From: Telmatocola sphagniphila
Lineage (GTDB): Bacteria > Planctomycetota > Planctomycetia > Gemmatales > Gemmataceae
Length of the DNA stretch: 32,000 nucleotides
Assembly (NCBI RefSeq): GCF_018398935.1
Contig: NZ_CP074694.1
Location: 5,280,001 to 5,312,000, forward strand
Reading direction: 5' to 3'
Shown here: piece after piece, positions 1-32,000 of the stretch
Position numbering within the stretch: the first letter of the stretch is position 1
How the letters are laid out: each line of letters starts with the position of its first letter
The notes under the pieces: model-generated
The model's database searches: none
What the model saw: only the letters and a program-made list of their open reading frames with translations
Told to the model about the DNA's origin: nothing
Program-made: the position numbers and the translations under genes

Positions 1-95
1 TTTGAAAGACAGAGCGTGCGAAGTCGAATTATACGGCGACTACCTGTAGCGGAGTAAAGGAGATTTCACCGCAATTCCTATCAGTTTACCCGTTT

Positions 96-285
96 GTTAG
101 CCCGACGCGTAAGCGAGGGCAATTTATATCTGTTAATCCGACGCGTGAGCGAGGGCAAATCATAAAAAAATGGCATTTTCTTATAATTACTTATATAAAT
201 TGTGCAGATTAAGATGTTTTTCCATTGGATTGCAATTAAATTCCTCCCTTACGCGTCGGGCTAACTAAGGCGTCGGCTTAACGAG
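96..285. repeat. cluster of short dispersed intergenic repeat units (two direct, two inverted)
   Basis: 'gttagcccgacgcgtaagcgagggcaa' (96-122) and 'gttaatccgacgcgtgagcgagggcaa' (132-158) are direct copies. 'cctcccttacgcgtcgggctaac' (243-265) is the near-perfect reverse complement of unit 1, followed by a partial inverted unit (266-285). An AT-rich core lies between them. Related units occur at 6231-6350. Confidence 0.6.
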
Positions 286-322
286 CAGTTTTTTCGCTTC
301 GATACAAATAGAAAAATAAACC

Positions 323-1435
323 CTATTCCATCCGCCTTCGGAACAGCCAGCTGGCCAGTGATAGTGTAAACAGGGCGATAACCATCAGCGGCACGAGTGC
401 TCGAAATACTTCAATCGCCGGTAATCCTTTTAAGAAGAGCCCTTTCATTACCGGCATCAGATGTCTCACTGGATTAGCGTAGGTCAACGTTTGGAGCCAG
501 GCGGGCATATTTTCCACCGGCGTCGCAAATCCTGAAAGCAGCATGGCCGGGACCATGAAGACGAAGTTGTAGAGAATGGCCTGCTGCTGGGTTTTCGCCA
601 CGCTGGAGATGAACAGTCCCACACCCGCTAGCGCTAAAAGATAGGTTAACAGTGAAATGTAAAGCAAAATGATCGAACTTCGGAAAGGAACGCCGAAGAC
701 GAAGACCCCGACCAAACACATGCCGGTTGCTTGGACGGTTCCAATAATCAAGGCCGGGATACTCTTCCCGATGAGTATTTCCGTCGGGGATAACGGTGAA
801 ACAAGCAGTTGATCGAAGGTGCCCATCTCCCGCTCGCGGGCGACCGATAAGCCCGTAATCATAAGCCCCATCAGCGTTGTGAGAATTACCACGAGTGCGG
901 GCACCGTGCTCCACTTCGGTTCCAGGTTGGGGTTGAACCAAACTCTGTTTACCACGGTTGTCGAGGCGAGTTGCCCTTGCAGGTATTGAGTCAGCTCGGC
1001 TTCGTAACGGACTACTATGTTTTCTGCGTAGTTAGCGACAATCTGGGCCGCGTTAGCTCGTCGGCCATCCAGCAAAAATTGGACGGAGGCTGGTTCACCG
1101 GCCGCCACTTTCCGGGAAAAATCGGTACCAATAATCAGCACCATCAGGCATTCCCGGCTGTCCAGGGCCGGCGCTACTTCGCTGTCGGATTGCAAATGAA
1201 GGACGCGGGAAAAATTCGGCGAACCTTTCAAGCGCGTGACCAGATCGCGGGCATATATCCCGGCATCCTTATTCAACATGGCCACCGGCACATCTTTAAC
1301 TTCCTGAGTAGCCGCGAATGAAAAGATAAGAAGTTGCAGTAGGGGCGGTACGATGAGAATTGTGCGGGTTTTCTTATCGCGCCAGACCATTAGCAGTTCT
1401 TTGATGATCAGACTTCTCAGTCGAATGGAAAGCAC
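323..1435 (-). CDS. ABC-2 type transporter permease (YbhR/YbhS-like)
   Basis: ORF 323..1480. It has the N-terminal 'IRLRSLIIKELLMVWRDKKTR' motif typical of ABC-2 permeases, a long loop after TM1 and multiple C-terminal TM helices. I prefer the GTG at 1435, which has GGAGG 6 nt upstream and sits directly after the upstream stop (TGAGGTG). The ATG at 1480 would overlap the upstream gene by 44 nt. Confidence 0.85.
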   Translation of the reverse strand: MLSIRLRSLIIKELLMVWRDKKTRTILIVPPLLQLLIFSFAATQEVKDVPVAMLNKDAGIYARDLVTRLKGSPNFSRVLHLQSDSEVAPALDSRECLMVLIIGTDFSRKVAAGEPASVQFLLDGRRANAAQIVANYAENIVVRYEAELTQYLQGQLASTTVVNRVWFNPNLEPKWSTVPALVVILTTLMGLMITGLSVAREREMGTFDQLLVSPLSPTEILIGKSIPALIIGTVQATGMCLVGVFVFGVPFRSSIILLYISLLTYLLALAGVGLFISSVAKTQQQAILYNFVFMVPAMLLSGFATPVENMPAWLQTLTYANPVRHLMPVMKGLFLKGLPAIEVFRALVPLMVIALFTLSLASWLFRRRME

Positions 1436-1436
1436 C

Positions 1437-2576
1437 TCAGCCCTCCAATCGCGTTCGCGTGGAACGATAGAGAAGAACAAAAAGTATTGTGGCGAAGGTC
1501 ATCAGCACAAGAGTATTAGGCACCAGAACTTGTGGAACATCCCCGGCGAGGAAAACAGTCTGCAAACCCGCCACAAAATATCGGGGCGGAAGCACACGCG
1601 TTAATAACTGAATCGGCAGCGGCATGGAATCGATTTCGAATAACAGTCCGCTGAGTTCGAACGCGGGAAGAAATCCCGCGATAAGAGCCGCCTGACAGGC
1701 CACGAACTGATTTCGGGTTCGGGTCGATATCAGCAAACCCAGCGAAAGTGTGGTCATCAAATAGGACGCCGAGAGCACGATCAGCGCCAGAATCGAACCG
1801 CGGAAGGGGACTCCAAAGCCCCAGACCGCCGTACCCGCCGATACGGCCATGGCCAGCATGCCCAGCGTGAAGTAGGGCAAGAGCTTGCTAATCAAGAATT
1901 CCATTCGGGTGATCGGGGTGGCCAATAAACCTTCCATCGTTCCGCGTTCCCATTCCCTGGCCACAACCAGAGCGGTAAGCAGAACACCGATTAGCGTCAG
2001 GTTAATGGCCACCGCACCCGGCAGCAGTGCGGAACGGCTGGACAGATCGGCGTTATACCAGAAGCGCGGCTCGACTGAGAGTTTACTGCCATTTACGGGA
2101 CGGATGACCTTGCTGGACTGCGCCTGATTCTCCTGGATCAGCCAGTTCTGCCAGACACCCTGAACATAGCCCTGAACCAATCCGGCGGTATTCGGCTCGC
2201 TGCCATCTACGATCAACTGGATGGGGGCAGTATCCCCACGACCCAGCCGAGCGGTAAAATCGGCGGGAATCACCACCATTCCCGCCAATCGACCTGCAAT
2301 CAGTTCACCGCTTAATTGACTTCGGGATCGGGCTTGCCGGACATCGAAATAGCGCGAGTTTTGGAAGGCCAATAAAAGACTATTTGCTTCCGGACTGGTC
2401 GCCTCCATAACCACACCCATCCGAACATTCTGCAGATCGAGAGACACCCCAAACCCGAAAATAAATAAGAGCACCAGCGGCAGAACACCCGCAATGAGAA
2501 AAGTGCTGGGATCGCGAATAATCTGCAGCCCTTCTTTACGGATCAAGGCCCGCAACCGGCGAAAAGAAGCGTTCAT
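1437..2576 (-). CDS. ABC-2 type transporter permease (YbhS/YbhR-like)
   Basis: 379-aa ORF starting 'MNASFRRLRALIRKEGLQIIRDPST' (ABC-2 N-terminal motif), with a large loop and then 5-6 TM helices. Paralog of 323..1435. Its start overlaps the stop of the ATPase gene by 4 nt. Confidence 0.9.
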   Translation of the reverse strand: MNASFRRLRALIRKEGLQIIRDPSTFLIAGVLPLVLLFIFGFGVSLDLQNVRMGVVMEATSPEANSLLLAFQNSRYFDVRQARSRSQLSGELIAGRLAGMVVIPADFTARLGRGDTAPIQLIVDGSEPNTAGLVQGYVQGVWQNWLIQENQAQSSKVIRPVNGSKLSVEPRFWYNADLSSRSALLPGAVAINLTLIGVLLTALVVAREWERGTMEGLLATPITRMEFLISKLLPYFTLGMLAMAVSAGTAVWGFGVPFRGSILALIVLSASYLMTTLSLGLLISTRTRNQFVACQAALIAGFLPAFELSGLLFEIDSMPLPIQLLTRVLPPRYFVAGLQTVFLAGDVPQVLVPNTLVLMTFATILFVLLYRSTRTRLEG

Positions 2577-4312
2577 GCGACCGCCTTTCGATCCGGCTCG
2601 GCATCCGAAGCTTCTACCAGAGCAATGAATGCATCCTCGAGTGTGGGCTCGGGATGCTCCGAATTTTTTGCTCGTTCCTTCAAATCATCCGGCGAACCGT
2701 CGGCTATGGTCTGTCCCCGATAGATCAGGGCCACCCGATCGCAATACTCGGCTTCATCGAGAAAATGAGTGGTCACCAGCACGGTCACGCCGCGCTCCAC
2801 CATGGCGTTAATATGCCCCCAGAATTCGCGGCGCGTAATGGGATCGACCCCGCTCGTGGGCTCATCCAGAAACAATACGGGGGGATCGTGAAGTACCGCA
2901 CAAGCCAGGGCTAGACGCTGTTTAAATCCGAGAGGTAATTCTTTGGCATCCGTGGCGAGGTAGTCCTTCAATTCGAACGCTTTAATCATGCGCTCGATGC
3001 GATCCTTTTTCCTTGCACCCGATAAACCATAGACACCCGCAAAAAAATCGAGATTCTGACGCGAAGATAAATCGCCATACAAAGAAAATTTCTGAGCCAT
3101 GTAACCGAGCTTGGATCGTGCATCACCGCCCGCCCAATTCAAATCGGCCCCCGCTACTTTAGCCGTTCCGCTGGTAGGCACCAGCAATCCACAAAGCATC
3201 TTGAATGTTGTGCTTTTGCCAGCTCCATTGGGCCCGAGCAGACCGAAAATTTCTCCGCGGCCGATTCGAAAACTGATATTGCTGGCGGCCGTGAAATTGC
3301 CGAAACGTTTGGTGAGGTTATCCGCTTCGACGAGCGGTTCATCGCTACTTTCTTTGGGCCGGGCAGGTCCAGCGAACGGCGATTCGCCTTTGGGACCACC
3401 GCCGAGTAAAGCCACCAGGGCGTCTTCAAACCGGGGCGGCGTGGGAATAATCTCCGCTTCGGCCGCTCCCAGATCGGCGGGCTGGGGAGGTGAAGCGCCT
3501 TCGGAGAGAACCAATCGAACACTATGACCCTGGATGACGCCATCCACCACTTCCGGGCGACGAAGAGCACTAGCCAGCACGCGCCGCTTTTTCTGGGTAT
3601 TGCGTACCAGAAAAGTTCTTCCTTCAGCCCGTTTCGTCAGCTCGCCCGGTGGACCATCATAAACGATGCGGCCTTTATCCAGCGCAAACACAACTTGGCA
3701 CCGCTCGGCTTCATCCAGATAAGCGGTGCTCCATATCACTCCGATACCGCGATCGACCAAATCATAAACCAGCTTCCACAATTCCCGACGCGAGATGGGA
3801 TCGACGCCCACGCCCGGTTCATCGAGTAAGAGAAGCTTCGGAGTTTTGATCAGCGCGCAGGCCAGGCCGAGCTTCTGCTTCATCCCTCCAGATAATTTCC
3901 CGGCCAGTCGACCGGTAAAAGGGCCAAGGGCCGTGAACTCCAAAAGCCGGCGCATGGTGTCGACACGCTCTCCACCGACCACACCTCGCAAGTCGGCGTA
4001 CAAATTCAGATTTTCAGCAACGGTGAGATCTTCATAAAGACCAAATCGCTGCGGCATGTAGCTGACCACTTCCCGGATTTGCGGAAGTTGCGTAACAGGA
4101 TCAAATCCACAAGCGCGGATGCTTCCTCCCGTGGGAAGCAACAAACCGGCCAACAGACGCATCAAGGTCGTTTTGCCGGCACCATCGGGGCCGACTAATC
4201 CGGTCACCTGTCCGCCCAGGATGCAACCCGACACCGAATCCACAGCGGCGGTCTCCGCTTTTGGAAATCGTTTCGTCACCGCATCCAGTAACGCTAGAGG
4301 CTCCGAATTCAC
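2573..4312 (-). CDS. ABC transporter ATP-binding protein with two fused ATPase domains (YbhF-like)
   Basis: 579 aa with two Walker A motifs (GPDGAGKTT; GPNGAGKST), two ABC signatures (LSGGMKQK; LPLGFKQR) and two Walker B motifs (LLLLDEP; VLFLDEP). It has 4-nt overlaps with both neighbours. Confidence 0.95.
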   Translation of the reverse strand: MNSEPLALLDAVTKRFPKAETAAVDSVSGCILGGQVTGLVGPDGAGKTTLMRLLAGLLLPTGGSIRACGFDPVTQLPQIREVVSYMPQRFGLYEDLTVAENLNLYADLRGVVGGERVDTMRRLLEFTALGPFTGRLAGKLSGGMKQKLGLACALIKTPKLLLLDEPGVGVDPISRRELWKLVYDLVDRGIGVIWSTAYLDEAERCQVVFALDKGRIVYDGPPGELTKRAEGRTFLVRNTQKKRRVLASALRRPEVVDGVIQGHSVRLVLSEGASPPQPADLGAAEAEIIPTPPRFEDALVALLGGGPKGESPFAGPARPKESSDEPLVEADNLTKRFGNFTAASNISFRIGRGEIFGLLGPNGAGKSTTFKMLCGLLVPTSGTAKVAGADLNWAGGDARSKLGYMAQKFSLYGDLSSRQNLDFFAGVYGLSGARKKDRIERMIKAFELKDYLATDAKELPLGFKQRLALACAVLHDPPVLFLDEPTSGVDPITRREFWGHINAMVERGVTVLVTTHFLDEAEYCDRVALIYRGQTIADGSPDDLKERAKNSEHPEPTLEDAFIALVEASDAEPDRKAVA

Positions 4313-5454
4313 TTTTTGGTCCTCTCGACCAGATGAAGCTTTTCCAGCCAGAGGGCTTCGGAAAGTCGTTCTTTCCAGCTGCGCGGGCGTGTGTCGGCAA
4401 GCTGCACCGAAACGGTCACCGGCATTCCCTGGCGAAGGCCACCGTCCGGATCGTCGACAACAATGCGAACACGATAGACCAGATCGGTACGCAGCTCACG
4501 AGTTTCCACATTTTTTGGAGTGAATTCCGCCGTGGGAGAAACAAAACCAACTCGGCCGTCGTACTGCCGACCTCCCGGTAAATCGGTCCGGACCGTGACG
4601 TGCGAGCCAGGTTGCACAGCGCCGAGGTCTGGCTCATCTACATAAGTGAGCACCCAAACGGGCTTCGCGAGGGTGAGAGCAAAAACCGTTTCCCCAGCGT
4701 TGACGATTGCCCCGGGTTCTCGAGCGCGGGTAAGAATAATGCCGTCGTTCGGGGCGTATATTATACGGTCGGCCAAGCGCCGTTCGGCCTGAACGACTTG
4801 AGCTTCCGAAGCGGCCAGTTGTGCTCGGGCGGCCGATATATCTTCGACTCGCGGTCCAATCTCCGCCAGCTTCCGGCTTGCCACTAACGAGCGGACATGA
4901 GCCTGTGATTCCCGATACGCGGAGAGTTTTTCCACATATTCTTGGGCGGAAATGGCATTGGTGCCGCGCAGTTTTTCGGAGCGATCATAATCGGCCTCGG
5001 TCCGTTTGAGAGTGGCATTTGCCTCCGCTTCCTGAGCGCGGGCCTGTTCGATTTCCTCTGGCCGGGAGCCATTTTTCAATCGATCGTAATTGGCCGCGGC
5101 CTGATCTCGCTGAGCGATGGAAAGAGCCAGATCATCCCGAAAGTACTTTTCTTCCAGCGTGCCGATCGCTTGACCACTTTTAACGGCATCGCCTTCATCG
5201 ACCAACAGTTTGTCGATTCGCCCGGCCACCTTGAAAGCCAGGTTCACCTGCCGGACATCGATGTTGCCGTATAGAGTCAATTCTGCGGGAGCTTCGGCGG
5301 CCGTTCGTTCGAAACGCCACCCTATCCCGCCGATCAGACTGGCCACCACGGCTAGCGCGAACAGTCTGCGTAGCCACCCTCCGATATTCCGTTTGCTGGC
5401 AACAGGAGCGGGGGGAGGGGATTCATTTTTTGGTTTTGCTGCGTCGGCCGGCAT
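4309..5454 (-). CDS. HlyD-family periplasmic adaptor / membrane fusion protein (YbhG-like)
   Basis: 381 aa with an N-terminal TM anchor (LFALAVVASLIGGIGW), a long coiled-coil hairpin region and a beta-barrel C-terminus. It sits between the TetR gene and the ABC ATPase, as in ybiH-ybhGFSR. Confidence 0.9.
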   Translation of the reverse strand: MPADAAKPKNESPPPAPVASKRNIGGWLRRLFALAVVASLIGGIGWRFERTAAEAPAELTLYGNIDVRQVNLAFKVAGRIDKLLVDEGDAVKSGQAIGTLEEKYFRDDLALSIAQRDQAAANYDRLKNGSRPEEIEQARAQEAEANATLKRTEADYDRSEKLRGTNAISAQEYVEKLSAYRESQAHVRSLVASRKLAEIGPRVEDISAARAQLAASEAQVVQAERRLADRIIYAPNDGIILTRAREPGAIVNAGETVFALTLAKPVWVLTYVDEPDLGAVQPGSHVTVRTDLPGGRQYDGRVGFVSPTAEFTPKNVETRELRTDLVYRVRIVVDDPDGGLRQGMPVTVSVQLADTRPRSWKERLSEALWLEKLHLVERTKK

Positions 5455-6103
5455 GTTTTCCTCCGATAGAGCGGGGTGAGACCATAAGCCCCTGCAACAA
5501 AATATCCAGGTGAGCGCGAGCCAGGGCGGGGATGTCGAGCGGATTCATGTCGTGCCGCTCGAAGGTGTGTCGCCAGATTACCGAGAAGACGAATGGAGCG
5601 AGTATGCAATAAGACACGCTTTCCACATCCATCGATCGAAACGAACCTTCCTCTACTCCCCGACGGAGGACGGCCCGCAGCACTCGACGGCCCCGATCGA
5701 TAACTTCTTGAAGATAAAAACGTGCCAATTCGGGGAAATTGCCAGCTTCCGCCATCATCACTTTGGGAACGAGGGCGAGCCGGGCGGGAATCAGGCCAGT
5801 GCCCCAGGCAGTGAGAAGTTTTTCTAGAAGTTTATCCGCCGGGACTTTTTCCGCGGCAGCCGCTTCCAGCAATTCCAGATTCGGAAGCAGTTCAGCTCGA
5901 ACGATGGCTTTGAAAAGCTCTTCTTTGGTGGGGAAATAGAGGTAAACGGTGCCTTTGGTCACCCCGGCGCGCTCGGCGATATCCTCCATGCGAGTCGCCG
6001 CGAAACCGCGTTCGGCAAACAGATCGAGTGCGGCAGTGCGAATTTCGCCAGGCCTGTCTGCCTTTCTTCGTCGCCATCGGGCGTCCGTAGTCGCATCGCT
6101 CAT
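5423..6103 (-). CDS. TetR/AcrR family transcriptional regulator (CecR/YbiH-like position)
   Basis: 226 aa with the N-terminal HTH signature 'IRTAALDLFAERGFAATRMEDIAERAGVTKGTVYLYFPTKEELF'. It is the first gene of the efflux operon. Confidence 0.95.
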   Translation of the reverse strand: MSDATTDARWRRRKADRPGEIRTAALDLFAERGFAATRMEDIAERAGVTKGTVYLYFPTKEELFKAIVRAELLPNLELLEAAAAEKVPADKLLEKLLTAWGTGLIPARLALVPKVMMAEAGNFPELARFYLQEVIDRGRRVLRAVLRRGVEEGSFRSMDVESVSYCILAPFVFSVIWRHTFERHDMNPLDIPALARAHLDILLQGLMVSPRSIGGKHAGRRSKTKK

Positions 6104-6153
6104 GACTCGCCTCCTCCTGCATATTAATGACCCTTCGGTCAGTTGTCAAGCTA

Positions 6154-6177
6154 ATAACTAACCAGTAGGTTAGTTAT
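6154..6177. promoter_or_regulatory. candidate TetR operator (perfect 10-bp inverted repeat)
   Basis: ATAACTAACC-agta-GGTTAGTTAT, about 50 bp upstream of the TetR start codon (6103, minus strand). The size and symmetry are typical of TetR-family operators. Confidence 0.55.
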
Positions 6178-6230
6178 GGAAAGAGGTGGAAAAGCCGGTT
6201 TGGGGATTGATTCGACTTCGCAGTATTCCT

Positions 6231-6350
6231 GTCAGTCCGAAGCGCGAGCGCGGGCAAATCGAAAACAGCAACGCAATTTTTTAAGGTTCTTCAGCGAGTT
6301 ACGTTTGGTTTGAATGGCTACTAAATACCCTCGCTCGTGGGGCTAACGAG
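6231..6350. repeat. second copy of the dispersed intergenic repeat family (inverted pair)
   Basis: 'gtcagtccgaagcgcgagcgcgggcaaatc' (6231-6260) and 'accctcgctcgtggggctaacgag' (6327-6350) resemble the forward and reverse units at 96-285. Shared strings are 'gggcaaatc' and 'gctaacgag'. Confidence 0.5.
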
Positions 6351-6385
6351 ATTAGATCGGAATTAGGGAACAATCGGAAATGGTT

Positions 6386-7537
6386 CTACCGTTCCCCGAA
6401 TTCTCCCTCGGACATCTTCTTGAATGGAATCGGCTTCGCATATTGGCTTGCCTCGTAAACCGTCGCGATTTTTCGAGCGTGATAGTCGTTGCCATTACGG
6501 ACATCGTACTGCGCGGCCAGGTTCTTCATCTCCGCCTCCGCCCAGTTCTTCAATTCCGAAGTTACATAAATTCCCGTCGAATTCGCAATCGGAAAATCGG
6601 CGGGCACTTTGAGCGTCAGTTCTTTTTTACCCCCCGCAACGATCCGATCGAGTGTGATCCAAGCCTGCATGTAAAAATCCAGGCGATCATCGGCCGCGGT
6701 GATCAACGCCAACATCGAGATATGCCTTTGAAGAAGTGTTTGAGCCCGATCCAGGTTGCCGGTTAATGCAAGAAACGCCATATGCCGTACGGCCGTATCC
6801 AAGAGTCCCGGGTTATCGCGAACCATCGGGTAGCCCTTGCGGTGATAATTCATCGCCTCTTCTCCCCGGCCTAGCATCAGCAGGGGAAACAGGATCTTTC
6901 CGTAGGTGGTGTGCGGAACTTCAGCGCACTTCAGCTTTCCGGTCAGGACAAATTTTACGGCGTGCAGCGCGGCCTCCAGATCGCCAATCGCCAGATAATA
7001 ATCGAAATCGTTATTCGGTACGCAGGCGGCGCAGTCGCTGAGCATGTCGCGGCGGGTTTTCTTCATCATATCGTGCGCTTCTCGAGCCATTTCCAGATCG
7101 CCCAGATGGAGCGAAGAGTCGCGCCGCTTCTGATAGTAAGCGTGGGCCCCGAGTTCGTGCTCGTCGAAGCGCCTTTTCATCTCCACCAGCATGGCCTGTA
7201 CGCGATCTTTGGAAATCTGCGGAGCCGCGGCCAGGGCATCGACCACCCATTTGAATTTCCAGAGCAGATCTTCCACGGAATAGTCGTCCGGTTCGGCATC
7301 GTACTCCGCCAGCATCCATGGATAATGAATCAGGAGCAGATCGGGCTGACCGCCGAAGGTCGCTGCTTCTACCAGCAGGTTGCGAGCTTCGTAACGAAGA
7401 TTTCGGTCGCCGTTGATATCCGCCAGTCGCACGGCCTCCTCGGCGGCGGCAATCTTCAGCGCGCCGCTTTCCATCGATCGGATTTCATCGAGGCGATCGA
7501 ACAGCGGATCAATTTCAAATTCGTTATCTTCGCTCAT
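6386..7537 (-). CDS. hypothetical alpha-helical (TPR-like) protein, downstream partner of the HSP90 paralog
   Basis: 383-aa ORF, with a 31-nt gap after the HSP90-family gene on the same strand. The helix-rich composition suggests repeated helical hairpins. I recognise no catalytic motif. Confidence 0.7.
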   Translation of the reverse strand: MSEDNEFEIDPLFDRLDEIRSMESGALKIAAAEEAVRLADINGDRNLRYEARNLLVEAATFGGQPDLLLIHYPWMLAEYDAEPDDYSVEDLLWKFKWVVDALAAAPQISKDRVQAMLVEMKRRFDEHELGAHAYYQKRRDSSLHLGDLEMAREAHDMMKKTRRDMLSDCAACVPNNDFDYYLAIGDLEAALHAVKFVLTGKLKCAEVPHTTYGKILFPLLMLGRGEEAMNYHRKGYPMVRDNPGLLDTAVRHMAFLALTGNLDRAQTLLQRHISMLALITAADDRLDFYMQAWITLDRIVAGGKKELTLKVPADFPIANSTGIYVTSELKNWAEAEMKNLAAQYDVRNGNDYHARKIATVYEASQYAKPIPFKKMSEGEFGER

Positions 7538-7568
7538 AACTCTTTTCCCGGAAGCTTGGATTGGGTTT

Positions 7569-9365
7569 TTAGCGCAGGCCCCATTCGATGAGGCCGATCA
7601 CTCCTTGATTCAGCAGATTCAATTCCCGGGTGCTTAACGGCTGCTGCGCCAGCAGGAGCGATTGCACGTATAGCACTTCCACGCACTTTCTAAGCACCAC
7701 GCGATCCGTGATTAAAAAGAGTTTGCGAATCAGGGCATTGTTCGCATTCAGAGTCAGCACGCTTTCGGCACTCGGACGATGGCGCGCCGAGCCGAGGCTA
7801 TCGAGCACTCCCGCCCAGAGCGGATCGGCCACTTCTTTCGATTGTTCCAGCGAGCGGAAGAATCGCCCTTCCCGAGTCGTGGCGAAGAGGGCCGAGAGAT
7901 CGTGGGGCTTGAAGGATTTCAATTCGGTTTCGCAGCGAAACGGCTTCAACGCCTGATTGGCAACCTGCAATAACTGCTGGGCCGCTTTGAGATCCTCAGG
8001 GGTTGGCTCATCCAGTTCGCGGGCCAGATCCCCCGCTTCAATCTCTTCGATCGTCAGATCGAAATTCTCGGCTGCGCGTGATAGGAGATCGGCGTCGTAA
8101 GTGTAGCCCGCATTGATGACCAGCAGTCCCTGGGCGCGGGCGATTTTATCGACCTGCCGGAATTGATCGGTCGTGGGCGCCTGGAGAATGCGATCTTCCA
8201 AACGGCGGATTTCGCCGAAGGGCAGAGTGCCGCGATTGGTTTGAAACGGCAGCATGTCGATGATCAGGTGAAAAAATTCATCGTCCTGCGCGGCTAGTGC
8301 CTTCAGAGCTCGATAATGGAGCTCGACGAAACTGGCAAATTTTTCCGGCCGTTTGTCGGCCAGCTGAATCAGATACCTGCGAAGGCAATTACCCAGTTCT
8401 TCACGCGTCTGATCGAGAGCCTCATCTTCGTAGAACGATTCCCGCGAGGCCATGGGCCGAAGAGCATTGGCATTCACGACGGCTTTGACGAAAAAGGCCC
8501 ACTCCGGCAGCAGATTATCAGCACTTTCGGAGAGCAGCATATTCTTCAGATAAACCCGATGCGTGCGTTTGGCGGCCAGATTCACCTCGTGCGACAAAAC
8601 GAAAGCCACGCCATCGACTTGCCCCGCCGGACTCAACAGGGGAATTGCATCGAGAAAAGAGGTATTGAAGATTTCTTTACCGTACGCGAGCAAAACGCGG
8701 GCCCGCTCCTTGTCGTCGACGAACTCCTGCCGCCAGGGAGCCCCTTTTTCGTTGACGACCCAATTCCGGCTGCCGTAAGCGAAGTGAATGGGTATCGGCA
8801 ACAGGCCGCCGAAGTGCTCGGCCAATTCGGGGATCCGAGTATCGGTCATCAGTTCCATTTGATCGGGGCGAGCGGTCAGACAGACCTGGGTGCCGGGCTG
8901 GAAATCGAGCTCAAGGATTTTCAGATCGTATGTTCCATCGGGCCGGCCGCGCCATTCGACGGTTTTGGAATCTGGTTTGGCGCTTCGGCTGATGACCACG
9001 ACTTCTTCGGAGACGACAAAACAGGAGAGCAAACCGACGCCGAACTGGCCGATGAAATCGAGAGGTTTTTCGCCTTCGATTGCCCGCTTGGAGCTTTCGC
9101 CGATGGTGGCCAGGAAGCGGTGGACTTCCTCTTCGGTCAGGCCAATGCCGTTGTCGGAGACGATGAGCGTGGCCGGTTTGCCTTTGGGCGTAATCAGTTC
9201 CAGGGTAATTTCGCCTTGATGGTCGGCATCGATTTGTTTGCGGGCCCGAATGGCATCGACGCCGTTTTGCAGCAGTTCGCGCACGAAGACTTCCGGACCG
9301 GAGTAGAGGTGCTTCGAAAGGAGATCGATGATACCGCGAAGGTGAATCTGGAACTTATGGGCCAT
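7569..9365 (-). CDS. HSP90 family protein (divergent HtpG paralog)
   Basis: GHKL ATPase motifs: 'FVRELLQNGVDA' (N box), 'VSDNGIGLTEEEV' (G1) and 'IGQFGVGLLSCF' (G2). About 600 aa, HtpG-like length. The ORF opens at 9419, but the ATG at 9365 ('MAHKFQIHLRG..') aligns with HtpG N-termini. Confidence 0.85.
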   Translation of the reverse strand: MAHKFQIHLRGIIDLLSKHLYSGPEVFVRELLQNGVDAIRARKQIDADHQGEITLELITPKGKPATLIVSDNGIGLTEEEVHRFLATIGESSKRAIEGEKPLDFIGQFGVGLLSCFVVSEEVVVISRSAKPDSKTVEWRGRPDGTYDLKILELDFQPGTQVCLTARPDQMELMTDTRIPELAEHFGGLLPIPIHFAYGSRNWVVNEKGAPWRQEFVDDKERARVLLAYGKEIFNTSFLDAIPLLSPAGQVDGVAFVLSHEVNLAAKRTHRVYLKNMLLSESADNLLPEWAFFVKAVVNANALRPMASRESFYEDEALDQTREELGNCLRRYLIQLADKRPEKFASFVELHYRALKALAAQDDEFFHLIIDMLPFQTNRGTLPFGEIRRLEDRILQAPTTDQFRQVDKIARAQGLLVINAGYTYDADLLSRAAENFDLTIEEIEAGDLARELDEPTPEDLKAAQQLLQVANQALKPFRCETELKSFKPHDLSALFATTREGRFFRSLEQSKEVADPLWAGVLDSLGSARHRPSAESVLTLNANNALIRKLFLITDRVVLRKCVEVLYVQSLLLAQQPLSTRELNLLNQGVIGLIEWGLR

Positions 9366-9518
9366 GTAGGAACCTGATGAATTCGGAATTTCTCTGACGC
9401 CGGCGATAGATCGGAACATCCGTGCAAGGCGAAATCTTAGGTCTATGATAGCCGGGGAAGAATTTCGAGGAAGGGCGGAAAAGTCGGGCGAGATGGGAAC
9501 TTTAAAAGAACTAATTTT

Positions 9519-9917
9519 TTACTGGTTGCGGAGTTCGGTGTCGGCCTTCAGAATTTTACCATCCTGGATGATCAGCTTCAGGACTTTGAGTTTCTCGGCG
9601 GGGAACTTGAACAGGAGTTGATCGCCGTTGGGGCTTTTGGCGCGAACGCTGATCTGTTTCAGATCTTCGCGCGGAACGACTTTCGATTGCGTTTTACCGG
9701 CTGGCAGTTCACCGAGAGAAATTTCCTGCTCGCCGTAGAGAATGGTGAGGGCCTTAAGTTCCGCCGGTCCCTGGTTAGTGATGGTCAGGGCAATTTCCTT
9801 GTCGGCGGCTCGATTCATGAGGTAGACGCCTGCGGAGGTGCAGAGGGCCGCCAGTAGGATAAGCGGAATGACAATCTTGTATTTGTAGGCAAATCGCCGT
9901 GACAGTTGGCTTTTCAT
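9519..9917 (-). CDS. hypothetical membrane-anchored / secreted small protein
   Basis: 132-aa ORF with a basic N-terminus followed by a hydrophobic helix (IVIPLILLAALCTSAGVYL). No recognisable domain. Confidence 0.6.
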   Translation of the reverse strand: MKSQLSRRFAYKYKIVIPLILLAALCTSAGVYLMNRAADKEIALTITNQGPAELKALTILYGEQEISLGELPAGKTQSKVVPREDLKQISVRAKSPNGDQLLFKFPAEKLKVLKLIIQDGKILKADTELRNQ

Positions 9918-10656
9918 CCGAGGGTGCCTTTGAGCTTTCCAAAATCAACCATCGGCTGCTCAGGGAGCAATCTCACCGAAATAGTAGTCTTAGTTCATTA
10001 GTATAGGTATTCTTGTCTGGGGTAATCCTTTCCCCAGAATCAAATCCACCCTTCGCAGGTCCAACAGCAAATAAGTTTTGTTTCCCGTAAAGTCTGTAAG
10101 CGTGTCTGACAGCCATGGCCTCGCCTAGGGGATTGAATCAATCGACATGCAATGATCGACTAACCAAATTTACGTCAGTTTCAACAACTCCATAGCCTTT
10201 TTTAATTCAACTACCTGATAGCCAAACGGAAAAGGCAGAAATAGGCCGTGGATAGTAACAGAGATTATCAGGGGTAGTGGAATGTCCTCCAAGAGGTCTA
10301 AAGTCGTTATCAAACAAAGTAAAGAAACCATAAACGTGTTAGCACCAACAAATATTTGTAGTGATAATCTCCTGCTGCTTATATCCTGATAAGCAAAAAA
10401 ATTAAATGTAAGAATTATATACTACCTGAGAAGAAAAACGGTTGTTTTTTAGTAATTAATATTTTGCAACGGTTCGACTTGTTATCCAATCGAATTAAGT
10501 TTAAAGCATTACATTTTTGATTTGCCATTGAATTATGTCGTGAAATCGCCGATTCTTCTGAAGAAAATCTTATTTTTCCCATTTCTGATATTGCTTTGAT
10601 CAGCTTGAAAATTGTAAAGAATTCAAAACATCACTCTTCCAACGTCCAGGTGATTT

Positions 10657-13600
10657 ATGCCCGGCAAAAAAAGTGTAACTCGCAAGTTAACTAAATGGTT
10701 GTCTTCGTCCAATAGCAAGAAGCCATTGAAAGCGGAGTTGATCGGCACAAGCTTTTTAAAGCTAGAAGATAGAAATCAGCCTGGATCCGTTTTAAATTCA
10801 TTTGAGATGCTCCCTTCTTTTGCCTTTCCCAGTATCTTCGGAGATGCGACTGCAAACTTGAGTAGTTTTGGTGGTGAATCAAACGATCTACCCGGAGGCG
10901 GGCCCTCAGGGAGTGGAGGTTCAGGGTCCGAACCATTGCCTGGAAGCGGTTCAAATTCCGAAAGTGGAGCTGGCTCGACCGGTTCGGATAGTGGACCGGG
11001 TTCCTCGGGTTCTGGAAGTTCAACTGGCGGGAATGGGGGAAGTGGAAGCTCGGGCTTGCCGGGTTATGGTGGTGGGAGTTCAGGATCTAACCAGCAGTTC
11101 ACAGATGCCGTTTATGAGCAGACGGTCGCAAATGCATTGTCGCAATTCGGTCCTTTAGGTGACTTGTTTGGGGAAAATTCCCAAAAGATGAGTCCAGCGA
11201 ATTTATCGACCCCTCAAAATATCAGTCTGGAACCTCCTTTACCTCCTGCAGTAAATAACAACTGGTCCTATTCCGGACAATTTCAGCTTTCCGCGAATGA
11301 CAGTTCGACAGGCCCGACTTCGAGTCAGTTAAATTCGAATTTGAACCCGACACCCATAAATGTATCGCAGGAAATATCCGCGAATAACTTCAAATATTCC
11401 AGAGAGATTCAATTCAGCGGCAACCGAGAAAACGAATCCTTTCTGATGAGCGTTATCATCGATAGCACGGTGAGCCTGGGTCAAGTAACTACCGAAGCCG
11501 GTACTATCGTTTCGACCGTGTGGCATAAGGTAGGTAATCAATACCTCGTCAATCAACAGAGTGCCCTATCCAGTTTCAACACGATTGTGCCGAACGATCC
11601 GAACGGAAATAGAAGTTACGTCGGATTTCCCGCGCAAGGAGACATTACTCCGAACCTGGATCCTCGATCATACGGGCTGGATCAACTGCAGTGGGATCAC
11701 ATCTTCCGGGGTGATTCGGTCAGCTATACGTACAGTGGAATTTATCGTGGGAACTACGGGGATTTTAGCTACTATTCCAACTCGAGTGCAACCTCAAATT
11801 GGTTAGATTTGACGATTGATCATCCCACGGGGACGAATGATCAGGGATTGAAGTCAGTTGTTTACACAATGTATTTCGGGGGTAGTTCCTCGAAGGATTG
11901 TATCGTATCAAGTCAGTCGAGTTTATTAAGCCAATCAGCCAGTGCTAATAGAATTCCCATCCGAACGGGCAGTGCGGTAACTTTGCCCGAGCAGTATACA
12001 ACGAACGTCAGTGGTACGTCGTTCTTCGAAAGATCGTACTCGTGGCAGAATTATGGAGGTCATAGTTATTTAACGGATAGTCTCGACGCGGATAACGCCA
12101 TCAAGAATTCTACATTAGATTTTCGCAATCAATTTTCTGGAGGATCTGGATATCAGTATTACAATTCGAGCATTTGCAGCATAATAACGAACTCGATCGA
12201 CATAACTAAAGTCTCCAGAACGGATTACAGTTGGTTGACCAATTACGCTTCGCGAAATAATTATGCGGGCTACGTCGACTACAAGCTGAATTACGATAGC
12301 CAAAACCGCCCGAGCGGTCAAGTTGTCCAAAAGATGGACAGCGTTGATATCTTGGATCGCGATATCTACAACTGTTCGGTAGATTATTTCTCTTACGATC
12401 CGTTACCGAATTCCGGTCACTACGAATACTATTCGGATAACATGAAGCCCATCGTATATACGAACGGTAATTATCAAACTACGACTTACGCTAAACCGGT
12501 GGAAACGGCCTCCGAGCTCGCAAGTTACGTCCTAAACTATGGGAGAATTCCAGATTCTGATGGACGATTGTTCGACACGAACACTTGGTATTCCACGGCG
12601 GATACGTCCTATCAGACGCGGACCTTCGACAGGCGACAAAACAAATTCAATCAGCCAGGAAGAACTGGCAAGCCCTACTTCGGAAGTAGTTTCGAGAGCA
12701 ATGTTACCCGAGATGATTTTTATGTCGAGGCCAAGGGAGTTGATGATTTATGGCTGAAAGACGGCGTATCCACTCGAGAAGGAAATTATCTATCGCAATC
12801 GATCAACACTTACTACGGGCAAGGCACTCCTGAGCAATTGCCGAACGATATCGACGGTTCGAGTGCGATGTACGATTGGCAACAGGGCGAAAGTCGTGGA
12901 GAGTTTCGCGAAAAATATCTCAATTCCAATGGCACTTCCAAACTCACTTCTCAGTACGCCAGTGATCTGCATCACTCCTCGGGAAATGGCTGGAACTGGG
13001 GCTACACTTACGGGCCAAAAGTTCCCAATGTCACTAATTACTACCAATATTCATCGATTAGCGATGAAATCCATACTCTGGACTTGAACTTCGCTGCGGA
13101 CGGCAAAAAATCAGGAGATTATCATGACGTAGTATCAGGTTCTTTGGATGAAAAATATAACGAAACCAAAATCGGTAATGAGCCGACCTATTACGAAAAG
13201 GTAGAAGCAAACAAGGTGCTCTCGCTCAACTATCCGGACGCAAACACGACCCTGAACGATTCGTCACTCAATGAGCAGTATCAATTCAGTTTAGATGACG
13301 ATGAAGGCCATTACACCGCAGATAAAAAAAATGGAAATTATCAATCTAAATACAAATCGAATTCGAGATGGGATCAAAGGATCGAACGATCCTCGTCCGT
13401 TTACGCAAACACCTTGACGAATAAGTATCAAGGAACCATTAATGGATCAAGCACCAGTGATGTTGATGAAACTGGAATTGTGTTGAACGGCATTCGCACC
13501 GGTGCGGGCGAATTGAACGCGACACTCAAAGGAACAGAAAGGTACAATCAAAACAAGATCGAAAGAAAAGTAACACCCGGAGAGAACTATTCCGGTGACG

Positions 13601-15372
13601 ACAAGCTGAGTTATTTCAAGGAGCAAAAAAACGGCGAAAAAGTAGAATATCAGTTGAAATCTGATGGAAGTTTTCAAATTCTCCTCGACACGGTAAATTT
13701 AGACGAGAGAACAAAATCCTCGCAAATTTTAGATCACAAAACAATTACTGTAAATCGCCCGCACAGTTCGGACCTTCCTGAAGGGCAAAAAATTGAAACT
13801 TACAAGAGTCAATACGATGTTGATTACCATTATACAAAAGAAGGAAAACCTGATATTGGCCGGTTTACGAAAGAGACGACTTTAGATTGGACTGAATCTT
13901 CATCTACAGTAATGTCAAATATTTATTACGCTTCCTACATTGCTACATTAAATTCCCAAAGGGAATCAAATAGTCGAGGAAAAAATTATAGCTTCTACTC
14001 AGGTTGGGGTGACGAAGAAAACCCCACGATACTCAGTATTAAAGAAAAGTCGTTCTCAGTAATATATGCCAAAGGTCAAAGCACTAATTTGACCTTTGGC
14101 TCTAATATTACATTCTACAAATTCAACCAGTTCAGTTCAGTAAATATCGATCGAGAGGGTGTTCCTGCCCATGGTACAGGATCGCAAGTAGAAACCTCTG
14201 CAGAGTTAATAACTCAAACTATTTACGGGACGACAACGACTACTAGTAATAAGCCTCTGTGCACCACAACCACCGACTTATCTTGGCCACAAACAACTTG
14301 GTTCGAGCGGAACACGAATGCAATAGTAAATACAGCTAAAATCGCATTCGGACTGATTGAAGTTATCGGTGGTGCCTTGACCACCTTCGGCACCTGTGGC
14401 GGCGGAGTAGTTCCTGGCGTTTTCATGATGGCGAATGGACTGGATTCCATCATGACGGGCGTAGCCGGACTCTTGGACGGTCAATCGTATGGATCAGCTA
14501 TAGGCTACGCCGCTTCGCAGGGACTTCAAAAAATCGGCGTTCCAGAGAACGTTGCGGATGTGGCTGGAGAACTACTTCCGATCGCCATGAGTATGGGCTC
14601 CTCCGCACTCGCGCGGGCTTGCTTCGCAGCGGATACCAAATTATGGACGCCAACTGGCTATCGCCCAATTCAATCGATCAAAGCCGGAGAGTACGTCTAT
14701 TCCCGGAATGATGCCGATCCAAATGGTCCGATCGAACCGAAACTCGTCGAGGAGACTTTCAGCCGACTTGCGGTGATCTTCCACCTCCATGTGGAAAATC
14801 AGGTAATTCGCACTACAGGAGAACACCCCTTCTACGCCGAAGGCAAGGGGTGGGTCGATGCCCAGGAACTCCTCATTGGGGATAGAGTTCTCGGCTCGAA
14901 AGGAGAATGGCTGACAATTCGAGACTTGCTTGACACGGGCGAGTTCGAAACCGTATATAATATGCGAATTGCGGATCATCACACCTACTTCGTGGGTGAT
15001 GAATCCTGGGGCTGGGAGGTTTGGAGTCATAATAAGTGTCAACTACACCATTTCGTAATGGTAGCTTTAGGTAGTAAAGTTGAACGTGGTTCGTCCATTC
15101 TTACTTTGATCGGGTCTAGAACACACATAGCGATTCATCGAGCTCTGTCTAAACATCTGGAAACATACTCCAAGTATAGCCCTAAATTTGGAAAAACATT
15201 TACGATGAATCCTAAAAAGGGACAATCAGGGGACTTTATTCGATCAGTATTTTCACCATCAGAAAGAATTCAGGCATTGAAAGACTTTTATTCTACATAT
15301 AGAGGTGGGAGATACCTAAAGGAATTTATGATAGAGTTAGATACTACTCTTAAACGAGGCCTGTTCATATGA
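10657..15372 (+). CDS. large polymorphic toxin: N-terminal LEDR-like motif, G/S linker, N/S/T/Y-rich body, pre-toxin TG-like segment, Hint domain, LHH-type nuclease C-terminus
   Basis: Single 1571-aa ORF with no N-terminal hydrophobic signal peptide. It carries 'LKLEDRNQP' near the N-terminus, a Gly/Ser-rich tract (about aa 75-150), a Hint domain 'CFAADTKLW...TTGEHPF...VYNMRIADHHTYFVGD...WSHN' and a tail 'KCQLHHFV...THIAIHRAL'. The Hint-plus-variable-tail pattern repeats 4 times downstream. Confidence 0.9.
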   Translation: MPGKKSVTRKLTKWLSSSNSKKPLKAELIGTSFLKLEDRNQPGSVLNSFEMLPSFAFPSIFGDATANLSSFGGESNDLPGGGPSGSGGSGSEPLPGSGSNSESGAGSTGSDSGPGSSGSGSSTGGNGGSGSSGLPGYGGGSSGSNQQFTDAVYEQTVANALSQFGPLGDLFGENSQKMSPANLSTPQNISLEPPLPPAVNNNWSYSGQFQLSANDSSTGPTSSQLNSNLNPTPINVSQEISANNFKYSREIQFSGNRENESFLMSVIIDSTVSLGQVTTEAGTIVSTVWHKVGNQYLVNQQSALSSFNTIVPNDPNGNRSYVGFPAQGDITPNLDPRSYGLDQLQWDHIFRGDSVSYTYSGIYRGNYGDFSYYSNSSATSNWLDLTIDHPTGTNDQGLKSVVYTMYFGGSSSKDCIVSSQSSLLSQSASANRIPIRTGSAVTLPEQYTTNVSGTSFFERSYSWQNYGGHSYLTDSLDADNAIKNSTLDFRNQFSGGSGYQYYNSSICSIITNSIDITKVSRTDYSWLTNYASRNNYAGYVDYKLNYDSQNRPSGQVVQKMDSVDILDRDIYNCSVDYFSYDPLPNSGHYEYYSDNMKPIVYTNGNYQTTTYAKPVETASELASYVLNYGRIPDSDGRLFDTNTWYSTADTSYQTRTFDRRQNKFNQPGRTGKPYFGSSFESNVTRDDFYVEAKGVDDLWLKDGVSTREGNYLSQSINTYYGQGTPEQLPNDIDGSSAMYDWQQGESRGEFREKYLNSNGTSKLTSQYASDLHHSSGNGWNWGYTYGPKVPNVTNYYQYSSISDEIHTLDLNFAADGKKSGDYHDVVSGSLDEKYNETKIGNEPTYYEKVEANKVLSLNYPDANTTLNDSSLNEQYQFSLDDDEGHYTADKKNGNYQSKYKSNSRWDQRIERSSSVYANTLTNKYQGTINGSSTSDVDETGIVLNGIRTGAGELNATLKGTERYNQNKIERKVTPGENYSGDDKLSYFKEQKNGEKVEYQLKSDGSFQILLDTVNLDERTKSSQILDHKTITVNRPHSSDLPEGQKIETYKSQYDVDYHYTKEGKPDIGRFTKETTLDWTESSSTVMSNIYYASYIATLNSQRESNSRGKNYSFYSGWGDEENPTILSIKEKSFSVIYAKGQSTNLTFGSNITFYKFNQFSSVNIDREGVPAHGTGSQVETSAELITQTIYGTTTTTSNKPLCTTTTDLSWPQTTWFERNTNAIVNTAKIAFGLIEVIGGALTTFGTCGGGVVPGVFMMANGLDSIMTGVAGLLDGQSYGSAIGYAASQGLQKIGVPENVADVAGELLPIAMSMGSSALARACFAADTKLWTPTGYRPIQSIKAGEYVYSRNDADPNGPIEPKLVEETFSRLAVIFHLHVENQVIRTTGEHPFYAEGKGWVDAQELLIGDRVLGSKGEWLTIRDLLDTGEFETVYNMRIADHHTYFVGDESWGWEVWSHNKCQLHHFVMVALGSKVERGSSILTLIGSRTHIAIHRALSKHLETYSKYSPKFGKTFTMNPKKGQSGDFIRSVFSPSERIQALKDFYSTYRGGRYLKEFMIELDTTLKRGLFI
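10880..11100 (+). repeat. low-complexity Gly/Ser-rich coding tract inside the toxin gene
   Basis: Translates to 'GGGPSGSGGSGSEPLPGSGSNSESGAGSTGSDSGPGSSGSGSSTGGNGGSGSSGLPGYGGGSSGS'. Confidence 0.8.
14317..14619 (+). other. glycine-rich hydrophobic pre-toxin segment (PT-TG-like)
   Basis: 'AKIAFGLIEVIGGALTTFGTCGGGVVPGVFMMANGLDSIMTGVAGLLDG...' has glycine-zipper-like helices and TG dipeptides, immediately N-terminal to the Hint Cys1. This resembles the pre-toxin TG domain described for polymorphic toxins (from memory). Confidence 0.45.
14620..15033 (+). other. Hint (intein-like / PT-HINT) autoprocessing domain of the main toxin; master copy of the repeated handle
   Basis: Starts with Cys (tgc 14620). 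It has the block B 'TTGEHPF' (T-x-x-H), 'VYNMRIADHHTYFV' and a terminal 'SHN' (aat 15031-15033). It is about 138 aa with no endonuclease insert. Confidence 0.85.
15034..15372 (+). other. C-terminal toxin domain of the main gene, LHH-type HNH/EndoVII-fold nuclease (predicted)
   Basis: 'KCQLHHFVMVALGS..RTHIAIHRALSKHLE'. An LHH motif plus downstream His residues. Homologous to the orphan tail at 26263-26583 ('SCDLHHYLPMFMGS..DHTKFHRDINAFLE'). Confidence 0.5.
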
Positions 15373-15950
15373 AATATTATACATTTTACACAATAAAGGA
15401 TGCTAGTGTAAATACATCCATGTTCTATGAAATCGACAGCGGGACAGGTGTGTATTCTCCCTCTTCTGCCATTAGGCATCTCACTTGCAAAGAATGTAAT
15501 AAGTATGAAGAACGGAAAGCTTTCGATTTGTTAGCTACACGATCTTTTCAAATAACTCCAAAACATGACCATTTCGTGACTTTCGATGGTTGGAGAGTGG
15601 TTTCAAATAAATTCAAGGAAATTGTGGATAGGGTGGCCCCTAAATTAGTTTCTTGGTATCCCATTGGTGAAAAAAAACTCAATTTGTTTTTCGGATCAAT
15701 TCAATACCTTGCCAAATGTAAAGACGAGACATTACTCACTCGGTCAAATCTATGTAGCCTATGTGGTCGCTACGAAAATATATTAGAAGGTGATGCTCCT
15801 ATGGATTTCACCGATCATCCCGAGATTATCGGGCTACCATTTGAGAATAGATTTTGCTCTTCTCCAAGATGGTTAGTTTCTGAACGAATAAAAGAGTATC
15901 TTGAAGCTACGAATATTTCAAATATCGAATTTCATCAATATATGATGTAA
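15369..15950 (+). CDS. putative cognate immunity protein (family A; CXXC...CXXCG, Imm11/double-CXXCG-like)
   Basis: Its ATG overlaps the toxin stop (ATGA). It has 'CKEC' and 'CSLCG' motifs and a C-terminal 'RWLVSERIKEYLEATNISNIEF'. Paralogs lie at 25549-26151 and 26580-27187. Confidence 0.75.
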   Translation: MKYYTFYTIKDASVNTSMFYEIDSGTGVYSPSSAIRHLTCKECNKYEERKAFDLLATRSFQITPKHDHFVTFDGWRVVSNKFKEIVDRVAPKLVSWYPIGEKKLNLFFGSIQYLAKCKDETLLTRSNLCSLCGRYENILEGDAPMDFTDHPEIIGLPFENRFCSSPRWLVSERIKEYLEATNISNIEFHQYMM

Positions 15951-16096
15951 ACAATTTATGATAGATATCATGGAATATGATTAAAACTGGGTTGTTACGA
16001 AGTTGAATTTCGCACCTTGAGATAAAATCGCCATTCGATTTTGAGCAATATTGACGAGGTAACCGCAATACACTGGTTAGGTTTCCCAAAGAATTA

Positions 16097-16164
16097 GAGG
16101 CCCTAACAAAACCTCAATATGTCCATTGAAAACCGCTACAAAAAAGGGGTTTTGTTAGAGCTTC
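16097..16164. mobile_element. 68-bp MITE copy A (IS1031-like termini, TTA duplication)
   Basis: 'gaggccctaacaaaacc...ggggttttgttagagcttc' flanked by TTA (16094-96 and 16165-67). Same element as 20780-20846 and 30963-31029. Confidence 0.7.
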
Positions 16165-16180
16165 TTAGTCAGGATTTCAC

Positions 16181-16594
16181 ATGGATTTGGATTTTTTGAA
16201 ATTTCACGGTTCTGCGATGAAGATCGCAGAAGCTGAATTATCAGCTTCTTTTTTTGAGGATGAAAAGCAAGTCCTTGGAAAAAAAATGTATGAAGAATAT
16301 GTAGCATCCGGTGCTCCAAAAGATTTGAAAAAATGGCTACGAATCAAATTAAAAAGCGTATTCCAGTATGTGGATTCACCTCCAAAGTGGGTCGAAAATG
16401 GTTTAGACCCACTTTGGCCTTTCTTAGATGGCTTTCCTATGATCTTCATTAAACAATTTGAGCTACCAGACAACGAATTTTGTGCTCAGAGTCTATCTGC
16501 TGGTACGATTTTGTACGTTTTTGGTGCTCGTCGAAAAACATCACATGGTTTCGAGATGATTTACCGAGTAGTGGAGCAAGATACAGGTTTTTAA
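16181..16594 (+). CDS. hypothetical protein, candidate orphan immunity protein (family B)
   Basis: 137-aa ORF and paralog of 30533-30946. The C-terminal half is almost identical at nucleotide level and the N-terminal half is diverged. Confidence 0.65.
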   Translation: MDLDFLKFHGSAMKIAEAELSASFFEDEKQVLGKKMYEEYVASGAPKDLKKWLRIKLKSVFQYVDSPPKWVENGLDPLWPFLDGFPMIFIKQFELPDNEFCAQSLSAGTILYVFGARRKTSHGFEMIYRVVEQDTGF

Positions 16595-16709
16595 AGATGA
16601 ATTGGTTTTACGTATAAGACATACATTTCTCCTTAGTCTGCGGTATTTACGTCTGTTTTCATGTACTCAGCATACTATAGTATAGCTCGATCATTGGATG
16701 AATTCGAAA

Positions 16710-17313
16710 ATGCCATTTCACGTCCTAGTCGAGCGAATTGAAAACGATGCTGGACCGAATTTTTCCCGGTTGAGCCAAAATATGGTCCAGGTCCGAAGTG
16801 CCCGAAATGCGGACAATTTGTCGGCTCACTACCTTTGGTACCCCCTACCGCTTCAAGTTGGATGTTTGGGGTAATCAATACGGCGATCTCGCGTTCGGAG
16901 GTCCCAGCCTTCTGATTTCTGAACACTTTAAAGAAGTCTATCAACAAAACGGATTGACCGGCCTGAACGGCTTCGAGCCCGCTCTAATGTTGAAATGCCA
17001 AAGTCGATTGAGGCTCAAAGAAACACCTCCAAATTATCTCCATGTAGAGCTCCATCGAGGGTTCGCTGCGATTGATGAAGCGGGTTCAGAAGTTATTTGG
17101 GAAGATCCTATTGTCTGTCGATATTGTCTACTAGGATCCAAACTGAAACGTCGTCGACGCATCATTATTGATGAATCGACTTGGAGCGGTGAGGATATTT
17201 TTTATGCCCGTGGCCTCCCAGGTATAATCCTCGTTTCCAGCCGTTTCAAAGAAGTGTGCGAACAGCATCAGATCAAAAATGCGATTTTCGTTCCCTCGGA
17301 ACACCGGCGGTAG
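16710..17313 (+). pseudogene. double-CXXCG-type immunity protein gene (family C) broken by two -1 frameshifts
   Basis: Frame 0 gives 'MPFHVLVERIENDAGPNF'. Frame 2 gives 'FPVEPKYGPGPKCPKCGQFVGSLPLVPP'. Frame 1 (track ORF 16798-17313) gives 'YRFKLDVWGNQYGDLAFGGPSLLISEHF...VCRYC...GEDIFYARGLPGIILVSSRFKEVCEQHQIKNAIFVP'. The frame switches fall at a T5 run (16760-64) and a C5 run (16841-45). Confidence 0.7.
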
Positions 17314-17339
17314 CATAGCATTTTGGTTCCTCCGTTCTA

Positions 17340-17762
17340 GCACGAGCCTGCTTCGCAGCGGACACCAAATTATGGACGCCAACCGGCTATCGTCCGATTC
17401 AATCGATCAAGGCCGGGGAGTACGTCTATTCCCGGAATGATGCCGATCCTAATGGTCCCATCGAGCCGAAACTCGTCGAGGAGACTTTTAGCCGGCTCGC
17501 GGTGATCTTCCATCTCCAAGTAGAAAATCAAGTAATTCGCACTACGGGAGAACACCCCTTCTTCGCAGAAGGCAAGGGGTGGGTCGATGCCCAAGAACTC
17601 CTCATTGGAGATAGAGTTCTCGGCTCGAACGGTGAATGGCTGACTATTCGAGACTTGCTTGACACGGGCGAGTTCGAAACCGTATACAATATGCGAATTG
17701 CGGATCATCATACCTACTTCGTGGGCGATGATCGCTGGGGCTGGGAGGTCTGGAGCCATAAT
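17340..17762 (+). repeat. Hint handle copy 2 (full length)
   Basis: Nucleotide-level alignment by eye with 14611-15033. The differences are mostly synonymous. Confidence 0.9.
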
Positions 17763-18047
17763 AAGTGTATTGGTGAATACGCAGATCTTCGAAAAATCTG
17801 GGCTGGGGCCGGCAAACAGATTCATCATTTGTTAGAGCAACGCTTTGCAAAACTGCTCGGCATGGATCCTATGAAAATGTAATGTATCGCAATGCCAAAA
17901 GCAAAACATCAAGTATTCACCAACGCATGGAGAAGGCTTATTCCCTACGGCGAGGGGACCAAATCTGCGACTGTAGCGGAAGTTGAAAATGCTGCTCGAC
18001 AAGTGTACAAAAATTATCCTGGAATATTAAGAGCTCTTGGACTTTAA
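17340..18047 (+). pseudogene. orphan toxin cassette O1: complete Hint domain + xHH (AHH-like) HNH/EndoVII nuclease tail, no start codon, internal TAA
   Basis: The frame is open from 17319 with no ATG. 'ARACFAADTKLWTPTGYRPIQ...WSHN' matches the main gene from 9 nt before Cys1. The tail is 'KCIGEY..QIHHLLEQRFAKLLGMDPMKM*CIAMPKAKHQVFTNAWRRLIPYG...', with an in-frame TAA at 17880-82 and a final stop at 18045-47. Confidence 0.75.
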
Positions 18048-18061
18048 ATAAAATTGAAAAT

Positions 18062-18889
18062 ATGAAGATAATCCACAGAATCTCTCTTAGCGCAACTAAA
18101 TCTCAGAGAACAGCGTTGGATGAATTGGGTGTTAAATATCAGGATGTTATTTCCGATTCAATAGTATTTGAAACTGACGAATCGTCAGCAAATTGGAGTT
18201 CAATCAGCTCTCTGCTCGCACTATGGAAATCAGGGAATTCAAATGTTATAGATATGGTAAGTACAAAATTTACTGAGATGGAATTGCTGAAGGCGGAAAA
18301 TTTAGTAATCGTCCCTGGCTGGCATCATGGTTATCCTGAACCGGACATTGCCATGGCCTATCTGAAGAAGACATACGATGAAATTGAGTATTGTTCAATT
18401 TGTGGAATAGGACTAAAGCAGCGAGAGCAATTTATTTTGCAGAAAGAACCAAAGTGGGGGTCAAAACAAATTCTCCAATTGAATTGGATATTCGATGAGT
18501 ATTTTGTAACTCCAGAAGTATGGGAGTTAGTGTTTAAACCTTTTAGAATCTCTTCAATCCCAGTTAGCAAGTTAAAAACAGGTAATCCTCTGGCAACTGT
18601 CGTGCAACTTAAAGTTTCCGATGTTTGTGAGCCTCTAACACCGTTTAACAGATTGAATTCCGTTCGATGCGACAAATGTGGTCGTTCGAAATATGCGAGT
18701 CACACAAAGGGACCGTTTCCACATGTTGTAATGCCCAAAAATTCGCATATTGCTAAAACTGCGGAATACTTTGGTAATGGTGCAAATGCATATAAAGAAA
18801 TAATTGTGTCTAGATCGTTATATCACGCAATTGTTTTAAATCGTTTGAAAGGAGCTGATTTTAAACCTGTAGAATCCTCTTTAAGATGA
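18062..18889 (+). CDS. double-CXXCG motif protein, putative immunity protein for O1
   Basis: 275 aa with 'CSICG' and 'CDKCG' motifs and a C-terminal 'EIIVSRSLYHAIVLNRLKGADFKPV'. It starts 14 nt after the O1 stop. Confidence 0.7.
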   Translation: MKIIHRISLSATKSQRTALDELGVKYQDVISDSIVFETDESSANWSSISSLLALWKSGNSNVIDMVSTKFTEMELLKAENLVIVPGWHHGYPEPDIAMAYLKKTYDEIEYCSICGIGLKQREQFILQKEPKWGSKQILQLNWIFDEYFVTPEVWELVFKPFRISSIPVSKLKTGNPLATVVQLKVSDVCEPLTPFNRLNSVRCDKCGRSKYASHTKGPFPHVVMPKNSHIAKTAEYFGNGANAYKEIIVSRSLYHAIVLNRLKGADFKPVESSLR

Positions 18890-19386
18890 AAGTTGGGCTA
18901 GACATACTATTTAGAGCCTCTAATAAAACGCCCGAAATAGTGTGGCATTAAAGCGTCATGAGTTCCATCTGGATTCAGGACTGAAACCATGTACCATGCA
19001 GATCTACAGGATAAAATTTGGCAAGAAATCGAACCGTTGCTTCTTCCGAATGAACCTCCCCGTGATCAAAGAGGACGTTCTCAAATCCCGAATACGATGG
19101 TCATGTGCGGTATCTTTTTCGTTCTGATTTCCGGTTTGCTTTGGGAGGATATACCCCGTTAAATGGGATGCTCGTGCATGATTTGTTGACGCATGCTTCG
19201 AGATTGGCAGAAACTTTCCATTTGGGATCAACTGCATCGTTTGATATTAGTCAGCTTGTGTAAAGCAGAGGAATGCGACCTCTCCCTAATCGTGGTCGAT
19301 AGCACTACTTCTCGATACGCTGGTGGAGGTGATCTGACCGGGTTAAATCCCAAAGATCGACGTAAACCAGTCAATAAGCTATACTA

Positions 19387-20554
19387 GTGTAGTGTCTCAG
19401 AAATAGCGTTACTTTTAGCTCCTTTTTGCGGTTTACTCTATAGAAAAGGAGAAAACCCATGAAAGTCGCGCTGCCAATCTTACTTTCTGACGAGGAACGA
19501 CAAACTTTGACTTCTTGGTCTCGGGGACGAAGTACTCCCGCTCGGCTGGTCCTGCGGGCGAAGATCATACTCGCGGCGGCCGCGGGTGTACGGAACAAGG
19601 ACATTGCTCAGCAGTGCGGCACGTCGAAGCCCACGGTGGCGCGCTGGCGGACCCGATTTGCGAAGCTGCGTTTGGCGGGTATCGAACGGGACGCTTCGCG
19701 GCCGGGTCGAACGCCAGCGATCAGCCGGAAAGTCGTCGAAGAAATTCTCCGCAAGACCACTCAGGAGAAACCTTCTGGTGCCACGCATTGGAGCACGCGA
19801 ACGATGGCCCAAGAGGTGGGAGTGAGCAAAGCCACCGTGCAGCGGGTTTGGTCGGCCCACAACTTGAAGCCGCACTTGCATAAGACCTTCAAGGTATCGA
19901 ATGATCCTCAATTCGCCGAGAAACTGTGGGACGTAGTGGGCTTGTACTTGAACCCTCCCGAGCACGCCCTGGTGCTGAGTTGCGATGAGAAGAGTCAGAT
20001 TCAAGCCCTTGATCGTACGCAAAAAAGCTTGCCGATGGTACCCGGCCGTTGCGGCACTCTGACTCACGATTACATGCGTCATGGCACCACCACTCTGTTC
20101 GCGGCCCTGAACGTGGCCGAGGGAATTGTGATTGGCGAGTGCATGCCGCGACATCGACATCAGGAATGGATCAAGTTTCTCAAACGGATCGATGCCGCCA
20201 CCGATCCGTCCTTGGATTTGCACTTGATCGTGGACAACTACGCCACGCATAAGCATTCCAAAGTTCGTCGTTGGTTGGCCCGGCATTCTCGATTCCACAT
20301 GCATTTCACCCCCACGAGCAGTTCCTGGATGAATCTGGTGGAGCGTTGGTTTCGCGACTTGACGGACAAACGACTGCGTCGAGGCACATTTCGAAGCGTG
20401 CCGCAATTAATCCAGGCGATTGAGGACTACATCGATCATCACAACAACACAGGAAAGGGATTCCAGTGGACCGCCAAAGCCGAAGTTATTCTGGAGAAAG
20501 TCCGCCGGGCGAGGGCTACCTTGGATAAAACACATTCTGTGTGAGACACTACAC
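19387..20554 (+). mobile_element. IS630-family insertion sequence (intact), TA target duplication
   Basis: Terminal inverted repeats 'gtgtagtgtctca' (19387-99) and 'tgagacactacac' (20542-54), flanked by TA on both sides (19385-86 and 20555-56). One full transposase ORF. Confidence 0.9.
19459..20544 (+). CDS. IS630 family transposase
   Basis: 361 aa with N-terminal HTH/winged-helix regions ('[46 protein letters not shown]') and a DDE_3-type core ('[12 protein letters not shown]', '[12 protein letters not shown]', '[11 protein letters not shown]'). Confidence 0.95.
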
Positions 20555-20779
20555 TAGGGTGTGGATCGCAACGGTATTCCTCTCGAGGCTCATGTTAGGA
20601 GAACCAATCTACAGGATGTGAAAAAAATCATTCCTCTGGTGATCGACTTGCCGGCTCTTGAAGGAAAAGTCGGTGTATCCCATTAACAAACCCCAAGTGG
20701 TACTGGCAGATCAAACCTATCACGACAAATCAGGAGACGCCTTGCTTCGATATTTGGGAATCACGCCGCGTATGGCTAA

Positions 20780-20846
20780 GAAGGCCTAACAAAACCCGAG
20801 TTTGCCCATTGAAATCCGTCAAAAACCTAGGTTTTGTTAGGGCCTC
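20780..20846. mobile_element. 67-bp MITE copy B inserted in the IS1031-like transposase gene (TAA duplication)
   Basis: 'gaaggcctaacaaaaccc...ctaggttttgttagggcctc' flanked by TAA (20777-79 and 20847-49). Removing the element plus one TAA (70 bp) fuses '..GITPRMAKK' in frame to 'NTPNGSEMGKTRYVVERT..'. Confidence 0.75.
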
Positions 20847-21085
20847 TAAGAAGAATACTCCTAATGGCAGTGAAATGGGAAAAACTCGATACGTCGTGGA
20901 GAGGACCATCGCTTGGATACGCGGCATACACGGACTCCGAGTGCGATTTGATCGACACGACTGCATTTCTCAGACTTGGAATTCCTTTACCTTGGATTTT
21001 ATTTGCTTGTGAATTCTGATCGAATAATACGATTTTGATAAAGAGGTTTTTTGGGACTCTTTATTTTCTCTATTCTTCCATATAG

Positions 21086-21724
21086 ATGTTCTTTTCTCGT
21101 GTCGATGCGGATCCTATTACTTCTTTCGAGCCGAAATTCGTCGAGGAGACTTTTAGCCGGCTCGAAGTGATCTTCCATCTCTATGTGGAAAATCAGGTAA
21201 TTCGCACTACAGGAGAACACCCCTTCTACGCGGAAGGCAAGGGGTGGGTCGATGCTCAGGAACTCGTTATCGGGGACCGAGTTCTCGGTTCTAAAGGAGA
21301 ATGGCTGACAATTCGAGACTTGCTTGACACGGGCGAGTTTGAAACCGTATACAATATGCGAATTGCGGATCATCATACCTACTTCGTGGGCGATGATCGC
21401 TGGGGCTGGGATGTCTGGAGCCATAATAAATGCCACACGTACGCAATATTCAATAAAAAAACAGGTGATGTTTATAAAATAGGTGTAAGTCGTGGAGGAA
21501 TGTATAAATCAGGAAAGTCTATAAGAGCCCAGAATCAACTTGCGAAAATTGCTCGGAATAATAAAGTACCAAGAGAAGACTTGGAGTCAGTAATTCTCAG
21601 AGAATATCCTAATAGTACTACAATGTTCAAATGGGAAAATAGACTAGTAGGTTTTTATAGACAACTAGTTTATAGACTAGTCGAAAATATGCGTCCTAAT
21701 GGAATTATGTTTTATAATTGGTAA
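21086..21724 (+). CDS. orphan toxin cassette O2: 5'-truncated Hint (lacks Cys1) + GIY-YIG/URI-like nuclease tail (predicted)
   Basis: 212-aa ORF with its own ATG directly after an in-frame TAG. 'SRVDADPITSFEPKFVEETFSRLEVIFHLYVENQVIRTTGEHPFYAEG...WSHN' matches the main Hint from about codon 27. The tail is 'KCHTYAIFNKKTGDVYKIGVS..SIRAQNQ..KWENRLV' (Y-x10-YKIG spacing, then R, E, N). Confidence 0.7.
   Translation: MFFSRVDADPITSFEPKFVEETFSRLEVIFHLYVENQVIRTTGEHPFYAEGKGWVDAQELVIGDRVLGSKGEWLTIRDLLDTGEFETVYNMRIADHHTYFVGDDRWGWDVWSHNKCHTYAIFNKKTGDVYKIGVSRGGMYKSGKSIRAQNQLAKIARNNKVPREDLESVILREYPNSTTMFKWENRLVGFYRQLVYRLVENMRPNGIMFYNW
21097..21427 (+). repeat. Hint handle copy 3 (5'-truncated, ~330 nt)
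   Basis: Aligns by eye with about 14700-15033 of the main gene. Confidence 0.85.
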
Positions 21725-21760
21725 ATATGCATTTATTTTAATATTATCTTATAATTTATT

Positions 21761-22405
21761 ATGCCACTTACCCAAATCGAGATTTGCGCAGACGAGTCCC
21801 TGGTAGAATCGTATCCAGATGGATTCGTTATGCAATTCAGATGGCAATGCTGTTGCGTTGCGGGTCCATATTCGCGATTAATTGGCCGAAAAATAAGAAA
21901 TTTTCCTCACTGGAATTTGTTCATTCTTCTATTCGAGAACTCGAAAGAGGCTCTCGATCCAAATGATGGTTCGGTTGTTCTAAAGAGAAATTTTCCGTTT
22001 GCCGAATATCGCAGGGCAAATGACTATGGCAAAAAGTATCTTATCAGTCAACTTATACTGAGTATTGCCAAGGAACCTCCTTTTACAAAGGATGAGTATA
22101 TAATTTTCGAAAATATACACAAAAAACTGGTTTCTTTGAATTTTATATACACTCATCGAACAGCATACAAGTATATCGATAAGGATACATCTGTCAGACT
22201 GTACTGCCAGCTAGAATTGGACAAGTATACTCTAGGCGCTGAGATACGAAGAAAAGGTTATGGCGCGCTGGAACGTATTTTTATAAGTGATTTAATATCA
22301 ACAGGGGAATGGTGTTATCGATTTTCCCCAGTTTGGAAAGTTCTGGATAAAAACGTTAGGATTACTATTTCCTCAAGACAATCTTTTCAACTAGAGATCA
22401 ATTGA
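21761..22405 (+). CDS. hypothetical protein, putative immunity protein for O2
   Basis: 214-aa AT-rich ORF starting 36 nt after the O2 stop on the same strand. No recognised motif; the assignment is positional. Confidence 0.55.
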   Translation: MPLTQIEICADESLVESYPDGFVMQFRWQCCCVAGPYSRLIGRKIRNFPHWNLFILLFENSKEALDPNDGSVVLKRNFPFAEYRRANDYGKKYLISQLILSIAKEPPFTKDEYIIFENIHKKLVSLNFIYTHRTAYKYIDKDTSVRLYCQLELDKYTLGAEIRRKGYGALERIFISDLISTGEWCYRFSPVWKVLDKNVRITISSRQSFQLEIN

Positions 22406-22658
22406 AAGTTTAATAATACCGTAAGTGTAGTATTCGTATCGTAGCTGTCCAAACTGTAATATTGCACTTGCGCATTTTGGAGAATTTGTCATCTGAGTGG
22501 CATGATGATTCCCATCGACCAGCTCAGGAAAGATTTGCTCAGTGGAAAGATCGGCGGGGATCTCGAACGCGACGCTTCGACATGACTCCGACTCCTGAGG
22601 GTTAAAAACCATCAGGATAACTCATCTGACAAGGAGGAAGTTCACCAACCGGATACCG

Positions 22659-22793
22659 AAAGGTGAATGGCTGACAATTCTAGACTTGCTTGACAAAGGC
22701 GAGTTCGAAACGGTATATAATATGCGGATCGCGGATCATCACACCTACTTTGTAGGGGATGAATCCTGGGGCTGGGAGGTCTGGAGCCATAAT
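22659..22793 (+). repeat. Hint handle copy 4 (~135 nt)
   Basis: Aligns with 14899-15033 of the main gene, with a few mostly synonymous changes. Confidence 0.85.
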
Positions 22794-23153
22794 TCCATAT
22801 GCAGCGTTTTAGAAACTGAAGAAGCAGGATTGGCTTTTAGCACCAAAGCACTTAGGGTGAGTGAAATTCACCACATTGCATCAGAAAAATCTGCAAAGAT
22901 TGTAGCAGCCTTCACGGAGATTCTTAGAAAAGCAGAGCTAAGTCTTCAGTCTGCATTCAATAAAAATCGAGTAGCCTGGCATGTTAGTCCACACGGCGTG
23001 TTCTACAATCAGTACATTTTTAAACGATTGACCGACGCTGTCGGTGGCACAACGGGCTCAACTTATCGAGCCAAATTATTAGACGAGCTCTGGCAACTAA
23101 GAAGAGAGATACAGAATGGCGATCTTGGATTTTTGTTGAGGGATAGGGCATAG
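22686..23153 (+). CDS. orphan toxin cassette O3: last ~45 aa of Hint + AHH-type HNH/EndoVII nuclease tail (predicted)
   Basis: Homology to the main gene starts at 22659 ('KGEWLTILDLLDKGEFETVYNMRIADHHTYFVGDESWGWEVWSHN'). The frame is open from 22599 with no ATG; the track ORF uses the TTG at 22686. The tail is 'SICSVLE...EIHHIASEKSAKIVAAFTEILRKAELSLQSAFNKNRVAWHVSPHGVFYNQYI'. Confidence 0.7.
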   Translation: MLDKGEFETVYNMRIADHHTYFVGDESWGWEVWSHNSICSVLETEEAGLAFSTKALRVSEIHHIASEKSAKIVAAFTEILRKAELSLQSAFNKNRVAWHVSPHGVFYNQYIFKRLTDAVGGTTGSTYRAKLLDELWQLRREIQNGDLGFLLRDRA

Positions 23154-23216
23154 ATCATATCTATATTTACGATTTACCTCGAACGGAATAACAATGAAAT
23201 ATTACGAGATGAATAT

Positions 23217-24639
23217 GGCTCTTCCGTTTTTAGGCGCAACTCTCGGCGAATCGGTCATTTTGGGATAGATTGCAATTGAGAGTACCCTTTTCCTGGTTCA
23301 CGGAAGAGCCGATGACGACGACTACCATTGCCATAGACATGGACGTCCCTGCCGGAGTGAGCGTTGGCGAATACGAACGCATCGACGGGGGCCACGCCTT
23401 TCACGTGAGTTGGGAGTTGCCCGACAATCTTTGTTGCGAGACATGCCAGCGAGAGTCTCGGCTTCAATTGGTGGAGAAGAACAAGTTTCTGAGCATCCGC
23501 GATCTGGATTTGTGGGGTAAGCCGAGCTTTTTCGTGTACCAGGAGGTGTATCACCGCTGCCCGTCGTGCGGTCACCGTCAATCGCTGTTGCCGCCGTTCA
23601 AGCGTCGGGATGTGAAATATACGTTTCGCTTCGAGGAGCAGGTGCTGGTCAGTCTGATCGGGAGCACAGCCGAAGACGTGGCGGTGCGTTTGGGGATCGC
23701 CGCGGAGACGGTGGAACGAATCGTCAAGAACCGGATAGAGGACGCCAAGGCGAAGCAGATCGATCCCCAGCGGAAGATCGAGCGTTTGGGTCTGGATGAG
23801 ATCAGCCTGCGTAAGGGGCATAAGGGATATGCGACCATTCTCACAGACCTGACGAATGGGGAGCGTCCGGAGATTCTGGCTCTGTCCAAGGGTCGCGACG
23901 AAGCAGCGGGGCGAGCGTGTTTGGAGCATTTGTCGGCCCAGCAACGGTCGGCGGTGCGTTGGCATCATACGGACATGAGCCGCGGCGTATTTGAAGGCTT
24001 GCGGCGTGCATTTACCCAACAGCCAGTCGGTAATAGATCGCTTTCACGTCGCCAAGAAATTGGGTGAGGTGGCGGACGATCTGCGAAAAAACTATCGAGC
24101 CTACAAGCGAAGTTTGAGCGGGGAAGCCCGCAAGAAGCTGCGTTCTCAGATGCACGACTTCCGGCGTCGTCCCGAGGATTTGAAACCGGAGCAGGTCCAG
24201 GCCCTCGAGGATTTGTTCGAGAAGGTGCCTTCGTTGGGAACGATCTACCATCTGCGTTGGGAGGCGACCAAAATCTTCGATAGTGCCCCGAACCGAGCCG
24301 AAGCCTCGCGACTGTTGGAAGATTGGATCGTCCAGGCCCGCGAGACCGAGATGGATTGGGAGCCGTTCATCACGATGCTCAAGAATAACTGGGAGGGGAT
24401 CTTAGCCTACTTCGAGGAACGCAAAAGCAGCGGCCCGGTGGAGGGTCTGAATACCAAGATTCGGGTAGTGCTACGCCGAAGTTATGGAATTCAGAGTCTA
24501 ACTACGCTCTGGACGAGAATACTCCTGGACGTGAATTGGGCAGCGAAAAAATTAGGGCCGACCATTGCGGAGATTCGCGGCTTCGTCAACCAGATACAGA
24601 AGCATTTCTCTGGATGCTACACCTAGAAACGGAAGAGCC
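23217..24639 (+). mobile_element. ISL3-family insertion sequence with 8-bp target duplication
   Basis: Inverted repeats 'ggctcttccgttttTagg' (23217-) and 'cctaGaaacggaagagcc' (-24639). There is a perfect 8-bp direct repeat ATGAATAT at 23209-16 and 24640-47. Confidence 0.9.
23312..24626 (+). pseudogene. ISL3 family transposase, split by a +1 frameshift near 23985-23995
   Basis: The N-terminal part has zinc-finger Cys pairs ('CCETC', 'CPSCG') and '..LGLDEISLRKGHKGYATILTDL..HTDMSRG'. The second frame continues 'YLKACGVHLPNSQSVIDRFHVAKKL...GPVEGLNTKIRVVLRRSYG'. The two track ORFs (23270-24067 and 23991-24626) overlap. Confidence 0.85.
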
Positions 24640-25176
24640 ATGAATATAGATTCTGAATCCGTCACAGCTATGCCATCGATTCAAGATTGCTTTTCTGATG
24701 GAAGTGCTGTGGATATTTGGGCTTTTATACGCTGTGAAAAATATACTGGAAAAACGCCGATACCTTTTAAATCTGAAGATTCAAGGATCATCGATGATTT
24801 TAACTATACGGCATTTGGCGCCATAATTGTATCTGAGCGTATGGCTGTCTGCTTGCGAGATATATCGCCGAACGATTTTGAATTAATTCCATGTCTCATC
24901 AACAATAATTACACTTCGCTTATTGTTAACGTTCTAGCGAATCCTGATTGCATCGATACTGCTGCAAGTATAATTCAATATTATCCTCCCGACGATCCGG
25001 AAAAACCCAACAAACCGAGAGGCGTTATAAAATTGGTGATTGATTCAGCCCAGGCAAGTCCGCATCACATTTTACGTCCAAAATATTGGCAAGTCGAAAT
25101 TGTGATTTCTCAAATTTTTAAAGATGCTTTTGAGCAGGGGAAATTCACTGGCATGCGGTTTAGCCCGGCCTATTGA
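24640..25176 (+). CDS. Imm11/DUF1629-like putative immunity protein for O3, 5' end displaced by the ISL3 insertion
   Basis: The original start 'ATGAAATATTACGAG ATGAATAT' is at 23194-23216. After the IS the reading frame resumes at the duplicated ATGAATAT (24640): 'MNIDSESVTAMPSIQ...'. The C-terminus is 'YWQVEIVISQIFKDAFEQGKFTGMRFSPAY'. The track ORF 24565-25176 starts inside the IS. Confidence 0.7.
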   Translation: MNIDSESVTAMPSIQDCFSDGSAVDIWAFIRCEKYTGKTPIPFKSEDSRIIDDFNYTAFGAIIVSERMAVCLRDISPNDFELIPCLINNNYTSLIVNVLANPDCIDTAASIIQYYPPDDPEKPNKPRGVIKLVIDSAQASPHHILRPKYWQVEIVISQIFKDAFEQGKFTGMRFSPAY

Positions 25177-25204
25177 TTACTATTTCCCATTTTAGGAGAT
25201 TAAG

Positions 25205-25381
25205 GCTAATGCACCACTAAGTCGTTGTGGCAACGCGCGGGAGAATTTCGCATGGTTGAATCGCTTCACGCTCTCACTGCTGAAACAACACCCGGGCTAA
25301 GGAAGTCTGGTCATGAAGGGCCGATCCTGTGGTTGGAATTCCAAGTTCTTGCTCGAAATACTTACAGCTGTAAGAAGTTAG
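25205..25381 (+). pseudogene. ISAs1-family transposase C-terminal relic
   Basis: Translates to 'ANAPLSRCGNARENFAWLNRFTLSLLKQHPG*GSLVMKGRSCGWNSKFLLEILTAVRS*'. This matches the conserved ISAs1 C-terminus pattern (GNAxxNFAxLRRxALxLLKQ...KGSxxxKRxxAxWDxxFLxxxL) with one in-frame stop. No upstream catalytic part is present. Confidence 0.6.
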
Positions 25382-25548
25382 TTGCCGCTGGCCCTGGGGT
25401 CGTGCCTCGGGAATCCAGGGCTCCAAAAAGAGCCCACTGACCATCCGTTAAATCTGTTGAATAGGGTTTCCGCTCTATGTGTAATTATATTCACGTACAC
25501 GCTTTTGGATTAGAATCCGAGTTCTATGTTGAGAAGAGGTTTATTCAA

Positions 25549-26151
25549 GTGAACTTTTTCGCTATATTTACTAAAAAGGATGTTACACCATCGACTTCGC
25601 TGTTTTATAAATTAGATAAAATAACAGACAAATATTCGCCTATTTTAGAAATTAATCATTTGACATGCTCATTATGTATTAAATACGATGAAAATAAGGC
25701 TATCGAGTTGCTAAGTGCTAGAAAGTTGAGCGTATTGCCAAAAATGGATCATTTTGTTACTTTCGATGGATGGAGACTATTTTCGGAGAAATTTAGAAAT
25801 ATTGTAGAGTCTGTGGCACCGCGACTCGTAACTTGGTATCCTATAAGCACAAAAAGATCTGCTATATATTATGGGTCAATCCACTTTCTCGCAAAATGTT
25901 CTGAAGGGAATACATTGGAGTGTTCTAATAAATGCGATCTGTGTGGTCGATACGAGAGTGTTCTTGAGGGAAATGTACCGTTGAAATTAGAAAATATCCC
26001 AGATATTGTTGGTTTGCCATTTGAAGACAGATTTTGCTCTTCTCCCAGATGGTTAGTTTCCGATCGAATAAAAGCGAAGCTTGAGGCAGCAGGTATTACA
26101 AATATAGATTTCCATCGCTATTATAGAGACTCGAGGGTATATAGTATGTAA
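25549..26151 (+). CDS. family A immunity protein paralog (CXXC...CXXCG), cognate toxin lost
   Basis: Aligns along its length with 15369-15950 ('HLTCSLC..', 'HFVTFDGWRLFSEKFRNIVESVAPRLVTWYPI', 'CDLCGRYE', 'FCSSPRWLVSDRIKAKLEAAGITNIDFH'). The GTG at 25549 aligns with the paralog start. The track ORF extends to the ATG at 25477. Confidence 0.75.
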   Translation: MNFFAIFTKKDVTPSTSLFYKLDKITDKYSPILEINHLTCSLCIKYDENKAIELLSARKLSVLPKMDHFVTFDGWRLFSEKFRNIVESVAPRLVTWYPISTKRSAIYYGSIHFLAKCSEGNTLECSNKCDLCGRYESVLEGNVPLKLENIPDIVGLPFEDRFCSSPRWLVSDRIKAKLEAAGITNIDFHRYYRDSRVYSM

Positions 26152-26200
26152 ATTGCATCTTCAGAATGTGCAGGTAGATACTTATATCTATCAAGGGCAA

Positions 26201-26262
26201 CGGATCATCACACCTACTTCGTGGGTGATGAATCCTGGGGCTGGGAGGTTTGGAGTCATAAC
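26201..26262 (+). repeat. Hint handle copy 5 (~60 nt)
   Basis: Perfect match by eye to 14971-15030 of the main toxin gene. Confidence 0.85.
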
Positions 26263-26583
26263 AGTTGTGACTTACATCATTATCTACCGATGTTTATGGG
26301 AAGTATGGTACGGCGCGGCACTTTGTTCGCTCGCTCAATCCTAAAACCATTCATAAAGACAGATCATACCAAATTTCATAGGGACATAAATGCATTCTTA
26401 GAAACACTAGATATGACAGTTAAAAGAGGCAGAACGTCACAAGACATTATCACTACGTTTGCGAAAAGGAGCGACTCAAAGCATTTGTTGTGGTTATATA
26501 TATATTATGAACAGGAAATTGATGCTAAGGTATTTCTTAATAAACTTTGTGCGACTATTAGAGCGGGATACTTTCCTAGATGA
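26221..26583 (+). CDS. orphan toxin cassette O4: last ~20 aa of Hint + LHH-type nuclease tail (predicted)
   Basis: 26201-26259 is identical by eye to the main gene ('DHHTYFVGDESWGWEVWSHN'). The tail then reads 'SCDLHHYLPMFMGSMVRRG...DHTKFHRDINAFLE'. There is no ATG; the track ORF uses the GTG at 26221. Confidence 0.7.
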   Translation: MGDESWGWEVWSHNSCDLHHYLPMFMGSMVRRGTLFARSILKPFIKTDHTKFHRDINAFLETLDMTVKRGRTSQDIITTFAKRSDSKHLLWLYIYYEQEIDAKVFLNKLCATIRAGYFPR

Positions 26584-27187
26584 TCACAAATATGTTTCTT
26601 GTTACTCCTCGAGATACAGTTAATTCGTTCTTTCTGTTTAGATTTATTAATAATAAATCTGGGGCGATGCTACAAATTCGTGAGGAATATACCGATTTAG
26701 TTTGCCATAAATGCGGTAAATTGAATGAAATTTCAGCTTTAGATAGAAATATTGTTTTCATGTCAAAAATTAAGAGCAAAAAATCATTCGTTTTATCTGC
26801 AGATGATTTTTATCTGACTAATCAAAACGGAGTTTTGTCTTTGAATAAATCTTTTGGGAATCTTCTTGTTTTTCGGGAACAGATTACTTTGCAGTGACAC
26901 CGAAATGCATAGTCCAGCCGAAATTGCACGATGAAGGATTTAAATTTGTGTATGGAACTCAGGGAAACTGCACAGAATGCAGACGGCCGAAAGAAGTGGT
27001 ATGGTCCAAAACTCCGCCAACTATTTCAAAAATGCCGGTCTTATTCGCAGTAAACTTAGAGAGCCAGCTGGGCGCAAGAGTTGTATGGATAGTACAAAAT
27101 GAGGTTCAGGATGAACTTAGATCATTGAAGTCAATACACCCTGGTATAGTTTACAGACCAATTAAATTTGATTGTAACTTAGTTTAG
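26580..27187 (+). pseudogene. family A-like immunity gene for O4, split into two ORFs by a frame change at ~26894
   Basis: Its ATG overlaps the O4 stop (ATGA). ORF1 (26580-26897) carries 'CHKCG'. ORF2 (26894-27187, GTG overlapping the TGA) carries 'CTEC' and ends 'ARVVWIVQNEVQDELRSLKSIHPGIVYRPI'. Together they mirror the single-ORF paralogs. Confidence 0.6.
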
Positions 27188-27225
27188 GTAATGCTTCCTG
27201 GACTGCATCACAACTAGCTGTGCTA

Positions 27226-27530
27226 GTGTAGTGTCTCACACAGAATGTGTTTTATCAAGGGTGGCTCTAGCCCGGCGAACTTTCTCCAGAATAGTCTCGG
27301 CTTCCTCGGCAATGTCCTTGTTCAATACACCTGCGGCCGCCGCGAGTATGATCTTCGCCCGAAGGACCAGCCGAGCGGGAGTACATCGTCCCCGAGACCA
27401 AGAAGTCAACGTTTGTCGTTCCTCGTCAGAAAGTAAGATTAGCAGCGCGACTTTCATGGGTTTACTCCTTAATCTATAGAGTAAACCGCAAAAAAGAGCA
27501 AAAGGAAACGCTATTTCTGATACAGTACAC
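27226..27530 (-). mobile_element. 305-bp internal-deletion derivative of the IS630 element (MITE-like), TA-flanked
   Basis: Ends 'gtgtagtgtctca' (27226-) and 'tgatacagtacac' (-27530), with TA on both sides. It encodes a 73-aa in-frame fusion of the transposase N-terminus (52 aa, HTH) to its last ~20 aa (ORF 27236-27457, minus strand). Confidence 0.85.
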
Positions 27531-27686
27531 TAGGGACCCTTTAACTGGATATATTCCTGCGTCTGGGGCGCCCATGGTCCTTTTCTTGCGCGACCTTTTG
27601 GCGACTTTACTTGACAAGATATTAAAGATTTTGCCAACTTAATCGACAGATTGTTTGGCAAGTAGTTTCTTCCTCCCAGGTAAAAT

Positions 27687-28133
27687 ATGAGTATTTATAG
27701 TATTCTCGAACCTGAAGTAGCCGGAGTGATCGGTGAGTCTAGCTTCATCGATGGTAGTACGATTCCGCAGGTCGTACGCAGTCTAGAATATAAATTTGAG
27801 ACCTGGTTCGAGAATGATCTATTGCAAGCATACCCTTGCTTCCTTGTAACCGACAGGCTGAAAAAGGCACTCGAAAAATATCATGGAACGGGGTACAGTT
27901 TTGACGAAGTCTTTGCAACTCAATCCGTTCAATTTGAACTGATCAATCCCGGTATAACATTGGGGTTATTCTGGTGCTTTAAAATCTCCGGCCATGCAGG
28001 GGAAGCGGATTTTGGCTTGTCAGAAGATGGTACTTTAGTTGTGTCAGCCAATGCTCTTGAGATTCTTCGGAAATTTAATCTTAGCCGTTGCACAATTAGA
28101 ACGAGGCCGTTTCAACCAAAAAAAGCAATCTGA
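27687..28133 (+). CDS. hypothetical protein, candidate orphan immunity protein
   Basis: 148-aa ORF containing 'CFLVTDRLKKALEKYHGTGYSFDEV', the same LV(S/T)..hK..hE....G..F motif as the other immunity candidates. No adjacent toxin. Confidence 0.5.
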   Translation: MSIYSILEPEVAGVIGESSFIDGSTIPQVVRSLEYKFETWFENDLLQAYPCFLVTDRLKKALEKYHGTGYSFDEVFATQSVQFELINPGITLGLFWCFKISGHAGEADFGLSEDGTLVVSANALEILRKFNLSRCTIRTRPFQPKKAI

Positions 28134-28235
28134 TTCTCAGGAAATCGTTTACCACAAATTAAAAAAATATTCGGTAACCCTTCAGTCCCCTGAACTGCAG
28201 ACGCGCAGTTAGCAGGATTTTGCCATGACGGTGTC

Positions 28236-29030
28236 ATGGTTGTTAACTCATCGACTGATACGAGCGAAATCGAACCTTCCTTCGTTCAGAATTTTCGTAG
28301 TGATACTCTGACGGAAGCTCAGGCTCAAGCGTTTGCCGAACAGGATCCTTTGTTTATTAAATTTCAACTTTCGAAATTGCCCTCGATCAATCTTTCCAAG
28401 CGTTCGCTGCATGCTTCCTCAAGCACCTTGGCTCCCTTCGAGAAGCCTTCTCCCAAGAAGCGTCCTCGCTCGCCCGGTGCCAAAGCGGGTCACGAGGGGC
28501 ATTCGCGGGAGAAGCCCGAGCGGATCGATCACCGTTTGCCCTGCTGCCCCGATTGCGGCAGAGAACAGACTCGCACCGACCGTCAGCGTACGCGAGTTAT
28601 CGAAGATATTCCGGCGAACTTAAAGGCGGAAGCGGTCGATCACACCCTTCATCGGGACTGGTGTTCTTCCTGCAAAAAGCAGGTGGAACCCAAAGTTCCC
28701 GACGCTCTGCCGGCCTGCACGCTGGGCAACCAGCCGGCCACGCTCTCGGCTTTCTTGCACTACAGCGTGGGCACGACCACTCGCCAAGAGGTCGATGTCT
28801 TCAATGGCCATCTGCAATTGAAGATCACCGAAGGCGGTTTGACCCAGAAGTGGCATCGGTTGGCCGAGACTCTGAAGCCCTGGTACGAGCAGATCTGGGA
28901 CGAGTGCCAGCAAGCGGCGGTGCTCAATGCCGATGAGACCGGTTGGCATCCGAATGGAGCCTTGATCTGGTTGTGGTGATTCTGTACGGCCCGCTCGAGG
29001 TTCTATGCCATCGACCCCTGCCAAAGCCGA
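28236..29030 (+). pseudogene. IS66-family transposase N-terminal fragment (truncated, in-frame TGA)
   Basis: zf-IS66-like 'CCPDCG...C..C', then 'LNADETGWHPNGALIWLW*FCTARSRFYAIDP'. The DDE core is absent and the sequence runs into an IS630 end fragment. Confidence 0.7.
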
Positions 29031-29100
29031 GGCTATTCTGGAGAAAGTTCGTCGGGCTAAGGCTACCTTGGATAAAAGATCTTCTGTGTGTGACCTGCAC
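29018..29100 (+). mobile_element. IS630 right-end fragment
   Basis: 'ccaaagccgaggctattctggagaaagttcgtcgggctaaggctaccttggataaaag..ctgtgtgtgacctgcac' parallels 20473-20554 of the intact copy, followed by TA. Confidence 0.7.
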
Positions 29101-29502
29101 TAGATAAGCAGATCGTTGATAAGAAATCCCTCCTTTAGCTAATTAGGGTAGGGTAAACTCATCTCTTTTATTTTGATAAAGGGTTCTTTTCTGCGGTGTT
29201 TGCTTAAAAAATAGCTTTGTTCGTCTCAAGAAGTGTAAAACATAGGCTTTCGCCGATGAAATAGCACGGTAGCTATTATAATAAAGCATGATCGGTTACT
29301 AGGAGATCCCTACAGAACCACCGTTTTAGGCGGTTTTCCATGGACAATCGAGAGTTTTGTTCGGATTTTTAAACATACTGTCAATATGCAGATTCAAGAG
29401 CAGTTGGAAACCGCCAAGAAAGCTCTTAAAGACTAAACATCGATCTGGCAAAATGTACAGAAACATCGGAATACAAATAAATTTCTCCAGCGATCAATCG
29501 TT

Positions 29503-29964
29503 ATGGACGATAGCTTAAATCTAAGAATTCGAAATCTCGAACACGTAAAAAACGAATGCATAATAACGAATGCGCAAATCGACGAAGTGGAGGATGAACT
29601 CTCTTTTGCTTTTCCATCAGATTATCGGTCGTTCATTCTGACTTTCGGCGTACTATTTCTGGACGGACACATTATTCGAGGAATCTATGAGGAGGACGAG
29701 CAGGAACTAGAATCATTTGGCGTAAGCATTCTTGAAACGAAGCGCGAACGCAAAAAAATCGGCAAGTTTACCGGCTATCCGGCCGATTTCATAGTCTTGG
29801 AAGCTAATTCTGGTGGCGGATACGTGCTTCTGATTTTCAGGGAAGGCAAATATACTCTTGAGAATTGGGAGAAGGACGGCGATTGGTATCTTCTGAAAGA
29901 ATGGAATAGTTTCACTGACTATTTAAACGAGATCGTCGAAAATGCTGAGAAAAGCGTTCTGTGA
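29503..29964 (+). CDS. SMI1/KNR4 (SUKH-1) family protein, orphan immunity candidate
   Basis: 153 aa. 'ITNAQIDEVEDELSFAFPSDYRSFILTFG' is the typical SMI1/KNR4 N-terminal signature (xxIxxxExxLGxxLPxDYxxFL). Confidence 0.7.
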   Translation: MDDSLNLRIRNLEHVKNECIITNAQIDEVEDELSFAFPSDYRSFILTFGVLFLDGHIIRGIYEEDEQELESFGVSILETKRERKKIGKFTGYPADFIVLEANSGGGYVLLIFREGKYTLENWEKDGDWYLLKEWNSFTDYLNEIVENAEKSVL

Positions 29965-30458
29965 AACCATCGCCTACTAAATCCAGATATTTTTCACGGC
30001 CAAAACTCGGCGATGTGTTTGAAGTTGCTCTTTCCAAAGGGGACTTCGGATATATTCAGTATGTTTACAATTATCGTAAGCCGCCCGTATGTGGTCCGTT
30101 GATTCGCATCCTGCCTGGACTCTACGCTTCCAGACCTGAGAATATAAGTGATTTGGTTGCGCAATCGGAACGTTTCTGGACTTTCTATCCGCTAGCTACC
30201 CTTTTGCATCAGGGATTAGTTACGAAAGTTTCAAACGAAGCAATTCCTGAACGATGTCAGACGTTCCCCTTGTTCAAGGCATGTAATCGGAACTTTCAAA
30301 CGGGACAGAAGACTTGGTTTCTCTGGGATGGAGATAAAGAATGGAAAGAAGACCCACTTTCACCAGAGTATTATGATCTATCGCTTTGCCAGATTATAGG
30401 TCATGAACTACTCGTCGAACGTATTGAAACCACCTGGTCGCCTCGCGATGAAGTATAA
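29961..30458 (+). CDS. hypothetical protein, Imm26-like immunity candidate
   Basis: 165 aa. Its GTG overlaps the upstream stop (GTGA). The N-terminal 'KLGDVFEVALSKGDFGYIQYVY' resembles the GDxFxxPLxDGxxGYGxV start of Imm26-type proteins (from memory). Confidence 0.5.
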   Translation: MKPSPTKSRYFSRPKLGDVFEVALSKGDFGYIQYVYNYRKPPVCGPLIRILPGLYASRPENISDLVAQSERFWTFYPLATLLHQGLVTKVSNEAIPERCQTFPLFKACNRNFQTGQKTWFLWDGDKEWKEDPLSPEYYDLSLCQIIGHELLVERIETTWSPRDEV

Positions 30459-30532
30459 ATTTCGCGTTTTGGGCGATCGTTGAACTGTTTGAGTACTCCA
30501 AATCTAAATGGCTCGGAATTACTGGATGCGGT

Positions 30533-30946
30533 ATGGACATGCAATATTTGAAATTTCATGGCATTGCTATGAAAGAAGCAGAAAATGAATTTTCTGCTTC
30601 TTTCTTTGAAGACGAAAAAGATGCGCTAGCGAAAAAACTGTTCGAAGAATATTTGAGTGAAGGCGCTCCGAAAGACACTAATAAATGGCTGCGATCCAAA
30701 CTCAAAAGCGTTTTTCAGTATGTGGATTCACCTCCAAAGTGGGTCGAAAATGGTTTAGACCCGATTTGGCCTTTCCTAGATGGCTTTCCTATGATCTTCA
30801 TCAAACAATTTGAGCTACCAGACAACGAATTTTGTGCTCAGAGTCTATCTGCTGGTACGATTTTGTACGTTTTTGGTGCTCGTCGAAAAACATCACATGG
30901 TTTCGAGATGATTTACCGAGTAGTGGAGCAAGATATAGCTTTTTAA
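30533..30946 (+). CDS. hypothetical protein, family B paralog (candidate immunity)
   Basis: 137 aa. The C-terminal ~75 aa are identical or nearly so to 16181-16594. Confidence 0.65.
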   Translation: MDMQYLKFHGIAMKEAENEFSASFFEDEKDALAKKLFEEYLSEGAPKDTNKWLRSKLKSVFQYVDSPPKWVENGLDPIWPFLDGFPMIFIKQFELPDNEFCAQSLSAGTILYVFGARRKTSHGFEMIYRVVEQDIAF

Positions 30947-30962
30947 AGATGAATTTGTCTTA

Positions 30963-31029
30963 GAGCCTCTAACAAAACCTCAGTTTGTTCATGGAATACT
31001 GCTACAAAAAGGGGTTTTGTTAGAGCCTC
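30963..31029. mobile_element. 67-bp MITE copy C (filled site; empty site at 16608-16610)
   Basis: 'gagcctctaacaaaacc...ggggttttgttagagcctc' flanked by TTA (30960-62 and 31030-32). The paralogous sequence at 16595-16620 reads '..gaattggttTTAcgtataagac' with no insert. Confidence 0.8.
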
Positions 31030-31131
31030 TTACGTATAAGACATACATTTCTCCTTAGTCTGCGGTATTTACGTCTGTTTTCATGTACTCAGCATACTAT
31101 AGTATAGCTCGATCATTGGATGAATTCGAAA

Positions 31132-31735
31132 ATGCCATTTCACGTCCTAGTCGAGCGAATTGAAAACGATGCTGGACCGAATTTTTCCCGGTTGAGCCAA
31201 AATATGGTCCAGGTCCGAAGTGCCCGAAATGCGGACAATTTGTCGGCTCACTACCTTTGGTACCCCCTACCGCTTCAAGTTGGATGTTTGGGGTAATCAA
31301 TACGGCGATCTCGCGTTCGGAGGTCCCAGTCTTTTGATTTCTGAATTCTTCAAAGAAGTCTATCACCAAAACAGATTGACCGGCCTGAATGGATTCGAGC
31401 CCGCTCTAATGTTGAAATGCCAAAGTCGATTGAGGCTCAAAGAAACACCTCCAAATTATCTCCATGTAGAGCTCCATCGAGGGTTCACTTCAATCGACGA
31501 GGCGGGTTCAGAAGTTGTTTGGGAAGATCCCATTGTCTGTAGCTATTGTCTACTAGGGTACAAACTCAAGCGACGTCGACGCATCATTATTGATGAATCG
31601 ACTTGGAACGGTGAGGACATTTTTTATGCCCGTGGCCTCCCAGGTATAATCCTCGTTTCCAGCCGTTTCAAAGAAGTGTGCGAACAGCATCAGATCAAAA
31701 ATGCGATTTTCGTACCTTCCCAACACCGGCGTTAA
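31132..31735 (+). pseudogene. second copy of the family C double-CXXCG-type gene with the same two frameshifts
   Basis: Same three-frame structure as 16710-17313, with the T5 run at 31182-86 and the C5 run at 31263-67. 'CPKCG' lies in the middle frame. The track ORF is 31220-31735. Confidence 0.7.
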
Positions 31736-31764
31736 ATTGTTTGGCGTCACACTCAATTCCCTAC

Positions 31765-32000
31765 TCACAGCGCCAGCCGATTGGCCTGTTTTATCTCACC
31801 CCAAACGCGTTCCGCCGCATCCGCGGCCTGCATCCGCAACTCCGGTACGGCCGTACTTTCCCAAAGCGCCGGCTTGCGAAGCGTTCCCACCACGAAAATC
31901 TCGGGCACCGCTTCGCCGTTGATGTCGATCAAATTTCCACTCGGCGTCGTTTCAATTCCCAGAGCCAACGCGTCGGTTCTCAGACAACCTTCCACCAGTA
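31765..32000 (-). CDS. 3' end of a core gene running off the window (possibly an FAD/NAD(P)-binding oxidoreductase)
   Basis: The frame is open to the window edge and GC-rich again. 'IFVVGTLRKPALWESTAVPELRMQAADAAERV' resembles C-termini of YdhS-like FAD/NAD(P)-binding proteins. This is a weak functional call. Confidence 0.5.
   Translation of the reverse strand, partial: LVEGCLRTDALALGIETTPSGNLIDINGEAVPEIFVVGTLRKPALWESTAVPELRMQAADAAERVWGEIKQANRLAL

Follow-up and report, generated by a model that had tools for sequence, protein, structure and literature searches.

In this work, we describe a 32,000-nucleotide stretch of DNA (hereafter, the window) which, judging from its sequence, very probably holds a polymorphic toxin locus of the planctomycete Telmatocola sphagniphila, equipped with orphan cassettes. 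In addition to one full-length gene, the island comprises four toxin cassettes truncated at the 5' end and a number of downstream immunity-type genes; a preliminary description had proposed a polymorphic toxin island in a planctomycete-like host, and was right in both respects. Upstream, on the opposite strand, lie ABC transporter, HlyD, TetR and HSP90-like genes, and the right end of the island is marked by a duplicated immunity pair (30533-31735). The features of the locus are as follows.

10657-15372, plus strand: full-length polymorphic toxin gene KIH39_21200, 1571 aa (ORF; PT-HINT, E=2e-21)
14149-14619, plus strand: pre-Hint segment, aa 1165-1321, Gly/Thr/Ala-rich (homology extent, hydropathy)
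14620-15033, plus strand: Hint, or type-A bacterial intein-like, domain of the main gene (Pfam PF07591; 2LWY)
15034-15372, plus strand: predicted toxin tail of the main gene, 112 aa, beginning KCQLHH (paralogue of the orphan-4 tail)
15369-15950, plus strand: cognate immunity gene of the main toxin, Imm11, 193 aa, two CxxC motifs (Imm11 profile)
16181-17313, plus strand: orphan immunity pair, a 137-aa ORF (16181-16594) and a double-CXXCG/Imm11 gene (Imm11, E=2e-5)
17319-18047, plus strand: orphan cassette 1, complete Hint at 17325-17762, 91% identical to the main one (repeats, PT-HINT)
18062-18889, plus strand: immunity-position gene of cassette 1, 275 aa, two CxxCG, GC 0.38 (position, motif)
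19384-20557, plus strand: IS630-family insertion sequence, perfect 16-bp terminal inverted repeats (DDE_3, E=2e-19)
21086-21724, plus strand: orphan cassette 2, handle at 21104-21427, 88.6% identity (PT-HINT, Tox-URI2)
21761-22405, plus strand: immunity-position gene of cassette 2, 214 aa, GC 0.38 (position)
22657-23153, plus strand: orphan cassette 3, 46-codon Hint stub at 22657-22793, 91% identity (AHH tail)
23215-24641, plus strand: ISL3-family insertion sequence with 20-bp inverted repeats and a transposase split over two frames
24640-25176, plus strand: Imm11 gene (E=2.5e-16), start codon at the ISL3 end
25477-26151, plus strand: stand-alone immunity gene, 54% identity to the main immunity protein (BLASTP, E=1.5e-82)
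26201-26583, plus strand: orphan cassette 4, 20-codon Hint stub, tail starting SCDLHH (repeats, paralogy to the main tail)
26580-27187, plus strand: immunity-position gene of cassette 4, two CxxC motifs (position)
27223-29103, no strand assigned: debris zone of IS remnants and an ORF
27223-27533, minus strand: IS630 copy with internal deletion, in the debris zone
27687-28133: 148-aa ORF, in the debris zone
28236-28979: IS66 transposase fragment, in the debris zone
29020-29103: solo IS630 end, in the debris zone
29503-29964, plus strand: stand-alone SUKH/SMI1_KNR4 gene (SUKH, E=8e-13)
29961-30458, plus strand: stand-alone immunity-type ORF, 165 aa (relatives in two other loci, L036 and L058)
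30533-31735, plus strand: second copy of the 16181-17313 immunity pair, 86-96% identity, a 300-nt block being 100% identical

The 1571-aa toxin gene with a Hint near its end, as first described, is a real ORF, with PT-HINT at aa 1331-1459, the only Pfam family found in the protein. From N to C terminus, this features a planctomycete-type LE[DE]RxxP motif, common to other long Hint toxins, a Gly/Ser linker, a Ser/Asn/Thr/Tyr-rich body of ~1000 aa, the pre-Hint segment, the Hint domain and the tail. For the body, a search of 1.84 billion representative proteins yielded no homologue, and no Sec-type signal peptide was found in the main protein. Upstream of the Hint domain, homologues were found for the pre-Hint segment alone, homology starting at about aa 1165-1220; the sole hydrophobic stretches of the protein, according to hydropathy, are aa 1229-1247, 1255-1273 and 1306-1324.

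The main tail is 28% identical to the orphan-4 tail (E=2e-10), and sequence searches returned no other homologue. Neither LHH nor any other Pfam or NCBIfam family matched it, and its AlphaFold model, with a pLDDT of 59.7, is not usable; the nuclease-like character initially attributed to this tail finds no support here. Its position and the presence of a paralogue in cassette 4 nonetheless suggest that the tail would be a toxin.

The main Hint domain, placed at 14620-15033 in the preliminary description, matches PT-HINT (PF07591) with 77.1 bits (E=2e-21; cut-off 27.7) and indeed extends from the Cys1 codon at 14620-14622 to the terminal His-Asn codons at 15028-15033. The nearest solved structure is 2LWY, a 'bacterial intein-like domain' (E=9e-21). 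Orphans 1 and 2 match the same family with 64 and 67 bits (E=2e-17 and E=2.5e-18, respectively), the 46-codon stub of orphan 3 falls below the cut-off, and a custom Hint HMM matched all five copies in the window. The catalytic blocks of the main domain are Cys1322, TTGEH (the TxxH of block B) and SHN1459; the TxxH, HTYFV and HN columns are invariant or near-invariant in the Hint alignment, and the 138 aa of the domain carry no inserted sequence. At the position following the domain (+1), the main gene and orphans 1 and 2 have Lys, and the other two orphans, 3 and 4, have Ser. On the basis of family biochemistry, the domain is predicted to be a self-cleavage module: type-A bacterial intein-like domains (BILs) end in His-Asn, and cleavage products predominate among them (PMC4031507).

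The window contains exactly five copies of the 3' part of the Hint-coding sequence, always on the plus strand: that of the main gene and four others, which self-BLASTN aligns to it as follows.

Copy 1, plus strand: main gene 14596-15039 with 17325-17768, 91.2% identity, E=6e-180
Copy 2, plus strand: main gene 14710-15041 with 21104-21435, 88.6% identity
Copy 3, plus strand: main gene 14897-15033 with 22657-22793, 91.2% identity
Copy 4, plus strand: main gene 14972-15052 with 26201-26281, 91.4% identity

The four downstream, same-strand copies previously reported were thus recovered both by self-BLASTN and by a repeat finder, and the starts given for them (17340, 21097, 22659 and 26201) fall within about 15 nt of the alignment starts. 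A search for the final codons of the Hint, using a 26-nt probe with up to 3 mismatches allowed, produced five matches, all on the plus strand, and none in 100 shuffles. When translated in register, all five copies end in ...VWSHN, followed by KCQLHH in the main gene and by KCIGEY, KCHTYA, SICSVL and SCDLHH in orphans 1 to 4: homology stops after SHN, with a different tail each time, just as had been observed at the outset. That only the 3' part of the domain recurs holds for orphans 2-4; orphan 1 retains the whole Hint, Cys1 included. The 3' ends kept in orphans 1-4 measure 438, 324, 137 and 62 nt.

These shared Hint pieces, or handles, differ from the main gene at 9-11% of nucleotides, mostly at synonymous sites, with dS of 0.42-0.50 and dN/dS of 0.05-0.12; in-register translation revealed no indels and no stops. 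Identical runs shared with the main gene, on which recombination could act, are 41, 49, 23 and 61 nt long. Base composition varies along the island, GC content being 0.48-0.53 in handles, 0.33-0.43 in tails and immunity genes, and 0.55-0.59 in the flanks.

Tail ORFs are intact in three of the four orphans. The tail of orphan 1 (17763-18047), assigned to no family, contains an in-frame stop codon, TAA, at 17880-17882, and this cassette contains no ATG, GTG or TTG ahead of 17502. The Hint of orphan 2 is missing about its first 33 residues, Cys1 included, and an ATG is located exactly where homology starts; its tail belongs to Tox-URI2, a GIY-YIG/URI-fold nuclease family (31.7 bits, E=2e-7; cut-off 20). 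The tail of orphan 3 is an AHH (HNH/EndoVII) nuclease (28.9 bits, E=1e-6; cut-off 22.3), while the stub of orphan 4 is the same as the main gene at 61 of 62 nt. In both orphans 3 and 4, only TTG or GTG starts are found, within or past the stub.

The main immunity protein matches Imm11 (30.9 bits, E=2e-7; cut-off 22.1), and its gene and the end of the toxin gene share the letters ATGA at 15369, an overlap already noticed in the preliminary description. A small AT-rich ORF had been said to follow each tail: ORFs do lie 0-36 nt 3' of orphans 1, 2 and 4, an ISL3 element intervening in orphan 3 and the ORF being frameshifted in orphan 4. No family match was obtained in profile searches for the genes in immunity position at 18062-18889 and 21761-22405. 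The corresponding gene of cassette 4 overlaps the toxin stop by ATGA, like the main toxin-immunity pair, and is weakly similar to the main immunity protein (E=0.005); a frameshift near 26894 splits it into ORFs 26580-26897 and 26894-27187. In cassette 3, the ISL3 element sits between the AHH tail and the Imm11 gene at 24640-25176, its probable partner; an AHH-Imm11 association is on record (PMC3482391).

Other immunity-type genes lie away from any tail. The double-CXXCG/Imm11 gene of the first orphan pair (ORF 16798-17313) is frameshifted in its N-terminal half, with the CPKCG motif in another frame; TIGR02264 (SitI6, double-CXXCG) gives a weak match, with E=1.6e-4 and 21 bits, far under the curated cut-off of 100, and an intact 233-aa relative is found directly 3' of a Hint toxin in another locus (L040). 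The relatives of the 165-aa ORF (L036, E=1e-56; L058, E=2e-31) are likewise directly 3' of Hint toxins. Overall, most of the families that had been put forward for profile searches were detected, namely PT-HINT, AHH (orphan 3), Tox-URI2 (orphan 2), Imm11, SMI1_KNR4/SUKH and, weakly, double-CXXCG. The nonsense codon of orphan 1, the two frameshifted immunity genes and the many IS elements suggest that part of the array is decaying, rather than being a working reservoir.

To place the locus in a wider context, a genome scan yielded more than 542 confirmed relatives, and 77 loci, mostly from Planctomycetota, were kept. Same-strand Hint copies number two or more in 27 of the 79 related loci, most of which are planctomycete, and further downstream copies accompany 8 of the 18 long Hint genes that are followed by 3 kb or more of sequence. 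When copies from one locus are compared, the final 25 residues of the Hint show an identity of 0.84, as against 0.08 for the 25 residues with which the tails begin. Each of the 111 related domains ends in xHN, and the +1 residue across the 111 junctions is A in 53, T in 16, S in 12 and C in 1. In other planctomycete loci, some tail families are found both at the end of a long gene and, in a different genome, on a short cassette (L016 and L074, at 84%, being one instance), which supports exchange between the two indirectly. The collections searched contained nothing closely related to the strain or to the toxin body, and a tail swap at the Telmatocola locus could thus not be observed. The general point of the survey is a modest one: throughout this clade of Hint domains, DNA homology breaks off at the predicted protein cleavage site, and Hint-handled cassette arrays are common in Planctomycetota.

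These data may be accommodated in the following scheme. The product of ORF 10657-15372 would be a large surface or secreted protein, whose Hint domain would cut the peptide bond past its terminal Asn, by Asn cyclisation, freeing the tail during or after export; with Lys at +1, cleavage is expected rather than splicing. The Hint would also act as a recombination handle between the main gene and the cassettes. Since DNA homology ends at the cleavage site, a crossover within the Hint would give an in-frame chimera, with a releasable tail and its own immunity gene. Cassettes may derive from earlier 3' ends of the gene or from imported ones, their Hint copies each having diverged while belonging to a functional gene, and homologous recombination could rejoin them to the body; the immunity genes that were kept could also guard the cell from relatives bearing those toxins. 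For this locus, we infer each of these steps, from toxicity and its neutralisation to cleavage by the Hint, export and recombination. The term "displaced", originally applied to the orphan cassettes, says more than the data do, as these fit import or retention as a reservoir equally.

A serious contender, which we regard as quite possible, is that the array is a graveyard and an immunity bank, in which the C-terminal ends were serially displaced, the orphan toxins are unused and the immunity genes alone are maintained. The farther a cassette lies from the main gene, the shorter its handle (438, 324, 137 and 62 nt), orphan 1 has an in-frame stop in its tail, IS630, ISL3 and IS66 insertions or remnants lie within the array, and immunity genes without toxins are found at 25477, 29503 and 29961, along with the duplicated pair; Zhang et al. 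do interpret 3' strings of immunity genes as leftovers of earlier replacements. However, three of four orphan tails are still intact ORFs, the handles are free of stops and indels although dS is about 0.4-0.5, and two of the immunity genes supposedly maintained are themselves frameshifted. Moreover, orphan 4, the farthest copy, is the most similar to the main gene (61/62 nt), and a simple age gradient does not fit. It is improbable, in our opinion, that some orphans are independent small genes, encoding a truncated Hint and a toxin from their own start codon. The ATG of orphan 2, exactly at the homology start, would agree with this, as would the strong purifying selection on the Hint stubs, the dozens of short Hint-plus-toxin ORFs in metagenomes and a similar suggestion made for BIL-containing Neisseria mafB-CT cassettes having an initiation codon. 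Such products would nevertheless be devoid of export or body regions, orphan 1 has no canonical start before 17502, stub lengths (146, 113, 46 and 20 codons) are arbitrary, and divergence before cassette silencing explains the selection signature equally well. The NCBI annotation does place protein-coding genes at orphans 1-3, but gene callers take the first start in any open frame, and these annotations are thus no evidence of expression.

The two remaining explanations concern the nature of the repeats. That the Hint copies are true mobile inteins, selfish elements spreading by protein splicing, seems extremely unlikely. The Cys1, TxxH and HN blocks are present, intein models match weakly (Intein_splicing, E=5e-4; intein_Nterm, E=1e-3) and two tails have folds, HNH and GIY-YIG, which homing endonucleases also use. 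Yet PT-HINT and BIL are the best family and structure matches, +1 is Lys in the main gene, with Ser, Thr or Cys at only 29 of 111 related junctions, no endonuclease lies inside the Hint, and the downstream 'extein' differs each time, being a toxin paired with an immunity gene; the main Hint features neither a +1 nucleophile, nor a conserved host protein, nor a nested endonuclease. Assembly duplication or misassembly, suggested by nothing further than the repetitive nature of the locus, has a negligible probability and was rejected: its copies differ by 9-11%, mostly at synonymous sites, and with dN/dS of 0.05-0.12 they appear to have diverged under selection as protein, a pattern which refutes duplication in the assembly. 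In addition, an unrelated tail comes after each copy, the sequence record consists of one 6.59-Mb contig and the architecture recurs in independent genomes.

The preliminary description knew of no experimental account of a Hint-handled orphan array. The implied novelty fails, because Neisseria mafB-CT cassettes with a type-A BIL/Hint and the PT-HINT definition are both published, and the same architecture recurs in other planctomycetes: the locus reveals no new kind of system, its design principle being known from Neisseria MafB and from the PT-HINT definition. In Neisseria maf islands, mafB-CT cassettes start with a type-A BIL/Hint common to full-length mafB, and this shared region has been proposed as the rearrangement segment (PMC4287609; PMC4524018). 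As it may in the secreted class-1 MafB toxins, the Hint of the Telmatocola gene lies between a conserved region and a variable toxin, and Hint-started cassettes carry toxin and immunity genes. In MafB cassettes, however, the Hint is complete or slightly truncated, whereas truncation here is deeper, down to 20 codons. The phylum is also different, no DUF1020/MafB N-terminal domain and no mafA were found by Pfam matching, the body, of about 1300 aa, is unrelated and far longer, and Imm11/double-CXXCG and SUKH are found as immunity families.

More generally, Zhang et al. described HINT as a releasing peptidase directly before the toxin, recognized standalone toxin-immunity cassettes and listed planctomycetes among HINT carriers (PMC3482391; PMC3113570). 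At the level of sequence, the window features what this template prescribes: a C-terminal tail, a conserved upstream region combined with unrelated tails and adjacent immunity-type genes. The likeness to the PT-HINT toxins of Zhang and Aravind (2011, 2012) extends to the 3' cassettes, the immunity strings and the AHH and Imm11 families, but theirs is a general template, which does not cover a planctomycete locus, the coincidence of breakpoint and His-Asn, or the frequency of arrays in the phylum. Orphan modules of Rhs and CdiA systems similarly retain part of the conserved region ahead of the tail, have no initiation signals and lie downstream of the main gene with their immunity genes; in Salmonella, recombination with the main gene was shown to activate an orphan Rhs toxin (PMC3967940; PMC3150448). 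In contrast to those modules, the window shows no RHS/YD repeats, PAAR/VgrG context, TPS domain, FHA repeats or CdiB, and the handle is a predicted autoproteolytic domain instead of a PxxxxDPxGL or VENN motif. With the Clostridium thermocellum BIL 2LWY the main Hint shares the block B TxxH and the HTY[FH]VG block and, with type-A BILs in general, the terminal His-Asn and the lack of an obligatory +1 nucleophile; unlike that of 2LWY, its context is a toxin locus with repeated handle copies. Finally, two CxxC(G) motifs, as in Myxococcus SitI6, are found in several immunity-position ORFs, a likeness confined to the immunity fold, as neither a SitA-type lipoprotein toxin nor TraA/B is present here, unlike in the SitA/SitI system.

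The export of giant surface proteins in planctomycetes is poorly understood and, to our knowledge, no interbacterial toxin system has been experimentally characterised in these bacteria. Since the species is in culture and its genome is complete, and since the locus offers a clear full-length gene along with an intact toxin-immunity pair and four spare cassettes, it makes a usable entry point, suited to the study of Hint-mediated toxin release, of recombinational tail switching and of the functions of the unassigned tail and immunity families.

Some minor observations may be added. As regards recombination, a handle divergence of 9-11% would reduce the efficiency of the homologous process, and recombination between direct repeats would remove the main immunity gene. 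Translated orphans could also pair in trans with an N-terminal piece of the Hint on a body protein, like split-intein C-fragments, so that other toxins would be attached or released without DNA rearrangement, a reading which we consider very unlikely. The arbitrary stub lengths (146, 113, 46 and 20 codons) and the intact Hint of the main gene speak against it, as does the complete Hint of many orphans in other loci; dN/dS of 0.05-0.12 in the stubs, their freedom from indels and stops and the orphan-2 ATG at the homology start speak in its favour. Candidates for such pairing would be orphan 3, with its 46 residues, and orphan 2, in which the N-terminal third of the domain is missing.

A database search matched the product of the main toxin gene, an open reading frame (ORF) for 1571 residues at 10657-15372 (forward strand), to KIH39_21200, a hypothetical protein of the planctomycete Telmatocola sphagniphila (Gemmataceae group), whose record consists of one contig of 6,592,641 bp; the planctomycete host guessed in the preliminary description is thus the actual one. 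To the left of position 9917, where GC content is about 0.55, ordinary genes (ABC-2 transporter, HlyD-type protein, TetR regulator, HSP90-like ATPase) lie on the strand opposite to the toxin. The upstream housekeeping block at 323-6103 (reverse strand) has the look of an ordinary efflux operon, with two ABC-2 permeases, a double ABC ATPase, an HlyD-type adaptor and a TetR regulator, and shows no sign of a link to the toxin. Across the island (about 10000-31735) GC content is 0.33-0.48, the exceptions being the Hint copies and the insertion sequences. A tRNA scan of the window detected no tRNA, and hence no tRNA-linked island boundary.

The only domain recognised in the main protein, which does not belong to the Rhs, CdiA or MafB families, is PT-HINT (Pfam PF07591, residues 1331-1459, E=2e-21). 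The same profile matches orphans 1 and 2, two of the truncated Hint and tail units found downstream, and since all three matches are well over the curated cut-off, the Hint-family identity first proposed by eye holds under profile search. The nearest solved structure is 2LWY, a "bacterial intein-like domain" (E=9e-21), and the catalytic landmarks are in place: Cys1 (codon 14620), the block B motif TTGEH and the terminal His-Asn. These sequence matches assign the repeated segment to the Hint domains of the type-A bacterial intein-like (BIL) kind. True inteins were considered and rejected, given that PT-HINT and 2LWY are the best matches and that the residue following the terminal Asn in the main gene is Lys, with which canonical splicing is not expected. 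Type-A BILs, ending in His-Asn and devoid of a +1 nucleophile, mostly yield cleavage products (PMC4031507); on the strength of these shared features and of that biochemistry, the main Hint would free its tail by Asn cyclisation.

According to self-BLASTN and a repeat finder, the main gene's 3' part, here called the handle, occurs four more times downstream, on the same strand:

Copies of the Hint handle
17325-17768, forward strand: copy 1, matching 14596-15039 of the main gene, 91.2% identity
21104-21435, forward strand: copy 2, matching 14710-15041, 88.6% identity
22657-22793, forward strand: copy 3, matching 14897-15033, 91.2% identity
26201-26281, forward strand: copy 4, matching 14972-15052, 91.4% identity

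A 26-nt probe covering the last Hint codons hits exactly five sites in the window and none in 100 shuffles. In-register translation shows that all copies finish with ...VWSHN and are followed by unrelated sequence, with the exception of copy 4, which is followed by a tail distantly paralogous to the main one (28% identity, E=2e-10). The repetition of the Hint 3' part in front of different tails, originally noticed by inspection, is confirmed. The farther a copy lies from the main gene, the less handle it keeps (438, 324, 137 and 62 nt). An extension of the orphan-2 homology back to 20990, at 66% identity, was discarded, as it contains stops in translation and the true start lies near 21104. 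Scans for promoters and terminators gave counts not above those of shuffled sequence, and are thus uninformative on orphan expression.

Compared with the main gene, the handle copies feature dS values of 0.42-0.50 and dN/dS ratios of 0.05-0.12, without indels or stop codons; over 146 codons, for instance, main gene and orphan 1 differ by 39 nucleotides and just 6 amino acids. This pattern rules out assembly duplications, and equally recent local duplications under neutral drift, indicating that most of the divergence arose within translated, functional Hints. This may have taken place in other lineages before transfer, within earlier 3' ends of the main gene, or by continued translation in place, three settings which the data do not separate. 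GC content is near-genomic in the handles (0.48-0.53) as opposed to 0.33-0.43 in tails and immunity genes, which fits horizontally moving cassettes grafted via a conserved Hint. The runs perfectly identical to the main gene (41, 49, 23 and 61 nt) suffice in length for homologous recombination, the frequency of which would be cut by a divergence of 9-11%.

The tails following the handle are of different kinds:

Toxin tails
15034-15372, forward strand: main tail, its only relative being the orphan-4 tail
frame open to 18047, forward strand: orphan-1 tail, with an in-frame TAA at 17880-17882
within 21086-21724, forward strand: orphan-2 tail, Tox-URI2, E=2e-7
within 22657-23153, forward strand: orphan-3 tail, AHH (HNH/EndoVII family), E=1e-6

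Main and orphan-4 tails share a C-x-LHH start. For the main tail, no match was found in Pfam or NCBIfam, permissive E-values included, a word-based homologue search returned nothing, and a profile search of the PDB gave one chance match only (E=1); its AlphaFold model, built on a two-sequence alignment, has a pLDDT of 59.7, too low for a fold search. With no family, no homologue and a low-confidence model, the "nuclease-like" label of the preliminary description is unverified, as is the idea of an LHH nuclease. For the orphan-1 tail, translated across its in-frame TAA, no family match was obtained either.

Each tail is followed by a candidate immunity gene, and further genes of this type stand alone:

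Immunity and immunity-type genes
15369-15950, forward strand: Imm11 gene of the main toxin, in ATGA overlap with the toxin stop
18062-18889, forward strand: ORF after orphan 1, no family match, two CxxCG motifs
21761-22405, forward strand: ORF after orphan 2, no family match
24640-25176, forward strand: Imm11 gene, probable partner of the orphan-3 AHH tail, E=2.5e-16
25477-26151, forward strand: stand-alone immunity-type gene, 54% identity to the main immunity protein
26580-27187, forward strand: ORF after orphan 4, ATGA overlap, split by a frameshift
29503-29964, forward strand: stand-alone SUKH gene
29961-30458, forward strand: stand-alone immunity-type gene, whose relatives in two other genomes immediately follow Hint toxins

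An immunity pair at 16181-17313 recurs as a direct repeat at 30533-31735 (86-96% identity), flanking the entire 13-kb orphan array, and this bracketing repeat is a substrate to delete or duplicate the array as a whole. The double-CXXCG member of the pair carries an N-terminal frameshift in both copies; an intact relative of 233 residues lies directly behind a Hint toxin in another genome (locus L040). Within the pair, a 300-nt block is 100% identical (16608-16907 and 31030-31329), which, set against the overall 86-96% of the repeat, suggests recent gene conversion.

Various insertion sequences are interspersed among the cassettes:

Insertion sequences
19384-20557: intact IS630-family element, perfect 16-bp inverted repeats
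23215-24641: ISL3-family element, 20-bp inverted repeats, between the orphan-3 AHH tail and its Imm11 gene
27223-27533, reverse strand: IS630 derivative of 311 bp, internally deleted, both ends kept, MITE-like
28236-28979: IS66 transposase fragment
29020-29103: solo IS630 right end, adjoining the IS66 transposase fragment

The ISL3 insertion point coincides with the Imm11 start codon (left flank ...GAGATGAAT, right flank GAATATAG...), and the end of the element (..CCAT), followed by G, recreates the ATG of the Imm11 ORF; the ISL3 transposase is encoded in two overlapping frames (23270-24067 and 23991-24626). The island also contains three copies of an intergenic palindrome of about 75 nt (16094-16167, 20776-20850 and 30960-31032), each able to form a long hairpin with a core stem of 13-15 bp (CCUAACAAAACC.../...GGUUUUGUUAGG) and a minimum free energy between -26 and -31 kcal/mol (z between -3 and -5 relative to shuffles). 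The palindrome is possibly a REP- or MITE-like element.

The main toxin features no Sec-type hydrophobic stretch at its N-terminus. It carries there the motif FLKLEDRNQPGS (window 10657-10800), of the form LE[DE]RxxP, a form common to the long planctomycete Hint toxins of loci L026, L053, L041, L055 and L015, where it lies about 30-70 residues from the start, again without a classical hydrophobic signal peptide. No Pfam match was obtained for this motif, which may represent a phylum-specific export signal; it resembles the "planctomycete extracellular" N-terminal motif, a likeness which we take only as a lead. The body, about 1000 residues long (approximately residues 150-1164, 11104-14148), is rich in Ser, Asn, Thr and Tyr. 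A search of 1.84 billion representative proteins with residues 150-1320 matched the pre-Hint segment alone and detected no body homologue; a single weak body match is a 1473-residue protein (E=1e-4), while a scan of JGI metagenome contigs gave 97 pattern matches, none of them confirmed. The full-length toxin retrieved only itself, the candidate list being crowded by low-complexity Gly/Ser words. Conservation in other proteins is confined to the Gly-rich, moderately hydrophobic 110-150 residues ahead of the Hint, possibly involved in membrane anchoring or translocation; in some firmicute toxins, HINT occurs together with hydrophobic segments (Zhang et al.).

When used as a query, the Hint retrieved about 50 metagenome proteins, mostly short (80-255 residues), in each of which a PT-HINT, complete or truncated at its 5' end, precedes a different toxin family. 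One genome per species was scanned with a Hint alignment, giving more than 542 confirmed relatives; the 77 loci kept belong for the most part to Planctomycetota (Gemmataceae, Gemmatales and Pirellulales among them), and two metagenome contigs brought the survey set to 79. At least two Hint copies are present in 27 of the 79 loci, on one strand in all but one. Clear cases of a long Hint gene followed by orphans include:

Related arrays
L026, Gemmata algarum: 1634-residue Hint gene, then three orphans
L037, Pirellulales metagenome-assembled genome (MAG): 1953-residue Hint gene, then four orphans
L073, Pirellula: long Hint gene, then orphans
L024, Zavarzinella formosa: long Hint gene, then orphans

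Of 18 long Hint genes for which 3 kb or more of sequence is available downstream, 8 are followed there by further Hint copies. Within-locus identity amounts to 0.84 for the last 25 residues of the Hint, as against 0.08 for the first 25 of the tail, and xHN is found at all Hint domain ends (111 out of 111), usually followed by Ala. A complete Hint is kept in 30 of 46 orphan-like ORFs elsewhere, preceded by an open frame of only 9-109 residues, mostly 19-37; the deep truncation of orphans 3 and 4 is therefore the less common state. None of the window tails is shared with ORFs of the 79 loci, and the window immunity proteins gave two immunity-type matches only. Some tails borne by long genes of one genome have relatives on short cassettes of another, indirect evidence that tails are exchanged between cassettes and full-length genes in this Hint clade.

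The general template has been described: HINT is the predicted releasing peptidase directly before the toxin, standalone toxin-immunity cassettes and strings of immunity genes occur, diversification proceeds via recombination, and planctomycetes are among the carriers of HINT toxins (Zhang, Aravind et al.; PMC3113570, PMC3482391). In Neisseria class-1 maf islands, mafB-CT cassettes, located downstream of mafB genes that may hold a complete BIL, start with an A-type BIL minus 7 residues (Jamet et al., PMC4287609), a direct precedent for a Hint-handled cassette. The reading of the locus as a Hint-handled polymorphic toxin island is confirmed; given this precedent and template, the novelty claimed for it in the preliminary description fails. 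In the literature searched, no paper was found describing such loci in Planctomycetota. By analogy, the large toxin would be exported, its tail released by the Hint at His-Asn, immunity conferred by the adjacent gene and the toxin diversified through recombination within the Hint, a mechanism which would be the published one. What is added here is the host, the exact anatomy, pseudogenised parts and IS insertions included, the selection signature of the handle, a toxin body without homologues, and the common occurrence of such arrays among planctomycete genomes. The locus offers a starting point for experiments in an unstudied phylum.

In an uncultured Planctomycetaceae MAG (L005, CAVXNL010000018.1, 450305-470733) eight Hint matches lie on one strand within 20 kb, several of them preceded by 250-815 residues of ORF, and the array seems to be made of partial bodies, each with Hint and tail, and not of minimal cassettes. 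Similarly, locus L016 contains four Hint copies, each with 500-1000 residues kept upstream.

Follow-up and report, generated by a model that had tools for sequence, protein, structure and literature searches.

What connects a toxin gene with four gene fragments lying downstream of it, when the only sequence common to all five is one stretch of coding DNA? The locus belongs to the peat-bog planctomycete Telmatocola sphagniphila (Planctomycetota), and the 32,000-nt window analysed here (NZ_CP074694.1, 5,280,001-5,312,000; all coordinates are positions in this window) is a polymorphic toxin island. Each of the five copies of the shared, Hint-coding segment runs on into a different AT-rich predicted toxin tail, followed by immunity genes. 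Does the segment act as a handle for exchanging tails, and might the domain that it encodes also release them? The explanation considered likely here is that Hint DNA recombines the orphan cassettes onto the main gene and that the Hint domain releases the fused tail.

The toxin island and its main gene

In the main gene an N-terminal part is followed by the Hint domain and a small predicted toxin tail fused directly to it; the immunity gene comes next, and the island stops near position 31740.

10657-15372, + strand: main polymorphic-toxin gene KIH39_21200 (1571 aa; ORF with 100% match to the NCBI protein)
14155-14619, + strand: Gly-rich hydrophobic pre-Hint region (aa 1167-1321), directly 5' of Hint
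[quoted passage not shown]
15034-15372, + strand: main toxin tail, 112 aa, beginning KCQLHH, with an invariant HH...G...H...H pattern; GC 0.37
15369-15950, + strand: Imm11 gene (PF07791, E 2e-7), cognate immunity partner of the main tail; its start overlaps the toxin stop

PT-HINT is the sole Pfam match in the main protein. No recognizable domain or homologue was found in residues 1-1312 (Pfam, and a homologue search over residues 160-1312), and domain searches of the Pfam/NCBIfam type recognized neither a trafficking domain nor a signal peptide in the N-terminal ~1300 aa. The pre-Hint region matched no Pfam family; in BLASTP a few other Hint proteins share it, the matches falling in the N-terminal regions of P0163 and P0098.

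The Hint domain

The Hint of the main gene matches PF07591 with E 2e-21 and 77 bits (cutoff 27.7), and the nearest solved structure is the Clostridium thermocellum 'bacterial intein-like domain', PDB 2LWY (E 9e-21). The preliminary description of this DNA had named Cys1, a T-x-x-H block and a terminal His-Asn; all were located, at aa 1322 (nt 14620), aa 1386-1392 ('TTGEHPF') and aa 1458-1459, respectively. Among 194 related Hint domains Cys1 is kept in all 155 that cover the position, and the terminal His-Asn in 186. The repeated segment encodes a genuine PT-HINT/BIL domain, its catalytic positions intact.

Orphan handles and their common junction

Downstream of the main gene are four orphan copies (O1-O4), which retain the last 146, 112, 46 and 20 codons of the Hint-coding segment. 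They were compared with the main gene in ungapped register.

17325-17762, + strand: O1 handle, 8 pre-Hint codons plus full Hint, 146 codons; 91% nt identity to main; subtype DDRWGWEVW
21092-21427, + strand: O2 handle, Hint from residue 27 to the end, 112 codons; 87.5% nt identity to main; subtype DDRWGWDVW, with an ATG two codons 5' at 21086
22656-22793, + strand: O3 handle, last 46 Hint codons; 90.6% nt identity to main; subtype DESWGWEVW
26203-26262, + strand: O4 handle, last 20 Hint codons; 59 of 60 nt identical to main

This truncation series is close to what had been described by eye: a full Hint in O1, a start at about codon 27 in O2, and some 45 and 20 last codons in O3 and O4. One detail changes. 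Homology of O1 does not start 9 nt before Cys1; it includes 24 nt, i.e. 8 codons reading GSS(A/V)LARA, and begins directly after the stop of an upstream gene (16798-17313). The division into two 3' subtypes, DESWGWEVW in main, O3 and O4 and DDRWGW(E/D)VW in O1 and O2, was borne out.

Homology ends at one common point, as had been proposed. In all five copies matching stops at His-Asn; the Asn codon ends at nucleotide 15033 in main, 17762 in O1, 21427 in O2, 22793 in O3 and 26262 in O4. Identity drops to background directly thereafter, with two exceptions: Lys-Cys common to main, O1 and O2, and a distant homology (38% aa) between the main and O4 tails. GC falls at every junction: it is 0.49-0.53 on the handle side and 0.33-0.43 on the tail side.

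Toxin tails

17763-18047, + strand: O1 toxin tail, a 93-codon frame with an in-frame TAA at 17880-17882 on translation
21428-21724, + strand: O2 toxin tail, Tox-URI2 nuclease family (PF15653, E 3e-7); GC 0.33
22794-23153, + strand: O3 toxin tail, AHH (HNH/EndoVII) nuclease family (PF14412, E 6e-7)
26263-26583, + strand: O4 toxin tail, beginning SCDLHH; distant paralogue of the main tail (38% aa including the handle)

The main tail has no Pfam match, nor does its AF2 model have a match in the PDB; it is homologous to the O4 tail and to those of P0045, P0073 and P0009. The O1 tail is probably a pseudogene. It resembles the AHH tail of O3 in its N-terminal part, the O1-O3 BLASTP alignment continuing past the junction.

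A Cys within 1-3 residues of the junction had been noticed in all five tails, and it is there: the tails start with KC (main, O1, O2), SIC and SC. Is it a splicing residue? It lies at +2 or +3, never at +1, and among the relatives 81 of 186 have Cys at +2/+3, while 62 of 186 have Tyr at +2 instead. Because it is never at +1 and alternates with Tyr across the family, the junction-proximal Cys is best read as a family feature, not the canonical +1 splice nucleophile.

Handle divergence and recombination

Differences between copies had been called largely synonymous. The counts agree: for main against O1, O2 and O3 the synonymous and non-synonymous differences (Sd/Nd) are 32/7, 26/16 and 10/3 (Fisher p 1.6e-16 to 3e-6). 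Handle dN/dS is 0.05-0.17 at dS 0.4-0.5. Of the two causes that had been suggested, selection or gene conversion, selection stands; homogenization does not, except for main and O4, the only pair that looks recently homogenized. The synonymous bias reflects divergence at a time when the handles belonged to Hint domains that were translated and functional.

Sites informative among main, O1 and O2 are sorted without exception into three blocks of 6, 10 and 8 sites (3 runs; p ~1e-5 by permutation), and recombination breakpoints therefore lie within the handle. This mosaic gives neither a polarity nor a date and may be older than the arrival of the sequences in the T. sphagniphila genome. The tracts of perfect identity between main and O1-O4 are 41, 49, 23 and 59 nt long; short tracts such as the 23 nt of O3, together with 9-13% handle divergence, would limit RecA-type recombination.

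Are there similar arrays elsewhere? Zavarzinella formosa has three Hint copies, and the metagenome contig L002 carries an RHS gene with two Hint orphans. In L006, an unrelated metagenome locus, an RHS gene and a full-Hint copy are accompanied by six orphans, whose handles of ~96, 80, 22, 28, 33 and 46 codons all end at WAHN. L007, a variant from a different sample, is collinear with L006 (99.1% over 8.7 kb), and its first handle changes type a single time, ~33 codons 5' of the junction: ~48 informative sites in a row are of the L006 full-Hint type, the 36 that follow of the orphan-1 type. The toxin and immunity genes in between are missing. L007 is thus a natural single handle-by-handle crossover in an independent Hint-orphan array. 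Both loci are metagenome assemblies from separate samples, and a mis-join is unlikely, as the longest identical shared tract (~60 nt) is shorter than 141, the presumed k-mer size in the 'k141_' contig names. Together with the mosaic in main, O1 and O2, this chimera upholds the notion of a recombination handle.

How might switching work?

Main gene and orphans share no sequence other than the Hint-coding segment, which therefore serves as the substrate of homologous recombination. Crossing-over of a main with an orphan handle would rebuild a complete Hint fused to the toxin of the orphan. In the exported main protein, Hint would then cut its own C-terminus via Asn cyclization, releasing any tail fused after His-Asn, and may cut at Cys1 too, through a thioester. 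We infer that autocleavage, export and actual swapping occur in T. sphagniphila.

The earlier proposal that a crossover anywhere in the handle would swap the toxin holds as to breakpoints, which lie inside it, but not as to a neutral swap. A single crossover means loss of the intervening toxin/immunity modules, unless a duplication came first; and main recombining with O1 would install a toxin carrying the in-frame TAA. Incoming cassettes, by the same route, could push the resident tail downstream. Such displacement would explain the varying 5' extents of the orphans as well as diverged handles shaped by purifying selection.

Immunity genes, IS elements and decay

16181-17313, + strand: pair of immunity-type genes without a toxin (137 aa; 171 aa, Imm11), with a second copy at 30533-31735
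18062-18889, + strand: candidate O1 immunity gene, by position (275 aa)
19459-20544, + strand: IS630-family transposase (DDE_3 and HTH domains), between the O1 and O2 modules
21761-22405, + strand: candidate O2 immunity gene, by position (214 aa)
23270-24626, + strand: ISL3-family transposase, two overlapping ORFs, separating the O3 toxin from the Imm11 gene that follows
24565-25176, + strand: Imm11 immunity gene (PF07791, E 2.5e-16), its listed 5' end overlapping ISL3; probably the O3 partner
25477-26151, + strand: toxin-less paralogue of the main immunity gene (54% aa)
26580-27187, + strand: two overlapping ORFs 3' of the O4 toxin, candidate O4 immunity
27687-31735, + strand: 3' end of the island, with further immunity-type genes and an IS66 fragment (ORF list, domain searches, GC), comprising the next five entries
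27687-28133, + strand: immunity-type gene (148 aa)
28236-28979, + strand: IS66 fragment
29503-29964, + strand: SUKH immunity gene
29961-30458, + strand: immunity-type gene
30533-30946 and 31220-31735, + strand: duplicated immunity-type pair, copies of the 16181-17313 pair

The 275-aa candidate O1 immunity protein has no Pfam or NCBIfam match, and domain-profile searches found no family for the 214-aa O2 candidate. The two ORFs at 26580-27187 align weakly but collinearly with the main immunity protein, one with its N-terminal and the other with its C-terminal half (E 0.04 and 7e-4), and together probably represent an O4 immunity gene that has been split. No toxin adjoins at least seven of the immunity-type genes (16181-17313, 25477-26151, 27687-28133, 29503-30458, 30533-31735).

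Could the array be a graveyard and a hoard of immunity, in which orphans are remnants of C-terminal ends displaced by newly arrived cassettes, selection keeps the immunity genes as a defence against toxins of neighbours and the handles are incidental scars? We hold this possible, if rather unlikely. It would accommodate the nonsense codon in O1, the IS630, ISL3 and IS66 insertions, the probably split O4 immunity gene, the at least seven immunity-type genes that adjoin no toxin, and the 5' edge of O2, whose first 16 codons have mostly non-synonymous changes; Poole et al. (PMC3150448) raised the same possibility for CDI. Yet all four handles are still open frames free of indels and three of the four tails are intact, the mosaic and the L006/L007 crossover mean that handles do recombine, and in Rhs an experiment showed activation of an orphan by recombination (PMC3967940). 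The graveyard and recombination-handle explanations are compatible, differing solely in whether switching still goes on.

Are the orphans translated on their own?

Orphans might instead be small Hint-toxin proteins translated independently, acting for example as intracellular toxin/antitoxin-like pairs or separately exported toxins. The O2 ORF (21086-21724) does begin with ATG, O3 and O4 have TTG/GTG starts within the handle, NCBI annotates O1 and O2 as genes (KIH39_21220 and KIH39_21240), and BIL-containing mafB-CT cassettes were regarded as potentially translated from TTG (Jamet et al., PMC4287609). This is nevertheless improbable. O1 has no in-frame ATG, GTG or TTG 5' of Cys1, nor any before Hint residue 61, the first listed start being GTG at 17502; the products would lack Cys1, the N-terminal Hint blocks and any trafficking region; start points are arbitrary, as expected of first-available start codons in fragments; and a promoter scan did no better than chance.

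Exchange at the protein level, with orphan C-terminal Hint-toxin fragments complementing an N-terminal Hint fragment in split-intein fashion and no DNA recombination, is very improbable: 2LWY was deposited as a bacterial intein-like domain whose artificially split form reportedly supports trans-splicing, and the O3 ORF would leave 36 residues up to the junction, which is near the length of natural IntC fragments, but the window holds no IntN-only partner, the main-gene Hint is complete, handles vary in length between 14 and 146 codons without a favoured split site, and mosaics and crossovers at the DNA level account fully for the pattern.

Comparison with known systems

A main gene with spare orphan cassettes is a well-known type of arrangement and not a new kind of system. 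Neisseria MafB (Jamet et al., 2015, PMC4287609; Arenas et al., 2020, PMC7738311) likewise has Hint/BIL between a conserved N-terminal part and a variable toxin; its mafB-CT cassettes consist of a 5'-truncated BIL (first 7 residues missing), toxin and immunity gene, and the BIL-coding region is drawn as potentially involved in variation. Apart from the phylum, the scaffold differs (DUF1020 and a signal peptide in MafB, an unrecognizable 1300-aa region in T. sphagniphila), and truncation is at a single point in Neisseria but spans 0 to 118 Hint codons here. The Neisseria main gene is often devoid of BIL, so recombination homology was questioned there, whereas the T. sphagniphila main gene has BIL. 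In the Neisseria tpsA/tpsC system, too, as summarized in the same source (PMC7738311), cassettes that lack an N-terminal part carry alternative toxic domains along with immunity genes and recombine with the expressed locus; the scaffold is a T5SS TpsA and the conserved region is not Hint.

The cdiA-CT/cdiI and rhs-CT/rhsI orphans (PMC3150448, PMC3967940) similarly form arrays of toxin/immunity modules 3' of a main gene, share a variable main-gene stretch 5' of a fixed demarcation motif with divergence beyond it, often have no start codon and contain inserted IS elements. Orphan/main recombination was shown for Rhs (Koskiniemi et al., 2014, PMC3967940) and CdiA (Poole et al., 2011, PMC3150448), and orphan-to-main fusion deletions were seen between strains and in evolved cultures. 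The shared segment, however, is the VENN region or Rhs core end (PxxxxDPxGL) there and a whole Hint autoprotease domain here, and delivery is by T5SS or T6SS, whereas the T. sphagniphila main protein has no recognizable trafficking domain.

The Hint itself is a typical PT-HINT member with nothing essential different. PT-HINT (PF07591) and A-type BIL domains (C. thermocellum BIL4, 2LWY) give strong matches and share Cys1, TxxH and His-Asn; PT-HINT also lies directly 5' of toxin domains, with AHH/URI2 toxins and Imm11/SUKH immunity. Release of the toxin by HINT was predicted by Zhang et al. (2011, PMC3113570; 2012, PMC3482391), papers in which cleavage is inferred from architecture and handle truncation and mosaicism are not analysed; PMC4725963 cites BIL autocleavage for Pseudomonas syringae CdiA.

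The recombination-handle reading is thus supported, yet not new: work on MafB/BIL already contains the idea of a handle that doubles as release module, and it has a direct analogue in Rhs/CdiA orphans (PMC4287609, PMC3113570, PMC3150448). From the O1 nonsense codon, the IS insertions and the probably split O4 immunity gene it follows that part of the T. sphagniphila array is decaying and that it is not wholly a ready repertoire. A second function under selection is probably the keeping of immunity genes.

A repeated Hint segment with a fixed 3' limit

The main gene (ORF 10657-15372) encodes a protein of 1571 aa that is a 100% match to hypothetical protein KIH39_21200 of Telmatocola sphagniphila (Planctomycetota, Gemmataceae) and ends in a Hint domain and a toxin tail. 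The DNA segment encoding the Hint domain, here termed the handle, recurs 5'-truncated in four orphan toxin cassettes downstream (O1-O4), each consisting of a handle piece and its own tail. Copies were located by the motif TGGAG[TC]CATAA[TC] (W-S-H-N), which occurs five times (ends at 15033, 17762, 21427, 22793 and 26262), and were then compared with the main gene in ungapped register backwards.

Orphan handles and their nucleotide identity to the main gene
17325-17762, O1 handle, 146 codons, 91%
21092-21427, O2 handle, 112 codons, from Hint residue 27, 87.5%
22656-22793, O3 handle, 46 codons, from Hint residue 93, 90.6%
26203-26262, O4 handle, 20 codons, from Hint residue 119, 59/60 nt identical

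Identity is at background level 5' of every homology start and directly 3' of the Asn codon, with two exceptions: the next two codons (Lys-Cys) are common to main, O1 and O2, and the tails of main and O4 are remotely paralogous (38% at the amino acid level, in an alignment that includes the handle). The handle is the sole sequence common to the main gene and the orphans, and its 3' limit is the scissile His-Asn position. In the sense of Poole et al. (2011) these are orphan modules, i.e. downstream fragments of variable extent that all end at His-Asn. None carries the N-terminal region. O1 lacks any ATG, GTG or TTG before Hint residue 61; in O2 an ATG is found two codons 5' of the homology, and O3 and O4 have TTG/GTG starts inside the handle.

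The preliminary description had proposed five copies with one common 3' junction, and this is what the comparison gives. Its starting points for O2 (about codon 27) and O3 (~45 codons) agree with the measured ones, as do its two 3' handle subtypes (DESWGWEVW in main, O3 and O4; DDRWGW(E/D)VW in O1 and O2). The homology of O1, however, begins not 9 but 24 nt before Cys1 (GSS(A/V)LARA), directly after the stop of gene 16798-17313, and O4, with the length expected of it (~20 codons), is not identical to the main gene as it had seemed by eye. The further an orphan lies from the main gene, the shorter is its handle (146 > 112 > 46 > 20), an order that four items take by chance in 1/24 of cases. As a rule this is rejected, because the six orphans of the metagenome contig L006 have ~96, 80, 22, 28, 33 and 46 handle codons, and in another contig, L002, a short handle precedes a full one.

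The Hint domain and its junction

PT-HINT (PF07591) covers residues 1331-1459 of the main protein (77.1 bits vs a cutoff of 27.7, E 2e-21, profile positions 4-136 of 137). Of the solved structures, 2LWY is nearest in sequence (E 9e-21; the deposition calls it a bacterial intein-like domain); true inteins match the Hint segment at E only around 0.01. The catalytic residues that had been named from the sequence are present: Cys1 is C1322 (nt 14620), the T-x-x-H block is T1387-x-x-H1390 and the terminal His-Asn is H1458-N1459, with the toxin tail starting at residue 1460, directly C-terminal of the domain. In an alignment of 194 related domains, Cys1 is kept in 155 of the 155 that cover the position and His-Asn in 186 of 194. 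An exhaustive profile-free search returned 19,034 cluster representatives at E <= 1e-3, and nearly all of these alignments stop at query 147-149, i.e. at His-Asn plus at most two residues. The main-gene handle is a complete, catalytically equipped Hint domain, for which autoproteolysis is predicted. Some relatives (P0051, P0056 and P0083) have 2-5 separate Hint matches per protein; such proteins may result from reading through several orphans of an array, or may contain true tandem Hint domains.

What is the role of the Cys close to the junction? The five tails begin KC, KC, KC, SIC and SC, as first described, so that residue +1 is Lys in main, O1 and O2 and Ser in O3 and O4. Among the 194 aligned domains +1 is most often Ala (90), Thr (24) or Ser (15), +2 is Tyr (62) or Cys (53), and Cys is found at +3 in 29. 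Cys is present at +2/+3 in 81 of 186 relatives, far over the background Cys frequency, and the junction-near Cys is therefore a real family feature. At +1, on the other hand, Cys is absent from the residues tallied over the 194 domains and from all 39 individually listed junctions. This, and the interchange of the Cys with Tyr, argues against a canonical +1 splice nucleophile, and that role is rejected. Nor is the domain a canonical intein, which would have a Cys, Ser or Thr nucleophile at +1 and be inserted in a conserved host protein: +1 is Lys in main, O1 and O2 and Ser in O3 and O4, and the domain is bordered by a toxin tail and a scaffold that is not conserved. The family pattern after His-Asn (Ala at +1, Tyr or Cys at +2, Cys also at +3) forms a conserved extension of the domain boundary. 

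Residues 1-1321 match no Pfam or NCBIfam family, so there is no recognisable trafficking domain, and aa 1-1312 (10657-14592) have no homologue in a collection of 5.8 billion proteins. Word-index searches with the whole protein and with aa 160-1312 found the main protein itself as sole match, and an exact look-up of the protein in the contig collection gave no record. Only the 150 residues before Hint resemble other proteins, namely two other Hint proteins. The region has a Gly/Ser-rich low-complexity stretch (~aa 70-150) and a long Ser/Thr/Asn/Tyr-rich part, and no signal-peptide-like N-terminus is visible by eye. These ~1300 residues may constitute an uncharacterised delivery scaffold.

Selection and exchange among the handles

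Nei-Gojobori counts on the codons common to each pair gave the values listed here (Fisher p 1.6e-16 to 3e-6).

Pairwise divergence of handle copies
Main-O1: dS 0.42, dN/dS 0.05
Main-O2: dS 0.48, dN/dS 0.13
Main-O3: dS 0.50, dN/dS 0.055
O1-O2: dS 0.38, dN/dS 0.17

Divergence that is both deep and strongly synonymous implies that the handles still belonged to translated, functional Hint domains at the time when they diverged. The copies did not arise by recent duplication in place, nor has gene conversion homogenised them, with O4 as the apparent exception. The largely synonymous differences had been attributed to selection or gene conversion; of the two, selection is upheld by the dN/dS range of 0.05-0.17 and homogenising conversion is not, again with the apparent exception of O4. 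There, one synonymous change in 20 codons separates the copy from the main gene, vs ~4-5 differences expected at the dS of the other copies (rough Poisson p ~0.06), while the tail is only distantly related. Near-identity of the handle next to a distant tail suggests a recent conversion or a recent common source. In the first 16 codons of O2 the changes are mostly non-synonymous, so that its 5' edge looks relaxed.

The handles also appear to have exchanged segments. Over the 112 codons common to main, O1 and O2, the informative sites form three uninterrupted blocks (6 + 10 + 8): in the outer blocks O1 equals O2 and main differs, and in the middle block main equals O2 and O1 differs. Only 1 in 100,000 permutations does as well as these 3 runs. 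The pattern places putative breakpoints inside the Hint-coding segment, one near 250/246 nt, the other in the interval of 118-76 nt before the junction. Tracts of perfect identity between the main gene and O1, O2, O3 and O4 are 41, 49, 23 and 59 nt long, which is near or above the minimal efficient length for RecA-dependent recombination, with O3 marginal.

Related loci and a natural recombinant

Word-index searches with the Hint segment found 47 short metagenomic ORFs (84-255 aa), each a Hint piece joined to a toxin domain; many toxin families are represented and many of the ORFs begin inside Hint. A genome-collection scan with the Hint protein returned one locus, from Zavarzinella and heavily N-masked, and did not return T. 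sphagniphila itself; Zavarzinella formosa (Gemmataceae) has three Hint copies in 10 kb. A scan of metagenome DNA with a degenerate 31-nt handle core gave 0 matches; at the protein level, two loci were found in the metagenomes, both short and 35% identical.

Arrays of the same type were found on metagenome contigs. L002 carries an IS-disrupted RHS gene, then an 82-codon Hint orphan and then a full-Hint orphan. On L006 (L008 represents the same haplotype) there are an RHS-repeat gene and an ORF that encodes a complete PT-HINT with a tail of the main-tail family, and behind them six orphans that all end at WAHN. These two L006 ORFs (RHS-repeat, 3-3593; full-Hint, 3644-4897), together spanning 3-4897, differ in frame and are separated by 50 nt. 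They represent a single gene broken by a frameshift or by an assembly error, or else the second is a long-handled first orphan.

Of interest is L007, a contig from another sample, which is collinear with L006 from orphan 1 onward (99.1% over 8.7 kb). Its first handle agrees with the full-Hint copy of L006 at ~48 consecutive informative sites and then with orphan 1 at 36/36, a single switch ~33 codons before the junction, and the tail and immunity gene of the full-Hint copy are absent. This is the product that a handle-by-handle crossover would be expected to leave. Mis-assembly is unlikely, because the longest identical tract between the two L006 handles (~60 nt) is shorter than 141, presumably the assembly k-mer to judge from the 'k141_' contig names, and because the upstream context of L007 also differs.

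Tails, immunity genes and decay of the array

The O2 tail is a Tox-URI2 and the O3 tail an AHH domain. Main and O4 tails form one family without assignment, with invariant HH, G, H and H positions, and the O1 tail is similar to the beginning of the O3 tail. Pfam has no model for two of these five tail families. The small genes downstream of each tail are of the Imm11 family or without family assignment, and toxin-less immunity-type genes (Imm11, SUKH and others) fill the remaining island. At all five junctions GC drops: handles have 0.49-0.53, tails 0.33-0.43 and immunity genes 0.35-0.40. Five different tails after one junction, with small genes behind each, are the mark of a polymorphic toxin (Zhang et al., 2012), and the locus is built as polymorphic toxin loci with orphan cassettes usually are.

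Parts of the array look damaged, and mobile elements lie among the modules.

Insertion sequences in the island
19459-20544, IS630, between the O1 and O2 modules
23270-24626, ISL3, two overlapping ORFs, between the O3 toxin and the next Imm11 gene
28236-28979, IS66 fragment, further right

A 75-nt copy of the IS630 3' end (87% identical) is also present at 29020-29094. The O1 tail, a 93-codon frame that ends just before the next gene, is broken by an in-frame TAA at 17880-17882; the full-length Hint of O1 is perfectly intact, and the toxin that follows it is probably a pseudogene. After the O4 tail lie two overlapping ORFs in different frames (26580-27187). One aligns weakly with the N-terminal and the other with the C-terminal half of the main immunity protein, in collinear order, so that the O4 immunity gene is probably split or frameshifted. 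The O1 stop, the IS insertions and the apparently split immunity gene indicate an array that is partly usable reserve and partly debris. Just upstream of O4, at 25477-26151, is a paralogue of the main immunity gene (54% identical) with no toxin in front; together with the O4 tail, itself paralogous to the main toxin, it points to two related toxin/immunity lineages in the island.

The island is AT-richer and spans ~10 kb to 31.74 kb of the window; the left 9.4 kb is ordinary chromosome of 55% GC with an ABC-2/HlyD/TetR operon and a GHKL ATPase. Other features of the region are the following.

6386-7537 (-), family-less gene
7569-9419 (-), 616-aa GHKL/HSP90-like ATPase, N-terminus weakly matching PADLOC TmtA models
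9519-9917 (-), family-less gene
16181-17313, toxin-less immunity-type gene pair (137 aa and 171 aa Imm11)
30533-31735, second copy of this pair, 14.4 kb apart
16090-16164, 20773-20847 and 30956-31030, hairpin repeat (CCTAACAAAACC, ~33 nt, GGTTTTGTTAG[G/A])

Adjoining the toxin island on its left, the ATPase and its two flanking genes may form a module with a role in defence. The duplicated immunity pair includes 300 nt of 100% identity (16608-16907 = 31030-31329). Its first copy adjoins the O1 handle and its second is the right end of the island, beyond which GC is 0.59; the idea of a sixth Hint copy at the window's right edge was dropped, as the pair stops at 31735 and unrelated high-GC sequence follows. 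All three copies of the hairpin repeat are intergenic and inside the island, and shuffled sequence gives zero; the repeat could be a MITE-like element or a transcription or recombination signal. Promoter and terminator scans gave no excess over the shuffled expectation.

Release, recombination and significance

By what is known of BIL and Hint domains, Asn cyclisation would free the tail, and Cys1 may also cleave or rearrange the N-terminal junction (PMC3113570, PMC3482391, PMC4725963). By analogy with CdiA and Rhs, a crossover between the main gene and an orphan would load a new toxin, and incoming cassettes would push old tails downstream (PMC3150448, PMC3967940). Such a crossover would delete the intervening modules unless preceded by a tandem duplication.

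Could the orphans act as proteins instead? Orphan C-terminal Hint pieces, translated with their toxins, would then complement Hint N-terminal parts in the manner of a split intein, and alternative toxins would be loaded or released at the protein level. The 36 residues at the start of the O3 ORF are a candidate piece, and the 2LWY BIL domain reportedly trans-splices when split; even so, this reading is considered highly improbable. In a milder variant of it, the conserved +2/+3 Cys would form a pair with Cys1, and this redox latch would hold back cleavage until the toxin arrives in a reducing cytoplasm.

Loading by recombination has close parallels. CdiA/Rhs orphans have 'varying amounts' of upstream homology with a fixed demarcation point, and IS disruption and deletion-mediated loading are described for them (PMC3150448, PMC3967940); O1-O4 share with them the variable 5' homology, the fixed 3' point and the IS disruption. 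In Neisseria, class-1 mafB-CT cassettes start with an A-type BIL minus its first seven residues, and the BIL region is drawn as potentially involved in variation (PMC4287609). A HINT domain had been predicted to release the toxin, and cassettes to recombine (PMC3113570, PMC3482391). The central idea of the preliminary description, that recombination handle and release module are one, is correct in substance and, given the CdiA, Rhs, MafB and HINT literature, therefore already established in kind; current understanding of how such systems work is unchanged. What the window adds is an example from the planctomycetes, truncation points spread widely over one domain, a mosaic with numbers attached and, through L006 and L007, what appears to be a natural crossover inside the Hint handle. 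Breakpoints placed within the Hint-coding segment at nucleotide resolution, here and in an unrelated RHS-Hint array, give concrete form to a principle of design that was implied before for Rhs, CdiA and MafB. The His-Asn junction is also a reliable anchor for mining new toxin tails.

To our knowledge there is almost no experimental work on interbacterial toxins in the Planctomycetota, and this locus gives the phylum a polymorphic toxin case that is clean and well resolved. If the segment shared for recombination is also the self-cleaving module, each recombinant would automatically receive a complete releasing peptidase, seated exactly at the first residue of its new toxin.

Follow-up and report, generated by a model that had tools for sequence, protein, structure and literature searches.

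A polymorphic-toxin locus of Telmatocola sphagniphila with a partly decayed array of probable immunity genes in or near the Imm11/double-CXXCG clan

Positions 10657-31735 of the window analysed here, a 32,000-nt stretch of contig NZ_CP074694.1 of Telmatocola sphagniphila, are a polymorphic-toxin locus. The window holds one 1571-aa PT-HINT toxin, four orphan cassettes consisting of a HINT junction and a tail, and several insertion sequence (IS) elements. An initial annotation had described a repertoire of at least seven related open reading frames (ORFs), and all eight peptides quoted from them were located in ORFs with the starts that had been assigned. These ORFs represent eight genes, termed A to H here, of which C, D and E are frameshifted and G is interrupted in its 5' codons by an ISL3 element. 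The features are as follows (evidence in brackets):

10657-15372, + strand: full-length polymorphic toxin, 1571 aa (PT-HINT 77.1 bits)
15369-15950, + strand: A, intact immunity gene for tail T1, 193 aa (Imm11 30.9 bits)
16181-16594, + strand: X1, 137 aa (copy at 30533-30946, 85% amino-acid identity in blastp)
16710-17313, + strand: D, Imm11/double-CXXCG-like, broken over three frames (Imm11 24.2 bits; TIGR02264 E = 1.6e-4)
17325-18047, + strand: orphan cassette 2, HINT 3' fragment and tail T2 (PT-HINT 64 bits; repeats)
18062-18889, + strand: F, intact immunity gene for T2, 275 aa (hhalign to the A family)
19384-20557, + strand: IS630-family insertion sequence with transposase ORF 19459-20544 (DDE_3 and HTH domains)
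20990-21724, + strand: orphan cassette 3, HINT fragment and Tox-URI2 tail, ORF 21086-21724 (PT-HINT 67 bits; repeats)
21761-22405, + strand: X2, 214 aa, downstream of the URI2 tail
22657-23153, + strand: orphan cassette 4, short HINT remnant and AHH nuclease tail, ORF 22686-23153 (repeats)
23194-23216, + strand: original first codons of G, ATG AAA TAT TAC GAG ATG AAT AT (sequence, inverted repeats)
23217-24639, + strand: ISL3-family element, 1423 bp (ISL3 domains; terminal inverted repeats)
24640-25176, + strand: G, classical Imm11 immunity gene for the AHH tail, remaining ORF of 178 aa (Imm11 about 60 bits)
25549-26151, + strand: B, intact paralogue of A, 200 aa, GTG start (blastp E = 1e-82; Imm11 18.3 bits)
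26201-26583, + strand: orphan cassette 5, 81-nt HINT junction and tail T5, ORF 26221-26583 (junction repeat, 91% identity)
26580-27187, + strand: C, A-family immunity gene for T5, split by a frameshift (A-family profile)
27223-27533, - strand: inverted IS630 remnant with an internal deletion and both ends joined (inverted repeats)
27687-28133, + strand: H, intact orphan immunity gene, 148 aa (Imm11 E = 0.094; A-family profile E = 7.5e-4)
29503-29964, + strand: SUKH/SMI1_KNR4 immunity protein, not a clan member (SMI1_KNR4 49.6 bits)
29961-30458, + strand: 165-aa ORF overlapping the SUKH ORF, not a clan member
30533-31735, + strand: X1' and E, second copy of X1 and D (repeats D3, D4 and D6; Imm11 21.6 bits)

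The PT-HINT domain of the full-length toxin covers aa 1331-1459 (about nt 14647-15033), and the tail T1 (about nt 15040-15372) begins past WSHNKC and reads 'QLHHF...H..IH...'. The junction between HINT domain and tail is present in five copies (at 14972, 17701, 21366, 22732 and 26201) that reach up to 92% nucleotide identity upstream and diverge downstream. Pfam PT-HINT was found in the main toxin and in orphans 2-4, and the HINT fragment of cassette 2 is 91-92% identical to nt 14596-15033. T2, which reads 'QIHHLLEQRF...HQVFTNAWR...ALGL', is interrupted by an in-frame TAA (17880-17882), and its read-through aligns end to end with the intact tails that precede F homologues and carry S or L where T2 has its stop. 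A T2-like orphan from Methylomonas contains a premature stop as well. The T5 tail reads 'DLHHY...H..FH' and is a homologue of T1 (27% identical, pairwise blastp E = 1e-8). The tail of cassette 3 scores 31.7 bits with Tox-URI2 (gathering score 20) and that of cassette 4 scores 28.9 bits with Pfam AHH (gathering score 22.3). Of the LHH, xHH and AHH nuclease tails initially proposed, only the AHH tail has a Pfam counterpart; no Pfam family corresponds to the LHH and xHH tails, and a premature stop interrupts the 'xHH' toxin. T1 is without a Pfam match even at E <= 10; T1, T5, T2 and the H-associated tails have no match in Pfam or PDB, and a profile-level link of these tails to AHH was looked for and not found. 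Because the 'LHH' and 'xHH' tails lack a Pfam family, we infer nuclease activity of T1, T5 and T2 from the HH...H pattern only.

Three of the genes form a close family. The start of A overlaps the toxin stop (ATGA), CXXC motifs lie at aa 40 and 129, and the four cysteines are nearly invariant among 43 representative homologues. B, annotated as the 200-aa KIH39_21265, is 54% identical to A and has no toxin directly upstream, so that it represents an extra or orphan immunity gene. C starts in an ATGA overlap with the stop of T5, and one frameshift near 26873-26885 divides it into ORFs 26580-26897 and 26894-27187. The halves contain one CXXC each and cover positions 3-90 (E = 2.3e-20) and 102-193 (E = 2.7e-20) of the A-family profile. 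The same split is found in a separately assembled read-set contig (L003). The annotatable ORF of D (16798-17313, 171 aa) is part of a gene broken over three reading frames, and reconstruction across the frames raised its scores only slightly. E (ORF 31220-31735) is 94% identical to D, and the repeats of X1+D and X1'+E include a 300-nt stretch at 100% identity. D and E each retain one in-frame CXXC, and the CPKCG of the first knuckle is found upstream, out of frame. X1 matches no Pfam, NCBIfam or A-family profile and is not a clan member.

F combines an N-terminal α/β domain of about 85 aa with a double-CXXCG core (C111/C114 and C203/C206). Its relatives comprise 39 homologues and 70 genomic loci, with conserved cysteines. 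The AF2 model has a pLDDT of 93, and no Pfam family matched. The Imm11 match of G covers positions 41-192 of the 194 profile positions. The ISL3 element within the 5' codons of G has 20-nt terminal inverted repeats (23215-23234 and 24622-24641), a transposase split into ORFs 23270-24067 and 23991-24626, and a flanking 8-bp target-site duplication ATGAATAT (left copy 23209-23216), which supplies the present ATG of G. Once the element is removed, the original start of G lies 41 nt past the AHH stop. H has no toxin upstream within the window, and its AF2 model reaches a pLDDT of only 46, too low for use.

All eight genes share the motif hhVSxxhkxxhexxxhxGhxF, a strand-helix-strand unit. The motif had been thought of as a single C-terminal pattern. 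It is indeed found in every ORF, but twice per protein, which reflects an internal duplication of the domain: each half consists of a CXXC(G) knuckle, about 30-40 residues and a β-α-β unit. The copies, 64-106 residues apart, lie at aa 75-99 and 167-188 in A, 141-168 and 246-270 in F, 60-85 and 152-176 in G, and 51-75 and 115-139 in H. The peptides quoted initially fall at aa 167-188 in both A and B, 64-89 in the second half of C, 143-166 in D and E, 246-270 in F (18062-18889) and 152-176 in G (24640-25176); that from H (27687-28133, aa 51-75) is the first copy. In hhalign the N-terminal half of the A family aligns with its C-terminal half (84%, E = 7.8e-6), CXXCG on CXXCG and VS on VS, and the Pfam and blastp matches include cross-matches between the two copies. 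Two CXXC motifs, initially ascribed to most of the ORFs, lie inside one intact ORF only in A, B and F, while G and H have none and have lost the cysteines. Where present, the four cysteines presumably hold one structural zinc.

An A-family (A3) HMM, built from 44 sequences of the A/B family, homologues of ORF 15369, was searched against all 409 segments of 40 aa or longer that lie between stop codons on the two strands of the window. It recovered A (2.5e-54), B (1.4e-52), the two parts of C (2.3e-20 and 2.7e-20), G (9.7e-5), F (3.2e-4), H (7.5e-4), D (0.029) and E (0.048), and the best match beyond these was noise (E = 2.1); the array ORFs 16181, 21761, 29503, 29961 and 30533 were not matched. 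The relatedness proposed initially is confirmed by this ranking. The supposed likeness to Imm11 and double-CXXCG proteins, which together form Pfam clan CL0767 (PMC12077181; PMC12077131), holds at superfamily level. The Imm11 gathering score of 22.1 bits is passed by G (60.0-60.3 bits), A and D and narrowly missed by E and B, and the double-CXXCG model TIGR02264 matches both D (E-value 1.6e-4) and E (E-value 9e-3). The SitI6 equivalog cut-off (100 bits) is reached by no ORF (D 21 bits, E 15 bits). Homologues of A match Imm11 and Gmx_para_CXXCG (5 members each). F aligns with the A family over the whole profile (hhalign 86% probability, E = 4.7e-6), and the C-terminal half of F does so at 95% (E = 1.9e-8). 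On these comparisons A to G are assigned to one superfamily, CL0767; the membership of H is probable and borderline.

Compared pairwise by blastp, the families show no significant similarity (E = 0.002 to above 1), as would be expected if motif and cysteine pairs were chance or compositional similarities of unrelated small ORFs. However, the profile search parts the candidates cleanly from other segments, A, D and G pass Pfam thresholds, hhalign E values reach 1e-6 to 1e-8, and a loose core motif pattern occurs 9 times in the candidates compared to a mean of 1.0 (maximum 5) in 1000 residue shuffles. The probability of coincidence is hence close to nil, and we consider it refuted by the Imm11 scores, the alignment of F with the A family and the A-family profile search. 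A more serious concern is that H, and possibly the first half of F, stem from an unrelated immunity family that acquired a short amphipathic strand-helix motif by convergence. The H profile aligns with the A and F families at 6.5% and 1.8% probability, covering the motif only, its homologues P0043 and P0044 have no Imm11 match, its motif copies are 64 aa apart compared to 92-106 aa in the others, and the first half of F matches the A family at the CXXCG only. Yet both motif copies of H are caught by the A-family profile, its weak Imm11 match lies at the expected profile position, and its homologues hold the immunity position behind HH-motif PT-HINT tails. Convergence is therefore a minority possibility, and common descent remains our preferred reading.

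Gene order supports the pairing of one superfamily with different 'HH' tails, A and C with T1 and T5 (each by an ATGA overlap), F with T2 (14 nt gap) and G with the AHH tail once the inserted ISL3 is taken out. The pairings recur elsewhere: 32 of the 71 loci of the F family, drawn from many phyla, have a T2-like tail upstream of the F homologue, and most of these tails stop no more than about 30 nt from where the immunity gene begins; in L011 an A-family member follows a T1-like C-terminus; and two H homologues from other organisms stand directly behind PT-HINT tails with a VHH motif. The notion of one fold directed against several tails thus agrees with gene order and recurring pairings, although the 'LHH' and 'xHH' tails have no Pfam family. 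Imm11 has been linked to Tox-AHH/HNH/SHH toxins and makes up polyimmunity loci of the homogeneous type (PMC3482391). MXAN_0049, an Imm11 protein, neutralises the AHH nuclease MXAN_0050, to which it binds, and cross-protection has been seen at 46% identity (PMC12077181; PMC12077131). Zinc-ribbon regulators that bind nucleic acids, or classical antitoxins, could also be imagined, because F-family members weakly match zinc-ribbon models (Nop10, Nudix N-terminal) and some homologues stand alone without a toxin. These matches are sub-threshold and confined to the knuckle, however, the proteins consistently sit right behind C-terminal tails of PT-HINT or Rhs toxins, and Imm11 immunity function was shown by experiment (PMC12077181), which makes such a role very improbable. 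The array also contains ORFs outside the clan. X2 matches no Pfam, NCBIfam or A-family profile and is presumed to be an immunity gene of an unrelated, unnamed family, and ORF 29961-30458 has no Pfam or NCBIfam match.

The array is partly decayed: with C, D and E broken, fewer of the eight genes can be at work than a plain count suggests. It could even be mainly a graveyard of eroding orphan modules beside a toxin gene, in place of a functional repertoire maintained by selection, and its paralogues would then survive merely through the build-up of such modules. The frameshift of C, repeated in the separately assembled contig, the breakage of D and E across three frames, the TAA in T2, the ISL3 inside G and the Methylomonas orphan are in line with this, as are IS630, IS66 and other IS fragments scattered through the array; the IS630 ends recur at 27223-27533 (85-95% identity to 19384-19607 and 20477-20557) and at 29020-29094. 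In contrast, A, B, F and H are intact, G retains a complete ORF with an ATG, F keeps its full length across homologues, and intact immunity genes beside decayed toxins are what selection for protection predicts. We regard mere erosion as rather doubtful for the array as a whole; it complements our main explanation and is not exclusive of it. It is highly likely that the locus is a polymorphic-toxin array whose eight genes A-H are immunity genes in or near CL0767, most of them beside a different 'HH' tail.

In such an array, the full-length toxin would be secreted and would end in a toxic tail placed C-terminal to its pretoxin-HINT domain. The four promoter-less orphan cassettes downstream each open with a copy of the final 80-440 nt that encode the HINT domain, and each then runs into a tail of its own. 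The HINT stretch that they have in common would make homologous recombination between cassettes and toxin possible, by which the expressed toxin would gain a new tail along with the matching immunity gene. Tail swapping of this kind is established for Rhs, CDI and PT-HINT systems. The small cytoplasmic immunity protein encoded 3' of each tail would bind and block that tail in the producer cell, and toxin-less immunity genes would guard against tails of relatives. Imm11-based immunity to AHH/HNH/SHH toxins has been published before, as have arrays of Imm11 paralogues, and the locus is ordinary in kind; some of its immunity branches and their toxins belong to groups that have yet to receive a database family.

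Eight immunity genes, here called A to H, fall in or near the Pfam clan CL0767, which unites Imm11 and Gmx_para_CXXCG (PMC12077181). The initial annotation had picked out their ORFs by a shared C-terminal motif and by pairs of CXXC, and every one of the eight peptide strings it quoted is present at the position it gave.

Immunity genes A to H (plus strand), their CXXC motifs and, for five of them, the copies of the shared motif
A, 15369-15950: CKECN and CSLCG; motif copies at aa 75-99 (WRVVSNKFKEIVDRVAPKLVSWYPI) and 167-188
B, 25549-26151: CSLCI and CDLCG
C, 26580-27187, split into ORFs C1 and C2: CHKCG and CTECR, on either side of the frameshift
D, 16710-17313: CRYCL or CSYCL in frame (D and E), CPKCG out of frame only; motif copies at aa 37-61 and 143-166
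E, ORF 31220-31735: CXXC motifs as for D
F, 18062-18889: CSICG and CDKCG; motif copies at aa 141-168 and 246-270
G, 24640-25176: CXXC absent; motif copies at aa 60-85 and 152-176
H, 27687-28133: CXXC absent; motif copies at aa 51-75 and 115-139

By blastp, A is linked to B (54% identity) and D to E (94%), and the remaining pairs are not significant. Profiles link families where blastp does not. A full-HMMER search with A and B gave 43 representative homologues, each about 190-205 aa long, in whose alignment the four Cys are nearly invariant. The resulting HMM of 44 A/B homologues (the A-family profile) was run against all 409 stop-to-stop segments of at least 40 aa on both strands of the window. 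It picks up A, B, the two C halves (E about 2e-20 each), G, F, H, D and E at E values from 2.5e-54 to 0.048; the next segment follows at E = 2.1, and five unlisted small ORFs (16181, 21761, 29503, 29961 and 30533) are unmatched. The list of ORFs drawn up from the sequence is therefore complete and specific.

Searches with the Imm11 and double-CXXCG models, which had been proposed as a check, were positive at the superfamily level. Pfam Imm11 (PF07791, DUF1629; gathering threshold 22.1 bits, whole-protein score) scores G at 60.0/60.3 bits, A at 30.9, D at 24.2, E at 21.6, B at 18.3 and H at 12.5 (E = 0.094). Three of the eight genes (G, A, D) pass the threshold, or five of eight counting close paralogues, with E and B just under it; F, C1 and C2 have no Imm11 match. 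The NCBIfam model TIGR02264 ('SitI6 family double-CXXCG motif immunity protein') matches gene D (E-value 1.6e-4) and gene E (9e-3), with scores (D 21.2 bits, and 12.0 for PF09535; E 15.4 bits) below the cut-offs of 100.15 bits for TIGR02264 and 25 bits for PF09535; D and E are related at the level of the clan and do not qualify as SitI6 equivalogs. Of the 44 A-family sequences, five match Imm11 and five match Gmx_para_CXXCG, and the A family therefore sits between both Pfam families. F, without a Pfam match and with 39 full-length homologues, aligns to the A family in hhalign with a probability of 86% over the whole profile (E = 4.7e-6) and 95% for the C-terminal half alone (E = 1.9e-8), in an alignment that begins at the first motif copy, takes in the second CXXCG and extends to the motif at the C-terminus. 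Profile similarity within the clan was thus seen for the A family, F and both C halves. For H the hhalign probabilities were at most 6.5%, and its weak Imm11 and in-window profile matches would make it a borderline member; an AF2 model of H from a 3-sequence alignment (pLDDT 46) was not used. Searching PDB by sequence with the profiles of the A and T2 families and with G returned nothing relevant. Chance similarity and an identity of these proteins as zinc-ribbon regulators were both considered and rejected.

The motif placed at the C-terminus by the initial annotation occurs twice in each protein, a second copy having been missed. In the Cys-bearing proteins each motif copy lies about 25-45 residues C-terminal of a CXXC. 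Aligning the N-terminal with the C-terminal half of the A family (hhalign 84%, E = 7.8e-6) places CXXCG on CXXCG and VS on VS, and cross-matches between both copies account for several database and BLAST matches. In the AF2 model of F (pLDDT 93) both copies are strand-helix-strand units (147-149/151-161/165-170 and 247-250/251-259/265-270). F also has an extra N-terminal α/β domain of about 85 residues (18062-18320, aa 1-85) with a conserved β-α-β-α-β order, which is absent in the other paralogues and whose structural matches to PII/ACT-like ferredoxin folds are insignificant. That two CXXC or CXXCG motifs are present holds for the intact ORFs A, B and F; in C they lie across the frameshift, D and E have one in frame, and G and H have none. 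We infer that one structural zinc is coordinated jointly by both knuckles, which would make G and H derivatives without zinc. We found the internal duplication described in none of the few papers in which these families are mentioned.

T. sphagniphila is a planctomycete of peat bogs. Unremarkable genes on the minus strand fill the leftmost 9.4 kb, at about 55% G+C, and from 10657 onward all genes are on the plus strand, with G+C down to 37-53% in patches. KIH39_21205, 21225, 21265 and 21280, hypothetical proteins of this species, are sequence-identical to ORFs of the window.

Toxin tails, mobile elements and left flank
Left 9.4 kb, minus strand: ABC-2 exporter, HlyD-type protein, TetR regulator, HtpG-like ATPase
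10657-15372, plus strand: main toxin, 1571 aa; sole recognised domain pretoxin-HINT, aa 1331-1459, 77 bits
17502-17882 and beyond, plus strand: T2 tail
19384-20557: IS630-family element, complete
21086-21724, plus strand: Tox-URI2 tail, 31.7 bits
22686-23153, plus strand: AHH nuclease tail (T4); Pfam AHH (PF14412) 28.9 bits, E = 1.2e-6, above the gathering threshold of 22.3
23217-24639: ISL3 element with 20-nt terminal inverted repeats, flanked by an 8-bp duplication ATGAATAT
26221-26583, plus strand: T5 tail, 27% identical to T1 (E = 1e-8)
27223-27533, inverted relative to 19384-20557: IS630 remnant, internally deleted, MITE-like, both ends joined, 85-95% identity
28236-28979: IS66 fragment
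29020-29094: IS630 right-end fragment

PT-HINT systems are defined by a pretoxin-HINT domain before a variable tail, by 5'-truncated copies that share the junction, and by an immunity gene after each tail. The locus shows this gene order, with PT-HINT scores of 77, 64, 67 and 20 bits and five junction repeats, and is a polymorphic toxin gene of standard anatomy with orphan tail/immunity cassettes. In the main toxin the 110-residue tail T1 follows C-terminal of the pretoxin-HINT domain. The end of the HINT coding sequence recurs in four further copies downstream (five junctions in all, at 14972, 17701, 21366, 22732 and 26201), with up to 92% identity upstream of the junction, falling off downstream, and a different tail after each. 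The first 1320 residues of the main toxin (10657-14640) begin with Gly/Ser-rich low-complexity sequence and hold no recognised trafficking, repeat or secretion domain. Four small ORFs (16181-16594, 21761-22405, 29961-30458 and 30533-30946) occupy immunity-gene positions, have no Pfam or NCBIfam match and show no likeness to the Imm11 clan; that at 21761-22405, after the Tox-URI2 tail, presumably encodes the immunity protein of that tail. Between 9400 and 32000, toxin tails and immunity genes have a G+C of 37-45% and IS elements of 51-53%, compared with about 55% in the flanking chromosome; the low values are consistent with horizontally exchanged cassettes. The ISL3 transposase is split into overlapping ORFs (23270-24067 and 23991-24626). 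By eye, a 67-aa ORF at 20809-21012 (…RYVVERTIAWIRGIHGLRVRFDRHD…) resembles the C-terminus of an IS4/IS5-type transposase; it would be one more IS fragment, placed between orphan cassette 3 and the IS630 element.

The start codon of A overlaps the stop codon of the main toxin (ATGA), that of C overlaps the T5 stop in the same way, and F starts 14 nt past the stop of the read-through T2 frame. G is apparently 1.5 kb from the AHH tail, and excising ISL3 restores an ORF starting MKYYEMNIDSES at 23194, whose original ATG lies 41 nt after the AHH stop; G was thus directly downstream of an AHH tail, as is characteristic of Imm11. Homologues of F are encoded at 70 genomic loci in many phyla, and together with the Methylomonas locus L004 (71 loci in all) a tail homologous to read-through T2 along its entire length is encoded upstream of the F homologue at 32, mostly ending no more than about 30 nt before the immunity start. 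In Methylomonas methanica MC09 the partner of the F homologue is an orphan Rhs fragment. A clear homologue of the T1 C-terminus precedes an A-family member in a metagenome contig, and both known H homologues come after PT-HINT tails reading '..VHH.[VI]EQQVL...LH.SFIR.AWN'.

The label AHH for the T4 tail stands on its Pfam score; the label LHH for T1 and T5 does not, as both contain the literal tripeptide and neither matches Pfam LHH (PF14411). T1 and T5 match no Pfam model even at E <= 10 and nothing in PDB, tblastn of T1 against plasmids gave no match, and T2, its intact homologues and the H-associated tails find nothing in Pfam or PDB. In hhalign, probabilities linking the tails to each other or to AHH are below 4%. 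Judged by their HH...H pattern, T1, T5, T2 and the H-associated tails would be nucleases; among the HH-motif tails, AHH is the only one with a match to a curated nuclease family. At this one locus the Imm11-clan scaffold stands beside HH-motif tails of at least three families with no recognisable relation to one another, and with the H-associated tails included it opposes at least four. The initial observation is confirmed, and its interpretation, one fold set against several HNH-type tails, is supported here at the superfamily level; it is probably correct and had already been published (PMC3482391, PMC12077181).

Several of these genes are damaged. A, B, F and H are intact, and so is G save its first five codons and its native upstream context: ISL3 sits seven codons into G (23194-24647), and its target duplication supplies the in-frame ATG now used at 24640, so that the ORF survives, cut off from the AHH gene. 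C is one A-family gene broken by one frameshift close to a run of five T (26873-26885), its ORFs covering profile positions 3-90 and 102-193; a separate assembly from a read set has a contig with the identical pair of ORFs. Frameshift-corrected C has no Pfam match, though the A-family profile covers its whole length. T2 is a nonsense-mutated orphan, with an in-frame TAA (17880-17882) at a position of Ser or Leu in homologues. The orphan Rhs tail of Methylomonas MC09 (L004 6969-7778) also ends early, with TNA* versus TNAW elsewhere, and in both cases the downstream immunity gene is intact.

In D and E, CPKCG (the first knuckle) and a plausible start codon (ATG 16710) fall in two other frames, alike in both copies, and we read the two as putative pseudogenes from this layout. 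Programmed frameshifting in D and E was rejected because two shifts within about 100 nt in a stop-rich context resemble decay. Frameshift-corrected D scores 22.3 bits with TIGR02264 and 15.1 with PF09535, scarcely better than uncorrected, and its profile alignment stops short of the upstream CPKCG; the reconstruction therefore draws on spacing and reading frames only. The D and E ORFs are absent from the read-set assemblies. The 300 nt with the frameshifted start are 100% identical between the copies (16608-16907 and 31030-31329), which suggests recent gene conversion. D and E each follow a small ORF of no known family (X1 and X1', respectively); X1 with D (16181-17313) and X1' with E (30533-31735) form a duplicate 14.4 kb apart in which X1 identity is only 73-93%, and the X1'/E copy has a 70-nt insertion between its two genes.

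Imm11 was defined as an α+β immunity family that is associated with Tox-AHH, Tox-HNH and Tox-SHH, is recorded in planctomycetes and forms homogeneous polyimmunity loci (Zhang et al., 2012; PMC3482391). In Myxococcus xanthus the Imm11 protein MXAN_0049 binds and neutralises the AHH nuclease MXAN_0050, strain DK1622 carries 20 imm11 genes, with extra copies at some toxin loci, and cross-protection occurs among Imm11 proteins of 46% identity (PMC12077181, PMC12077131). As in those AHH/Imm11 pairs (PF14412/PF07791), G is a clear Imm11 (60 bits) adjoining a Pfam AHH tail, many paralogues share one genome region, and there are extra imm11 genes without toxin; B and A are more alike, at 54%, than the 46% at which cross-protection was reported (PMC12077181). 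In contrast to M. xanthus, delivery in this planctomycete is of the PT-HINT type and not by T6SS or outer-membrane exchange, and most partners (T1, T5, T2) have no recognisable AHH domain. Unlike classical Imm11, which like G lacks knuckles, most members here keep two CXXC knuckles. These two knuckles and the repeated strand-helix-strand motif recall the SitA6/SitI6 system of myxobacteria (TIGR02264, PF09535); the best NCBIfam match of D and E is TIGR02264, A-family members match PF09535, and Imm11 shares the clan. However, the scores are far under the cut-offs, and D and E are frameshifted with a second knuckle CxxCL instead of CXXCG. No SitA6 (DUF2380) lipoprotein toxin is found among the scanned toxin ORFs, and X1 and X1' upstream of D and E have no Pfam match. 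As in rhs/cdiA/PT-HINT orphan arrays, tail and immunity modules truncated at the 5' end come after a full-length toxin and keep a homology block for recombination (PMC3482391). As in polyimmunity loci, Imm11-clan, SUKH and no-known-family immunity genes are mixed, with IS elements interspersed (PMC3482391). There is no essential difference from orphan-cassette arrays; these tails and three immunity branches lie outside Pfam.

What is new is modest: the A-family/T1-type and F-family/T2-type pairs are outside curated families, and F is widely distributed. Its homologues come from MAGs and genomes labelled Planctomycetota, Myxococcota, Acidobacteriota, Chloroflexi, actinobacteria, spirochaetes, Bacteroidetes, several proteobacterial groups and others, and the partner tails share the consensus 'AHHLIEKRF...EHQxFTNAWR...IPYG.GT...YP.IL.ALGL'; neither the F family nor the T2-type tail has a Pfam or NCBIfam family. 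Tentatively, and as a joint reading, the F family and its tail may be an undescribed widespread toxin-immunity pair, and a tandemly duplicated zinc-knuckle and β-α-β unit may be the origin of the whole superfamily, classical Imm11 having lost the zinc. The unannotated F and A families, each with its tail, could become database models. T1/A and T5/C have diverged (toxins 27%, immunity proteins about 20% identity) and are natural material for specificity studies, with B (54% to A) as an extra paralogue. These findings leave the current understanding of how such systems work unchanged; to a superfamily examined almost exclusively in Myxococcus they add an example from a planctomycete, with PT-HINT delivery.
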